DNA of 63,876 nt, counting the filler, from Folioceros fuciformis (Eukaryota): the NCBI GenBank assembly GCA_049999805.1. It is 16 parts of 16 records of this genome, joined end to end, with 100 filler letters (N's around TTAATTAATTAA, not from the genome) between each part and the next. Parts side by side here need not be neighbours in the genome. Positions count along the whole stretch, not along the records: positions 59,275 to 63,876 come from JBNGIO010006631.1; 15 more parts are not named here. One strand, given 5' to 3'. Each line of letters begins with the position of its first letter. The first letter of the stretch is position 1. Both the position numbers and the translations under genes were made by a program. The notes beneath the pieces were generated by a model. The model was not told the DNA's origin and did not search any database. It saw only the letters and a program-made list of their open reading frames with translations. This document shows positions 1 to 63,876 of this stretch, piece by piece.

Positions 1-47
1 TCTCCTCTCCTACACTTGCACGTAGACTGGAGTCGATCCTATTGACA

Positions 48-60
48 TGGTATCAGAGCC
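48..60 (+). promoter_or_regulatory. Primer binding site (tRNA-iMet)
   Basis: TGGTATCAGAGCC directly after the LTR end ...TGACA. Confidence 0.93.
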
Positions 61-153
61 CGGTGCAGGCGATCTTGCTCGGCGTAGGAGGTGCTGCAAG
101 AGGCAGCAAGAGTGCACACCAGAAGCTAGAGCAGCTACGAGAAGTTGGGGCAG

Positions 154-241
154 CTTGGAGGGAGATCGGCAGCAAGCGTCCCGGCAGCTAACTCTCACTT
201 GGAGGGAGATCGGCAGCAAGCGTCCCGGCAGCTAACTCTCA
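154..241 (+). repeat. 44-bp tandem duplication in copia 5' leader
   Basis: cttggagggagatcggcagcaagcgtcccggcagctaactctca occurs twice (154-197, 198-241). Confidence 0.9.
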
Positions 242-653
242 TATCGGTGTGTGTAGGAAGTGAGGAGAAGGGCGACAAGGCCCTGTCAGCTTACTAGACT
301 AGCTGTTGATCCCCAGAGCTCTGTGGAAGGGCTGACAAGTGGAGGCAACAACTGCAATAGCCTCAGCAGCTGCAAGAAAGTGTGCTAACCCTAGCTTGGC
401 AGCAGGGAAGGAATTGACAGGAAATCTCACGGGAGCTTTGTGGGCAGACAGTCAAGAGTCTGTAAGGACACGGAGCTTGAGACAATCTGGTTCACGCAAG
501 GCAGCGTGATTCCGCACCAGATTGCTCTTAGGAAGAAGAGACTTAAGGTCTTGTGAGTAAAACTCCAGTCAGAAGCAGTCTGGTTCTTTCAGACATTTAT
601 CAGGTGTGAGTACTCAAGAAAGGATTGAGTGTCAACCTTGAGTGGTGGCAAGA

Positions 654-3600
654 ATGGCCAGTGACAGTATTAACCAGATCGTACAGGAGAAGCTGGACAA
701 AAACAACTTCCATGCCTGGAAGTTTCGTTTTACAAACTTTCTTATGGGAAAGGGTTATTGGGACTACATTGATGGGGAGCATGAAAAACCCCCTGTAGTA
801 CTTGAACGGAATGCAACAGCGGAGCAGATTAAGGCGCTGAAGGATTGGAGTCAAGGATCTCGGAAGGTCATGTATTGGCTGTCAATCAGCATTCATGACA
901 CCATGATTGGGCACATATAGGATGCAGAGTCGCCCAAAGAAGCATGGGATGAGTTGGTAAAACTCTATGAGACTAACACGAAGGCGAGAAAACTGCAGTT
1001 GAAGAATGACTTTCAACACAGTTATGAAGAAGAACTTATCAATCAATGAGTACGCGTTAAAGATCAAAGGGATAGTGGAATCCCTTGCGTCCATTGGTGT
1101 CAATGTGGAAGATGATGACAAGGTCGAAGTTTTCTTGCGCGGGTTAACACCTGCCTACAAGCAGTTCAAGACTTCCATACAGACTCGGGAAAACATTCCC
1201 AATTTCTCAGACCTGATTTCTATGTTGATCATAGAGGAGAAAAACCTAGGCGAGGAATCATCCTCTAAGCCTAAGGAAAACTCTGAGCAGGCCTTCTACT
1301 CTGGCAGAGGCAGAGGTAGAGCCCAAGGTGGCAGAGGGCAAAGAGGTGGTAGAGGTCGGAATCCCTACCAAAATCAACAACAGAATCAGGAGTCCTAGTA
1401 CAAGAGTACACGTGGAAGAGGAGAAAATTCTCGAGGCTGGGGGAGTCAAAGAGGACGTGGAAATCAACAACAAAATGATGCAAATGCAGACAATAGTGGT
1501 TGCTGGACTTGTGGTAGGTTAGACCACTTCGAAAGAGACTGTCCTAGGAGAAATCAAGGCAACAGGAGGCAGCAGAACAATTATGCCTCTAGCAGCAATC
1601 AGAATGACTCAGAAAACTTGTTTGTCATGCAGCATATGCTTAACTCTGTGTCTGCTAATGGATCCAACAATGGTGAGATTGTGTGGTATGTGGACTCAGG
1701 AGCTTCGAACCACATGACATGCCATGGGGAGTGGTTCAAAGAAATGCAAGTGCTTGACAAACCTGGATATGTAGAAACTGGAGATGACACAACACATGCA
1801 ATTGTGCATACAGGAACTGTACCTCTGAAGATGCAGGATGGCAAAGTGAAGTGCCTGGTAGATGTTCTTCACGTACCCAACATCACAAAGAACTTGGTGT
1901 CAGTTGGGCAGATGGTTGAGCAAGGACTGCAGGTTAGATTTACACCTGCAGGACTCTTTGTTGAAGAGTGCAAGAAAGGCGGTCGCCTGATTGCTCAAGG
2001 ACAGAAGGTTGGACGGATGTTCACCTTGAACCTGGAGGTTCCTAAGCTGAAGTCAGCCATGTTTCCGAAGGGTACAAGGGTAGTGACAGACCTAGAGATG
2101 TGGCACAAACGCATTGGACATGTAAATGTGCAAAAGTTGAAGTCCATGCAGCATCAGAAGGTTGTCACAAGCATACCCAAGCTTACAGAAAATGGACTGC
2201 AAGGTATATGTGAAGCATGTCAACTTGGGAAACAACCTAGGAATGCGTTCCCCCATGACAAACATGTCAGCAGATATGTGTTGGATGTTGTGCATTCAGA
2301 TGTATGGGGTCATACACAGACTGCATCAATCGGAGGCTGCAAGTACTATGTGACCTTCATTGACGACCACACAAGGAAGGTGTGGGTCTATTTCATGAAA
2401 GAAAAAAGTGAAGTGATCACTCATTTTCATACTTTCAAGGCGATGGTTGAGAAGCAGACAGGTAGGCACATCAAATGCCTAAGATCTGATGGAGGGGGAG
2501 AGTACTTCTCCAGAGAGTTCAGCAAATTCTTATCAGAACAGGGCATTCAACGGCAGTACTCATGTCGTTATACGCCACAACAAAATGGAGTTGCAAAGCG
2601 CAAGAACAGGCACATAGCAGAAGTGGCGAAAGCCTTGATGACAGAGAAGAAGATGCCTCACTACTATTGGGCTGAAGCTGTAAGCACAGCAGTGTACATC
2701 ATGAACAGAACTCCCACAGCAGCGGTGCACAGTGTAACACCGGAGGAGAAGTTCACAGGGAAGAAACCTGACTTGTCACACTTAAAGGTATTTGGTTGCA
2801 TTGCTTATGTCCATATTCCGGATGAGTTGCGGACTAAGCTTGATCCAAAAGCAGAAAAGTGTGTCTTCATTGGGTATTCTGTTACACAGAAAGGATACAG
2901 GTGCTACAATCCCAGTACACGGACTATGAGAGTAAGCAGAGACGTAGTCTTTGATGAAATGGGTAGCTGGTACTTTGAAGTACAAGGAAGTAGTGTAGCT
3001 GNNNNNNNNNNNNNNNNNNNNNNNNNNNNNNNNNNNNNNNNNNNNNNNNNNNNNNNNNNNNNNNNNNNNNNNNNNNNNNNNNNNNNNNNNNNNNNNNNNN
3101 NATGCAGGTCAACAATCACAAGTGTTGAGTGGACCGCAAGCGTCATCAAACTCGACAAATGTTCAGAATCCATGGAGTGGCAGGTTGCGAGGTAGTGTGA
3201 GTCCTACGAGCTCCACAGCTGTGTCTCGCAAAGGGAAGGAAAAAGTCCAGGATTCAAAGATACCAGACCTAAGTGCAGGTGCGGATGATTCAAGCGACTC
3301 TGAGCAGAGCTTGGATGAGGAATCCGGTGTACCGAAAATCGAAACACCTGGTGCAAAAGAGGTTCAATCAGCCCCTGGAAGTGGTTCAATCCCACGGAGA
3401 TCTGGAAGGCAGAAGGTTCCAATACAGCGGTTGACCTATGATAGCTATGTAGCTAGGCACCATGCCTATATGGCAAAGGTTGTACAGGATGTGGAACCAA
3501 GAAGCTTTGAAGAAGCTATTGGAGACACAAAGTGGGAACATGCTATGGATGAAGAAATGAATGCGTTAAATCAGAATGCAACACGGGACCTAGTACAACT

Positions 3601-5023
3601 ACCTGAAGGCAAGAAACCAATAGGTTGCAAATGGGTGTACAAGGTCAAACACAACGCAGATGGTAGTATCAACAGGTACAAGGCAAGGCTTGTGGCCAAG
3701 GGATATGCCCAGACATATGGAATAGATTTTGAGGAGACGTTCAGTCCAGTTGCCAAAATGGCAACAATTCGAACCGTGATCGCACTAGCGGCATCGAAAG
3801 GTTGGGTCCTACATCATATGGATGTGAAGAATGCGTTTTTACATGGAGAATTGCTGGAAGAAGTATACATGGACCAGCCACCAGGATATGAGGATTTGGA
3901 TCATCCAAATCATGTGTGCAAGCTGAAAAAAACGTTGTACGGACTGAAGCAAGCCCCGAGGGCTTGGCATGAGCGTCTTGCTCAGCATCTGATTCACATC
4001 AGATTCAACATGGCAGATGCGGATCATTCGTTGTATGTGTGCAAAAGTACAAAACGACTGGTCTTTGTGACCATTTATGTGGATGATCTAATCATTGGAG
4101 GTAATCAGTTGGATCAAGTGGAGCAGATCAAGGAACTTCTACAACAAGAGTTCAAGATGGCGGACCTAGGTGAACTGAGGTTCTTTTTGGGCATTGAAAT
4201 TATACGAACCAACACAGGCATTTGGCTGTCACAGCGGAAGTATGCGTCGGATGTACTAACTAAGTATGGTATGGTTGAGTGCAAGCCAATCTCGATTCCT
4301 TTGGATCAAAATCTAAAGCTCAGTGCTCATGATGGTGAAGCACTTGAAGATCCAACAATGTACAGGAAGATTGTGGGTAGCTTGATATATCTCACTCTAT
4401 CCCGACCAGATTTGAACTATACAGTGGGATTGCAAAGTCAGTTTATGCAGGCGCCAAGAAAGCCACATTTGGATGCAGTAAGGCGAATGTTGCGCTATGT
4501 GAAGGCAACTATGGATCATGCTCTCTTTTATGTTGCAGATTTAGAAATAAACCTGTGTGGATACACAGACGCAGATTGGGCAGGCAGTGTTACTGATCGT
4601 AGATCTACAAGTGGATTCACTTTTTCACTTGGGAGTGCAGCAATTACATGGAGTAGCAAGAAGCAGCCTACAGTGGCTTTGTCTAGTACAGAAGCTGAAT
4701 ACAGAGGCGCAGCAATGGCAGCGTGTGAAGTGACTTGGATTTGTAAGTTACTCGGAGATTTTGGATTGCAGGTCAACGACAAGGTTGTTATCTACTGTGA
4801 CAATCTTAGCAGCATACAGTTGGCGCGAAACCCAGTGTTTCATGCCAGGACAAAACACATTGAAATACATTATCATTTTCTTCGCGAAAGGATTTTATCT
4901 GGAGCTATTGATCTTGTGTATGTCAACACAGACGAGCAGATAGCCGATATATTTACTAAGCCAATGGGAGCAGAGAAGCTGAAGAAATTCCGAGCTATGT
5001 TAGGCGTACAGATGCTATGTTGA
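654..5023 (+). pseudogene. copia gag-pol polyprotein, disrupted
   Basis: Gag broken by TAG at 918-920, a frameshift near 1006 and TAG at 1396-1398; PR/IN in ORF 1618-3195 and RT/RNase H in ORF 3122-5023 across an N gap. Confidence 0.92.
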
Positions 5024-5036
5024 GCTCAAGGGGGAG

Positions 5037-5329
5037 TGTTGAGTTATCGAGCTCTATATGAGCTAAACTCATGTGGTGTTAGTTATCCCAGTTGGGTTCA
5101 TACTAGACTAGTTCTAGTTATTAGTGAACTTAGGATAGTGTAGATTATCCCATATTGAACCTGGAAGTTGTGTAGCCCTAAATGTACTACTTAAATGGAG
5201 ACCTCGGACCTCCATAGTAAGACAGTGGTGATGTGTATTGTTTTCATGGTTGTGATCACCAATACCACCCTCTCTTCTCTCCTCTCCTCTCCTACACTTG
5301 CACGTAGACTGGAGTCGATCCTATTGACA
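5037..5329 (+). repeat. 3' LTR (293 bp, TG..CA)
   Basis: Starts TGTTG after PPT AAGGGGGAG; last 47 bp are identical to positions 1-47. Confidence 0.92.
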
Positions 5330-5429
5330 NNNNNNNNNNNNNNNNNNNNNNNNNNNNNNNNNNNNNNNNNNNNTTAATTAATTAANNNNNNNNNNNNNNN
5401 NNNNNNNNNNNNNNNNNNNNNNNNNNNNN
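5330..5429. other. Artificial contig linker (N44-TTAATTAATTAA-N44); first of 15
   Basis: The identical 12-mer (stops in all six frames) flanked by Ns starts at 5374, 7266, 8746, 14628, 18249, 26993, 33180, 38016, 44304, 45586, 47684, 49879, 51509, 57689 and 59219. Neighbouring contigs are not necessarily adjacent in the genome. Confidence 0.97.
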
Positions 5430-5489
5430 AACGCTGAATTGATGTAAACTGGGCTTCAGTAGCGGGCTTGCAAGGACTGCCTAACGAAC

Positions 5490-5565
5490 CATAGGCACTG
5501 TCAACCAGATGTTTGAAATCGTCTAGGGTTCCAAAGCGACTACTTACCGCGAACATATTCGTAAC
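5490..5565 (-). pseudogene. Starch branching enzyme (GH13, SBE3-like) exon fragment
   Basis: Bounded by cag| and |gttcgt; translates VTNMFAVSSRFGTLDDFKHLVDSAYG, matching the branching-enzyme VTNFFAVSSRFGTPDDFKxLVD segment. Confidence 0.8.
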
Positions 5566-5668
5566 CTGCTCAGTTGGCAAAATTCTGGACATAAAATGGG
5601 TGCGGGGTGAGAGATAGTGGGAGAATCGAAAAGCCTTTGCCGGTTGAGGTTTGCGGGCGTGTCTATCT

Positions 5669-6531
5669 ATGGCGGCTTTGCTGGTGCCGATTAGCGGCTC
5701 TGCTTCTGGATCACTCATGGGCTTGAGTATGCCAAGAAGAGATTATGCTCGGGATAGGCATGTCAAGGCTTTCAGTGTTAGAGCTTCCTATATGGACCCT
5801 TTGTTGACCATGTTGAGAACCGACAAGGACCCCGAGAGGCAACAGATGGTCATTGATTCAGTCAAGATGCTGCATGAAGAAACCATCCAGGTCTCGAGGG
5901 CTAGGGAGCAAGCCGTGCAGGAGGCCATAGAAGCTTCGAGGGCTAGGGAGCAAGCCTTGCAGCAGGCNNNNNNNNNNNNNNNNNNNNNNNNNNNNNNNNN
6001 NNNNNNNNNNNNNNNNNNNNNNNNNNNNNNNNNNNNNNNNNNNNNNNNNNNNNNNNNNNNNNNNNNNAAGCTTCGAGGGCTATGGAGCGGGCTATTTCTG
6101 CCTGTGAACGAAGAATTCGGGATCTCGAATTCGATCTCTTAACGGCAAAAAGCACCAACAACTTGAGAGGCCTTTTCGAGTTCTTTGAAGAACACTTGAA
6201 GGCGAAGTATGGAGACACCAAGGGTAGAAGAACCAGAGCTGATTGGTGGCGGTATTTTCTATCCTCAGATGTGAAGTTGTTTCAGTGTATCAAGATCTCT
6301 GGAGGTTGGCAATCCATTGATGATCAAGTTAGAGCCATGGTGGATATATACAAAATTCTTTCTGCCCATGTTCACGACGATAAATTTCGTGTCCTTTCGC
6401 GACTTGAAAGGCAGAATGGAGCATGGAAGATATCCAGGTTTCCACTAACATTTGCTCAAGCTTCGGCAATAGTTTGCATAGCTGACTCTGTAGGCTATCA
6501 CGTAGTGATAATAGATTCGGATGACTCATAA
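5669..6531 (+). CDS. Unknown protein: putative plastid transit peptide + (AIEASRAREQAVQQ)n coiled-coil repeats + C-terminal globular domain
   Basis: ATG 5669; Ser/Arg-rich N-terminus ending FSVRA-S; repeats run into the N gap; C-terminal part in ORF 6082-6531; intronless. Confidence 0.65.
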
Positions 6532-6956
6532 ATTTCAATGCAACCTTTTTTACTATGAGGATGTGAACTGTGAACTATGGACAAAGAATGTTCACAACTT
6601 GTGAACTATGGACAAAGAGAATGTCTGCTGTATTTGTTCTCGTACATTTGTTTCCAACTTCGGCAAGCGGTGCATACTCGTTTTGGCCATGGTAGCCTTC
6701 TCAACAGCTTTCTCGACGTTGAGCGAATGCGCTGCAACCACGTGAGCATATCAACCACACCCTGTACTCTGTGACTGATGGTTTCTTCTCATGTTGATGG
6801 CATTGGTGTGTGCTGTAAGGAAAATTCTTCTAATGCCTGTAGCAGCAGATGTAATGACCTGTATATCCGGCAGGTTGAACCTGCTGAGACAAAGGATGTG
6901 AATGTGTTCTGCAGGATGGACGATGATGCTAAGTTGATCTTAACCAATCTATTCAG

Positions 6957-7130
6957 ATGTTGGGAGTAATACATTTAGCGCCTGTATGTGGAATCCACCT
7001 CAACAGCGGCACCAATGGCATGCCGCACAAGAGTCCCGAGAGACCACAGCCATTACGGATTTATGAATGTCATGTCGGAATAAGTGGAGAAGAACTTGGT
7101 GTAACAACGTTCCAACAGTTCACTGCGAAG
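6957..7130 (+). pseudogene. Starch branching enzyme (SBE3-like) exon fragment with frameshift
   Basis: cag| ...MWNPPQQRHQW [+1 shift] HKSPERPQPLRIYECHVGISGEELGVTTFQQFTAK |gcaagt; RIYECHVG is a branching-enzyme motif. Confidence 0.78.
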
Positions 7131-7321
7131 GCAAGTATGGATTGAGTCTGGTGGTTCGTTGCCTTTGTTTTGTTCCCTGCTCAGAATGTCTGTAGTATGT
7201 AGTTTGCAGTCTGAGAAACCANNNNNNNNNNNNNNNNNNNNNNNNNNNNNNNNNNNNNNNNNNNNTTAATTAATTAANNNNNNNNNNNNNNNNNNNNNNN
7301 NNNNNNNNNNNNNNNNNNNNN

Positions 7322-8011
7322 AGGGAGCAAGCCTTGCAGCAGGCTAAGGAGCAAGCCGTGCAGCAGGCTAGGGAGCAAGCCTTTGAGCAGGCCATAGAAG
7401 CTTCGAGGGCTAGGGAGCAAGCCGTGCAGCAGGCTAGGGAGCAAGCCTTTGAGCAGGCCATAGAAGCTTCGAGGGCTAAGGAGCAAGCCTTGCAGCAGGC
7501 CATAGAAGCCGGGCAGCGGGCCGTAGAAGCCGGGCAGCGGGCCGTAGAAGCTTCGAGGGCTAAGGAGCTGGCTATTTCTTTCTGTCAACGAAGAATTCAG
7601 GATCTCGAATTCGATCTCTTAACGGCAAAAAGCACCAACAACTTGAGAGGCCTGTTCGAGTTCTTTGAAGAACACTTGAAGGCGAAGTATGGAGACACCA
7701 AGGATAGAAGAACCAGAGCTGATTGGTGGCGGTATTTTCTATCCTCAGATGTGAAGTTGTATCAGTGTATCAAGATCTCTGGAGGTTGGCAATCCATTGA
7801 TGATCAAGTTAGAGCCATGGTGGATATATACAAAATTCTTTCTGCCCATGTTCACGACGATAAATTTCGTGTCCTTTCGCAACTTGAAAGGCAGAATGGA
7901 GCATGGAAGATATCCAGGTTTCCACTAACATTTGCTCAAGCTTCGGCAATAGTTTGCATAGCTGACTCTGTAGGCTATCACGTAGTGATAATAGATTCGG
8001 ATGACTCATAA
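7322..8011 (+). CDS. Second near-identical copy (allele or paralogue) of the repeat/coiled-coil protein, 5' partial
   Basis: ORF 7334-8011 is open from the contig start; its C-terminal domain differs from 6082-6531 by only a few residues and the repeat block differs. Confidence 0.65.
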   Translation, partial: REQALQQAKEQAVQQAREQAFEQAIEASRAREQAVQQAREQAFEQAIEASRAKEQALQQAIEAGQRAVEAGQRAVEASRAKELAISFCQRRIQDLEFDLLTAKSTNNLRGLFEFFEEHLKAKYGDTKDRRTRADWWRYFLSSDVKLYQCIKISGGWQSIDDQVRAMVDIYKILSAHVHDDKFRVLSQLERQNGAWKISRFPLTFAQASAIVCIADSVGYHVVIIDSDDS

Positions 8012-8436
8012 ATTTCAATGTAACCTTTTTTACTATGAGGATGTGAACTGTGAACTATGGACAAAGAATGTTCACAACTTGTGAACTATGGACAAAGAGA
8101 ATGTCTGCTGTATTTGTTCTCGTACATTTGTTTCCAACTTCGGCAAGCGGTGCATACTCGTTTTGGCCATGGTAGCCTTCTCAACAGCTTTCTCGACGTT
8201 GAGCGAATGCGCTGCAACCACGTGAGCATATCAACCACACCCTGTACTCTGTGACTGATGGTTTCTTCTAATGTTGATGGCATTGGTGTGTGCTGTAAGG
8301 AAAATTCTTCTAATGCCTGTAGCAGCAGATGTAATGACCTGTATATCCGGCAGGTTGAACCTGCTGAGACAAAGGATGTGAATGTGTTCTGCAGGATGGA
8401 CGATGATGCTAAGTTGATCTTAACCAATCTATTCAG

Positions 8437-8610
8437 ATGTTGGGAGTAATACATTTAGCGCCTGTATGTGGAATCCACCTCAACAGCGGCACCAATGGCA
8501 TGCCGCACAAGAGTCCCGAGAGACCACAGCCATTACGGATTTATGAATGTCATGTCGGAATAAGTGGAGAAGAACTTGGTGTAACAACGTTCCAACAGTT
8601 TACTGCGAAG
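8437..8610 (+). pseudogene. Duplicate SBE3-like exon fragment
   Basis: Near-identical to 6957-7130. Confidence 0.78.
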
Positions 8611-8801
8611 GCAAGTATGGATTGAGTCTGGTGGTTCGTTGCCTTTGTTTTGTGCCCTGCTCAGAATGTCTGTAGTATGTAGTTTGCAGTCTGAGAAACC
8701 ANNNNNNNNNNNNNNNNNNNNNNNNNNNNNNNNNNNNNNNNNNNNTTAATTAATTAANNNNNNNNNNNNNNNNNNNNNNNNNNNNNNNNNNNNNNNNNNN
8801 N

Positions 8802-11800
8802 AAAAAGCCTCTATTATGCTTCATGAACTCATACATATAGGAGCGGGGTGCTTCTTGCCAAGAAGGGCACCCGCAACCGTAGTTTGTTTCAAATCTTGGT
8901 ATCTCGGGTTAAGTTAACCTATATGCTAAAGAAGGTTAGTCCTAGGGTTAAGATTAGGTTTTGTACTTGACCCCGTCTTACTATTCACTATACCTATTTA
9001 TCCTTACTTAATCCCACTAGATATGGATAAACTATAAACGCGTCTGAACTTGGTGAGGTTCCCACTGCTGTGTTCCCGGCGGCTAGGTCAGCTCCGTTGC
9101 CAGGTGACCTATTGACTGATGGATGCAAGAGGCCAACTCGTCGTCCTATTTCATCCTCCCCCACTTGCTGAGGCCGGGTCCGCCTGGCCTCCTGATTTGC
9201 TATGTGCTGAAATCTGACGGTGAAGTTGGGGGGACTGTTCACAAAACGCCTGAGGTTCCCAAGTCGCTACTGAATTTGGTTCATCATTCCAAGCGACTAG
9301 GAAATCCGAGGTGCGGCGCCGCCAGAGCTGTCAGTCTCGGTGCTGCAGGATGCGATCTGGCTGGTGTGGTATGCTAGGAGCTGGGTAGTTGGAGCTATCG
9401 CCGAAGCCTCCGTGGGTGACCCCCTGACCGAGGTCTGATGTGTGCGGGGGAGGTGGCATAGGGCTGGCGCTGTCCTGATCTGTTGGGGCGGTGACTGGCG
9501 TTGTGTTTCTCCACTGGTCACTAGGCGGTAGTGAAGCATCGCTGGAGATTGGTTTGGGGACCAGATTAGGCCGTCGCTCAAGTATCAGTTTCAACATAGA
9601 AACATGGAAGGTGCAGCATAGGCGCCATCCATCCGAGAGGTCAAGCTGATAGGCCACTGGATTGATGCGCCTTGTGATCCGGAAGGGGCCTGCAAAACGG
9701 TAAGAGAGCTTGCCCTTCTGTTGGATCAGATGTGGGTACCTGTGGGGCTTGATCCGGAGCCAAACGAGTTGACCAGCCTCGTACTGAACTTCACGGCAGT
9801 GTTTGTTAGCAGCCGTGGTGTTCCGGTCTTGGGCGGCTTGAAGTTTCTGTCGGGTGAGCTTGATCTCGTGCCACACGTCCTCAGCCACCTCGGCGGCACA
9901 GCGCCACTTCTCCTGGTTGCTAGGCCACAAACCTGGTGGAGGAGGGGTCTCCCCATACAAGAGCTTGAAGGGTGTGACTCCCGTCGCTGCATGCTTGGAC
10001 GAATTGTAGGCGTATTCGAGCAAGGGCTGTAACTCCTCCCACCTTGTATGTTTCTCGTGCGTGAAATGTATGAGCATGTCCTCAAGCACCTGATTTTGCT
10101 TTTCCATCTGTTCATTTGTCTCCGGATGGTATGCTGTGGACATATTGGTTTTGATGCCTAGGGTTTCGGTAAAGGACTTCCAGAACCCAGACGTGAACTT
10201 GGCGTCTTGGTCAGACACAATATCTTCTGGTGCCCCACGTAGTCGGAAGATCTCTCGGATGAAAAGACTGGCCAGCTTGGGAGCTGTGATGGTGGACGTA
10301 ACGGGAATAAAATGACAGGTCTTGGAAAACCTGTCCATGACGACCCAGATACCATCCTTGCCCGTTCGTGTATGAGGTAAGCTGGTGATAAAATCCATAG
10401 AGATAATTCTAAACCATCCATGTGGAATGGGGAGGGCCTGTAACAATTCTGGTTGCTTCTGATGATTGGTTTTAACCTATTGGCATGATTTGCAAGAACG
10501 TACCCACTCTACACAATCTGCTCTAAGTCCTTCCCACTGGTAGTACTCCTTAACTCGTGTGTATGTTTTATCAATCCCAAGGTGACCAAAGATGGGGGAA
10601 TTGTGATTGTCATGAAGGATTGAGATTTCAACTCCTTCAAGTGTGCGGGTATCATGAGCCTCCCCTTCTTGTAGATGCAAGCATCCTTGAGGGTGTGTTC
10701 TTGAGTGAGGGTTGTTGGGGTACCTGCAGCTGCATCAACAAGGAGTTGTGTGTAGAGTTGGTGAAGAGCAGGGTCTGCAGGAATTTTTGACCTGACTAGC
10801 TGGATCATTTTGGAATGGGTGGTGAGGATGGAGCAGGCACGCCTGCTAAGGGCATCTGCCACCACATTGGAAGGGCCTGCAACATACTTGATCTCAACAT
10901 TGAAGTCAGCAAGATACTCTGCCCACCTGCGTTGCCTAGCATTGAGGTTAGGTTGTGAGAAAAAGTGTTGCAGCGAATGATGGTCTGTGTGGCATGTCAC
11001 CTTCTGCTCGAGGAGGTAATGCCTCCAGATTTTCAGGGCATGTGTGATTGCTAACATTTCCTTATCATGGACAGGATAGTTGAGCTGGGCTCCTTGTAAC
11101 TTCCTAGATTCATATGCAATGACCCTATTGTTCTGTGACAACACGGCACCCATAGCATAATCAGATGCATCCGTGTGAATGGTGTATGCTTGGTGTGGGT
11201 CAGCGACTACGAGCATTGCTGAGGACTTGCTTGAGGGTGTCAAAGGCTTGCAGCGCCTCCTGGCCGAGTTGCAAGGGTCGGCTGACAAACTGGCGAAGGG
11301 CATCTGTAAGGGGTACTGCTATCCTGCTAAAGTCCTGGATGAAACGATGGTAAAACCCTGCCATACCAAGGAAGCCCCACAGTTGTGTGAGATCCTGAGG
11401 TAAAGGCCACTCCACGATTGCCTTGATTTTCCTGGGATCCACACTGATGCCTGCTGCGTTGATAATGTGTCCTAGGTAGTCACACTCTGTTCGTATGAAG
11501 ACACATTTGCTCCGCTTAGCCTTGAGTTGATTGACGCGTAGCAATTCTAGGACTGTCCTGACCAGCTGGTGGTGTGTGTCTGGGTCACGAGTGTATATGA
11601 GAATATCATCTAAGAAGACCTCTACTCCATGCCCTAGCAGGGGTCTGAGAATTTCGTGCATGAGGCACCGGAAAGTGGCAGGGGCATTGGTGAGGCCAAA
11701 GGGCATCACCCTTAACTCAAAATGCCCATGGCGAGTGCGGAAGGCAGTCTTGTACTCGTCTCCGTCCTTTATGCAAATTTGGTGGAAGCCATATCTCAAA

Positions 11801-14583
11801 TCGATTTTGGTGAACAGCTTGGCACCATGGAGCAAATCCAGGATTTCATCTATCTTGGGCATCTGGTACACATTTCGGATGGTGGCCCTATAGTCAATAC
11901 ATAGCCTCCATCCCCCATCTGGTTTGGCCACAAGGAGGACGGGTGCTCCGAATGGGGACACTGAGGACTTGAAAAAACCCTTTTGCAGGAACTCATCCAC
12001 CTGTTTTTTTATTTCCTCATTTTTTGTTGGTGAGGTACGGTAGGGTTGGATATTGATTGGCCTGTGTCTTGACAGCAAATCAAGGGTGTGATCTACAGTT
12101 CTGCGTGGGAGCATCTTCGCTAGGTTTAGCAAAGACATCAGCGTACTCCTCCAAGAGTGCCTTAAAGGTGGAGGGTAGCCTGTCGTCATGTGCCTTGGCC
12201 TCTACAGCCCTTGACTCAGGGGTGCCCTCCAAGGGTAACACTCTCTTCAATTTAGCCACATACAGAAATCTACCCATGGCAGTAGCTTTATTGAACGCAG
12301 ATATAGCAAACAACTGCTTGTCATGTACATATTGTTCTCCCCTCATTACATATCTCTGCTGTCTAGTGGTATGGGTCACTACATTATTGTGCCAGTCCAC
12401 TTCTAACGCTGCTGAATGCCTGGCCAGCCACGGTTTCCCAATTATCAAGTCATGACATGGGGATGGCATCACTATCAGCTCGAGCACTTCTTTGTACCCG
12501 CTTGGGAACGTGATATCTGCTTCTATCCACTATTCCTTGCAGGTATCTTTGCCATCTAGTGCTGTGACTACAGTGGAATACTGACTTGACTCATGGATGT
12601 GCAGGCCTACCTTCTCCATAGCCGCCTTGGCTATGTAGTGGTGGCTAGCACCAGAGTCCAGCAAGCCAGTCCCACGGGTACCTTCCAGCCCAACTTCGAA
12701 CTTGATGGGAACATGCTCCAGATGGCAGGAAGTCATAGACTATCTACATCCTTCACCCCCCTCGTACGTGATCGCCGCTGCAGATGCTGGCTCCGTCACT
12801 TTTGCCAGCATGACTGAGTGATTGGTCTTTGTAGGGGCTATGGTAGGGGCGCTTCCTCGGGTTGTCCTACATGCGATGAAGTCCCGTCGGAAGGGGCAAC
12901 TCTTCGAACCATGATCCAAGTCCCGACATGTGAAGCACATTCTCTTGCTAGTGTACTCCGTCTTCTGCCTCTGTCAAAATTTTAACAGTGGGTTTCTTCT
13001 CAAAAGTGTTAGCTGACTTACCCCACTTTGGGCTTGGAAGGGCCTCCTGGTGCGAGGTGCTTGTATTTGTTTTTGCCGTAGTTGATAGCAGCGCGCATAG
13101 CCTCCCCCAAGGTGTTAGGGTTGGTTTGGTTGACGTCCGCTCGCATTTCAAACTTCAGGCCATCAATAAACTTTCCGATCTTTTGTTCCTCGTCAAGTCT
13201 CGGCATGTTAAGGGTGAGCTGGAGAAACTTGTCGCAGTATTCCTATACAATGCCTTGTTGGTAGATTTTGCGGAACTGATGGTACAATTCCTTCTTGTGA
13301 TTGATTGGGAGAAATTGCTCCAAGAAGAGCTGACGGAACACTGCCCACAAATACACTGGAGATTCCATGCCGAGGTCCACTTGCTTCTCCCCCTGCCGCG
13401 ACCAACGATATGCATACCCGTCCAACGACATCACACAAAACTGGATAATCTGGAGGTCATCCTTCTCACTCGCAACAAGGTATTTATCCATTTTGTCGAG
13501 CCAATCGTACACATTCTGGGCATCCTTGGCTTGGCCGTCAAACATGGTCGTGTTTATTTTGCGTTGTAGCTCCCGGTCCAATTGTGGCTTCAACTTGAAC
13601 ATTTGTTCGTCTCCTCCAGGTGATTCTTCACCCATTTTGCCTCTTTGCCTCTCCCAATATTCGTATCGCATGAATTGCAGTCGTTTGACCATGGCCTTAA
13701 TCTCCTTGTTCTCCTTCTCTGCAGGGGCAAGCTCGATTGCAAGTCTCTTCATTTCTCCCTTATCGACACTTAACTCACATCTGCTGGAAGGTACATGTGA
13801 AACCCTTACCCCTCCGTCTGTCTCTCCTTTGTGTGCTGGGGCGGGTTGCTGCTCCTGGGCTAAGTGTTGGGTACCTTCAACGGGTGTCTAACTGGGGTCT
13901 AACACGACTCCCTTGCCTGGCCCCGTGGTTAGTCGTGACCACGTGTCCCGCTCTAGTTCCTCGACTGGGGTCTAACATGACTCCATCGCCTGGCCCCGCG
14001 GTTGCCATCAGCCGGGCAACTCTCGCCTCTACTAGCCTACGCTGTCCTCGGACAGCTCTGGCTCTGGCATCTAGGGTTACTGGATGCGCTCTTCCTAGGA
14101 CTTTGCCCTCGATCGTAGACGGCTCGCGATCTCTCCTGGTGGGCGATCCTCCTCACTATCGCTGGAAAGGGCCTGCGAGGCTGCATGGGCTGACACGTAC
14201 TCACTTATGGCCTCCAAATTTTCCCGTTCTCTTGTGGTGGATTAACTGATCGTAGCTCCCTCAGGAGTTCCACGCTCTGTCCCACTCAAAAGGTGAGGAC
14301 TCGGAGCTCGTGATTGGACCTATCGTGATCTCCTCCTTGGGCTTGCCTGATGTCTTCTCCCCCTCACGCTGGGTACCTTCTTCTATGTCCCAGCATCTCG
14401 GGCGACTAGGATCGTAGCCGGTCTACCGTTCCCACCTTCTGATTCTGGCAACGATAGGTCACGGATCGATCTGATACCAAAGATGCAGCAACACGGCTCT
14501 AGATCATAGGCCATGGGGGGGCATAGATCGTCAGGCAAAAAGCCTCTATTATGCTTCATGAACTCATACATATAGGAGCGGGG
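8802..14583 (-). mobile_element. Ty3/gypsy chromovirus-type LTR retrotransposon (degenerate)
   Basis: PBS 14468-14479 (TGGTATCAGATC), gag 13243-13752, zinc knuckle near 12900-12940, PR (LLDSGAS) 12530-12736, RT (FLDD) 11200-12189, RNase H (TDASDY) 10509-11303, integrase 9331-10680, chromodomain remnant (DRILQHR...LVAW...ATWEP) ~9200-9360, PPT 9154-9162; LTR split between 8802-9153 and 14484-14583. Many frameshifts. Confidence 0.95.
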
Positions 14584-14730
14584 NNNNNNNNNNNNNNNNN
14601 NNNNNNNNNNNNNNNNNNNNNNNNNNNTTAATTAATTAANNNNNNNNNNNNNNNNNNNNNNNNNNNNNNNNNNNNNNNNNNNNGACGAAACATTCCGACA
14701 AGCCACTCGAATTCGAGTCCTGTGCTAAGG

Positions 14731-16336
14731 TCAGCCTTGTTGCGCGGCGAATGAAGTGGACGAGTTGGACTCCGATACCTCGCTGGAAAGCAGGTCTGCA
14801 AGGCCCCCGGCGCTGATCCAAGGGTTCTCCACCTCCTGGTATGTGTATCCAAGTGCCTCAGAACTCAGCGCATCCCGCACCTTGCAAAGCACCAGCTCCG
14901 CGTTCTCGTCGTAGAAGAAAAACTCGGAATCCAGCCAGTCCGGGTCCGCAATGTTCTGTCTGTTGCCATCCAGAGTCTGCACAAGGAAGAGAACCTCGTT
15001 CGAGTGATTACAAACCCTAAATTCAGACCAAAACCCCTGGGACAAGCAGTCCGGATCCAGTAGGGTTTTGGAAGGATGGGAAGCTCACCCGCCAGACATC
15101 CCAGATGCGATCCACGTTTACATGGTGCGCGTAGAAGAGGGGATCCTCGGCTGCCGTCCAGGCCGCTCCCATGTCCCTGCCTGTGCTGGAGGTTCCTGTC
15201 CAGGCATGAACTCCGCCGTGAACCACAGCCTCGAATTCCTCCAAGAAATTGTCCAGTCGGTCGTTTTTGTTGCCGGATTCCCCTGGTCGGATCGGGGTGG
15301 AGAAGAAGAGCACCGGATCCTTCTCAGAGTTCACCACAAGGATTCTGTGGAGGAGGTCGTTGTTGAGCAGCCGCAGCTCGTTCTCTGCACAACGGTTACA
15401 GTCCTGGTGACCATTGGGATGGAGAAAGGAATTAGAGGGCGCAAATGTTGCTCAAACTGGATGTCAGGGCAGGGCTTCAGCTCACCGGTGTTGTAGTTGA
15501 CCTCGAAGGCACTGCTCTTGGCCAGGTTCACGATCTCGTCTTCCGCGGGGCCGCGGAACGCATCGTACAGCGCCGGGTACTTGACGGGATCTTGGAATGC
15601 TGGGGGAATGGCGTTCGCGAGAGGATGGGAGTGTCTCTGGTCGTCCCAGTTCCAGAAGGGGACTGTGAAGTCCTCGTCTCCTATCAGGCTCCCAAGGATT
15701 CTCTCGTGGAAGTAAACGAGCCTGTGAACAGGTTGCACGCAGCACTTGTCAGCACAATCTCGGATTTGAACACTTGTCTCGGCTTCTTTGCTTCAGAAGC
15801 CTGGCCAGAGGATGCTCCTTCTCGAGCCTCCAGTCCTCACTCCAAGCACACAGTGCACCAGATCAAGAAGATGAGCTTGAAGAATGATTTTACTCTACTC
15901 ACAGTCGGTGGAAGGGATGGAAGAGCCAGTTCAGGTGGATGTTGTACTCAACATTCGGGTAGCCGGTTTGGGATCTCATCCGCATGTAGCTGTAGAAGCA
16001 GTGGAAGCGAGCCTGCGCGTGCCAGGACCTTGGATCTTCAGCAGGAAGGTCCCTGGCCATGGCGTAAGCTCGATTTAGCTTCTCAGCAGCTTCCTCGTCC
16101 AGGAGATGTGCAGCCTGTCGGACGCGGAGCTTCCTCCCCTTGCTTCTTTCGATCAGGTCAGGGAGGCGCTTGGAGGCCTGGACAGGCGTGGGAATGTCGA
16201 GGCAGCAGTCGATCATGCCTCCGAACTTCTTGGAAAATTGCGGTGCGCAGCTGGAGACATTTGGGATTAGCATTGGTGCCGCATTCATTCCACTCAGGAA
16301 GAGGAGCAGAAGCAGGGCCAGCATCTGGAGCTTCAT
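14731..16336 (-). CDS. PPO: Polyphenol oxidase (type-3 copper), signal-peptide type; 4 exons
   Basis: Exons 16336-15903, 15721-15486, 15384-15089 and 14976-14731 with GT-AG introns give an open 403-aa frame. Hydrophobic signal MKLQMLALLLLLFLSGMNA, RVRQAAH, CuA HCFY..IHLNWLFHPFHR, CuB HGGVH..DPLFYAHH, DWL domain (DPDWLDSEFFFYDEN). Confidence 0.9.
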
Positions 16337-17597
16337 TGTAGCCGCCGAAAACTGTCTGATATCCAACAACCCGGCCAGCCCTCACTTGCCGCTCCTACTA
16401 AATGTCTTCATCCTGGACAGGCACATACAGACCTCTTAGCCCCTTAACAACACCTTCCTACCTCGTTCTCAGTCCTTGTGACAATGCTGTGCAGGTTGCA
16501 TCACCATCTAGAGTACCGAAGCGCTGTTGCAGGGAAGAAGGAGAGTCACTAGATTGCGGACAACTTGGCTAGTACCGAGAACACGAGAACAAACTTCTAC
16601 CAGCAGGGCACTCCCCATCAATCAAAGACATCAAATGACATTTCTCGTCCCGCCACCAGCTCCAGATGCAGACGTATGGGCAACGGCATTGGGCAGCCAC
16701 AACTATAACCCGTGGAAAAAGAATGGACAGCTTTCCTGGGATGGTCAATTCGGAGAAATGGAGCTGATAGAGCACCCAGCTTGTGGTGAGCGCTCTATGA
16801 GGGCTTGTTGGCACCCTCTCAATTATTGTACTGCCTGTCCTGTTTTGTGTGTCTGCAGGGCAGATGATGACCGCTCACTACTTACTTGTGTGTGGGGTAA
16901 ATCGGACAACAGGTCATGGCCCACAGCAACGCGACTGTAGGAGATTTATGCCTGACATGTTTGGTACATACATACGAAGGCAAGAGGAGCGCGCACGGTA
17001 TTGGTACAGGACTCGAAAAGGCGTCATGTCCGTTCAACGTTTGGAACCCACGGACACGTGTAGGAGACAATAAAAGGCACAGCAATTCCTTGACCTCACT
17101 CAATTTGACATTCGCTGGCTTGTGTGGGTGGGTGCGGGTGCTTGAGCATCCTTCCTTAGGTACTTCCTTTGTGGTGGGTGCTCGATCACTCTTTTGGTGG
17201 TGTCTCAACATTCCTGGTGGGTACTTTTTATTTGGTGGTGGAGCATCTTTGGTGGGTTCTGAGATCCTTTCGTACTTTGTAGTGGGTGCTTATCTTCCTT
17301 GGATGGTATTTTCTAGTAAAATATTTTTTTATAAATGTTGATGTTGGTTTATTTTTATTAATGTACTTAGTTCACTCAGCACTATCATTCCATGGTTCTC
17401 ATATCCATTATATGAAAATCCAATGTTCATATTTGTTTGTTAGTTACATATCTTGTAATCCACTTATTAAGTTAATTCACAACAGGTGATGTAGATTGTG
17501 CTAAGTTTGCATGTAGTTGTCTTCAAAGCCTAATGTTCTACATAGTTTTAGCCATTAGGTTCTCATATTTTTCTGTCTCATTTTTATATAACTTACG

Positions 17598-17805
17598 TAC
17601 AACCTTTATGCAGGTCATGTTGGGCAATGTTCGTCCATTCGTACACACTTTATCATAACTTTAGGTGAAATATCCTACAACCCTTATGCAGTCATGTTGG
17701 GCAATGCTCGTCCATTTGCACACACTTTATCATAACTTTAGGTAATATATGTTCCTGTCAATGCTCATCCATTCATCTACACTTTTATCATAACTTTAGG
17801 TGATA
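17598..17805 (+). repeat. Degenerate tandem repeat (3 copies, ~55-78 bp)
   Basis: caatg(c/t)tc(g/a)tccatt...acactttatcataactttaggt recurs three times. Confidence 0.7.
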
Positions 17806-18879
17806 TATATGTTATGGTAGTATGTCATTTTGCTGATATCATATGCAAACGCGAAAAGCATGTTCCTCTCTTTTGTCCCTGTGGTTCACCACCGACCCGT
17901 GCAGGCGCTGGGCTGGAGCTGGAGCCCACACACTGATTTCTCTTATTCAATGAACCCTGCGTGTGCAGGCTGGACTCGAGGCACACGCACAACGATGTAG
18001 ACTGAGCTTTTGGAATCAACTCTGCCTCAAGCTCGGCGGCATCTGATTTCAGCATGGAGGCGAGGAAACTCAAAGTTCTGTAACTTCCACCGCCATCGTC
18101 CTAGGAGGTCCCAGGAGATCCCAGCAGTGGAATTGAAAAGAGTGCGTCACCTCACGTCACTTCACTCCAGGTGTCAACGCATGAAAGTCGTTTCGTCGTT
18201 CCATNNNNNNNNNNNNNNNNNNNNNNNNNNNNNNNNNNNNNNNNNNNNTTAATTAATTAANNNNNNNNNNNNNNNNNNNNNNNNNNNNNNNNNNNNNNNN
18301 NNNNCACTTCACTCCAGGTGTCAACGCATGAAAGTCGTTTCGTCGTTCCATGTGTGGCAAATCAGGCGGCACCCTGGCGTAAGCGTGAGCAAGCGAGCTA
18401 GTGGGAATCAACATTCCGCTACCTGTGCATGCATGTCGCTGGAATCACCTGAGTGGGCTTCGGTAGTTCATAGTCGATCGATTTAAAACCAGCAGGGTCG
18501 TGACAAAAAACAATTCGAATCGCGGCAACAGGAACCAGGCAGCTCGTCAGAAGAAACGTGGTCCAGGACGATGCTGGAGAGGGAGCTTATGAAAAGAAGG
18601 TTCTAAGAGCACATCGGATGGAAACGAATGAGCTTAACTGTCACAAGAAAATCGTTTCCAGGGGAAATGGAAGGTGATCGTCAAAACCAGCCAGCCAGTG
18701 CTTGAAGAGGAGAGTGGAGCCTAGAAGGGCTACGATGCACTGTATATGCCATCAGTGACTGACTCCAGGCCAGGCACTCAAAGCAAGTACCGACTCACAG
18801 GCAATCAGTGACCTGTGGCTCTGGGGACACTCGCGAGGCTGGTGAGCTCAGGGCCTGACACTGGGAACGTGCAACGGCG

Positions 18880-19260
18880 ATGGGCGGACGGTTGTGGTTT
18901 TGGCTTCGGATTTGGTTCGGCGCACTGGTGGGAATCCTTCGCACATGGAGTATGCCAGGATACGGGCTCCCGGCGATCGCCAACATGTCTGCCTGCCACC
19001 CGCATCCGAATTGGGGGAGCTGCTGCACCCTGGAGGCTGTGATGCGCAATCCGCCTGTGGCCAAGACGCTGGAGGAGTACCTTGGAGAAGAACCCGATCC
19101 CCAAGCGCAAGAGATTTCGGCCGGCAGCCCACCTGGTATCGGACAGCTACGCGGAGCAGTGCGACCGGGCATACCAGCTGCTTCGAGCTCTGCCCGACTA
19201 TGATCCCCGGTCCCTCATGCAGCAGGCCCACCTCCATTGCATGTACGGCTCCCCCGACCT
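18880..19260 (+). pseudogene. Polyphenol oxidase 5' fragment, frameshifted and truncated
   Basis: Signal-like MGGRLWFWLRIWFGALVG, C..CC, then a shifted frame RFRPAAHLV...RALPDYDPRSLMQQAHLHCMY (start of CuA); copia sequence follows. Confidence 0.8.
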
Positions 19261-19526
19261 GGTCGAATTGACAAGGCCGGCCTGCCTGCCCTGTCCTGTC
19301 CTGATATGGTTCTGAATTTTGTGGGTTTGGAACGCCTCGGCTGGATGCAGCTGCGTTATGTGGGTGGTGCATTTGTTGGGGAGCCTCAGGACAGATGCAC
19401 AGGTGTTTCATGATGCCGTGGGGTGGATTTTGTGGGTTTCGGTAGGCGAAGCTTGGGCTGGATTACGCGATTTGTGGTTCCTGAGATTGTCCAAGGGGGA
19501 TGTCGTGCTGCCGGATGTGATGCTGT

Positions 19527-22005
19527 TTGGTCATCGGATTCCTCATCTTTATTCCTGATGCTGAGGTGGTGGACTCCCTACTAGCTGAAGAACATCGATC
19601 TGAGGATAGCTCACATTCACATCCAGACATCCCGCTTCCACCCCTTGACACTCAAGACGCTACTGACGCCTTGGAACCTGCTCAGCAAACAGCTATTGAA
19701 TCTCATGAGCTGGACACTGTTGAGGAACCAGCCGCAGAGCCAGAACCAGTTGTTGAGGAGCGAAGGTATCCCAGCAGGTATCCCAGCAGATCCCGTCCAT
19801 CAAGGGAAAACTGGAACACAAGGCCCTATGAACCTGAAGATTTAGGATCCCTCGATCAGCTCGACTCTGTGAAGCTTTCTCCACTAATACCCTTTCTCCA
19901 GCAGAACCTCGCACATATCAAGAGGCTATAAATGGTTCGGACAAGCATCATTGGATCCCTTCAATTCAAGATGAGCACAATTCATTGATTAAGAATGGGA
20001 CATGGGAGCTCTGTCCTTTACCTGCTGGGGGGAAAACAGTAAGCTGCAAATGGGTGGTCAAACACAAGCTTAATGCTCAGGGAGAAATAGCAAGGTACAA
20101 ATCACTATTAGTTGCTCAAGGCTTCTCCCAAGTTGCTGGTGTAGACTTTCAGCCATTGAGCCAAATGAGACATTCAGCCCTGTTGTCAAGACACAGACAA
20201 TCAGGATGATATTGGCCCTTGCAGTTGCTAGAGACTGGGATCTTGAACAGATGGACGTGTCAATTGCTTTTCTACACGGACGTGTCAACTGCTTTTCTAC
20301 ACGGACGTGTCAACTGCTTTTCTACACGGAGAACTCGAAGAAGACATTTACATGGTCCGTGTCAACTGCTTTTCTACACGGAGAACTCGAAGAAGACATT
20401 TACATGGATCAACCTGAGGGTTTTTGTGGACCCTCAACATTTAGATTGGGTTTGCAAATTAAATAAGACACTATATGGCTTGAAGCAAAGTGCCCGTGAA
20501 TGGTTCATATGTGTAGATAAGTACCTCAAGTAGATAGGCTTCATCCAGAATCCAGCTGATTCCAATGTGTATATCTATTCCAAGGGTGGTCACCTGGTTG
20601 TCCTAGCACTCTACGTGGATGATGTTATACTAGCATCCAACAACAGAGAATTATTGGACTGGGTGAAAGGTATGCTGCACAAGGAATATGATATAAAGGA
20701 CATTGGACAACTTACCTTTGTCCTTGGTGTTTAGCTGTTGAGAGATAGACCCAATCGCACACTAATTCTGCACCAGACTACATACATTGGTGAGACTCTT
20801 TCACGCTTCAACTTGCAGGATGCTAAATACATTGGTGAGACTCTTTCACGCTTCAACTTGCAGGATGCTAAACCTGTCAACACACCAAGAAGCGTTGGAG
20901 TTAAACTCTCTGCTCAACAGTGCCCGCAAGACGATCATGAACGTGAAGCTATGAGCTAGATTCCTTACTGGCATGCTATGGGCTGCCTTAACTACATAAG
21001 CTGTTGGACTAGGCCTGATATCCAGCACTCTGTAAGTGTCGTTTCCCAATACCTCGAGAATCCAAGCCCTGAGCATTGGATGGCAGTTAAAAGGATTCTC
21101 TAGTATCTTAAAGGCACATCTACTTTTGGGTTATGTTTCCAAGGCAGTGACCTTACATTCACTCTTGAGGGATACACAAATGCAGACTAGGCTACAGACC
21201 CAGATCAAAGGAGAAGTATTTCTGTATACTGTTTTATGCTTTCTGGTGCAGCAGTCAACTGGAGTTCGAAGAAACAAACTTCCATAGCCCTTTCGTCAAC
21301 AGAAGCAAAATACAAAGCTCTTACTGACTCAGCCAAAGAAGCTGAATGGGAGCGCACTTTCTTAGCTGGCTTGGGCTTTTCTCAGTCGATTCTCATAACT
21401 ATCTTCTGCGATAACATGTCGACCATTGCTTTGGTTGGGAATCCTCGCTTTCATGCTCGGACCAAGCATATCGAAATTCAGCATCACTACGTCCGACATT
21501 CTGTGGAGTGCAAGATGATTAGAATTGAACATATATCAACGGAGCTAAATACAGATGATGTGCTTACAAAGAGCTTACCAATAAGCAAGCATGTTTTTTA
21601 TATGGAGGCGCTGGGCCTGGTTGAGTACTCTTCCTACTTGCCTTGACTGCTGCAGGTTGACGTTCAAGGTGCTGGACGGATGAAGCTCCTCTGTCTACTT
21701 AATCATCTGGCACTCAATTGATCTCTGTTTGTACCTGGCTCGTTTTTTTGTTTCACCATCCTCAGTCTTGTTTCGTAGGCTACCCAGAGTTCCATGGGTT
21801 AAGGGGGTGTGTTAAACCCCGAGGGTTATTAGTCACCACGGCCGCTAGTTACCTAGTTACCTAGACTAGGGTTATGTATATATATTGAAAGGTTATGAAC
21901 TAACCTTTAGGGTTTAGTATATAAGGACACCTCTTTGTAAACTTATTAATTTATTTATCATTTTGTTGTTGTCAAGTTTGCTGTCTCTCTCAAGCAGTAT
22001 TGACA
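19527..22005 (+). mobile_element. Ty1/copia 3' half (RT/RNase H pseudogene) with 3' LTR
   Basis: NGTWELCPLP, SCKWV, YVDD, SKKQTSIALSSTEA, HARTKHI; stops, frameshifts and internal duplications (~20256-20405, ~20781-20871); PPT 21801-21809; LTR ~21810-22005 (TGTT..GACA). Confidence 0.9.
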
Positions 22006-22009
22006 CCTT

Positions 22010-22282
22010 CCAAAGGGAAGAACACAGTAGAAGAGACGAAAAGAGATCCTGGATGAAGGGTGGAAGATGTCTACATTAAAACCCGGAGATTGGATCCTGA
22101 ACGTTAACGTCCGACGTTACATGAAGAAGGAGCTAGGGTACAAACTGGAGCCACGATGGGAAGGACCCTTCTTACTATAGGAGGTCTTCACTAAGGGTGC
22201 TGCCAAGATACTCTTACCACCAGATTTCATGACTCAGGAGGAGGTAGTGAGTCTTAGCTACCTGAAGAAGTTCTTTGCCTAA
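22010..22282 (+). mobile_element. Ty3/gypsy integrase C-terminal remnant
   Basis: KLEPRWEGPF...VVSLSYLKKF, resembling the GPY/F module; in-frame stop. Confidence 0.55.
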
Positions 22283-23996
22283 GTCAAATAGGTAGATGCT
22301 CCCGTCTAACAAGATAAGGCATCTGAGCTTGCTCTTTGAGATTATATGCAGGAGAGGGAGGAAAGAAGGTTATGAAGTCTTTGACTAGAGGGAGGGGGAG
22401 TGCATCTAACCTTGAGAGTGTCTAAGTTATTATGAGTGGATAAGTTAGGTAGGATTGTGTGGTTGCGAGCGTTTGGTATTTTTAGGATAGGGCTACTATT
22501 TAATAGAAGGGTTGCTGGTGAGAGCATACTAAAGGCGGCCACATTGAGGGATCCTCATAGAGGAGAAGAAGTGAGGTTGAATGATAGCTTCAAGCGTGCT
22601 GTGGATCCCTTATGACCCACATACCCTGCAAAAACCTAGAACTAGGAAGGAGGTGGATTTGTGGGTTTGTTACTGCGAAAGGCACCATTGTTGGTGTCGT
22701 ATAGAAAGCCTTGAGGAACTTAGGTCACCTCTAATATCTTTAGCCCAGTCTTGCAGCTTCGAATGGACGAAGGCTTGTAATGTGAGCTTCGACGCAACGA
22801 GGAATCACCTATGGCTCCATCAAGTCTCTGCCGGGTTAGAGGCCCTAGGGTTGGTTAGTAATAGCCCTTGTCTAGATGCCCGGCCTACTAATCATGGTGA
22901 GTTGATTGTATTGCTAGCATCTTTGAGGAACTCAGGTCGAACTCAGGAGCTAGTGTCGCCCTTCCTCACCATGGTACGAAAGGACCTTCCTTTTTAGAGG
23001 TGGGCCAACGAATGTGAAACATCATGGCAGGTCTTAAGGTAGTCTAAGCGGGACATTCGTGAAGAGCGGGAAAGTAGTGAGGAAGATGGTGAGGCAAGTA
23101 GGCTAGTAAAATCCTTTGTTAGCTTATTCGAAGTGAGTGTCAGCAGTGGAAACGATCGGAAGATAAAGAGATGATTCTTCCACTGAAAATCCAAGACATC
23201 ATAGTATGGAAGAAGGCCATCCAACCTTAGCAAGATATCATGGGGATAGGGAGGCTTGGCGCACAGCCATGGGTGTGTCAGCTAAGGGGAAAAGCCATCA
23301 AGGGAAGGACGACGAATGCCCATCCAGTGATGTAAGAGGCACTCAAGAGGGAAGATCTTAGGAGCCACAAAGAGTAGACAGTAAGATATTTTGTGTTGAG
23401 AGTAGGAGAGGGGTTTCCGGAGCCTTACAGTGGAATATCTAGACTAGCAAGAAGTTGTATAAAGCCTTGGCCTTTGTAGCCATAGTCAAGCAGAGGGACT
23501 ATACGCCTGTCTCTACTGCTAGATCTTGTCGTACCATCAACTGTAATCTCTATCTATGGATTGTGCTTTGGAGTCAGTCTAGCAGCCTTGTGTCTCATTG
23601 ACTCAACAAGATGTGCGTTCTGCTTTCTGTGCACCACGTGATACTGCCTTGTGGTTCCGGGACTTGAAGGATCAAGGAAGTGATACTGCGTCAACAACTG
23701 AAGGCGTCCTATCGTACCAATCCCACCACAAGTTCCTAGCCACAACATCACAAGTGTGAGAAGGCGAGCAAGTAACATCATCACTGATCTGAAATCTTAT
23801 GCATTAAGGAGCGCTGATTGCTAGTCTGTGTAGGGGGACTATAGTTCTAAGAAGGCATAGTCCATCACTGACATGTGGAATGGCATATGCCTAGTAGATG
23901 TCTGCCCTTTTACAAGTATCTTCTGAGGCGTACCCCAGCTAACAACGTGACTAGCATTCCACACTCCCTACTTAAGGGTTTCCAATCCAACTTCTC

Positions 23997-25992
23997 GCCA
24001 ATCTCGCCTATTCTTTTTCTATTCTTCGCTTATGATCTCATCACTCATCTTCAAACCATGGGTGGTGGCACTGGCTGGATTGATGACACGGGGGCATATG
24101 TCACTGCTCCTTCATACAAAAAGTCTACAAAAAAACTTCAGGCTATGCTTCGTGTGGCATCAGAGTGGGCCTCCATGCACTTCGTGGAGTTCGATTCTAA
24201 CAAGTTTGAACTTATTCATTTTTCCCTGAAGCGTAAGGAATCAACAAAGGAATGTACTCTTTCGTTACCCGATGGTTCCCTTATCACTCCCTCCGAGTGT
24301 ATTAGGTTTTTGGGCTTCTATTTGGATTCCAAGTTAACTTGGAAACACGCATGTTCATCATGTTTCGGCTTCCGGAATGCGTACTTTGTCATCCATAATC
24401 TCTCTTGGGAATTCAATTTGGGGCCTCAATGCCAAGCTTCTTTGACAATTATATAGCAGTGTTGTCCTGCCCAAGCTCGATTATGGCTGTAATGTCTGGT
24501 TCAGCAGAGGTCGTACACACATTCAACACCTCCAACAGGTCCAACGTCTAGCCTGTAGGGCCATTACTGGTGCGTTTTGAACTACCTCCACTGATGCCCT
24601 AGAATTTAAAGCTTTTCTTTTGCCCATGGAGTTGCACGTCCAATGCCATTCTCTCCGTTCTCTCCTCCGCAATGTCTTATGCCCTCCCTCTCACCCCATC
24701 CATCAAGTTTTTCTTCCTACGACTAACTACAAAAAACTCTACCACAATGCTATCCGCAGTCGCCTCACACTACTTTCCCCTAGTATTATGTACTCCGCTT
24801 TAGGACTGCCCACCTCCACTGCCATTGAGACTATTTTTCCTGGACTCGTGCCTCCCTGGGCCTCTCCTCTTTCTATCATCTTTACCCACAACCATCGTAA
24901 TTTTACAATCTCCCACTTCTGCTATTGCCTCAGATTCCCTACATCTTTTGACTCCTGATGCCCTTGCCATTTACACTGATTGTTTTCTTCTGGATGGTCA
25001 TGCCGGGGGCGCGGTTGTTTTCTACTTCAATGGGGATATTGTCCATCAATTATCTTTTGGTTTAGAAACATACTACGGGGTTTATGAGGCAGAACTCCTC
25101 TTTGTGGTCAAAGCAATTTCATGCCTGCCCACCCTCTTTGCTTCCATCCCCAGGATTTCATCAATTACAATTTTCCTTGATAATCAAGCAGCTATCATGT
25201 TTTTAACGGACACTTCGGCTCGCCCAACCCAAGCCATATCTCTCCAAGCTAGGACATCTCTCCATGCCTTCTCGGTAGCTCATCCGGAGGTTTCCCTTAA
25301 TCTCCATTGGATTCCAAGACATCATAATAAAGTTGGTAATGAGCATGCAGATGTAACCGCCAAGGCTGCCACTCTTCTTCCCATTTCCAGCGAAGACCGC
25401 ATCATCCTATCTGTGTCTAGAGCTCACCAGCAAATTCATGCTGCAAGTCTACAAGAGTGGCGTTTACGGTGGGTTTCCTCAACTAAGGCTTATGCGCTTA
25501 AGAGGGTGGTGCATGGTGGCCCTTCGGCCTCGATGCTACAACGCCTTGGTATCCATGACCGTAAGCTCTCGTCATTTCTCACATAGCTTCGGACTGGGCA
25601 TATGGCTATTGAGGCTTACTTTAGGAGATTCAACATTGCAGAGGATCCATTTTGTCAGAAATGCAAGTCTTCAGAAGAAACTCGTCACCACATCCTTAAC
25701 CAATGTATGGCCACTCGCAACACTTGGATCCAGATGTTTCAAGGCTCTTACTGCGATATCGGCCAACTTCTTACTGTTTCCAAACTCAGGGAAAAACTTC
25801 TCTCTTACTTCAAGGCGATTGGCGATTACTTAACTTAGGCTTGTTGACATAGCTATCTAGATTTGCTATTTTGTTTGCTCTAATCCTCTTTCTTTTGCGC
25901 TTTCCCAAAGTGTCCATTCACTCATGTTTTTTATTCATGTTCAGGAGTCATAGCCTCACGGCTGGATACGCCTAATGATAAATAAATAAATA
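23997..25992 (+). mobile_element. 5'-truncated non-LTR retrotransposon (LINE) with RT, RNase H and Cys-His knuckle
   Basis: RT motifs SPISPILFLFF, WIDD, IRFLGFYLDSKLTWKH; RAITGAF-TTSTDAL; RNase H AIYTD..VYEAEL..DNQAAI..HWIP..GNEHAD; LRTGH..CQKC..ETRHHILNQC; (AAAT)n tail 25978-25995; 13-bp TSD AATCCAACTTCTC at 23984-23996 and 25993-26005. Confidence 0.92.
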
Positions 25993-27304
25993 AATCCAAC
26001 TTCTCTATTAAGGATGTGAAGTCTGCTTCTAACTACTACAAGTGGTTCCATTTAAGAATCTAATAAGTGGTGGCTAGAGATTAGGACTTAAGTATGTTTT
26101 GTTAGTCTAACTAAATATTGGATGATGAGTGATCTTCATGGATGTACAAGACATTATTTTTGTCTTCTTCCTGGTCTTTCTCTTCGATGAAGAAGACACA
26201 ACAAGTAACTAGATCAAAAGAGCAAACATTATTGGTGAACTAGTCATCAGCCCATAGTGGACTAAGGTAATGTGCGCCTACTATAAGCAAATGGAGAAGG
26301 AAGGTCAACTGGGTTATAAGAAGCCTAGCTTCTCATAACATCCCACCAAGCCCGGCTAATGGAGATGAAAGGTTGGTTAGATTTTGAGAAGCTTAGGTTA
26401 TCTTGTGTCATAGATTGGCTCTTGTACATGTGGAAAGGAATGGTAAAATTATTGGCCATCCCTTGGCTGCATAATGTGCTGGAATTGTAACCCTTCAACA
26501 ATATGCAACTCTAACGTAAAAGTAGTCTACAAAAAAGTCCATAGGTCAAGTTCAATTGGTCAATCCATGAAGAGGTTAAATGCCTTGCATAAACTGGAAG
26601 CGCAGGGCAAAACCAGTAAGAAATTACATGATGATGACACTAAGAGTAGAAATAATAAAATAGTTTAATAATAATACAATGTAACTCTTTAAATAAGCAC
26701 AGTTGAACGAGGAATATCGTACATAGCCTCAAAATCAATAACCGTCCAAACAATGAAAGAGAGGCTATTCTACCTCAGCTGCTAATCGCGATATCAATGG
26801 TTTCTTGAACATAGAGGGAAAAAACCTTACCTCTTGGACTGTCCCCACCGGTTTCTACGCGACGCTGGGTCCAGAGGTATAGGCCACGCAGAGCCGCATC
26901 TGACGAAACATTCCGACAAGCCACTCGAATTCGAGTCCTGTGCTAAGGNNNNNNNNNNNNNNNNNNNNNNNNNNNNNNNNNNNNNNNNNNNNTTAATTAA
27001 TTAANNNNNNNNNNNNNNNNNNNNNNNNNNNNNNNNNNNNNNNNNNNNAAATGCTGGATATATAATATGAATAAACCTATTTTATCCTACCAATACTCCC
27101 ACTTAGCCAGCATTATCCTAGTTAGGTTTCGTAACCACAGATTGAAGGAATCTCGCCAGGTTCGGGCTTCGTACAGCTTTTTCGAAGAAGTCTTCTCAAC
27201 GGCTTACTCCCGGACTTACGTCCTTGCATCTTTCAAAATTTAAATTCAGCACTTTGGAAATTTCTTCGAACTCTTTGCTTTACGCCCGCAACTGCGTCCA
27301 GTCG

Positions 27305-27547
27305 ATGGCGGAGCTTGCTGCTGTAGTCCTTGCCCTGGCGATGGTTCTCTGTGCTTGGATTCTCCGCTGCCGTCAGTCATGTGCAGTCTGCAGTAATTTG
27401 CCAGGAAACAGTCTGCCGAGGAAGAGCTGGAGCTGGCACACTCGAGGTGGAGATTTGTGCAGGGTTTTCCACAACTGGCGCCTGATGCTCCATTCCGCTG
27501 CCTCCCAAACTGTTTTGACAGGTTCATGTATGCTGGCTGCGACTTAA
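27305..27547 (+). CDS. Antisense small membrane-protein ORF of copia element A
   Basis: MAELAAVVLALAMVLCAWILRCRQ...; hydrophobic N-terminus with LAL-x6-WI; may continue after a frameshift into 27457-27666. Confidence 0.55.
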   Translation: MAELAAVVLALAMVLCAWILRCRQSCAVCSNLPGNSLPRKSWSWHTRGGDLCRVFHNWRLMLHSAASQTVLTGSCMLAAT

Positions 27548-30500
27548 CTGATGACGGGCGGCAAATTATCCGCTATGGTACGTACCCTGGTGCAATTCCT
27601 CCCACTGCAGCTGTGTTTGATTGGATTTCTGACTGTAGGTGTCTGAATTGTGCAGAGCCTTGGTAGCGCTACTCTACATAGATACCTACCAGAAGATTCC
27701 ACCCTTCGTGAGGTGCTGCATGGGTAGAAAAAAGGAATGCTAGCTAGGTGGACAGTACTAGTGTTTAGGGCTCAGGATCCTCCACTAACCCCATTGCAGC
27801 TGCAAATTTTTCATGCTTCTCTCTGGGGAGTGGTTTTGTGAGCAGGTCTGCAATGTTGTTGTGGGTAGACACGTGTTGTAGGTTAGCATGCCCTTCACTC
27901 ACCACTTGTCGTATGAAGTGGTGTTTGATATCTATGTGTTTCGTTCTGGCATGCAGGACAAGGTTTTGGGTGAGTGCTATGGCAGACTGATTATCGCTCA
28001 GGAGGAGCGTTGGTGCTGTTTGCCCTTCACCAAGACTTGCCAGTAGCTCTCTGCAGTGAATGATGTCCTGTGCCGCAGTCGTTGCAGAGATGTATTCTGC
28101 CTCAGTGGAGGACAGTGCTACCACTGATTGTTTTTACTGTGCCAAGATATAATGGTAGCCTGGATCTTGTCTTGTCCTAGCATCATACAGTGTGCAGAGA
28201 TGGAGCGGCGGCTGTCTGAGTCTGCCGCCCAGTCGGCATCACAGAAGCAGGTGAGCTGTAATTTGCTTGGTCTTCGTTTATACAGCAGTCCATGCCTCGG
28301 AGAGCCGCCAAGGTACCTCATGCACCTTTGAACTGCTAGCCAGTGTGCTGGTCCAAAGTTTGACAGAAATTGAGAGATCACACCCACAGCATGGGAGAGC
28401 TCAGGGCGCGTCCAGTTGCGGAAATAGATAAGCGCTCCCACTGCTTGCCTGTACGGAGTTTTCTCCATCTGTGTACGTTCCTTCTCATTTTTCGGGCATT
28501 GTTCCAGTGTAAGCTTCTCACCCATGGCCATTGGCGTTGCAGCAGGCGTTGCATTCTGCATTCTAAACCGTGCAAGGACCTGAACAACAAACTGTGCTTG
28601 GTGGATGAAGATAGTGTGCTTACCCAAGTTTTGACGTATTTGGATGCCAAGGAACCATGTGAGCTGACCTAGATCTGTCATCTGGAACTCTGATGTGAGT
28701 ATATTTTTGACTTTGTCCATTTGTGAGGAGTTACTGGAAATTATGACAGCGTCATCTACATACAGTGCAAGGTAAGCAATTCCATTTTTGTTATGCAACT
28801 TGTAGACATTAGAATCTGCAGTGCTTTGGACAAAATCGCATCCTTTTAAATAGGTATCTATGCGTTTGTACCACGCACGTGGTGACTGTTTTAGCCCATA
28901 GAGTGTCTTAATGAGTCTACATACCTTGTCTGGATGTTTTGGGTCAACGTACCCCTCAGGCTGACGCATGTAAATTGTTTCCTCCAGATCTCCATTCAAG
29001 AAGGCGGTTTTTACATCCATATGTTGCAGCAAGTAATCATATTGTGCTGCAATTGCTAGCAAAGTGCGTATTGATGTAGCTCGAACTACTGGAGAAAAAG
29101 TTTCAGAGTAGTCGAGTCCTTCAACCTGGCTGTAGCCACGGGCCACCAGCCTGGCTTTGTATCTAGCTATACTCCCATCTGCTGCCTTTTTCAATTTGAA
29201 GACCCACTTGCAGGTCACTGCTTTCCTGCCAGGTGGTAAGTCCTCTAGTTCCCAAGTTTTGTTGTCCATAATGGACCTGTATTCTTATTCTATGGCCTCG
29301 TGCCACTTGTCCTTCTCAGGAGAGTTAATTGCTTCATGGTATGTTTGGGGCTCGCCCATATCAATGGGCATATCTTCTTGGACTAGAAAACTTTGGTAAG
29401 AGTAAGGGATAGTACTCCACTCATACGGAGACGCAGTGTGATGCCTTGTACTGCGACGAGGAGCAGTTTCTTCTTCAGGTTGGTCAGGCTCATGCATATC
29501 GGGTTCTGCATCAAGTGCTGGTTCCTCTTGCTGCACCACGTCATCTGAGGGTAATGCATCATCGAGTGTGCTATCAATGCCATCTTGCCCTATTTCCATG
29601 TCTTCATCAGGGAAGTCTGACCGAATGCCATAACTATCACTGTCCTGCTGTGGGACAGGTGATCCTGCAGGGTGCACTGGCTGTGAGAAGGAGGTACTGT
29701 CTAACAGAGTTGTAAACTCTTCGTCATCACTTGTGTTGTTGTTGTCAAGGTCATCAGAATGTGCTTCAGAATGTGGTTCTGTCTCGGGCTGATTTACTGA
29801 AGGGGTAAGTAGGGGTTTTTCGTTGAACACTACACTACGTGCATGTACAGTTGTTCTGGTTTGTGGATCTAGCAGTTTATAACCCTTTATCCCTTCAGTG
29901 TATCCAACAAACAAGTATTTCTTTGCTTTGTAATCTAACTTTACCCGTTGGGTTTCTGCAAGGTGAGCATATGCGGGAGATCCGAATATGCGTAAGTGGT
30001 TGATGCGAGGTTTGTTGTTAGTCCATCTCTCGAAAGGTGTTGAGCCGGTAAATGCTTTAGTAGGCAGTCGGTTTCTAATATATGCCGCTGTAACTACAGC
30101 TTCACCCCAGTAACCTCGTGTGAGGCCGGACACCTTGAGCATAGCCTTGGCAGGTGATTGGAGGTGCTTGTTATTAAGTTCAGCCAATGGGTTTTGAGCA
30201 GACGTATAAGGTACAGTCAACTGCCTGTGAATGCCTAATTCCTTGCAATAATCTTGGAATGCTAGTGACGTATATTCCCCGCCATTGTCACTGCGCAGGG
30301 TTTTTAACTGCTCTCCAGTTTGCCTCTGGGCAAAAGATACATATTCCTTAAAGCATCCAAGAGTCTGGCTCTTGTTCTTGAGCAGGTAAACCACGACATA
30401 CCTGCTCCAGTCATCAACAAACGAGAGAATATACAGCGCACCTCCTAGGGTTGCAGTGGACATTGGGCCACATAAATCGGTATGTACAACCTCCAGTAGT

Positions 30501-32319
30501 TTTGTTGCCCTTGTTGGGTTATCATCCGAGTATGGAAGGCGTTGATGCTTGGCAAAAACACACGCCTCACAGAACTGCTTCTCAGCTGACTGGAGCACAA
30601 ACTTTTCTCTGTAAAGTGTTGTGCTGGCCACCATAGACTTGATTTTTTCGAAGTTGGCATGGCCCAGTCTGCAGTGCCATAGCATAGCAGCATCCTTTTG
30701 CTTGGCTTCCTGGCTGGCACAGACTTGTGCATGTGCAAGAGGAAGACCATATTTGGAGGTAATGTTGAGTTGATATAAATCGTGGAGAGGTGTTCCTTTC
30801 GCTAACACTTTGTTTTTGTGCTTAGGGTCAGTGACTAGACACTGAAGACCAGTGAAGGAAACATTCAATGTGTGCTGTGAAGTCAACTTGCGGACTGAGA
30901 CAAGGTTCTTCACCATAGAAGGTACATGCAACACATCCTCTAGCACTAGTGTGGTGCTATCACTCAACATAACTGGGACTGACCCAGTGCCCTCTATTTG
31001 TAGGCCGCTGTCATCGCCAAGAAGAACGAACTGACCAGGTGAAATAGACCTGTATTCAGAGAAGGATTTCTTGCAATGACAGATATGTGCAGATGCACCT
31101 GAGTCTATGAACCATACGTGTTTGTTTGACGCGGTAGAGACCATGCATACTGCTAGGATAGGGTTTCCCTTACGTTGTACCACATTAGATGCTGGTTGTG
31201 GCACACGCCTGGGCTCTCCAGCCTTTTTCTTGCGGCAGTCGGCTTCCCAATGGCCAGGTATGAGACACCAATTGCAGGGTCCCTTCCTTTTGGTTGATGC
31301 AGCTTGTGCTGGACGTTTCTTAAACGCAGTGTTGTTGTTTGGTGTCCAGGACTGCCGTGGTGGGTGTCTTCTGGGACCCCTGTTTGCATACAGTGCCCTT
31401 GTTGAAGACTCTCCTCGGGAGGTGCCACCTAGGTTAACAGTTCTGGTTGACTCTTCTTCGAGAAGAGCACCAATTACATCCGCAAGTGTAACATCCGGTG
31501 GCTGACCTGCCTGAGCATTCTGTGCTGCAAGTCTTAATGCCGAACTCTGGTTGCTTACAAAAGTGCGGTAACTGGGAGGAAGAGAGAGAAGGAGGGCAAC
31601 GGCTGCCTGCATCTCTGTGGTCTTCGTCCCACTCGAGGTAAGTTTGGATCGTAGCTGTCGAAACTTTACCACATGTTGTTCCACTGGTTCATTTTCACGC
31701 ATCTTACAAGTATAGAATGCTCTTGTTGCTCCAACTAGAGATGAGCCATTGCTGACTTGATAAGTGTGTGTTAGTGAGTCCCATGCCTCTTTGGTGTTCT
31801 CCACGTCTTGAGTGTGAGACATCATAGATCCATCCAGTGCGGACTGGATCACTCCAAGTGCTCTTAGGTCCAGTTTTTCCCAAGCCTCGATTTGTGCAGC
31901 AGTCGAGGTAGCAGCTGCAGGCTTAGGTACAGTTCCAGTGACAACCCCCCACAGGCCATTTTCTTTTAGGATTGTCTGGACTCTAAGTGACCAAATGTCA
32001 AACTGGGAACCTGAGAAGCGATCTTTTTCTTTGAAATCTATTTTCAGGTGAGTGACTGTTGCCATGTTTGCTAGAACTTGATTTGCAAGTGCTGCTGCTA
32101 CTAATTCAGCCTGTTTCTTTCGTGTCTTTTTCTGTCGGGCTCTTTGAATGCGATCAAGGGCTGGATCTACCCTAGATGTACTACTGCCTTGTGAAGATGA
32201 AGTGGAAAAAATGGAAAGTGGGTCTGAAGGGTCTGTAGGAGGTGAGTTGCCTCTACTGCTACCTATGCCCTTTGGCTTGCATGTGTCTGTACCCCTTCCC
32301 TTTCCTGACATGTAAAATT

Positions 32320-32886
32320 TTACAAGACTTCAGTAGTACCATACCCGAGCGGCCTTGCATGCTCAGTGCAGCAAAGATGAGTTGCTCGAATTGCCTCAAT
32401 CATTTTCATGAGAGGTGTATGCTCCAAGATGTGAACAGGTGGACCCGAAACCTGAACCGGTGCAATCAAGATTTGAAGCGACATGTTTGTCTCACTGTCA
32501 GAGGAATTCACTTGAATAGTATTCTTCAAAGATGTCTCTGCTAAAATGACATCAGTTGGTGTTGGATATGGATTAAAGTCGTAGGACTTGGAACGTACAA
32601 ACTCGCGTGATCTCTGCTCAGAGATTGTGCGTGCGTTCTGAATGTATTGCCTAATCTGACTTCTCTGTGAGGCTAGTGGATCTGGTTTCTGGTGTTGCTG
32701 ACAGCATTGTGCGTTGCAACGCTTATACTGACGCTTATGATTGCTGTGCGTGTGCGGAGGGTTGAGATTGCAGTGGGTGTCAAAGAAACGATGCAAGTTC
32801 TGCAGGTGAACATCCTCCGGAGCACGGCGGCGGCCAGAAAGGAGATCAAAAGGGGGCTGCTTGCCTCTACCTCGCGCTCTCGGCAT
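32320..32886 (-). CDS. Extra ORF upstream of gag (ORF0) in element A
   Basis: ATG-initiated 188-aa ORF between PBS and gag, sense strand; basic and Cys/His-rich. Confidence 0.45.
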   Translation of the reverse strand: MPRARGRGKQPPFDLLSGRRRAPEDVHLQNLHRFFDTHCNLNPPHTHSNHKRQYKRCNAQCCQQHQKPDPLASQRSQIRQYIQNARTISEQRSREFVRSKSYDFNPYPTPTDVILAETSLKNTIQVNSSDSETNMSLQILIAPVQVSGPPVHILEHTPLMKMIEAIRATHLCCTEHARPLGYGTTEVL

Positions 32887-33235
32887 AGCGTGCAGTCAGT
32901 CGTAGTAGTGGCTGACTACATCTGCTAGAATTGCATCGGCCATCGCGCCAAACCTGATGAGTGAGACCCGGAGTGCAGAGATCGCAGCGCAGAAATCTTT
33001 GTGGCTGAGATTCCGGGTGCAGTTGTTACTCTTACAGGTTTCACAGTCGCGCGGTGGCGACGCGTCCTCCATCACCGCTCTGATACCATAAAGATTAGGA
33101 TCGAGGAGGCAAGGAGATCGAGATCTGGCAAGGCGNNNNNNNNNNNNNNNNNNNNNNNNNNNNNNNNNNNNNNNNNNNNTTAATTAATTAANNNNNNNNN
33201 NNNNNNNNNNNNNNNNNNNNNNNNNNNNNNNNNNN

Positions 33236-35348
33236 AGCTTGGAACGTCTTGAAACAGGGAAATGCCTCAGGTTTGTGTTTGAGGAAGTAAAGGTGGGTCC
33301 AGTGACTGAAATCATCTAGCAGGACAAACATGTATAATTTGCCTGATATAGTTGTTATCTGCATCGGTCCACAAAGGTCAGCATGTACCAACTCAAGGAC
33401 ACGGGATGTTTTGGTATGGGATCTTGGATAAGGTTGGCTGGCGTGCTTGCCTACGACACAGCCGGGACCTAGAGGTAAAGCTCCTAACTTAGGAGGTAAC
33501 CCTAAAACCAGATTTTTTGTGGACATTCGCTGCATGCCCTGCAGATGTAAGTGGGCTAAGCATAAGTGCCATAAAGTAGTTGTAGCATCTGTAGCTACTA
33601 AACTATGTGTGGTGGTTGTTGAACCTAGTGACTCGGGCAGAATGCTTGAAGCCACATAAAACAACTTGACACTTTGAGGATAAAATAATTGCACTAACTG
33701 CCCGGAGGCGAGTCTAAAGGAGATATGACAGCCTTTATGTGTGAAGGTAATCTTGTTGTTTGGAGATCTAGTAGCTTGCGTAACTGACAGCAAGTTGTGT
33801 GTTAGTGCAGGAACGTGCAGGACGTCTTTTATGAAGACTACATGATTTTGAAGCTGCACTTTTACCACTCCCTTACCAACAGCCATATGTGGAGAGCTAT
33901 CTCCTATGTAGACAAGTTGAGGAGCAGGCAAAGAGGTATACTGGAAAAACCAATCCCTCCTAGGTGACATGTGCTCTATTGCTCTACTGTCAAGGAGCCA
34001 CAAATCTTGAGAAGGATGTTTAGAATCCAAGTTTTCAGGCAGAGCAGTGAAGACGTAGGAAGGGTCTTGTCCAGCTTGTGCAGTGTTAACTGAGGCTGGT
34101 GCCGAATTAGGGTTGTGAATCCCTGCAGCTTGTTCCATTTCTTTTTCCTACATTCAGGTGCTATGTGACCTATTTTTTGACAATAGTGACAAGTCTTGTT
34201 CTTATGCGCAGGATTATTAGGAGGAGGACGGTGAGTTCCTCTAGAAGTAGAAGTAGAGGATTTACTAGTTTGATTCCAGCATTTCCTACCACTTGCAAAG
34301 AGAGCGGAGGTAGTATTCCTAGAGGTGCTGGAAATAGTGTTACCTTGTCTTAGTCTAGTCTCATGCATAATCCTACTGATGAGTGTAGTTAAGGTTAAAG
34401 GATTATAAGTTGTTACACTTCTGGTTTGTGGAGCGATGAAGTTTCCCCACGAAGGAGGTAAAGCTCTGAAAAGGTGCATCACTTGTGTTTCATCGTCTAG
34501 TGTTAGACCTGAGGATATGCAAGAATCTAAGGGCCCTTACCATGTCTCTAGAAAATCTAGGATTGAATTTCCTTCTGCCAATTTTAGGAATGATAGCTGT
34601 TCCTGGGCGTGCAACTTAAAGGCCATGCTGCTTTCTACATAGGTAGATGCCAGTTTATCCCACATTTGTTTTGATGTGGTTAGTCGTTTGATTATAGGGA
34701 TTAATCTATCTCCTACGTGCAGGAGTATGTCGCAACGGGCTTGTGCATCTTTGAGTTGCCAAGCAGGTAGGTCAGCATGACCTACTGCTGGCTGTGCTTC
34801 AGAGCCTATTACTACAGGCCATAGGGAATTTCTTAAGAAGAGCATTTCTAGCCTGGTTGCCCATGTGTGATAATTGACACTAGTTAGCGTATCAATCTGA
34901 TATGCCCTTGAAATGGGCTGTGGTTGATTAGCCATTGGGCTAGATCACCAAGATGTTTATGTTTGGAAGTTTATGATCAATGTTGACTAGAATGTTTGAA
35001 TTTCCATTTTCTATGTTGAGTAGAAAGTTTGAATTTCTCAGAGCATTCCGGACAGAATTTTTGTGTTCTGTCCATTGAGTTTTTGTATTACTGGCACAGA
35101 GTCAAAGTCTGTCCAAACTTGTAATGTATTCTTGGCATGCTCTAGGATGTATGCTCTAATACCATGAACCAAAGCGATCTAGATTAGAGACACACGACAC
35201 ACACGGAGAACAACAACAAGTAGAATGTTTTATTATGAGCCTGAAAAGGCATTATACAAGAGGAGAATGAAGAGTCACGTTTGTTCACATAGCGTCCCTA
35301 AACAAATGGAGAAACGAGCTTCACGTAAAACCTCACCAGTTCCACACA
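33236..35348 (-). mobile_element. Ty1/copia 5' half (gag, PR, partial IN), degenerate
   Basis: PBS-like TGGTATTAGAGC 35153-35164; putative LTR ~35165-35348; gag 34537-34935 and 33976-34482 (CHYCQKIGHIAPEC); PR/IN WLLDS..HADLCGP. Confidence 0.9.
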
Positions 35349-35721
35349 TCTTCCTGTGGTCATTTGAGCTTTATCAACAGCAAGGCATCATAGCACGACT
35401 TGTGGCCAAACATTTGTGGCTAGCTGCTTCAAGATGAAATCACCTTTCACTTCCCAAGGCGTGCTGGTTCGTTTCTTCGTCCTAGGACACTTGAAAATTT
35501 GAGGGATGGTTCGTGCCTCAAAATGAAGAATTGCCTAGGCCTATGCACACGCGAAGGAAGAATTACCAGTTCCATCCGGTAAGGCCGATATAATCCCCCC
35601 GCAAGCAAATCTTCGAGGAAATAGTGTGTGTGCTACTGAATTATTGTGTACGTACCTATCCTTGCATGCAGCAAGTCCGTGTCCTTCCTCCTTGCCATAT
35701 GGTGCCAACCCCTCTGAGCAA

Positions 35722-35839
35722 TGAAGGGAACTTAAGAGTAGCACCGAGAGAGCTGAGGGAAACTTAAGGGTAGCACCAAGAGAGCTGAAGGAAACTTAAG
35801 GGTAGCACCGAGAGAGCTGAAGAAAACTTAAGGGTAGCA
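35722..35839 (+). repeat. 32-bp minisatellite, ~3.6 copies
   Basis: gaaacttaagggtagcaccgagagagctgaag units without spacers. Confidence 0.88.
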
Positions 35840-35990
35840 TTAGCTTATATAATGGGATGCATTGGAGTTAAAAATATTTATATTGAATCAATTAATATTT
35901 GATATTGTTTGAGTACAGAGTCTTACTACTACTATATATGCTTGTGATTTGTAGAAGTAAAGCAAAGAATTTATAGTAACGTGCTACAAA

Positions 35991-37244
35991 ATGAGACCTC
36001 GTAAGGAAAAGGATCCTTGGCAGTACATTGTTCAATGTGGCTACCTTGTAATTGAAATGAAAGGTGAAGGAACTTTTGGAAAAGTTTGTTCTGCCAAAGA
36101 TGTGAAAAGAAGGAAAGATGTGGCTGTAAAAAAAGTTACATGTAAAAATCAGAGGAGAACATCAATGCTTTATATTTTACGAGAGATAGCATTACTCAAA
36201 GTATTGCATCATCCAAGTATTATTAAATTAGAGACAATTATATGTTCACCAAGGAAAAGGTTACCTGACATTTATATAGTAACAGAATTAATGGAACATG
36301 ATCTCTATGAAGAGCTGCGAAACACTCAAGAGTTTCCTATTCAAAAACAAAAAAATTTACTCTACCAAATACTTCAGGGCGTGGCTTATTTGCATGCAGC
36401 AAATGTCTTACACCAAGACTTAAAGCCATCGAATTTATTGGTGAATTCTCAAGGTGAACTTAAAATTTGCGATTTTGGATTGGCTCGATTTCTTCCCGAA
36501 GGTTGTAATTCCATAGTGCAAAATCATCCATATAATATAGGAACTAGACCTTATTGTGCTCCGGAGCTTTGCACAAAGGAAAGTCCAAGATATTATACTC
36601 CAGCAATTGATATATGGAGTGTGGGATGTATATTTGCTGAAATCTTGCAAAGAGGGCTTTTGTTTGGAATGTCGAATAATAATGAGATGCAGTTACAGTT
36701 GATTAAAGATTTTCTCGGAGTTGAAAATACAACAACCCCAATGCCTGTAAAAGATGCTTTCGAACTACGATTCCCAAAGGCTGATCATGCTGCTATGTCC
36801 TTACTTAGACAACTGCTTGCCTTTCATCCTCAAGATAGAATAACAGCCGAGCAAGCTCTACAACATCCTTTTTTTCAAGATTTTGATCAAGTGTTTAGAT
36901 CTTATGTGGACAAAGACTTCATGAATAGGGAACTAGAGTTTGAAAATTTATCCACCGACGCATTGAAGAATTATTTTACTCGTAAAATGTCAGAACATGT
37001 TGGAATAAAAGACTCCAAACATGTACGCAAGAGGAAGATGAGGGACATTGAAATGCAAGAACGTGTCAAAAGAAGAAAGGTGGCACATATACCAAGTAGT
37101 AATTTACAATGTAATTATGAAAGTAGCATATCTAAGGATGATCCAAATGATCCAACTTACCAACCTTATAAAAAACCTAAAAACATGGGTATGAGGAAAA
37201 CGAAAGCTGGGAACTTGCGAAACGTTGTCAAAAGGAGATTATAG
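35991..37244 (+). CDS. Intronless MAPK-like (CMGC) Ser/Thr kinase, group D-derived, divergent
   Basis: 417 aa: GEGTFGKV, VAVKK, REIALL, HQDLKPSN, DFG, GTRPYCAPE, DIWSVGCIFAE, FPKADHAAMSLLRQLLAFHPQDRITAEQAL; basic C-tail. Confidence 0.88.
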   Translation: MRPRKEKDPWQYIVQCGYLVIEMKGEGTFGKVCSAKDVKRRKDVAVKKVTCKNQRRTSMLYILREIALLKVLHHPSIIKLETIICSPRKRLPDIYIVTELMEHDLYEELRNTQEFPIQKQKNLLYQILQGVAYLHAANVLHQDLKPSNLLVNSQGELKICDFGLARFLPEGCNSIVQNHPYNIGTRPYCAPELCTKESPRYYTPAIDIWSVGCIFAEILQRGLLFGMSNNNEMQLQLIKDFLGVENTTTPMPVKDAFELRFPKADHAAMSLLRQLLAFHPQDRITAEQALQHPFFQDFDQVFRSYVDKDFMNRELEFENLSTDALKNYFTRKMSEHVGIKDSKHVRKRKMRDIEMQERVKRRKVAHIPSSNLQCNYESSISKDDPNDPTYQPYKKPKNMGMRKTKAGNLRNVVKRRL

Positions 37245-38072
37245 GATATATGTTCCAACATTAAATAGTGATCTAAAAAATAACTCATATGAGAAAAACC
37301 CAACTTGAAAGCCCTCAAAAAAAAAAGATCCTGTTTTAGATCCACCCGTCTGGGTCCATCTTGTTCTGAAAAGGATGGATAAAAAGAAAACACAAGATAA
37401 GATCGTTCGAGGGTTTAGGGTTTATGGTGTTGGGGTTTAGGGTGACATAAGATAGTGATTTACAATGGAAATTAACAAGGCAGATTCCATCTACAGATGA
37501 TTGTACAAAGAATCGTACTTAGTAGACAAACTCTACTCTCCTGCCTTGTGTTGTCGACAATACCAGTGCCTTAGTGTCTGAATACGATTCTGCAGAGTCT
37601 CCTCCTTGCCATCCCTTGGATTTGCCCAAGGAGTCGATTCAAGCGTATAAGTTGTGCGACGATTGATGGAGACGCCGGATCGAGTTGCTTCCAAGGAACC
37701 AAGATTTGCCACCGTTGTTGAGTCGGTGCAGCCCTTGCGCGTCTCACTTTCCGCTGAATTTGCATAAGGTTGCTTCTCCACGCTAGACATCCCTTCCTAA
37801 TCCTTGCAGCCAGGCCCTGAATGTGCGTTCACCCTTGTTCCTTGGACTTGAGTAGTCGCGGGTTATCGTGCTTCTTTTCTTACAGGATAAAATAAAAGAA
37901 AAAATAATTATAACAAAATTGATTTAAATGAGAGTGTGGCACCACACAAAAAACAAAAAGAGGAGCCTTCTNNNNNNNNNNNNNNNNNNNNNNNNNNNNN
38001 NNNNNNNNNNNNNNNTTAATTAATTAANNNNNNNNNNNNNNNNNNNNNNNNNNNNNNNNNNNNNNNNNNNNA

Positions 38073-38576
38073 ACGCATCCCTTAAACAGGAATCGAGAGG
38101 TTGATCGCCTTTATCGACAACGCTGTTTTAGGAGAGGACAAAACCCCGATCTATTCTTTGTCCCAAGGCCAGAAGCATCTGCTCCACCAGATTTCCTTTT
38201 TAGGCCTCACCTTGACCACACAAATCATAGACGGGAGGCTATACCTACTGGGGTGCAACGTTTTGCAGCACAATCTGTGAATACCAGCAGTTGTGGCAAT
38301 TGTACTGGACCAAGGAGGCAATTTGTTGATGCATGCAAAGAGCATCTCCTTGCCAGAGTAGAACAACTGTTGCTACACACCATTGAAAACCAGGAGTTGC
38401 TCAAGAGCAGAGTTCCGAGTCAGGATTCTGCAAAAGAGAGAGAAATTTCTAACTGTACGCTGGAAATTGAGAGAGACATCGATGATGTAGCTGATTTCCT
38501 GAAGCAGATGAATACAAAGTTGAAGGATCTTGAATCAGGATGCCCCCATTCAGGGCCTGATTGCATCACCTTATGA
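38073..38576 (+). CDS. Extra ORF upstream of gag (ORF0) in element B, coiled-coil; 5' partial
   Basis: Frame is open from the contig start to TGA 38574-38576; CGNC then heptad-like HLLARVEQL...RDIDDVADFLKQMNTKLKDL. Confidence 0.55.
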   Translation, partial: THPLNRNREVDRLYRQRCFRRGQNPDLFFVPRPEASAPPDFLFRPHLDHTNHRREAIPTGVQRFAAQSVNTSSCGNCTGPRRQFVDACKEHLLARVEQLLLHTIENQELLKSRVPSQDSAKEREISNCTLEIERDIDDVADFLKQMNTKLKDLESGCPHSGPDCITL

Positions 38577-41500
38577 CCTACTTCCGCTGCCCAAGAGCGG
38601 AGCGAGAGTGGCAGGGTCCAACCCTGCCCAGATTTGAAGCGGTGCCTCTTTCCTTGCATCCCCTGCAGATTCTCGCATGTAGCTCTTTTGATTGGTGCAG
38701 CTAACCTGTCATTTCACACCACCATGACACGGCAATTAAGGGCAGTTAGGGTTTGTGAACATGAAGCGTTGTCCATGCCTTTTGAACATGAAACGTTTTT
38801 TTAATTTTTTAGGGTTTCATGAGTCTGTTCACGGCAAACATGAGTGGTATGCTGAGGAGCTCAGCATGAGCAGGGTCCAGCACTTTTTTGAAAACCATAG
38901 CTTTTGATGCTCATAGGTGCCTTATGACCACAACCTCACAGCTGAATGCGCTAATCAATAGCTTTAGCAACCTTAGTTTGCAGCCTGCACCTATCAGAAA
39001 CATGGCAACACAACAGTCAGTTTCCTTTAGTTCAGATGTCAAGGACAAGGATAGGTTTAGAGGTACTGATTACTCTATCTGGCGAGTACGGATGAAAACC
39101 ATCCTCACAGCACGTGGTGTCTGGTCGAGTGTCGATGGTACTTTTAAGAAACCTGACCCAGTAGCCAAACCTGATGAGTATGCTAAGTGGGAGCATAATA
39201 ATGGAGTGGCTATGGCAGTCATTGTTAATGGGCTTGATGCAGTTTTGATTCCCAACGTTGAATTCCTCACATTGGCTGAAGAAATTTGGAATCAGCTTGA
39301 AAAGACCTACCACACAACCACAATGGCAACATTGTCCGCTGTCCGTATGGAGTTCTACACATTGCGGATGAAAGAAGGTGACAAAATGGCTGCACATACC
39401 AGCAAATTTCGTCATCTTCGAGCTCAGATTCAGTCCATCACGAAAACACAGATGACGGAGTCTGAGGCTGTCTCCCAGCTGCTCACGAGCCTGCCACCCT
39501 CTTACCAATCTTTTGTCACCAGTTACCAGAATGGCCCTGTTGCAGCAGCTGCTGCAGGAGGGACACAAGCTGCAGCCATCACCATGGAAGACGTAATCGG
39601 AGCCCTCTACCAAGAGGAGCAAACCCGCTTGACTTCGGCAGGCTTACACAAACAATCCAAAGCCGAAAGGGCATTAGCTGTGAATTTTCGCCCCAAAGGA
39701 AAGGGCAAATTCAGAGGGGGAAATTCAGCACAAACCAAGGACAGGCCTGAACCCTCAAGCTCAAAATGACCAGGCACATGCAATTGGTGTGGCATACCTG
39801 GCCATTGGGCACGCGAGTGCCGAAAACGCAAAGCTGGTGAGCCCCAGAAGCAGGCTAAACCTGCTGCAAGAGTTGCAGTGAAGGACAAACCTGTCGAAAA
39901 GGCACCAGTGAAAATTCTCACCATATGCTTGTCAAGTTCGACACATGATGATGAGAGCTGGTTCCTCGACTCCGGGGCTACCACGCACATCTACAAAAAG
40001 AGGGAGTTGTTCACTTCCCTCAGCCTTGTTCATGTCCATGAAAAGGTCCTCCTTGGTGATGAGCAGTCTAGGACTAGTCTGCATATTGAAGGCAGAGGCA
40101 CGTGTGTTTTCAAATTGAAAGATAACACAGACCTCACACTCGAAGATGTTCTCTTCGTACCCAGCATGGCTAAAAATCTCATGTCCATGAGTCAGCTCAT
40201 GCGTTTATGTACCTTCACCATGTATGCAGATTCTAAGCACTGCTTATTCTATAGAAGTACATCTCCTAGTAGATGTGTCTTTAAGGGGATTCTTGACAAT
40301 TCCCTTTACCGCTTGGACATAACCTGTTCACAACAGACAGCCGGTCAGCATGCTGTACATTCCACTGGTGTATCCTCACTTAGACCTGAGCAGGTAGCAG
40401 TCTTGTGGCATGCGAGATTAGGTCACGTGAATAGACGAAAATTGATAGATATGTCTATAACTGAACGCCATAGAGAACCCCTGCCCAAATGTTTCAAAAA
40501 CTTACCTCTATGCGAGTCGTGCATATTAGCTAAGCAGAAAGAATCACCTTTCCCTAATGCACCTGCACAAAGAGCCACACAAGTGCTTGAGTTAGTCCAT
40601 GCTGACATATCAGGAAAGATCCATTCCCCATCACTAGGTGGATCCCAATATTTTTTCACATTGACAGACGACTACAGCAGGTATACATGGACCTTTCCTA
40701 TGCGCCTGAAAAATGAAACCTTTGAGTTTTTCAAGGACTGGCTTCAAACTGCACAAAGGCAATCTGGAATGCTGGTCAAAACTCTAAGGACTGACAATGG
40801 CACGGAGTTCATAAACTCATCTTTCGACAGCCTACTTCAGGAGCATGGGATCCTCAGGCAGCTTACGGTCCCCTACACACCCCAACAAAACGGTGTGTCA
40901 GAGCGCAAAAATCAGACTTTGCTTGGGATGACAAGAAGCATGCTGATTTGGGCTGGTTTACCTCAAGGTTACTGGGCGGAGGCTGTGGTAACAGCCACCT
41001 ATATCCTCAACAGGGTCCTGACAAGTTCAGTCCCTCACAAGACACCTTATGAAGTTTTCTGGCACAGGAAACCATCGCTACTACATCTTCGTGTTTTTGG
41101 ATCACGGGCATTTGCCTATATATCTGTTGAGAAAAGACGAAAGCTTGACCCTCGAGCACAAGGACTACGTTTTGTCGGCTACAGCGAACGGACTAAGGCC
41201 TATAAGTTGTACAACCCCAAAACTGGATCTATGATCTTAGCTCGAAGTGTCACTTTTCTTGAGCCCCATGCCCCTGCTTCACAAGAGACGGCAGAACATT
41301 CAGATCAGTATATGACTGATAAATTAGACCTGGATGTTCTGGAGAACGAGGGGGCTGCCTCTACTTACCCCCTTGATGACATGGACTCTGAAATTGCTGA
41401 CCCAGTGGAGGATTTTATAGATGAGTCCGCTGAGTCTCCTACTGCCGATGATCAACCACCTGTTGCACTTGATGTGCCACACCCTGATGTCAATAATGCT

Positions 41501-43604
41501 GATCATGACAACAACCTGAATGTGCAGCCTGACCTGGATGATGTACTTGAGATTAATGATCTCTCTGTTGATGAGGGGGATGCTGTCCCCATCCCAGATT
41601 ATGAGGGGGACATACCCGCACCTCATGCACCTCAAGACATTGAGGAATCCCGTGATGACGAGCCCGTGCTTAGACGTTCTACACGTCACAGGCCACCTCC
41701 TAACCAATGGGCAGAGCCCCGATATGAATCCATTGACTTCCGAAAAACCTCTCTAGCGCAAGTTGTTGCCTTGGCTACTACTAGCTCTGAAATTCCAGAT
41801 GAGCCTACCACCTTACAGCAGGCCTTTACTGGCCCACAGAGTGCACAGTGGAAGGCTGCAGTGGAGGACGAGTACCAGTCCCTCATCAAAAATCAGACCT
41901 GGGTACTTGCAGACCTCCCACCTGGAAGAAAGGCAATCAGCTGTAAGTGGGTTTTTAAACTTAAGCTTAATGCACAAGGACAAGTGGCCAGATACAAAGC
42001 AAGGCTCGTGGCTCGCGGGTTTACCCAAGTTGAAGGTCTCGATTACCAAGAGACCTTCTCTCCTGTCGTTCGCACTCAGTCCATAAGAATCCTTTTTGCA
42101 TATGCTGCCGAATTTGATCTGGACCTACAGCAAATGGACGTTTGCACAGCATTCTTGTATGGTGCCCTCGAAGAAGAATTGTACATGTTGCAGCCTGAGG
42201 CCTATGAGGACAAACAGCACCCGAACAAGGTGTTAAAACTTCTCAAATGTATCTACGGTTTAAAACAAAGTGGGCGCGTTTGGTATATAACGATGCACTT
42301 GTACCTGATTAGCATCAACTTCGTCCAAAATGCTGCTGATAGCAATGTGTATAAGCTCACACAAGGAGCGTCTGTTGTCATCTTGGCGCTTTATGTGGAC
42401 GATGTTATATTTGCCACAAACGATCAAACGCTGTTAGCAAGTGTCAAGGCCAAACTCAGCAGTAAATTTGACATGAAGGACATAGGAGAGCTTAAATTCT
42501 GTCTAGGAATCCAATTGCTTCGTGTGAGGAAAGAAGGGCTACTGTTTATCCATCAGTATAAGTACATAAAAGAGATACTCAGAAAGTTCAACCTTGACGA
42601 GGCCAGGCCAGCTACCACTCCCTTTGCTGCTGGTACAAAGCTGATTAGGGATCAGTGCCCCCAATCACAAGCTGAGAAAAAGGACATGCAGGATGTACCT
42701 TACAGGCATGCTCTTGGATCCTTGATATTCGTCGCAAATTGGACTCGCCCTGACATACAGTATGCGGTTAGTACAGTTTCGCAATTTCTAGAAAATCCTG
42801 CTAGGGTTCACTGGGTAGCTGTTAAAAGGATCTTTCGTTATCTCAAAGGCACACACACCTATGGACTTATGTATAAGAGCACAGGCCAGAAACAACTTAT
42901 CTTGCGAGGCTTCACGGATGCTGACTGGGCATCAGACTCGGATGCACGTAGGAGTCTTTCTACATACTGTTACTTGTTGGGCTCAGCAGCTGTCACATGG
43001 AGCTGCAAAAAACAGGCATCTGTTGCTCTAAGTTCCTCTGAGGCCGAGTATAAATCTCTAACTGAAGCAGCCAAAGAGGCTGAGTGGGAATGCAGCTTCC
43101 TCAATGACTTGGGGCAGCCGCAGGAGAAGCCAACACTTGTACTCTGCGATAACACCGCAGCCTTAGAGTTAGTGGAAAGTTCGAAATTTCATGCTAGGAC
43201 TAAGCACATCGAGGTACAACACCATTACATCCGCAACGTGGTACACAGAGGTGTCCTTAAATTGGGTTACGTACAGACAGATGAGAATACTGCCGATATC
43301 CTTACTAAAGGATTGCCCAAATATAAGCACTATTACCACATGGAAGGCATGGGACTGAAGGACTACTCAGCCTACTTCAAGTAGCAGTCTCTTATCTTGG
43401 TTGTTGATGGGGATGGCAGCCTCTTTTGTGTCTGCAGATATGTTCCATCCCTGGCAGCCAGATACTTGTGACTGCACAGCATAACACATTTAAAGGCGAT
43501 ATCAGTTCCCGTGAATTCTTACACACAGTCTGCAAAGCACAAGAGCAGGTGGATGAAGCTTACATGATTGATTAAATCACCTGACAGCCTGTGACTGGAC
43601 AACC

Positions 43605-43982
43605 CTACACCTCATCCTTCAGCCTGCTGAGCATCTTTGCTACACCTTCTAGCTGATCCACCAGGCCCTGCATGTTTTCCTTGTCTTTAGCAGGTGTGGA
43701 TGGGTTGACAGCGACCTCTTCCTCTGCCATTTTGCCCCAGACAAGTGTGATGTTCAGCTCAACGTGATACCCAGCGATGGTTGCGGACTGCCCGGTGTTG
43801 TAGCGGCTCTCCCACTCCCAGCCTCAGGCCACATCTTCCCGGGACGCCGGTTGTGTGGCAGAATCATAGCTTGCCCCACTCCTCATCCTCATTTTCAGCT
43901 GTAACAGCAGGATCCACAGGCGTGTGACGACGAAGAGCGCGAGCTGGGCTTCTGCAGTGAGCACAGCGAGGTGAAGATCCAT
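43605..43982 (-). pseudogene. Antisense small membrane-protein ORF of element B (one internal TGA)
   Basis: MDLHLAVLTAEAQLALFVVTRLWILLLQLK...EDVA*GWEW...LVDQLEGVAKMLSRLKDEV*; a 125-codon frame with a single stop at 43824-43826. Confidence 0.55.
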
Positions 43983-44359
43983 TCTTGTAGTGGCTGCATT
44001 GATTACAGAACGGAAGCTGGGTCGTCTACTCAACCACCGGATTATGCCCGAGAGTGCCCCAGCGCGAGAGACTGTTCCTCGTGTTTTCTTCCAGCTGCCT
44101 GGTTCTCGTGGACAGTCCTTCGTTTCCAGGGTTTCGTGCTTCAAGCTAACCGTGGTTAGTTTAAGAGGGGGTGTTAGCGCAGAATGGTTAAACTTAACCC
44201 ACGGTTAGGGATATATATATAGTTTATATATAATTAGGGGTTGTCTAGTGAAAGGACATNNNNNNNNNNNNNNNNNNNNNNNNNNNNNNNNNNNNNNNNN
44301 NNNTTAATTAATTAANNNNNNNNNNNNNNNNNNNNNNNNNNNNNNNNNNNNNNNNNNNN

Positions 44360-45541
44360 TTGTATAAAAACTCATATCATCAATGTTCAAAGTATCAATT
44401 CCGAGCAATTCTTGTCCCACTACAAGGTATCAGAGCACCATGCTCCTTCTCCTTATGGCTTTGCCGCTGCCTCCCGTCGCTGGCGCTGCATACTTCACAA
44501 GGATGGGTCAACAGCAATCAAAGAATCCAAAGGACCAGAGATCCTAATCAATAGAACATGCCAAGGCGACGCACCTCCGTGACTTTTGCCCCAACAAGCC
44601 GCGCTCCTGCTCCAGAAGGGATACCTTTCATCAACATAGCAGAGAAGCCAGACCACGACGAGCGATGACGCCCCCAATGGACCACGCCAATTGCTTGCAC
44701 ACTTATTAGCATTCCAGCCAGGGCCGTTCTAGTCAGGCCCATCTCTCACTCACACGGATGCGCGTACACCGCTCCCTCCTTAGCCAGCGTACCAAATACA
44801 CCTGATTACTTGAGAATTCAGTTGAACTGCATTGAGTCACAACTTGAGGCCCTGCACATCGCAATCAATCAGATCCCCTTCTACATACAGATGTAAATCA
44901 CGCACGCCTCACCTCTTTTTGCTAGTCACAACTCGAGGCCCTGCAGCATTGTATGCCCAAATTCGATCCGCTCTCCCTTCATACAACAAAGCCCCTTGCA
45001 AAGAAACTTGCAAGTAAATCAGCTATGGCCTCTTCTGTCCCTAATCCTACTTCCACGGTGATTAACACCTCCAAAGTAGAGTTTAGAGATCGTGATCGCT
45101 TCAATGGAAGCAATTATGACATCTGGCAAATGAGAATCACAGCCCTGTTACAAGAGCATGACCTAATGTCAATCATAGACGGCACTTAGCCACAGCCCTC
45201 CCTTACCTCTACCACACCAGCTACCCTTGACCAGATAGCTGCATGGGACAAGAAAGACAAGAGGGCTCGCAACATTCTAATATCTACGACTGACAAAACA
45301 ATGCTATAGTCGACGAGTTCACTCTAGGTTCGGGATCAACAGTGAGGGGGAGTGTTGGAGAAAAATAGGTTAAGCGCCGACAGATACCCGTGACCTAATT
45401 TAGGGCACATTTCATGGACATGCTAGTTAGGTACAGCTTAGCGGTTCGAGCAGTTAAGTAAGTTACTCAAGTTATTAACCGATTAATCGTAGTTATAACT
45501 AAATACACTTGTATAAAAACTCATATCATCAATGTTCAAAG
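44360..45541 (+). mobile_element. Short non-autonomous copia deletion derivative (TRIM-like)
   Basis: LTR end ..TACA 44424, PBS (A)GGTATCAGAGC 44425-44436, only the gag N-terminus (KVEFRDRDRFNGSNYDIW, ~45025-45308), PPT 45344-45352, LTR from 45353; contig ends overlap by 33 bp. Confidence 0.85.
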
Positions 45542-45654
45542 NNNNNNNNNNNNNNNNNNNNNNNNNNNNNNNNNNNNNNNNNNNNTTAATTAATTAANNN
45601 NNNNNNNNNNNNNNNNNNNNNNNNNNNNNNNNNNNNNNNNNTGAACCTCCTTAC

Positions 45655-46131
45655 ATTATTCATGACATACTCCACATTGGCCACACGCTTCAATGCTTTG
45701 TGCAAGCTCCTACTTTCGAATGGTTGTCGAGCCACGGAGAATCCTTGGACCGCCACCTCCAACCGGGGATCAATCCCCATAGCTACACCATCGTTAGTGC
45801 TTGCCGTGCCCTCATCGGCATCCCCTGTGGATGCAACATTGCCTTTGATCATCTCCTCGTACTCCTCCCAAAGGTCGCCATAGGCCTTTGCCATCGTGTC
45901 CTCTGAGGCATCCAAAGAATGCTCTTTGGCCCAAACTAGAAGCTGGCACGAGTCCTCCATAGTGCAAGTGTTGTCATAGTCCGTGGTGAAGAGCAAGTTC
46001 GCTGGATTCCATGGACTTGTCCTCTCTAGCCTCGAATCCTTGTATCTAGGAAGGTCGGAAACTATAATTGAGGTACTCAATAAAGCCTCGTACTTAGAGG
46101 CCACGACCTCCTCCACCCCTTCCAATTCCAT
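45655..46131 (-). CDS. HAD-superfamily phosphatase (TH2 phosphatase-domain-like), exon 1
   Basis: HAD motif I TDYDNTCT; donor |gtaagg; continues through the 47-bp overlap (45642-45688 = 49788-49834) into the next contig. Confidence 0.72.
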
Positions 46132-48954
46132 GGGTCCCGCCTAAAGCCACGTCGATATCGAACCTGCAAGAAGGAGCGTCAACACAATGGCCAAGTCCTT
46201 TTAAGCACATGGGGGCGGGGGGAATGTCCTAACCATCGTACGCAAAATGACTATAGAAGTGTGACAAGTATGTACCTTTTTTGTTCGAGATCAAAACTCC
46301 CACGCACGTGCCTCACTTCACAAAAGCCGGATGAAGACTAGAAGGGGCAACTTTTTCTTCTTGCAGCGGACCGCTCGTTTGAAACAATTTGTATTGCACT
46401 ACCATAGCGCTATCACAAACATATATACTAGAGTTCCTTGTTCATTTTCCTTGGATCTTGAATGTTGATCACTTTTTTTATTCTCCTTGGATCTTGAATG
46501 TATTCTCCTTGCAATTGGATCTTGATGACGCATTGTTGTGTTTTTCTTTCCTTGGGTCTTGATTGTTGCATCACCGTTTTTTATTCCCCTTGCAATTGGA
46601 TTTGCATTATGTGCAAGGATATTTCTAGGTTTGTGAAAAACATGCTACGTATAGGAAGACTAAGCAACTCAAAGAGAGGCAAGCCTTGCGAGGTAAATAG
46701 CCTTTTAGGGTTCTTTTTTGTTTTTTGGTTTTGGTTCTCTTAGGGTTTTCTTGTGAAAAAATATGGATTTAGGGTTTTCTTTTTGAGAAATAGACATGCT
46801 TAGGGCTTTTTCCATAGAGTTTGGGTGCCAAGTTGTCAAGGACAAGGTGCTTTCCCGGGGTCTTCTTTACTTGAGAGAAACAAGATAGGGAAACCCATCT
46901 ACCTTGAAAGAGGTGAGACAAACCAACAAAGGGGAGCGGGCCACGGGAGCTAGCCCTTAGCCCTTGAAATAGCTAGCCCCTATCCCTTGAAATTGTTGAA
47001 TCTAGAAACTACCAACAACACTTAAGATATCATGGTATGGGAAGAAGGATGGGTCTATCTACCCATAGAGTTGATGGCGCCACCTCTCTTGTCATTCCAA
47101 TCATCTTGTATATGGCATTGGCCAATGCTCGTTGTAGTGCAATGAAAACCCTTTCACGAAATGCATGCAAAATGAGTTCGAAGCTCCCTCATTACCCTCA
47201 ACATGATAGGGTTTGGCTACTTGCATTTTCCGGTGTCATCACCATTGCATTGAACATCTTTATCTCCCCTTGTATACAACACGGCTCCCTTTTAACAGGG
47301 CCTCGGTAGGGCTGAAATGTACTCGTTTGAAGCCCCAAAGAAAAGAAAGGGTTAGAATAATGAACACGATTATAACCCAACCCATGGAGCCTATGAAGAG
47401 GAAAATTGGAAGATGTCCTTTGTGGACCATTTAGCTAGTAGATAACACTTGGATTTCAATGTGTGGGTGAAAGCCAAAGCGGTCACTTATATGAAGTATA
47501 AGTGACCGAGAGTGAATGAAAGGCATAAGGGCTAAAATTAAAAGAGGTTTGAGCAGCCCTTGGAGTGTATATGAAAATACGCTTCAAGCCTCCCTAAACA
47601 AAGAATAGGGTAGAAACCATGCCCTAGATTGTCCCTAAANNNNNNNNNNNNNNNNNNNNNNNNNNNNNNNNNNNNNNNNNNNNTTAATTAATTAANNNNN
47701 NNNNNNNNNNNNNNNNNNNNNNNNNNNNNNNNNNNNNNNCCTAAACAAAGAATAGGGTAGAAACCATGCCCTAGATTGTCCCTAAATGAAAAAAAGGCTT
47801 TGGCCCTAAACCCTAAGCCTTCTCCACCAATGTTCCAACCCACAACAACTACTTGTCTTAAAACTTCACCAATACATGTTTGGGACTCTAGAGGGCATTG
47901 CTGCGACACACTCTCTTGCCCATTGTTCAGTCGAGCTTGTTCTAGGTCTACAAAGTTGTCACATGAAGGGAGATAGGCTACAAGTATGAGTTCGAGTCTT
48001 AGACTTTTGACTAAATAAATAGGTATGATGCGAATGGGCATTGGCCCTCACTTCTTTTGACAGCCACATGGAATCCCGTTATCTAAGAATTTTCAGCATG
48101 ATGTTTGTTTTTCAATGGCTCTAGATTTGTAGGCCATAATTTTATGCCTCCAGATTATGTGCTCTTGTGTTGCTACCAAGTCTCGAGTGCCGGTTCAAAA
48201 ATCTAAAGGCATTCACCCATGATCATCCGGGATACCAACCCCTTGCCCTTTTTTTGTTTCCTTTTTCCCCACTAAACTGTTTGGTTTGAATAACCATTCA
48301 TTTGTTAGCAAAATAGGGAATGGGAATGGTTGTGGCTTCGAAGGGCAAATAGGCACGACAATGACATTATTGCCTAGAATCACATATGCACATGGTGTGC
48401 TTGGATGGTGGTGGGAACGTGGTGTGCTTAGATCATGGTGGAAGGAGGGAGCAAGTAAGGTGAGCACAAGCCAAAGATTAGAGATGATGGTTCATTTACA
48501 CAAGAAAAAGGGCTTCTACAAAGAAAAGGGTTATTGAAGGCTAGTCGTTAATAAAAATACTCATAATTAAAATAAACCTAATTTTAAACGTATATAATAT
48601 TACCATATTTAATAGCNNNNNNNNNNNNNNNNNNNNNNNNNNNNNNNNNNNNNNNNNNNNNNNNNNNNNNNNNNNNNNNNNNNNNNNNNNNNNNNNNNNN
48701 NNNNNNNNNNNNNNNNGTATATAATATTACCATATTTAATAGCTATGCATTCTATAAATCCCATGTTCCATCATTCCCACTCACTTGCAAGTAAGAGTCA
48801 AGAGATTAACTAAAACTATTTACCTTGAAGATTGACTTCGTAGAAGTTTACAAGTTGAAAATGTTGTATACGAGGCTACCAATATAATCCCGAAGGCAAT
48901 TGGCATTGGAATCATGCTCCAAGTCATCTCGTCCTACAACGCTGTACACAACTA

Positions 48955-49700
48955 TCATCCCACAACTCTAATTTGATGTGCCACATACATGTCAAGATTG
49001 GGAAGAACATTGAGCTCTTGCTCATATCCAAACAAGCAAGCCTCCACATCCTTCCAACCGGTGGCCTGGAATAGGAACCCGGACTGTCGAAAGCTGGTTA
49101 CCTGACCGGTTGCCAAAAGGGCACCAGCTTCTCCCAAAGGCCTTAGTTGGATACGGTTTTCATCCAATAGGCTTCTAAGAGCCACTCTTTGGCCCATGAC
49201 GATGCCAAGATCGGCATCCAATAAGGCCAACAAGTCCGTCGGGGCGTCTCCCAAGTACACCACCTTCTTCTCCTCGTTTGTGCTCATCATCTTTCTTAAG
49301 GCTTGTTGCACTCTCTCCTTGTCAAATGCATTTGTGATTCGGTTTTGAAAGAATCCAGTGGTGTATCCAGCAGCATCCAATTCCAACTCATTGCTGTGGA
49401 CGAGCAACCTCTCTTCTGCAGGAAGGACGATGGTGCAAGGTTAATCACTTATACATTCAATGGCACCATGATGAACAAAAGGCCATAGTTGATCCAAACA
49501 TGATGCTCACCGGGCAAGAAGGACATTCCTCCATAAACTAGAGCCCTGGACCAATTGGCCGAGATGACATGCACTATTGTTCCTAGAGCTGCCAATCTAG
49601 AAAGCACGGTTTGGCAATGACTTTGAGAATCGATTCGCTTTCCAACAGCAAGAATGGCCTCCTTCCTTAAGCCTTTGAAAAACCCCATTGTCATGACTTT
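48955..49700 (-). CDS. HAD-superfamily phosphatase (TH2-like), exons 2 (49700-49511) and 3 (49415-48955)
   Basis: GFFKGL, VHVISANWS, VHSNEL, FDK, VVYLGDAPTDLLALLDADLGIVMG (HAD motifs II-IV); GT-AG introns keep the frame. Confidence 0.78.
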
Positions 49701-49934
49701 CTGCACAGCATCACACAAATATGGCTTGCATGATCACCTAGCTATCAACCATCTCAATGCCAAATAAGAATGACTTCCCAACAAAGGTGAACCTCCTTAC
49801 ATTATTCATGACATACTCCACATTGGCCACACGCNNNNNNNNNNNNNNNNNNNNNNNNNNNNNNNNNNNNNNNNNNNNTTAATTAATTAANNNNNNNNNN
49901 NNNNNNNNNNNNNNNNNNNNNNNNNNNNNNNNNN

Positions 49935-51464
49935 GCTTCTGTTATTATCATTGCCATGTATGTGGATGATTTAGTCATTGTTTGCGATGATTAGGAGCTT
50001 CTGGCCTCTGCAAAGCGTGGGCTCAGCGAAAGCTTTGCTGTATGAGACCTCGAGGAGCTACATCATTTTCTAAGTATAAAGGTTGACAGAGATAGGACCA
50101 ATAGGGCAATCTCTCAAAGTCAGCAGACGTATGTGCAGACTATACTAGAACAATTTGGGATGCTAGATTGCAAACTTTTGGAAGTAGCCAAGTGCATGTT
50201 ATTTCACAACGGCTTGCAGATCAACTTTCGGGGAGAGGCTGTCATGACAGCAACCTATGTGTTGAATAGAGTTCCGACAAAGGATGTACCTAGTATGACA
50301 CCAAAGGAAGCTTGATCTGGTATAAAACCTGATATCCGACATTTGAGGGTTTTTGGTTCCGTGGTCTACGCTCGTATCCCGAAGGAAAGATGGACCAAAT
50401 GGGATACTAATGGAACAAAGTGTCTCCTGCTTGGCTATTCAAATGCAGAGAAAGGCTATAGGTTATACAATCTTACTATGCTGAAGGTCTTTTTAAGCAG
50501 GGATGTTTTTCAGGAGGCTATCGAGATATTGCCTGGAGTGGGCCCCTCAGATGTTCAATCTATCGATGACAGTGGTGTGCCTTCTCCAACTAGCTGCCAC
50601 CTTGACCCGCCTGATTCGATGCCTGACGACTCTTTTCACTCTTGTGATATAAGGGGGGAAGGGGGAGACACTCCTAATGTCCCTACGGTTGTTGAAGACA
50701 TTGTTGGAGCCTTACCCCCACCCGTAGATGTAGATTGCGACATTGAGGGGGGCGGGAGTGAAACTTCTGATGTTTCTGAAGAAGTAGCAAACTGTCCTAT
50801 TATAGCACCGCAACCGGAATTACGTAGATCCACCAGGTTGCATAAGCCTTCTCAGAGGCCTATCGACTCCATCAATGGGTGTGAGGAGGTGTGTTTTGCA
50901 GATGTTGGAGAACCCCACAACCTGAAGGAGGCATTCGAAGGCCCAAAGGCAAAAGAATGGAGAGCAGCCGTGGACAGTGAATACAACTCCCTCATCGCCA
51001 ACAAAACGTGGATTATTACTCCCCTACCTCTTGGAAGAAGATGCATAGGATCAAGGTGGACTTTCAAGATTAAGCGGAAGGCTGAAGACAGCATAGAGCG
51101 CTACAAGGCGAGGCTATTAGGGAAAGGGTATACGCAGATTCCAAGCGTGGATTATACCGATACCTTCTCACTTGTTGCAAAGATAGCCTGTATCCGAGCA
51201 CTCCTTGCTATCGTCGTTGCCTTGGATATGGAGGTACATCCTATAGATGTTCAAACTGCCTTTTTGAATGGGGATCTGAATGAAGAGATCTACATGGAGC
51301 AACCCGAGGGCTATATGGTACTTGGACGTGAGGGCGAGGTATGCAAGTTACAAAAGGCAATTTATGGTCTTAAGCAATCCGCCCTTAGCTGGTATCGTAA
51401 AATTGATGATCATTTCTAGTCTAGAGGTTTCAAGAAGACTAATGCAGATTGGAATATTTATGTG
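49935..51464 (+). mobile_element. Rearranged copia pol fragment (RT C-part, then IN C-part, then RT N-part)
   Basis: MYVDD...QFGMLDCK is fused at ~50175 to integrase EAVMTATYVLNR; then NKTW, YGLKQSA; several stops. Confidence 0.85.
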
Positions 51465-51964
51465 NNNNNNNNNNNNNNNNNNNNNNNNNNNNNNNNNNNN
51501 NNNNNNNNTTAATTAATTAANNNNNNNNNNNNNNNNNNNNNNNNNNNNNNNNNNNNNNNNNNNNTGTGTTCTTCCACCGCTGATCATGCCGATACATGTA
51601 TAATTATATTATGGTATCAGAGCGGGATTCTCTCCCGTTCGGATTCTCGTCCGCTCCAGCGATATGGTCTAACACTACGGATACAATTGCTGGACGGACA
51701 AACCGGCGGCGATCCTTACCCGGAATCTTACAATTCTTGAAGAGAATAAGGTATGCTTTTTTTTGCGGCAACAGCGCTGAGAACCTGAACACAGTAGGGA
51801 TGGACCTGTCCAGCGGGAGCGCCCAGTCTGGATCCCACCACCGCTCAACAAGCCCTGGACAGAGGAGGAGAAACAAACTTATTCTAGGATGCTCAAACAA
51901 TTCTGGCAGGCGAGCAGTAAATGGGAACGTGCTGCTAGGCACAACAAGTGATTGCTAAGGCAAT

Positions 51965-52465
51965 ATGACGGGCAGCAAGAAGAAGTGCAAACCTTTTTCT
52001 TATCCACGCTGCCCCTCACCATTTCCTAATTGCTGCCCCAGACAGTTTATTAGTACTCTTCCACAGTTTTGCCCTGTACAGCTACTTCCCATCTGCTGTC
52101 ATCAAGCCTGTACCTCACGATTTGTGACCAATCCATCCCCTGTTGATCTAAAACACCTGATATACAGAATTGAACTCCTTGAAGACCAGGCATTTGATAA
52201 TAAGGTTAGCCACCATAGAGATATAACCTATCTCAATTCTCAGATTAGCACTCTAAGCACTAAATTACAACAACTTTCAGCCAGCTTAGAACCTTACCTT
52301 GTGGATAGACCAATATCACCAAAAGTGGCTGTGGTTTCTCGTTGTGATCCTGTGTTTTGGTTTAATGGTTGTCCCCGAACCTGTAGAGCAGATTTTAGAG
52401 TCAATCTCTACCATTTTTGGGGAAGAGCCCCAAGCCCCTCAAACATTATGTATCTAGTTTGGTAG
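51965..52465 (+). CDS. Extra ORF upstream of gag (ORF0) in element C, Cys-rich + coiled-coil
   Basis: 166 aa, ATG-initiated; HLIYRIELL...RDITYLNSQISTLSTKLQQL. Confidence 0.55.
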   Translation: MTGSKKKCKPFSYPRCPSPFPNCCPRQFISTLPQFCPVQLLPICCHQACTSRFVTNPSPVDLKHLIYRIELLEDQAFDNKVSHHRDITYLNSQISTLSTKLQQLSASLEPYLVDRPISPKVAVVSRCDPVFWFNGCPRTCRADFRVNLYHFWGRAPSPSNIMYLVW

Positions 52466-52565
52466 GTTCAGCATCCTACCATGTATGTGGTCCCCACCAC
52501 ACAGGCTGCCTCGAGATCCTCGCAATCACACATCACCTAGAAACCCTAATCCACAACAGCCAGTC

Positions 52566-55500
52566 ATGTCAGGAGCATCAAGCAGCAGCAGTGGAAACAC
52601 TGTCATCAACAATAACACCAAGGTCGATATCAAGGATAAAGACCGGTTTAATGGGAGTGATTATCCCATATGGGAAATGCGCCTGACAGCCATCCTTGAG
52701 GAACATGATCTCATGGACCTAGTTACTGGAAAGACAGGAAATCCAGCAATTGTACCTGCAGGAGGAACTGTATGTACACCCGAGGCAATTGCAGCATGGG
52801 TAAAACAGGATAAGCGTGCACGTAGCATCATCCTGTCAGCTTTGGATAGAAATATGATCCAACATACACAGGGGCAAGCTACTTCAGCAGCTGTTTGGAA
52901 GGTGTTCCAAGACATGTTTGCAGCGAAAGACTCCATGTCCCTGCTCAATGCAACCAGACTCTTTTACGGACTACGCATGAAAGATTCAGATAGCGTAGAG
53001 CATCATGTGCACAAATTCCGTACCTTAAGAGCAAAGTTGTCTTCATGTGGGCAAGATGTAACGGAGTTGCAAGCATCAATTGTTCTCCTTACCTCATTAC
53101 CACCAAGTTATAGAGCTTTTGTAAGCTCACAAACTTCTGTTCTCAGGCAAACAGTGAAGTCGCCATCAGCAGGTAGCACACCTGCTATTACACTCTCAGA
53201 GATTGTAGGTGCACTTTTGGAGGAGGAATCCAGTAGGACAGCAACTGGACGTAGCCATCATCTGACTTCACAAGTCCTCTATACCCAGAGAGGACGTGGA
53301 AGAGGGCGTGGACGTGGTAGGGGCCGTCCCTATCAAGCTCTTTCCTTTTCACAGGGCCAGCGGAAGCAAAAGGGCACTTGTCACTGGTGCCGCATCCCTG
53401 GACATTTTGAGAACGAGTGTAGGAAGAAACGGGCTGGAGAGCCCCGTCGAGAAGCCCCACCTATTGAATCTCACCTGGTGACCCGTGGGCAAGCAAGCAA
53501 CACAGTGACACAGAATGTTAAGGCTCCTACAATCCTAGCGGTCTGTCTATCCCTCACAAAAGCTGATAACAACATGTGGTTTTTGGACTCTGGGGCGACC
53601 AACCACATCTGTATATCAAGGGAAAAATTTGTTACTTATCTTTCAGCCCCGACTAATCAGTTTGTGTTGCTTGGGGATGATAGTGGCTTATCCATAGCCG
53701 GATATGGAGAAGTGTTATTTCCACTTAATGGAGGAAAGCAAATCCAGTTGTTTGGAGTTCTTCATGTACCTAATATGACCAAAAATCTGTTGTCTGTTAG
53801 GAAGCTTGTCACAGACCATGATCTCTACATCTGCTTCACACCTACAGCTTGCTTGGTCACGTCTGCACGTAACCATTCAATTATCTTAGGTGAAGGGGTA
53901 ACTTACAATGATCTGTATCGTTTTGACATGACCCCTGCCAATCCTCACAGTCTCGTTGTAGATGCAAAGTCCGATGTAGACAACAGTTTCTTATGGCACA
54001 GCAGATTCTGCCACCCTAGCGTTACATATATTCGCCAAGTGGTCAATAAACCTGAGTTGTATAAAGATCCCATTTCTTTCAAAGTTCGGGATCACCTGTT
54101 TTGTGAAGATTGCCAAGTTGGCAAGCTAGCCCAGAAGCCCTATAATGATCCTGACCCTTCCAAGGCAACTGGCTTGTTAGATGTCGTGCATTCGGACGTC
54201 TGTGGTCCTATGTCGACAACGTCTTTTGGTGGTGCTGTTTATTTTCTAACTTTTCTTGATGAATGGAGCCATTACTGCTGTTTATACTTCCTACATACAC
54301 GCCAGCAAGTATATGACAGTTTCTTAGATTATGTGAGTATGGCTGAAACACAAACTGGGTATACTTTGAAGAAGCTGAGAAGTGACAATGCTAAGGAATA
54401 CCTTAGTTATGATTTCCAGTCGTATTGCAGACAGAAAGGCATCCTCCACCAGTTAACTGTTCCCTACCATCCTGCACAAAACTCCTATGCTGAGAGATAT
54501 AACCGAACATTGCAAGAACGCTGTAGGGCAACGTTGTCCTCAGCTGGTCTCACTCGTGGGTATTGGGCCGAAGCAATAGCAGCAGTGAATTATGTGCAGA
54601 ATCGTTTACCTGTCAAACCTTTGTTCACCTATACGCCTTTTGAACGTTGGTGTGGACATAAGCCAAGGATTGGTCATCTTCGCATTTTTGGTGCCGCTGC
54701 ATATGCATATATACCAGCCGACAAACGTGGTAAGATGGACAACAGAGCTACTAAACATGTGTTTATAGGCTATTCCGAGCAATCTAAAGGATACAAATTA
54801 TACAATCCCTATACAAGGCAGCTTACCTTAGCTCGAAGCGTGAGTTTCAATGAGAGTTTCATATTAACTTCACATCAGCACTCTGTTACAAGCCATCAGC
54901 CACTTTCAGAACAATCTGTTTATGGCCATACCCCGCCAAATCAAGTGGAAGACGACCAGCTAGACATAGATATCGCCATTTTTCCTTCAGATTTTCCGGA
55001 TACTCCTACTGTTCAGCAACTGCCACAGATCCATGCTCCTAATCCTCAGCCATACGTCAACTTACCTAACATCTCTGTTCTAGATCATCCAGAGTATGCT
55101 CCACAGGACACTGATGCCACATTACCTGAACAAGATATGGCAGAGGTACCTCCACATCCTGAATGTGTGCCTGAACCTGAACCAGAGCATCAGGTATTAC
55201 GTAGGTCAGCTAGGGTCCATCGTCCTAGGTCTGAGTGGTTAGAAAAACCGTATGAGCCAGGGGATACCCTAGCGTCCAGTCAACAGCACGCATTACCACA
55301 TACTAACCTTGCAGCTTTTACAAACACTGTAGCTTCTTCCATTTTAGATCCACCCAATACACCTGTCACATACCAGGAAGCTATCTCAGGTCCTCAAAAA
55401 GCAGCATGGCAAAAGGCAATCAACTCAGAGTATGATAGCATCATTTCTAATAACACATGGGAACTTGTTACCTTACCACCAGACAGGAAGGCTATAACCT

Positions 55501-56972
55501 CCAAGTGGGTTTTCAAACTGAAACTGCATCCCGATGGCTCGGTGGCTCGGTACAAAGCACGCCTTGTAGCTAGGGGCTACACTCAAGTTCAGGGTTTGGA
55601 CTACAACGAAACATTCAGCCCTGTAGTCAAGCCCACATCTATGAGAATCCTCCTTTGTTATGCCGTGAAAGAGAAGCTCATCGTCCATCAGATGGACGTT
55701 AAAACTGCTTTCTTGAATGGTCCTCTTGATGAAGTTATCTATATGCATCAGCCTGAGGGCTATATCAAGGATCCTGCAAAGGTATGCAAGTTACTCAAGT
55801 CACTTTATGGTCTAAAACAGTCAGCTAGAATATGGAATTCAAGAGCAGATAAAAAGCTCCGCAAACTAGGTTTTGTACCTCTAGTAGCAGACTGTAGTGT
55901 CTATGTTTTGAAACGTGCTAATCAGCTTTGCATAATAGCTCTTTATGTAGATGATAATTTTCTTTTTGCTAGTGATGAGCAAATACTTACAGAGGTTAAG
56001 ATGGAGTTGTCTCGGGAGTGGGACATGACAGATGTAGGTCCTCTCAAGTTTGCCTTAGGAATACAATTTAGCTTTAGCTTAGACAGGACCTGCGTCACCA
56101 TCCACCAAGCTCACTTTATCAGACAGCTGCTGTCAAAGTTTAACCTCTCACAACTCAATCCAGTAACTACACCTATAGCTACAGGTGATAAATTGTCTTT
56201 AGAAGACTGCCCTAAAACACCAGCAGAGACTGCAGAAATGGCATCTATTCCTTACAGAGAGGCTGTAGGTAGTCTGCTATACCTGGCAGGATGGACTCGT
56301 CCGGATGTGTCCCAAGCAGTAGGCATAGTTTCTCGCTTCCTAGCCAACCCAGGTAAGAAGCACTGGATGGCCGTTAAAAGGATCCTACGATATTTAAAAG
56401 GCACTCAAGACTTCTATATTCAATACACAGCAGCAGGGAATTCAACTCTTACTTCTTTCTCTGATGCTGATTGGGCTGGAGATGTTGATTCTAGGAAGTC
56501 TATAGCAGCCTATTGTCTTCTGTTATGTGGTTCTGCCATCAGCTGGCAGTCAAAGAAGCTAACTACCGTCAGCCTCTCTTCAACAGAGGCTGAGTATGGC
56601 GCTTTATCTTTAGCTGCACGGGAGATAGTATGGGTCAGACAATTTCTGGACGGCATCCATTGGCAGCAGCCCTCAGCAACATTGTTGAAATGTGATAACC
56701 AGTCGGCAATCGCTCTAACAGCGAATCCAGTACTGCATGCCAGATCAAAGCATATTGAAATACAGTTTCATTTTATCAGGCAAGCAGCAGAAACAGGGGT
56801 CATCCAGTTGGAGTATGTTCACACTTCTGAGAATGTCGCTGACTTACTGACAAAGGGACTACCAAAGGCCATACATGAGCAGCATCGAGCTACACTAGGA
56901 TTGCAAACATCAGCACAGACTTATCTGGAAGGGGAGAGTAGCCAAGCTACTCGTAAGAAGAGGGATGACTGA
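52566..56972 (+). CDS. copia gag-pol polyprotein (intact)
   Basis: Single ORF with gag, CHWCRIPGHFENEC knuckle, PR FLDSGA, IN HSDVCGP/LRSDN, RT YVDD and RNase H DADWAGD. Confidence 0.95.
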   Translation: MSGASSSSSGNTVINNNTKVDIKDKDRFNGSDYPIWEMRLTAILEEHDLMDLVTGKTGNPAIVPAGGTVCTPEAIAAWVKQDKRARSIILSALDRNMIQHTQGQATSAAVWKVFQDMFAAKDSMSLLNATRLFYGLRMKDSDSVEHHVHKFRTLRAKLSSCGQDVTELQASIVLLTSLPPSYRAFVSSQTSVLRQTVKSPSAGSTPAITLSEIVGALLEEESSRTATGRSHHLTSQVLYTQRGRGRGRGRGRGRPYQALSFSQGQRKQKGTCHWCRIPGHFENECRKKRAGEPRREAPPIESHLVTRGQASNTVTQNVKAPTILAVCLSLTKADNNMWFLDSGATNHICISREKFVTYLSAPTNQFVLLGDDSGLSIAGYGEVLFPLNGGKQIQLFGVLHVPNMTKNLLSVRKLVTDHDLYICFTPTACLVTSARNHSIILGEGVTYNDLYRFDMTPANPHSLVVDAKSDVDNSFLWHSRFCHPSVTYIRQVVNKPELYKDPISFKVRDHLFCEDCQVGKLAQKPYNDPDPSKATGLLDVVHSDVCGPMSTTSFGGAVYFLTFLDEWSHYCCLYFLHTRQQVYDSFLDYVSMAETQTGYTLKKLRSDNAKEYLSYDFQSYCRQKGILHQLTVPYHPAQNSYAERYNRTLQERCRATLSSAGLTRGYWAEAIAAVNYVQNRLPVKPLFTYTPFERWCGHKPRIGHLRIFGAAAYAYIPADKRGKMDNRATKHVFIGYSEQSKGYKLYNPYTRQLTLARSVSFNESFILTSHQHSVTSHQPLSEQSVYGHTPPNQVEDDQLDIDIAIFPSDFPDTPTVQQLPQIHAPNPQPYVNLPNISVLDHPEYAPQDTDATLPEQDMAEVPPHPECVPEPEPEHQVLRRSARVHRPRSEWLEKPYEPGDTLASSQQHALPHTNLAAFTNTVASSILDPPNTPVTYQEAISGPQKAAWQKAINSEYDSIISNNTWELVTLPPDRKAITSKWVFKLKLHPDGSVARYKARLVARGYTQVQGLDYNETFSPVVKPTSMRILLCYAVKEKLIVHQMDVKTAFLNGPLDEVIYMHQPEGYIKDPAKVCKLLKSLYGLKQSARIWNSRADKKLRKLGFVPLVADCSVYVLKRANQLCIIALYVDDNFLFASDEQILTEVKMELSREWDMTDVGPLKFALGIQFSFSLDRTCVTIHQAHFIRQLLSKFNLSQLNPVTTPIATGDKLSLEDCPKTPAETAEMASIPYREAVGSLLYLAGWTRPDVSQAVGIVSRFLANPGKKHWMAVKRILRYLKGTQDFYIQYTAAGNSTLTSFSDADWAGDVDSRKSIAAYCLLLCGSAISWQSKKLTTVSLSSTEAEYGALSLAAREIVWVRQFLDGIHWQQPSATLLKCDNQSAIALTANPVLHARSKHIEIQFHFIRQAAETGVIQLEYVHTSENVADLLTKGLPKAIHEQHRATLGLQTSAQTYLEGESSQATRKKRDD

Positions 56973-57258
56973 GTTACGGCCTAACAGGTTGCAGCAGCGT
57001 TTGGACATCCACGTATCGGGCATCGTTTGTGTGTTACGCACAGTTCAGTCCCTAGTGCCGAGCCTGCAGCACCCAAGAGCAACAGCTATTAGTCTTTGGA
57101 TGAAGCTGTCAAGTCAATCTAAGCAAAGGCGTAGTAGCAGATGGTTTCATAACACCACACTACCAGGCTTGCAGGCCGTGTCCACATCTTCATCTTCCGG
57201 CAGCGGTTGCATGCATGCCGCCCTAAAGACAGCAAGCTCAACCTCACTCGACTTGATA

Positions 57259-57480
57259 CTAGCGCGGGGAGGAGGCCGGCTGTTTTTCAGTTGAAGGCAT
57301 CATCTCAGATTTTCCCAGCAGCGCACCTCTGCGCTTGTGTTCCAGTTTTGTGCTGTGCTTGCTGCCTCTCTTGTTGTGTCGCGCATCAAGTTTAGGTGGG
57401 AGCACAATCCAGACGGCGAGGATGATCGCAAGAGCTAGCTCTAGCAGGTGAGCTGCGATCTGTGCATAAGCTCCAGCCAT
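57259..57480 (-). CDS. Antisense small membrane-protein ORF of element C
   Basis: MAGAYAQIAAHLLELALAIILAVWIVLPPKLDARHNKR...; TM-like helix with LAL-x6-WI followed by a basic tail. Confidence 0.58.
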   Translation of the reverse strand: MAGAYAQIAAHLLELALAIILAVWIVLPPKLDARHNKRGSKHSTKLEHKRRGALLGKSEMMPSTEKQPASSPR

Positions 57481-57744
57481 GTCGGTAGCTCAGTCCTCTG
57501 TCAGCACTCTGGATAGCGTTTCGAGGTTGTGCATGCGCCTGGCCACTCAGCAACTTACTCTGACCAGATAAGGCCATGAGTTAGGTCTGAGAGGGCGTAT
57601 TGGGTTATCTTTGTTTACATACACTAACTCATTATACACTCACTNNNNNNNNNNNNNNNNNNNNNNNNNNNNNNNNNNNNNNNNNNNNTTAATTAATTAA
57701 NNNNNNNNNNNNNNNNNNNNNNNNNNNNNNNNNNNNNNNNNNNN

Positions 57745-59107
57745 CACGTTCCACTTATGGCAAAGCACCTCCTTTCCGTAAGTTAGTTGATGTCTTTGCG
57801 TCAGTACGACCTCCTCTTCACTTCTAACAGTTGCGAACTACAGAAGCGAGGGGGGGATAATAAAGTCGTAGCAAAGGGACATCTTGTTCACAATTTATAT
57901 CAGCTAGATCTCACCTGTATACCTCCAGAGTCGGTGCATGCTGTCCAGTCATCACAGTCTGCCCAAGCTAGTTTGTGGCATGCTCGATTGGGACATGCTA
58001 ATAGAGACAAGCTGATTAAAATGTCTAACCTAAGTAGCTATAGAGAGCCCCTACCCAAATGTTTCAAAGACTTACCACTTTGCGATGCGTGTGTTATAGC
58101 CAAACAGAAAGAAGTTCCCTTTCCAAAATCAGTTGCTCATCGTGCATCACAGATACTTGAATTAGTGCATGCAGACATTTCAGGCAAGATCCATGTTCCC
58201 TCCCTTGGCGGAGTGTTATATTACCTTACCCTCACTGATGATTATAGCCGATATTCCTGGACTTACCCTCTTCGCTTGAAGTCTGATACCTTCGAGATCT
58301 TCAAGGAATGGTTTGTCATGGTACAAAGGCAGACTGGATGCTTGCTTCAACAGTTACGAACTGACAATGGAACGGAGTTCACACACGCTCACTTCAACCA
58401 TTTTTTGCTTGAGAATGGTGTTGTGCGCCAACTTATTGTGCCCTATACCCAACAGCAGAATGGCGTTGCTGAACGCCGAAATCAGACACTGTTGGGCATG
58501 ACTAGGAGCATGTTAGAGTGGTCTGGGCTGAGCAAAACTTTTTGGGCGGAGGCAGTAGTCACAGCGACTTACATCCTTAACAGGCTCCTGACAAGTGCTG
58601 TGGATTTGCAAGATTCCTGCAGAAAGGAGAAAGAAGTTAGAAGACCGAGCTTGTCCACTCATCTTTGTTGGATATGGCGAGGAGGCAAAAGCTTACAAAT
58701 TATTGGATCCACTTACACACACGGGAGTGTTTGCAAGGAGTGTGACCTTCAAGGAGCTTGTGTGCCCTACCAAGCCGTATTTTGCGCATCTGCCCGATAA
58801 CCAAGAGACTGTTACTCATGTTGATCTCACAGATATGGATGACTCCACAGATTACCCACAGGATGACATACCTGACGTTAGCCTTGGTCAGGTGCCAGGG
58901 GTTGTTCAGAACCCTGTAGCAGGAGCTGCACCTCAGCAAGCAGGTAATTCTGTTCCAGCATCACCTGCCCCTGCTCCTGCTATGCAAACAGATCTACCTG
59001 CTCATGTCAATCCTGGTTCACTGCCTCCCGACATGGAAGAGGTTACAAATGGTTTTCAGGATCATCCTACAGCCTTGGAAGAGGCTGGGTCTGATTTAGA
59101 GGTCTGA
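57745..59107 (+). mobile_element. copia PR/integrase fragment related to element B
   Basis: LWHARLGH, REPLPKCFK, HADISGKIH, LRTDNGTEF; small deletion and frameshift near 58600. Confidence 0.9.
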
Positions 59108-59274
59108 TTTAGAGGTCTGATTTAGACCCCCTCTTAGGTGGGGTTAGGGTTAGGTCAGAGTTAGGGGCAGCTTANNNNNNNNNNNNNNNNNNNNNNNNNN
59201 NNNNNNNNNNNNNNNNNNTTAATTAATTAANNNNNNNNNNNNNNNNNNNNNNNNNNNNNNNNNNNNNNNNNNNN

Positions 59275-60177
59275 TCTTTTGGCGAAGGCCACTGCCCTGG
59301 CCCTGGCCAAGCACCCAGTGGTGAATGCAAGTTGCAAGGATGGTAAGAGCTTCACATACAACAGCAGCATTAATGTTGCCGTGGCTGTGGCCATGGATGG
59401 TGGCCTTCTGACGCCAGTGCTTCAGGATGCGGACAAGGTAACTTGAACTCAGTATTTGCTCCTGCCTGGTGGAGCACTTATCGAGGTACAAGTCTTTTGC
59501 TGCTCCCTTTGTAGCCTGAACGTTGGATGGGAAACAAATGCAGATCGATATCTATTCTCTGTCCCGCAAGTGGAAAGAGCTGGTGGACAAGGCCCGTGCT
59601 AAGCAGCTGCAGCCTTCAGAATACAACTCTGGTACCAGATTTGGCATGGCTTTAGCTCTCAAGTTTCCAGGGCATAGCCGTGACATCAAGCTGAAGCTGA
59701 CTGTGTTTGTGTCTTGGTCCGCAGGGACTTTCTTTCTGTCGAACCTGGGAATGTTTGGTGTGGACAGATTTGATGCTATTCTTCCGCCAGGGGCCGTAAG
59801 TACCTCCAACTGTGGCGCTCCCTACGTCACCGTGTTGCCATTGGTTGTAGCAGGATATGATAACCGGGCATGTCTGTTACAGGGTGCGATTATGGCCGTC
59901 GGCGCGTCTCGACCAACAGTGGTGGCAGCTCCTGGAGGCCTTTTCGGTGTAAAGAGCCAGATGCAGGTGATCGATCACAGGGCCCAAAACACTGCAAATG
60001 CATGTCCTCCAGAACTTGTTGCAAGCTTCCTACTGTTTTTGGGCGAGTTTACTCACTCTGAAGAGGTTGCAGGTGAACGTAACAGCAGACCACCGAATCA
60101 TCTACGGTGCCGATTTAGCAGCTTTCTTGCAAACATTGGCGGGCATCATTGAGGACCCCAAGGATCTGACTTTGTAG
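59275..60177 (+). CDS. LTA2: Plastid pyruvate dehydrogenase E2 (dihydrolipoyllysine acetyltransferase), 3' part
   Basis: Exons 59275-59437, 59544-59631, 59725-59795, 59883-59966 and 60073-60177 with GT-AG introns; GGLLTPVLQDADK, SNLGMFGVDRFDAILPPG, catalytic VTADHRIIYGAD. Confidence 0.92.
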
Positions 60178-60639
60178 AAAATATAGTGCCAGTCCTCACT
60201 CATTCAGTGCTATGTCCGGTTCTGTGGGAGCAACCGCGCCCCTGGCTGCCTCAGTGGGGCTGACAGACGGGGAAAGTTTTGCGTCACAATTTTTTGCACT
60301 CCATGTCGAGTGCCAGACACTATGTAGTGGAGAGTGTAGGCCTAAGAACCAGACAACTGTGATAACCGACGGTGAGATATAGCTGTCCTACATTCGGACT
60401 CGAGCCTGAATAAGAGGTAATTGTTTTCGTCAGAGTTGATGGAAATGAGAAACTTCAATGTCCAGATCCCGCAATCCTCCTCGTCAGAGTTCCTGGCCTC
60501 TACTTCAACAAAGAGATGAACGTCTCGTGCAGCCGGGTCGGGGAATTCGCCGTGTGTATGAAACAACAAAAGAATTCTTTCTGAAAGATGGGGAGATGGA
60601 AGAGGGCTCATTCAACATTGCTACTGGAGGTGAGCGATG

Positions 60640-60968
60640 ACCTGCAGTCGGAGGACTCGTCGGGGTCACCGTTCTACCCGGATCGCGTGGTGGCATTTCC
60701 TTCGTCCCCTACTTCTCCTGCTTCTCGGGAACGTATGGCCTTGTCGTAGAGGAGCCGCACGTGCGGGAGGCGCACCGGACGAAGGGCCTGGTCGCAGCGC
60801 TCCTGCGGCATCGTGGCAGGGCACGGTTTGGAATGGTGCGTTCTCCTCTGGAACGTGAATTCCGTCAATTTCTACCAGGTCATGCGTTTCCTCGAATGTG
60901 TTGCCTCAATTTCAGTGGCGCGTTGTGGGCTCACTCTTGAATGTCAACCTCAGGAACCCGCGGCGTGA
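60640..60968 (+). pseudogene. GNAT acetyltransferase remnant (NATA1/SSAT-like)
   Basis: FVPYFSCFSGTYGLVVEEPHVREAHRTKGLVAALL, then a frameshift into LEWCVLLWNVNSVNFYQVM, resembling SSAT/NATA motifs A and B; 5' boundary uncertain. Confidence 0.55.
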
Positions 60969-61188
60969 ATGCAACGCCGTTGTTGAGCTTACCGGTCACG
61001 CAAGAACGACCACCGAGAGTTAGTTCACCTTGGTAGAGCAAACCACTGAACCTCCTTGTTTTACTTGTCGTGGTCACACACCAGTGCCTCAATAGGTGAA
61101 GTATCAGACGAAGAAAGGCAGGATATGTCTTTCTTCTTCGTTTTTCTTGAGCGTTTTGTTTTTGTTGCCCCTCCCAAAGCACGTTCGG

Positions 61189-61325
61189 AAGGCGCTTGAC
61201 ATCACATAGCACGAAAGGTGCTTGGCATCACCTAGCAGGAAAGGCGCTTGGCATCACCTAGCAGGAAAGGTGCTTGGCATCACCTAGCAGGAAAGGTGCT
61301 TGACATCACCTAGCAGGAAAGGTGC
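61189..61325 (+). repeat. 26-bp minisatellite, ~5 copies
   Basis: aaaggtgcttggcatcacctagcagg units without spacers. Confidence 0.9.
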
Positions 61326-61771
61326 AAGAGCAAGCGCAGGAACACCTCTGGTTTGGGAACGGCCTGCTGAATGGGGGGCAAGCGAGTAATACTTCAGGTT
61401 TCTGTACAAGAAGTACATACATGCATATTGTATTGCTGGAACAAGGGCACGCTAACCGTCGACTAACGAGCAATCCTTCAGATACCTGTGCAAGAACTAT
61501 ATTCATATTGTCTTGCTTGAGAAAGGGCCGGCTGAATGCGGAAAAGCGAGCAATGGTTCAGGTTTCTCTGCAAGAACCAACCACATATCGTATCGTAGAT
61601 GAGGAATGGCATGCTGAATCTGAACAAGCCTCTAGTCCCTTCGGCCCTCTACTCTCTCCTTTTCGCTTCTCTCCACTATCTCTCCACATCCCCCTCCTCG
61701 TCGCCTTGTTTCCCATCTTCCTCCCTGCCTTCCGCCGCTCATGTCCTCTGTCGACTTCACCCCTGTTCCCT

Positions 61772-62376
61772 CTATCCGTCTCTCCCCTCGTTTCCTCCGC
61801 CTTCCTCCTCTCTGCCAACGTCACGCACTTCCTCACGATTCCGGCCCTGCGCTTCGCGGTGCCAGTAAGCCCCAGTCTCACTTCCCTGCCGGAGCACCTG
61901 GTCAGGCCCTTCAGGGGCCGGCCACAGCTGCAACAAGTAGCGATCGGGAGCGACGACTTCGTCGCCATCTGCAGTGTCCAACTCGTGCCCACGGTCCATC
62001 CCGCAGACCGAAAATCGAACCCGATGCCACCCGGCATGAGGAAGACAGTCCACGGCTTCTTCCCAGTTGAAGCCCCTGAGCGTGGTCTCGGTGGTGGGGA
62101 ACTCCTCAGAGGCTTCCACCACGTCCTCCTACTGGACGACTCTTCCGGGGGCTCTTCCGGCAGCCAAAGCACGCGAACAGGGACAGGTCCCGTGTGCAAC
62201 CCTGTGACCAGCCACACCTGGTGCGGCACCCGGGTGCCGCACAAGCCGTTTGCCTGCCCTGCTCTGGTGGCGATCCAGTCTACGTTCTCATGCCCTTTCG
62301 CCACCAGAGAGAAGAAGCTATACTGCACCCCAATGACGCTGTCGAAGAGCGTCCTCACCGGCTCTGCCGCCATCAC
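61772..62376 (-). pseudogene. Bacterial (actinobacterial)-like hypothetical protein, split by frameshift and stop
   Basis: AGQANGLCG..TGLHTGPVPVRV..EEPP [shift, TAG] EDVVEAS..HRVRF..GMD..PDRYLLQLWPAP..VLRQGSETGAYWH; GC-rich and intronless. Confidence 0.62.
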
Positions 62377-62911
62377 ACCAGGCTATTTCCTTGCCTCGCA
62401 CATCTAGAAATGTCCAACAGTCGTGCAAACCTGAGTTGCCTGCCGCACCGTTCTGACTATTGGCAAGGAGGAGCTCCTTGCCAATTTTGCACTGTGGTTG
62501 GGATAATGTCCCTGGTAAGAATTTGAACTCGTCATCCCAGCGCCATACGTACCCCACCGACTTGCTTTAAACTAGATAGTTCCGCTTGCACAGTCCTTGC
62601 CACCCAACCACAAAACTATGCTTGCCTGCAATCTCTTTGCCTGGTCCCACATCTGGGTATTGGTATCTACGTTCGACATCAAAACAAATGCTGTAGCAGA
62701 TTCATCATATATTTCGAGGCTTGGTCGAAAGCAGGAAGTCCCTCCTCCCTCCACATTGCTCCACTTTTAATAAGCAGCTAGGCAAGTGCGCCAGAGTAAG
62801 GGAGATGGCTGGAGAGGCGTTGTCGTACCCCAAGCTAGGGCTTCACGTACTTCTCCTGCACAGCCCTGAAGATCCACTCTGCATGTACAGTGGTTGTCAG
62901 CGGGAGCGATG

Positions 62912-63760
62912 TCATGTTTGTCTTCTCATAAACAAAGTATTCCTAGCGTTCACTGGACCCGCATAACTGCGCACTGTTAAAACACTGAGGAATGTGATCC
63001 CATCTGCGGTAATGTCGTTCTCTCGCTTGCTCCGAAGTGAGTCAAAGACCGCTTCCCTGTCTCCTCGAAAGGTATAGCCGGCAACGAATGCATTCCACGG
63101 AACGATGTCTGCCGCTTGCAAAGCCGCAAACACCTGGTGACACTGCATTTACCATGTCCCCACAGATTGAGTACATATTTCACCAAAGCTTCTTCACGAA
63201 GTGCATGTAAACACGTACTCTAACTTTATCGAAATGTCTCCATCTCTATACTCTTCCAAGCTGCCACACTTTGCATTGCACATATGTTCACCAAACTGCT
63301 GGCCACAAACACATGAGCTTGATGTCCTTGTTCTTTCATTTGGGCATGAAGCTGCTTCCCCGTCTTCCAAAGCTGGGGTGCACGCACTTGCACATGCCTA
63401 CAGGACAGACACAAATGTCACTGAATCTGGTATAGCCACACCGTCTTCAGGCATTGCCCTTTACAGATGAAGGGCTTCTTGGCCTTTACCCTGCTGCGAA
63501 TATCCTGATATCAGGGCATTCCAAGCCACCACATCCTTCTTACCAAGACCGTCAACAACAGTTTGAGTATCTTGCAAGCTGCCACACTTCGTGTAATTTT
63601 TCACCAAACTGCTGCCTACAAAAGAATCAGCTTGATGTCCTTGTTCCCTAATCTGAACAGGGGTGCCCATACCTTCCACATGCTTGCACACCAGCATGCT
63701 CCTGCTGCCCCGTTGTCAAGTCTGACCCCTGCGCAAGCCTTTGCAGAAATTAGGCAGTCC
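62912..63760 (-). pseudogene. PLS-class pentatricopeptide repeat (PPR) gene remnant
   Basis: FVGSSLV..YTKCGSLQD, DVVAWNALISGYSQQGKGQEAL, DIVPWNA, DGITFLSVL spread over several frames. Confidence 0.82.
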
Positions 63761-63876
63761 ACGTGAAGGCATTCGGATTGGCCACCCCTGCGAACACATA
63801 CACCGCGTCTTGCAACCGCTGCGGCCGCTGTGGTTCCAGGCACCACTGTCCCGTTTACCGCCATGCAAGGGGCTGT

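Follow-up and report, generated by a model that had tools for sequence, protein, structure and literature searches.

A candidate antisense-encoded membrane micro-protein beside the 3′ LTR of three Ty1/copia families from Folioceros fuciformis

Introduction

Copia elements are generally regarded as gag-pol-only, and some env-like ORFs of the SIRE lineage encode membrane-spanning segments. The statement that standard copia elements encode only gag-pol, from which the original prediction for the DNA studied here started, is too strong, as extra ORFs of at least 250 codons are described for 582 Ty1/copia elements in a plant survey (PMC6317226). The length thresholds of surveys for extra ORFs are set well beyond 80 codons; that survey counted only ORFs of at least 250 codons (PMC6317226), so the three ORFs of elements A, B and C described below would be invisible to it, and a gene of 50–80 residues would be missed. 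The env-like ORFs of the SIRE lineage (eORF-3′F) are likewise extra copia ORFs between pol and the 3′ LTR that are highly divergent among families, but as described they lie on the sense strand and run to hundreds of codons (PMC6317226). In A, B and C, by contrast, the pol–LTR spacer holds no long sense ORF.

The plant elements Grande, RIRE2 and Retand are large, belong to Ty3/gypsy and have ORFs that extend over hundreds of codons. ORFs placed antisense between pol and the 3′ LTR have been reported as a recognised class among LTR retrotransposons, with maize Grande gene23, rice RIRE2, Silene Retand and Botrytis Boty as aORF-3R/eORF-3′R examples (PMC7264820). The Grande antisense ORF is transcribed from its own upstream promoter, Grande gene23 is nuclear-localised, and DNA-binding-type domains are found in other aORFs (PMC7264820). 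The ORFs of A, B and C share with this class, as far as the source describes it, the position between pol and the 3′ LTR, the antisense direction and the lack of similarity to known proteins, whereas the Ty1/copia host, the length of 52–80 codons and a hydrophobic helix as the sole conserved part set them apart from these descriptions. If real, they would add a new form to the antisense extra ORFs already described in LTR retrotransposons.

HIV-1 ASP, a protein of about 190 aa, has more than one hydrophobic segment. Its reality has been debated for decades, and it is described as a retroelement antisense ORF near the 3′ end, predicted to be hydrophobic and membrane-associated and without known homologues, features in which it resembles the ORFs studied here (PMC12568219, PMC11281420). 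ASP overlaps env in antisense in these accounts, whereas the ORFs of A, B and C overlap no known gene. An overprinted antisense gene of the ASP type was considered and set aside, as all three ORFs are confined to the spacer beyond the end of pol, and there is no sequence relationship between them and ASP. Small viral membrane proteins, such as the class I viroporins (e.g., HIV-1 Vpu) and the small hydrophobic movement proteins of plant viruses, have sense-strand genes and are defined by oligomerisation together with channel or movement activity. The predicted products of the ORFs would resemble them in having 50–100 aa and a membrane helix at the N-terminus, with an aromatic residue towards the cytosolic side and a charged tail behind it; no sequence or profile similarity between these proteins and the ORFs was found.

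Structure of the three elements

The window, i.e., the whole stretch of 63,876 nucleotides that was analysed (filler included), is a chain of short assembly contigs. Elements A, B and C are located on three separate contigs and, as the contigs were simply joined, are not genomic neighbours. Each contig comprises the internal region of one Ty1/copia family with 47–88 nt of LTR. The Pfam domains Retrotran_gag_2, gag_pre-integrs, rve and RVT_2 follow one another in all three elements, and RNase H motifs are visible in the alignment, which gives the Ty1/copia order gag–protease–integrase–RT–RNase H. The features of the elements are as follows.

27049..27106 (−): 3′ end of A, with PPT-like CTAAGTGGGAG at 27106–27096 and the first 47 nt of the 3′ LTR (TATTGG...) at 27095–27049; the LTR edge region contains TATA-like TATATAAT in the antisense direction
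27765..32311 (−): gag-pol of A, broken between ORFs 29285–32311 and 28118–29269, with a frameshift near 28118–28130
27767–27765 (−): true pol stop of A, TAA
33077..33135 (−): 5′ end of A, the last 47 nt of the 5′ LTR followed by the PBS TGGTATCAGAGC
38888..43384 (+): gag (38888–39769) and pol (39878–43384) of B, as separate ORFs
44163..44259 (+): 3′ end of B, with PPT-like AAGAGGGGG at 44163–44171, the inferred LTR start TGTTAG from 44172 and TATATATA runs
51565..51623 (+): 5′ end of C, the last 47 nt of the 5′ LTR followed by the PBS TGGTATCAGAGC
52485..56972 (+): gag-pol of C, a single intact ORF of 1495 aa
57590..57644 (+): 3′ end of C, with PPT-like AGAGGGCG at 57590–57597 and the first 47 nt of the 3′ LTR (TATTGG...) at 57598–57644

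In A and C, TGGTATCAGAGC stands directly after 47 nt of LTR and is the PBS that pairs with the 3′ end of initiator tRNA-Met, an assignment consistent with PMC6317226. The contig of B begins elsewhere and shows no PBS. Purine-rich tracts precede the LTR start in all three elements, and the LTR/PPT edges were placed at 27095/27096 (A), 44171/44172 (B) and 57597/57598 (C), the edge of B being inferred from the junction of PPT-like AAGAGGGGG with TGTTAG by analogy with a fourth element, E, in which TTAAGGGGG is followed by TGTGTTAAACC. The resulting pol-to-LTR spacers of 669 nt in A (only if pol is read through the frameshift to its true stop), 787 nt in B and 625 nt in C agree with the predicted region of 0.6–0.8 kb between pol and the PPT. 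The prediction that A, B and C are copia elements of one clade is likewise borne out by the Pfam domains and by an RT/RNase H tree of 64 rows, in which A with the database protein P0070, B with E, and C form one clade (SH-aLRT 99) holding these four window elements and that one database protein.

Position and features of the antisense ORFs

ORF calls confirmed that an ATG-initiated ORF runs antisense to pol from 27305 (+), 43982 (−) and 57480 (−), respectively, and the three ORFs and the coding blocks of their common LAL-x6-WI motif are listed here.

27305..27547 (+): antisense ORF of A, 80 aa, end includes the stop, MAELAAVVLALAMVLCAWILRCRQ..., with hydrophobic residues 4–20 followed by RCRQ
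27329..27360 (+): LAL-x6-WI coding block of A, CTT GCC CTG, 18 nt, TGG AT
43982..43824 (−): antisense ORF of B, 52 aa, MDLHLAVLTAEAQLALFVVTRLWILLLQLKMRMR..., with a hydrophobic stretch interrupted by Thr20-Arg21, ending at TGA
43912..43943 (−): LAL-x6-WI coding block of B
57480..57259 (−): antisense ORF of C, 73 aa, MAGAYAQIAAHLLELALAIILAVWIVLPPKLDARHNKRGSKH..., with a predicted helix at residues 3–26, then a Lys/Arg/His-rich tail
57407..57438 (−): LAL-x6-WI coding block of C

The ATGs lie 210 nt (A), 190 nt (B) and 118 nt (C) inside the LTR/PPT edge. The ORF of B is closed by a TGA. The start context is ATGG in all three, B and C also have a purine (A or G) at −3, and the number of upstream ATGs between the LTR edge and the start is 0 in A, 1 in B and 2 in C. 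Past this single TGA, the frame of B is open again and contains an ORF of 41 aa (43730–43605).

Sequence similarity of the encoded peptides

The predicted gap-free N-terminal alignment over LAL-x6-WI was reproduced, and the ungapped three-way block of 20 aa scores 88. This score was reached by 0/400 dinucleotide shuffles (maximum 69), by 0/200 when both strands were used, by 0/300 in each of four sets of shuffles keeping the base composition in 30-nt or 60-nt windows (maximum 70) and by 0/3000 triples of unrelated real copia 3′ regions (maximum 80), and thus by none of the controls. In leave-one-out comparisons, each peptide was the best match of the other two among the 272 window ORFs of at least 40 aa, with scores of 55, 57 and 64 against 35, 32 and 30 for the next best. 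Five identical columns within 12 residues occurred in 2/1000 whole-peptide shuffles and in 14/3000 shuffles of the first 30 residues, and the window holds exactly 3 instances of the DNA form of the motif, a pattern defined post hoc, where 0.05 would be expected. The three-way match thus exceeds chance and rests on three sequences, one contig per family, with a motif drawn up after these had been seen.

A somewhat unlikely account is coincidence, in which short ORFs are common, three of them are hydrophobic by chance and the five-residue match is a post-hoc pattern obtained with a free choice of frame, strand and motif. Consistent with it, an ORF of at least 40 aa arose in all three regions in 153/400 shuffles, and the codon usage of the three ORFs is unremarkable (ranks 115, 36 and 74 of 232 small window ORFs for A, B and C). 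Composition-adjusted pairwise BLASTP of the hydrophobic block gave no significant match (E 0.15 for A–B, 0.53 for B–C and 7.1 for A–C), and in tblastx other frames yielded equal or better chance HSPs, the A–B block falling outside the top 10. Against coincidence stand a three-way score unmatched by every control and a motif match of p about 0.005 conditional on composition. The similarity is restricted to about 20 residues, the tails are unrelated and the pairwise matches are not significant, all of which counts against the predicted conserved protein.

As had been noted, the surrounding DNA of A, B and C shows no evident similarity; it could not be aligned, and the best blastn E-value was 0.2. 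Each of the three codons for Leu-Ala-Leu varies in its wobble base (CTT/CTC/CTA, GCC/GCG/GCT and CTG/CTC/CTT), and the exactly complementary sense frame in C is closed by two TAG codons. A conserved sense-strand nucleotide motif, which had been named beforehand as a possible refutation, is at odds with the wobble differences; what the three blocks share follows the codon phase of the antisense strand and does not form a contiguous nucleotide motif. The same evidence bears on a second alternative, in which selection acts on an antisense transcript or on a cis-acting nucleic-acid element near the PPT, e.g., in dsRNA copy-number control, and the ORF is incidental. Several retrotransposons are described as having antisense promoters and producing non-coding antisense RNAs (PMC7264820), TATA-like runs are present at the inner LTR edge of A and B, and the PPT with the LTR edge is conserved in nucleotide sequence between A and C (17 nt, 82%; blastn). 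This alternative is nevertheless very unlikely, as the similarity is at codon positions 1 and 2 while the wobble bases vary, local composition does not reproduce it, no nucleotide alignment is significant, no exact complementary stretch of at least 9 nt was found between the 5′ leader and the block, and conservation of a hydrophobic frame would go unexplained by a non-coding RNA.

Hydrophobicity and predicted membrane helix

The maxima of Kyte–Doolittle hydropathy over 19 residues (KD19) are 2.47 (A), 1.61 (B) and 2.46 (C), corresponding to ranks 2, 22 and 3 of the 232 small window ORFs. About 10% of these ORFs reach at least 1.6, as coincidence would allow; against it, A and C are the second and third most hydrophobic of all and stand at an equivalent place in related elements. 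With local shuffles (stop-to-stop ORFs, 30-nt windows), the observed hydropathy was reached in 6/300 cases for A, 42/300 for B and 0/300 for C. In an AlphaFold2 model of C, residues 3–26 form a helix, with pLDDT 80–91 in the block and 56–62 in the remainder. A single N-terminal helix is thus plausible for A and C, and the predicted single-pass membrane protein would suit these two better than B, with its lower maximum and its Thr-Arg break. The N-flank is acidic or neutral and the C-flank basic in all three. Hydrophobic ORFs were also surveyed in 60 of 80 copia metagenome loci, those with at least 400 nt after pol; 9/176 antisense ORFs against 20/169 sense ORFs were hydrophobic, so that hydrophobic ORFs on the antisense strand are not a common trait of the 3′ regions of copia elements.

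The uncharged stretches are short, with 17 residues in A, 13 in C (20 counting His and Glu) and 9 + 8 in B, split by Thr-Arg, and are nearer to the h-regions of signal peptides than to typical membrane spans. The block might serve as signal peptide or initial exon in a longer antisense gene whose further exons are spliced in from deeper in the spacer, or the ORFs might be frameshifted remnants of such a gene. The reopened 41-aa frame of B, which has the second most gene-like codon usage of the 232 small window ORFs, and the acidic stretches AEEELEL, MAEEEVAV and PEDEDVD, found downstream in A, B and C, are in keeping with this. On the other hand, the acidic stretches of A and C are in another frame than the helix, and C, the intact family, would require a frameshift or an intron. 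Elsewhere in the spacer, the antisense block ranking next had a score reached by 30/150 and 81/150 local shuffles, so no second block rises above them, and a longer spliced gene appears quite unlikely.

Distribution and proposed function

The ORF is common to three of the four clade members with a 3′ end in the window; in the fourth, E, the sister of B, the spacer is only about 155 nt long and holds no such ORF. A, B and C do belong to one clade, as the predicted clade-specificity would require, but the ORF is not a constant feature of it, and its lack in E is also what coincidence would allow. The same applies to the searches, in which word-indexed queries with the ORFs of C and A found no homologue, none of the 1,835,955,588 representatives covered by a profile search matched at E ≤ 0.001, and no Pfam family passed its cut-off. 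Among the sequencing runs listed as containing the element, none was an RNA run.

Tentatively, and on sequence evidence, the reading we favour, and consider possible, is that of an antisense micro-protein which is specific to this lineage, dispensable, and equipped with a membrane helix at its N-terminus, and the ORF is treated as a candidate for such an accessory membrane protein. A, B and C are three deeply diverged families of one Ty1/copia lineage that keep a pol–3′ LTR spacer of 0.6–0.8 kb, the LTR-proximal part of which carries the short opposite-strand ORF of 52–80 codons. Only the N-terminal 20–25 residues would be conserved, as a hydrophobic LAL-x6-WI helix with an acidic or neutral N-flank and a basic C-flank. 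The product would most likely be a small accessory protein translated from an antisense transcript starting in or just inside the 3′ LTR, and as a signal-anchor it would sit in the membrane with the N-terminus out and the basic tail cytosolic; function would reside in the helix, leaving the tail free to diverge. Because the sister family E lacks the ORF, it would be dispensable for the basic life cycle. A bolder version, which we regard as unlikely, is that this Ty1/copia lineage has a genuine antisense accessory gene for a signal-anchor protein of 50–80 residues, transcribed from a promoter at the edge of the 3′ LTR that is either bidirectional or antisense; such a copia counterpart of ASP- or Vpu-like proteins might act at membranes, e.g., at particle assembly sites, in cell-to-cell passage or by interference with a host membrane factor.

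If the candidate is true, accessory genes of LTR retrotransposons reach below the length cut-offs of surveys, the long pol–LTR spacers of some families gain a concrete testable function, and a simple system for retroelement antisense genes becomes available in parallel to HIV-1 ASP. If it is not real, it is a useful calibration case, showing that a set of three short hydrophobic ORFs may outscore several shuffle controls and that independent family members are nevertheless needed before such ORFs count as a gene. Contigs from public runs repeat the same sequence of C, with at least one minority variant among those listed, a 1-nt insertion behind 57435 in run X3.

Antisense ORFs in Three Copia Elements

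Three Ty1/copia elements of the window, A, B and C, each carry a short ORF antisense to pol in the spacer between the pol stop and the 3′ LTR, and the observation that these ORFs resemble one another is real and statistically unusual. All three are present as claimed, with ATGs lying 210 (A), 190 (B) and 118 nt (C) inside the LTR edge, and the 0.6–0.8 kb regions that had been described between pol and the PPT agree with measured pol-to-LTR spacers of 669 (A), 787 (B) and 625 nt (C).

27305–27547, plus strand, antisense ORF of A, 80 aa
43982–43824, minus strand, antisense ORF of B, 52 aa
57480–57259, minus strand, antisense ORF of C, 73 aa

As the original prediction had stated, the N-termini align without gaps, with L, A, L, W and I of the LAL-x6-WI motif coinciding at offsets of +5 and +6 residues, and the neighbouring DNA has no alignable similarity (best blastn E 0.2). 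By Pfam, all three elements have the copia domain order; gag-pol is intact in C (1495 aa), gag and pol are separate ORFs in B, and gag-pol of A is interrupted at 29269/29285 and frameshifted near 28118–28130, its true pol stop being 27767–27765 and not 28118. In pol, the three elements are only ~40–53% identical to one another, so unconstrained spacer sequence is expected to be randomised.

Statistical Assessment of the Similarity

The three-way ungapped block of 20 residues scores 88 (BLOSUM62 sum of pairs), and the shuffled controls stay below it: none of 400 dinucleotide shuffles, 247 of which left at least one region without an ORF of at least 40 aa, reached this score (maximum 69), nor did any of 200 when both strands were considered. 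Shuffling within 30-nt or 60-nt windows, which preserves the A-poor composition of the block (A 8–18% vs 22–27% overall), left the score unreached in all four settings (0/300 each, maximum 70). As a further control, real copia 3′ regions were drawn three at a time from metagenome loci: with related loci included, 25 of 1500 such triples reached 88, and with pairs of similar nucleotide sequence removed, 0 of 3000 did (maximum 80). Each peptide is the top match of the other two among the 272 window ORFs of at least 40 aa, and five identical columns within a 12-residue window, with amino-acid composition preserved, appeared in 2/1000 whole-peptide shuffles and 14/3000 shuffles of the first 30 residues. 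By hydrophobicity, A ranks 2nd, C 3rd and B 22nd among 232 ORFs of 40–120 aa. Written as DNA, the motif is present three times in the window, all at these sites, against 0.05 expected, for a pattern that was itself derived from them.

A chance origin of the similarity would fit the pairwise composition-adjusted BLASTP comparisons, which are non-significant (block E 0.53 for B–C, 7.1 for A–C and 0.15 for A–B), and the tblastx comparison, in which other frames give chance HSPs that are just as good. It is considered unlikely, with some probability left to it by there being three sequences and a motif defined post hoc. In our reading, the signal comes mainly from three equivalent sites at which the encoded N-terminus is hydrophobic, with one codon phase common to all, and the motif match makes a modest addition.

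Constraint on Peptide or Nucleotide Sequence

Constraint on the peptide fits the sequences better than constraint on a nucleotide motif. The original prediction had itself named a conserved sense-strand nucleotide motif as a possible refutation, an explanation that fits less well. Sense-strand coding was rejected, as the exactly complementary frame contains two TAG codons in intact C. Local composition is insufficient to account for the block. No three-way block better than 88 was found on either strand in the both-strand comparison. One sense-frame three-way block of 12 residues was reached by 2/150 local shuffles, which is non-significant over four tests. The wobble position differs in every L-A-L codon among A, B and C, a pattern that is not independent evidence, since the alignment was picked at the protein level, and the codon usage of the three ORFs is uninformative and does not discriminate. 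An antisense non-coding or cis element would place the constraint on the nucleotide sequence and is judged improbable. The Rfam search of the window gave no matches. Pairing between the 5′ and 3′ ends of the RNA was tried and rejected, with no exact complement of at least 9 nt between the 5′ leader and the block. In the sense frame, the B and C spacers are similar over the stretches AALPLPASGHIFPGRRLC (43803–43856, plus strand) and AVFQLKASSQIFPAAHLC (57279–57332, plus strand), identical at 9/18 positions; the 12-residue block mentioned above is the best three-way block once A is added.

Predicted Peptide and Setting of the ORFs

The best single reading, which is put forward tentatively, is a conserved antisense micro-protein with a predicted N-terminal membrane helix. 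For C alone, AlphaFold2 predicts a single helix at residues 3–26, with pLDDT of 80–91 over the block and a low-confidence tail. Uncharged stretches span 17 residues in A, 13 in C and 9+8 in B, where an Arg splits the stretch; being short, they make a signal peptide as possible as a membrane anchor. The N-flank is acidic or neutral and the C-flank net basic in all three, and the start context is ATGG in 3/3 ORFs. Between the LTR edge and the start codon, upstream ATGs number 0 (A), 1 (B) and 2 (C). In A and B, TATA-like runs lie at the very beginning of the LTR; the full LTRs are outside the window.

The ORFs might otherwise be the first exon, or a remnant, of a longer antisense gene, which is judged improbable; no further antisense block in the spacer rose above local shuffles. 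In B, the frame of the hydrophobic ORF reopens past one TGA (43826–43824) and holds an antisense ORF of 41 aa, MAEEEVAVNPSTPAKDKENMQGLVDQLEGVAKMLSRLKDEV (43605–43730, minus strand), whose codon usage is the second most gene-like of 232 small ORFs. Further on, A and C have acidic stretches as well, though not in the frame of their hydrophobic ORFs.

Clade and Search for Relatives

An RT/RNase H tree was built from 64 rows (5 window elements, 40 metagenome loci and 19 database proteins). It groups A, B, C and E with the database protein P0070 in one clade (SH-aLRT 99), inside which B pairs with E and A with P0070, which is 74% identical to the RT of A. Among the named sequences of the tree, plant proteins stand closest to the clade, and none of the 40 tree-placed metagenome loci belongs to it. 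These 40 come from 80 loci kept of 566 relatives, the other 40 being left out for a best HSP that was too short or interrupted by stops; among the 80, the best pol identity to C is 46%, and none exceeds 50% to A, B or E.

The window has two further copia 3′ ends, those of D and E, and neither shows a comparable ORF. In D, the pol stop at 5023 is followed by ~300 nt up to the contig end.

19841–21646, plus strand, element E, with a PPT/LTR start like that of B at ~21800

The pol stop of E is at 21646, and its PPT/LTR start (TTAAGGGGG|TGTGTTAAACC) lies only ~155 nt further on. E, the sister of B, is without the spacer, so the ORF is either dispensable or was lost in E. A Ty3/gypsy-like integrase tail begins at ~22067 on the same contig, which is therefore nested or chimeric.

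The motif was absent from ORFs downstream of metagenome pol (176 antisense and 169 sense, from 60 loci with enough flank). Viral contigs gave one locus only, a distant one, and prokaryote genome contigs gave none for the RT of A and two distant loci for an alignment query. Word-indexed protein searches returned no candidates for the C ORF and one for the A ORF, which did not score, while the three N-termini as a profile had no matches among 1.84 billion representatives. Pfam offered only TMEM51 (13.9 bits vs a cut-off of 25.5), and the top score in the ESM Atlas, 0.84, is under the level that counts.

Comparison with Known Systems

Grande, RIRE2 and Retand, the named plant cases of antisense extra ORFs, are large Ty3/gypsy elements. 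Small single-pass viral membrane proteins provide only an analogy to the predicted ORF product. A search of the full-text literature, supplements aside, turned up no account of a copia element with a short membrane ORF on the antisense strand. Extra ORFs that lie antisense to gag-pol, between pol and the 3′ LTR, form an established and unexplained class (PMC7264820). Excerpts of another record 582 Ty1/copia elements with extra ORFs of at least 250 codons, and the sense-strand SIRE ORF is the only lineage-typical extra ORF mentioned for Ty1/copia in those excerpts (PMC6317226). The nearest functional analogue of the predicted product is HIV-1 ASP, a hydrophobic antisense protein (PMC12568219, PMC11281420).

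Composition of the Window

The window of 63,876 bases is divided by 15 N44-TTAATTAATTAA-N44 joints into 16 contigs of 1.2–8.6 kb each, and is not a single stretch of chromosome; the linker TTAATTAATTAA holds stops in three frames on both strands, and three 100-N gaps are present besides these joints. As the window is a chain of contigs, the adjacency of features across joints carries no meaning.

26949–27048, 33136–33235, 44260–44359 and 57645–57744, examples of joints
27049–33135, contig of A
38072–44259, contig of B
51565–57644, contig of C
9331–12189, minus strand, pol of Ty3/gypsy type, spread over three ORFs (RVT_1, RT_RNaseH, rve, SH3_Tf2-1)
35991–37244, plus strand, uninterrupted ORF of 417 aa that encodes a complete protein kinase domain (Pkinase, E 4.7e-62)

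The contigs of A and C correspond exactly to an LTR element's internal region flanked on either side by 47 nt of LTR: at the 5′ end this stub runs into the PBS TGGTATCAGAGC, and at the 3′ end a purine tract precedes 47 nt beginning TATTGG. Exact 47-nt ends are common to several contigs (8802–8848 = 14537–14583; 45642–45688 = 49788–49834), which points to k=47 graph assembly of repeats; with such a layout, each contig probably represents a family and not a single copy. The LTRs of A (27095–27091) and C (57598–57602) start with TATTGG instead of the usual TG and end in ...TTTA and ...ATTA (33089, 51611) instead of CA, as seen in 47-nt stubs only.

The C contig is repeated almost exactly by contigs of two public DNA runs, whereas the one run presumed to be RNA, X4, has no contig that matches C, a result neutral for expression. 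In a third DNA run, X3, from the same sample, nearly all differences from 51565–57644 are C>T (685) or G>A (672), as bisulfite conversion would produce; methylation data on these elements are therefore likely to be available. The window is almost wholly retrotransposon sequence; two contig stretches of 1154 nt (6068–7221 and 7548–8701) are 98.8% identical, and short tandem repeats (40–90 nt) lie near 5894–5967 and 7322–7568. On the 4.7-kb contig of the kinase ORF, a copia gag-protease fragment occupies the opposite strand at 33242–34893.

What the first reader, a model, noticed from the sequence alone, without database searches (positions are those of the whole stretch)
61772..62376. Actinobacterial-like gene embedded among plant genes (candidate horizontal transfer)
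Seen: an intronless, visibly GC-rich coding region on a gap-free contig with the intron-containing plastid E2 gene and PPR remnants, which argues against simple contamination. Joining two frames gives motifs (GQANGLCG, TGLHTGPV, (W)EDVVEAS, RVRF..GMD, DRYLLQLWPAP, VLRQ.SE..AYWH) that I recognise from uncharacterised actinobacterial proteins; this is recall, not a search result. A 1-nt shift plus a probable TGG>TAG near 62130 suggests decay or a defective paralogue.
Basis: partly seen in the sequence, partly recalled or inferred. Interest (0 to 1): 0.72.

Follow-up and report, generated by a model that had tools for sequence, protein, structure and literature searches.

The report
Broken actinobacterial gene inside plant-type genome
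A plant-type (streptophyte) nuclear contig carries one small gene whose only known relatives are in soil Actinomycetota; it is now broken but still turns up in RNA, so it is a credible, fairly ordinary relic of bacterium-to-plant gene transfer.

Summary

Contamination is unlikely. Contigs from two studies span both junctions with no differences. One run behaves as RNA: it splices four GT..AG introns of the neighbouring plastid-type E2 gene. It also covers 61273-63142 continuously, both lesions included.

Best reading: a single-gene transfer from an actinobacterium into a streptophyte nuclear genome, now a transcribed pseudogene. Conserved columns are kept as well as in bacterial members, so the breakage looks recent. 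The whole genome could not be searched for intact paralogues. New member of a known kind; moderate interest.

The parts
62149..62373 (-). N-terminal half of the ComJ-fold gene (family residues 1-74), from ATG 62373-62371. An in-frame stop lies just upstream at 62383-62385.
   Evidence: tblastn frame -1, 45-56% identity to five homologues; E 1.2e-15; ORF limit at 62382.
62140..62165 (-). Zone of the frame change (-1/+2) between the two halves, at a gtcgtc run. It falls in the variable linker before the WEDVVE motif.
   Evidence: Comparison of the frames with alignment A1. The exact base cannot be fixed.
62129..62131 (-). In-frame TAG at the position of the family's nearly invariant Trp (W76 of P0006).
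   Evidence: Present unchanged in the contigs of X1, X2 and X3 (tables 3 and 4 empty).
61838..62128 (-). C-terminal half of the gene (family residues 77-175).
   Evidence: E 3.3e-26, 58-60% identity; frame -3.
61772..61837 (-). Read-on tail (Arg/Glu/Gly-rich) beyond the usual end of the family, closed by TAG at 61774-61772. It runs into a GA-rich low-complexity tract.
   Evidence: alignment columns 190-212 are filled only by the window row.
61273..63142 (-). Stretch covered without a break by one 1870-nt contig of the RNA-type run X1. It is probably the last exon of a minus-strand spliced RNA. The strand is inferred.
   Evidence: table 8, record 2: 0 other letters, 0 gaps.
63143..63218 (-). 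Inferred 76-nt intron of the minus-strand RNA (GT..AG on the minus strand, donor GTACGT).
   Evidence: table 5: joint 63142>63219, CT..AC, X1 only, side 30 letters. Sequence read.
63397..63671 (-). Inferred 275-nt intron of the minus-strand RNA.
   Evidence: table 5: joint 63396>63672, CT..AC, X1 only, side 27 letters. This is weak support.
62912..63715 (-). PPR-repeat remnants: broken frames with internal direct repeats spaced 313-318 nt.
   Evidence: PF01535 E 2.7e-6 for 63461-63715; the other two fragments gave no hit; families D3 and D4.
59275..60893 (+). 3' part of a plastid-type pyruvate-dehydrogenase E2 gene. Five exons and four GT..AG introns, stop codon at 60175, RNA contig ends at 60893.
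   Evidence: four joints; 169-aa spliced frame; 2-oxoacid_dh; best matches are plant chloroplastic E2 proteins.
63767..63876 (+). A further E2 exon (…VVPGTTVPFTAMQGA) at the window's end. In the runs it is followed, after 206 letters, by 59275 onward.
   Evidence: (open frame), table 5 (joint 63876>59275 in X1, X2 and X3).
61189..61325 (.). 26-nt tandem repeat (5.3 copies) between the two convergent transcription units. Contigs of all runs break here.
   Evidence: table 8.

Best explanation
One bacterial gene of about 0.55 kb, and nothing else from the donor, was integrated into the nuclear genome of a streptophyte (a plant or a close algal relative). The donor was an actinobacterium of the Nocardioides/Intrasporangiaceae-like part of the family tree. 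The gene belongs to an uncurated Actinomycetota family of ~170-175 aa proteins. Their predicted fold is that of ComJ, the inhibitor of the Bacillus NucA DNase, and of CgnJ. The most likely ancestral role is therefore binding and blocking a partner protein such as a nuclease. This role is inferred from fold only.

In the host the copy is now a pseudogene, with one frame change and one Trp-to-stop change. It lies about 0.9 kb downstream of a plastid-type E2 gene, in convergent orientation. It is still present in RNA, probably as part of the long last exon of a minus-strand spliced transcript that starts in PPR-gene remnants. There it would sit far behind earlier stop codons and would not be translated.

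Shown: the bacterial affinity, the two lesions, the physical linkage to host genes in two studies, and the presence in RNA-type contigs. Inferred: the direction and donor group of the transfer, the strand and exon structure of the RNA, the ancestral function, and that the breakage is recent.
For: (1) Homology. The C piece has 28 homologues among 37 scored candidates, best E 3.3e-26. The N piece has 191 representative clusters at E<=1e-3. Two colinear segments cover family residues 1-175.

(2) Bacterial range. All 80 listed genome loci, of 302 found, are Actinomycetota. The 80 metagenome loci have median GC 0.69. The Atlas clusters are 'Bacteria 100%'.

(3) Tree of 105 rows. The window row lies inside a 27-row clade (SH-aLRT 92) of Nocardioides, Promicromonospora, Pedococcus, Phycicoccus and metagenome rows. 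The nearest row is P0013, 57% identical over 167 columns.

(4) Only the gene is bacterial. Nucleotide similarity to the 80 loci is confined to 61851-62259, and no neighbour-gene remnant scored below E 0.009.

(5) Linkage. Contigs of X2 and X3 (2025) and of X1 (2017, another study) span both junctions with 0 differences.

(6) X1 behaves as RNA. It skips four GT..AG introns of E2, and the depth of 67.4 in the bin 59429-59582 equals exon-only cover at 216.4. Its 1870-nt contig covers 61273-63142.

(7) Host-side signs. GC3 is 0.74. The host E2 CDS has 0.60 and the bacterial median is 0.895. The tail has read on past the family's end.

(8) Constraint pattern. The window copy keeps 16 of 18 columns that are >=90% conserved and 43 of 50 that are >=75% conserved; bacterial rows keep 0.89 of the latter on average.

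Against: - The tree is a quick search. No starred branch holds the window row, and its end branch is long (0.81 against a median of 0.17), so the donor group is approximate.
- No relative above 57% identity was found, so the donor is unsampled or the transfer is old.
- A GC3 of 0.74 lies inside the bacterial range of 0.68-0.98, so amelioration is not proven.
- Most homologues are unnamed metagenome proteins whose origin I infer only from GC content.
- The run X1 is labelled 'RNA?' as a guess. Contigs cannot show strand, ends or a single molecule. The two minus-strand joints rest on sides of 30 and 27 letters.
- X2 and X3 may be the source of the assembly, so only X1 is independent.
- Function. 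No Pfam ComJ match at E<=1. No NucA/NucB-type nuclease among the 166 neighbouring ORFs scanned. A shared fold does not show a shared function.
Confidence: 0.8

Rival explanations
1. This broken copy is a dead paralogue. An intact, expressed copy of the same transferred gene exists elsewhere in this genome or in close relatives, and it works there as a host protein.
For: The window copy keeps the conserved columns as well as bacterial members do. It has only two lesions in about 530 bp despite 43% protein divergence from the nearest relative. This fits a period of purifying selection in the host. GC3 is intermediate between donor-type and host values.
Against: No protein above 60% identity appeared in the 5.8-billion-cluster search, a collection that includes Logan assemblies of public runs. 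None appeared among 1.84 billion representatives. A metagenome scan with the window's own peptides found none. No variant contig appeared in three runs. The same conservation pattern also fits a recent transfer from an unsampled donor.
Confidence: 0.15
2. Assembly artefact: DNA of a contaminating actinobacterium was joined to host DNA by the assembler.
For: Cultures and field samples of algae and bryophytes usually carry bacteria. The gene is a 63% GC islet. The scaffold is stitched from many small contigs.
Against: Both junctions are bridged with 0 differences in contigs assembled per run from two studies eight years apart. One of these runs is RNA-like, with the host gene spliced. The gene is broken. 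Its GC3 is below that of 9 of the 10 close-clade genes measured. Only 0.4 kb shows any nucleotide similarity to bacterial loci.
Confidence: 0.03
3. The locus still makes a working product. This could be the N-terminal half alone (the -1 frame stays open for 274 codons, 61558-62382), a read-through or frameshifted protein, or a regulatory RNA.
For: RNA-type contigs cover it. The frame after the shift stays open for a long way.
Against: The ComJ-like fold is a single domain built from both halves. Long open off-frames are usual in GC-rich genes. The start codon lies about 770 nt into an exon behind other frames and stops. No variant RNA was seen.
Confidence: 0.05
4. Vertical inheritance: an old eukaryotic or plastid-derived gene that was lost almost everywhere else.
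For: None beyond the fact that many unnamed metagenome homologues cannot be assigned to a taxon.
Against: Every named relative is from Actinomycetota. There is no cyanobacterial or eukaryotic hit. The window row nests inside actinobacterial diversity. The gene has no introns, whereas its neighbour has four in 0.8 kb.
Confidence: 0.02

Closest known systems
ComJ of Bacillus subtilis (PDB 4mqd; Pfam PF11033), inhibitor of the competence DNase NucA/ComI
   Different: 9-13% identity. No hit to PF11033 at E<=1. No profile hit to PDB sequences below E 0.8. No adjacent nuclease gene in 166 neighbouring ORFs. It has its own motifs (GQxNGLCG, TGLHTG, WEDVVE, DRYLLQLWPA) and an extra C-terminal helix. 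It is restricted to Actinomycetota.
CgnJ of the crocagin gene cluster (PDB 6i86)
   Different: CgnJ lies in a myxobacterial peptide-natural-product cluster. The family here has no conserved gene context. What CgnJ does is not known to me. My only source is the PDB title; a paper search for 'CgnJ' gave nothing useful.
Imm-ComJ immunity proteins of polymorphic toxin systems (Zhang et al. 2012, PMC3482391; passages read)
   Same: That paper treats ComJ homologues as immunity proteins against Tox-ComI nucleases. Its table lists 'Eukaryotes: viridiplantae' in their range. It also states that toxin and immunity domains were repeatedly transferred to eukaryotes.
   Different: Their range for Imm-ComJ has no Actinobacteria. 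Their signature (W, F[DE], PF, Y, Y) is not the motif set seen here. No toxin partner was found for this family.
Known bacterium-to-streptophyte gene transfers (GRAS and PYL from soil bacteria; TAL-type transaldolase from actinobacteria), as reviewed in PMC12448838 (passages read)
   Same: Soil-bacterial donor and streptophyte recipient, nuclear integration, relaxed selection after transfer.
   Different: Those genes are intact, expanded, intron-bearing and functionally important. This one is a single, intronless, broken copy of unknown use, seen so far in one organism.

Membership tests
Uncurated Actinomycetota family of ~170-175 aa proteins (e.g. P0006, P0029 of Aeromicrobium tamlense) | Colinear alignment over the whole length with significant scores | tested here: met
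   Two segments cover residues 1-74 and 77-175. E 3.3e-26 and E 1.2e-15.
Uncurated Actinomycetota family of ~170-175 aa proteins (e.g. P0006, P0029 of Aeromicrobium tamlense) | Conserved motif columns (GQxNGLxG, TGLHTG, WEDVVE, RxR, DRYLLQLWPA, YWH) | tested here: met
   16 of 18 columns conserved at >=90% are kept. The two losses are Trp>stop and Ala>Gly (alignment).
Uncurated Actinomycetota family of ~170-175 aa proteins (e.g. P0006, P0029 of Aeromicrobium tamlense) | One uninterrupted reading frame | tested here: not met
   One frame change and one in-frame TAG. Both are present in DNA and RNA-type contigs. It is a pseudogene of the family, not a working member.
ComJ / Imm-ComJ (Pfam PF11033) | Match to the family's sequence profile | tested here: not met
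   No Pfam family at E<=1 for the window pieces or for six full-length homologues. No NCBIfam match.
ComJ / Imm-ComJ (Pfam PF11033) | ComJ fold | tested here: met
ComJ / Imm-ComJ (Pfam PF11033) | Gene next to a NucA/ComI-type nuclease or toxin gene | tested here: not met
   42 ORFs from 14 loci and 124 of the 155 nearest-neighbour ORFs were scanned. No NucA/NucB-type domain was found and the contexts vary. One weak HNH hit in L015 is below its cut-off.
ComJ / Imm-ComJ (Pfam PF11033) | Binds and inhibits a DNase | not testable with these tools
   Needs biochemistry with an intact bacterial homologue.
Horizontally acquired nuclear gene of bacterial origin | Nested within donor-group diversity in a tree | tested here: met
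   Inside a 27-row actinobacterial clade with SH-aLRT 92. This was a quick search, no starred branch holds the row, and its branch is long. The tree is unrooted.
Horizontally acquired nuclear gene of bacterial origin | Physical linkage to undoubted host genes, in data independent of the assembly | tested here: met
   X1 (another study) has a contig over 61273-63142 with 0 differences. The same run splices the adjacent E2 gene.
Horizontally acquired nuclear gene of bacterial origin | Absence from other eukaryotes | tested here: inconclusive
   No eukaryotic hit. However, pseudogenes are not in protein collections, and no plant or algal genome collection could be searched.

The most novel reading that the evidence does not exclude
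A streptophyte captured a bacterial ComJ-type 'antidote' gene from soil Actinomycetota and kept it under selection for a time as a shield against bacterial nuclease toxins. The broken, still-transcribed copy seen here would be the relic of that episode, or a dead duplicate of it. Intact copies may survive elsewhere in this genome or in related algae or bryophytes. That would be a eukaryote borrowing a bacterial immunity protein rather than a toxin or an enzyme.
Probability: 0.12. Interest if true: 0.7.

Novelty: new member of a known kind. Interest (0 to 1): 0.4.

Why it matters
Gene transfer from soil bacteria into streptophyte algae and early land plants is an active topic, and the known cases are intact, useful genes. 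A well-anchored dead case shows the other side: foreign genes that arrive, are transcribed and then decay. That helps estimate how often transfer happens against how often it sticks.

The work also defines a sizeable Actinomycetota protein family with at least 302 genome loci. It is missing from Pfam and NCBIfam, has a ComJ-like fold and often carries a second helical domain. Neither point is a major surprise.

Tried and rejected
- Whole-genome search for paralogues: no genome is held for this window.
- Pfam and NCBIfam on the pieces and on full-length homologues: no family.
- Profile search of PDB sequences: nothing below E 0.8.
It was repeated with 12 rows.
- Metagenome scan with the window's own peptides: 312 pattern matches, none a relative. 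The scan with the family alignment gave 160 relatives. The closest to the window is 57% identical, on a 0.71-GC contig.
- Donor-neighbour remnants in the flanks: none; every tblastn hit had E>=0.009.
- Target-site or inverted repeats around the gene: none.
- Lineage from an intronless kinase-like ORF (35961-37244): only about 40% identity to plant MAPKs, so uninformative.
- Lineage from one 53-aa E2 exon: the best full-length match is 96%, to a protein labelled jgi/Mesen1 (a zygnematophyte record). Liverwort proteins reach 93-95% over 77% of the exon. I therefore say only 'streptophyte'.
- The look-up of sequencing runs: no RNA holder listed. That X1 is RNA is my inference from its spliced contig.
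- X1 has no cover at 60969-61122, and X7 has no cover at all. Neither is used as evidence.
- Organisms B and C of the same study hold next to none of the sampled words. This is no evidence of absence.
- C-terminal helical domain of the two-domain bacterial forms: modelled at pLDDT 92.7. Foldseek found only ComJ/CgnJ for the N-terminal domain and nothing clear for the C-terminal domain.
- Literature: searches 'ComJ+NucA+inhibitor', 'ComJ+horizontal', 'CgnJ', and two on streptophyte gene transfer found no report of this family or of a ComJ-like gene in a plant. The one exception is a table row in PMC3482391.
- Earlier notes of this scan: nothing relevant.

Full report
**What is there.** On the minus strand between 62373 and 61838 lies a complete, colinear copy of a small bacterial protein. 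It is read in two frames. The first frame starts at ATG 62373 and gives MAAEPVRTLFDSVIGVQYSFF...GQANGLCG...TGLHTGPVPVRVLWLPEEPPEE. The second frame gives (stop)EDVVEASEEF...WHRVRFSVCGMDRGHELD...APDRYLLQLWPAPEGPDQVLRQGSETGAYWH.

tblastn with five homologues finds exactly two segments. Family residues 1-74 lie at 62358-62149 and residues 77-175 at 62128-61838. There is no other copy in the window. The TAG at 62129-62131 stands where the family has a nearly invariant Trp. The frame change lies a few codons upstream, at a gtcgtc run in a variable linker. Behind the family's usual end the frame reads on for about 22 codons to a TAG at 61774-61772.

**The window.** This is a eukaryote. It holds many Copia- and Gypsy-type polyprotein frames and a plastid-type E2 gene with short GT..AG introns. 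It is not gap-free: 33 N runs were counted, most of them 44N+TTAATTAATTAA+44N linkers. The last 4.6 kb (59275-63876) has no N. It carries the E2 exons, the bacterial-type gene and a PPR remnant.

One 53-aa E2 exon is 96% identical to a protein from a zygnematophyte record. It is 93-95% identical to liverwort proteins over part of its length, and many hits are named chloroplastic E2. I call the host a streptophyte and go no further.

**The family.** The C piece finds 28 proteins among 37 scored candidates, the best at E 3.3e-26 and 58-60% identity. They are about 175 aa long and mostly come from metagenomes; one is from Aeromicrobium tamlense. The N piece finds 191 representative clusters. One of these, P0032, is a repeat-protein false positive.

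Neither Pfam nor NCBIfam has a model for the family. In one genome per species, 302 loci encode a relative. All 80 that were listed are Actinomycetota. The 80 best metagenome loci have a median GC of 0.69. Of 63 loci where I could call the gene, 14 encode 200 aa or fewer and 44 encode 368 aa or more. The longer forms carry a helical second domain and are mostly from Streptomyces.

Gene context is not conserved. The Nocardioides copies sit between pyrH and tsf. The Pedococcus and Phycicoccus copies sit before dnaK-grpE. No NucA/NucB-type nuclease is adjacent in any of the 166 ORFs scanned.

**Fold.** A model of the close homologue P0006 is very confident, with pLDDT 96.7 and pTM 0.92. It matches only two solved structures:
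- ComJ of Bacillus subtilis, whose PDB title calls it an inhibitor of the DNA-degrading activity of NucA.
- CgnJ of the crocagin cluster.

Sequence profiles do not connect the families. I therefore say the family has a ComJ-like fold and may work like ComJ. I do not say it is a member of Pfam ComJ. Zhang et al. 2012 (passages read) treat ComJ homologues as immunity proteins against ComI-type nuclease toxins. Their table lists Viridiplantae in the range but no Actinobacteria.

**Transfer or artefact?** In a tree of 105 rows the window row falls inside a 27-row clade (SH-aLRT 92). The rows were 80 genome loci, 24 of the 28 database proteins and the window read through with X at the break. Four database fragments under 150 aa were left out. 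The clade holds Nocardioides, Promicromonospora, Pedococcus, Phycicoccus and metagenome rows. The window row has a long end branch and no starred support.

Nucleotide similarity to bacterial loci is limited to 61851-62259. No remnant of donor neighbour genes is present.

Public runs settle the linkage. Contigs of X2 and X3 bridge both junctions. So does a 1870-nt contig of X1, from a different study eight years earlier, which covers 61273-63142 with no difference. X1 is labelled RNA only as a guess, but it skips four GT..AG introns of E2. The bin depth there equals exon-only cover (216.4 x 48/154 = 67.4). It therefore behaves as clean RNA.

Two further X1 joints read CT..AC, which is GT..AG on the minus strand (63142>63219 and 63396>63672). 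They suggest a spliced minus-strand RNA from the PPR remnants whose long last exon contains the bacterial-type gene. Their sides are short (30 and 27 letters), and contigs cannot prove strand or a single molecule. No run shows an alternative letter or indel at the lesions (tables 3 and 4).

**History.** The copy keeps 16 of 18 columns conserved at >=90%, 43 of 50 at >=75% and 76 of 100 at >=50%. This is about the same as an average bacterial member. Its divergence is therefore that of a protein under selection, and the two lesions are late events.

GC3 is 0.74. The host E2 has 0.60. Close-clade genes are mostly near 0.95 but range from 0.69 to 0.98. This is compatible with partial adjustment to the host but does not prove it.

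I cannot tell a recent arrival from an unsampled donor apart from an older, once-useful host gene.

**Verdict.** This is a single-gene transfer from Actinomycetota into a streptophyte, now a transcribed pseudogene of an uncurated ComJ-fold family. Such transfers are a known kind (review PMC12448838, passages read). No paper on this family or on such a gene in plants was found. Interest is moderate.

Noticed in passing
window 63767-63876 and 59275-59348; also 62604: In X1, X2 and X3 a contig joins 63876, after 206 letters, back to 59275. The end of the window encodes an E2 exon (…VVPGTTVPFTAMQGA) that precedes the exon at 59275 in the mRNA. Other contigs branch off at 62604 and 59348. This suggests a direct repeat of about 1.5 kb (PPR remnants plus E2 exons) on both sides of the E2 3' part and the bacterial-type gene, or a tandem duplication or a permuted contig.
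   Followed up: partly
window, 33 N runs (e.g. 59175-59274): Most gaps are 44 N + TTAATTAATTAA + 44 N, a six-frame-stop linker, and a few are plain 100-N gaps. The record is therefore a chain of small contigs, and neighbourhood across a linker (for example Copia element | E2) should not be trusted.
   Followed up: partly
window 35961-37244 (+): An intronless, AT-rich (GC3 0.29) 427-codon frame between retrotransposons has a complete protein-kinase domain. It is only about 40% identical to plant MAP kinases and no close relative exists in the protein collection. It may be a retrocopy or a transposon-carried gene.
   Followed up: partly
L001, L005, L008, L011, L012 (Nocardioides); L002, L003, L004 (Pedococcus, Phycicoccus and an uncultured Actinomycetota bin): In Nocardioides the family gene lies beside tsf, and in L001, L005 and L008 between pyrH and tsf, inside the otherwise conserved rpsB-tsf-pyrH-cdsA cluster. 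In the second group it lies directly upstream of dnaK (with grpE after dnaK in L002 and L004). These are odd housekeeping addresses for a putative immunity-type gene.
   Followed up: partly
P0039 and 27 similar proteins (alignment A4); Atlas rows 5-6: Most Streptomyces-type members carry a confident all-helical C-terminal domain of about 200 aa with no clear PDB match. Other clusters fuse the ComJ-like domain to DUF6461 or DUF6042 proteins of about 650 aa.
   Followed up: partly
window 63279-63432: Depth spikes (94-262) appear in both DNA and RNA-type runs, with non-canonical 'joints'. This piece of the PPR remnant is a multi-copy sequence in the genome.
   Followed up: no
window 61418-61577 and 61189-61325: Two minisatellites lie in the 3' flank of the bacterial-type gene: two diverged 80-nt units, and 5.3 copies of a 26-nt unit at which contigs of all runs break.
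   Followed up: no
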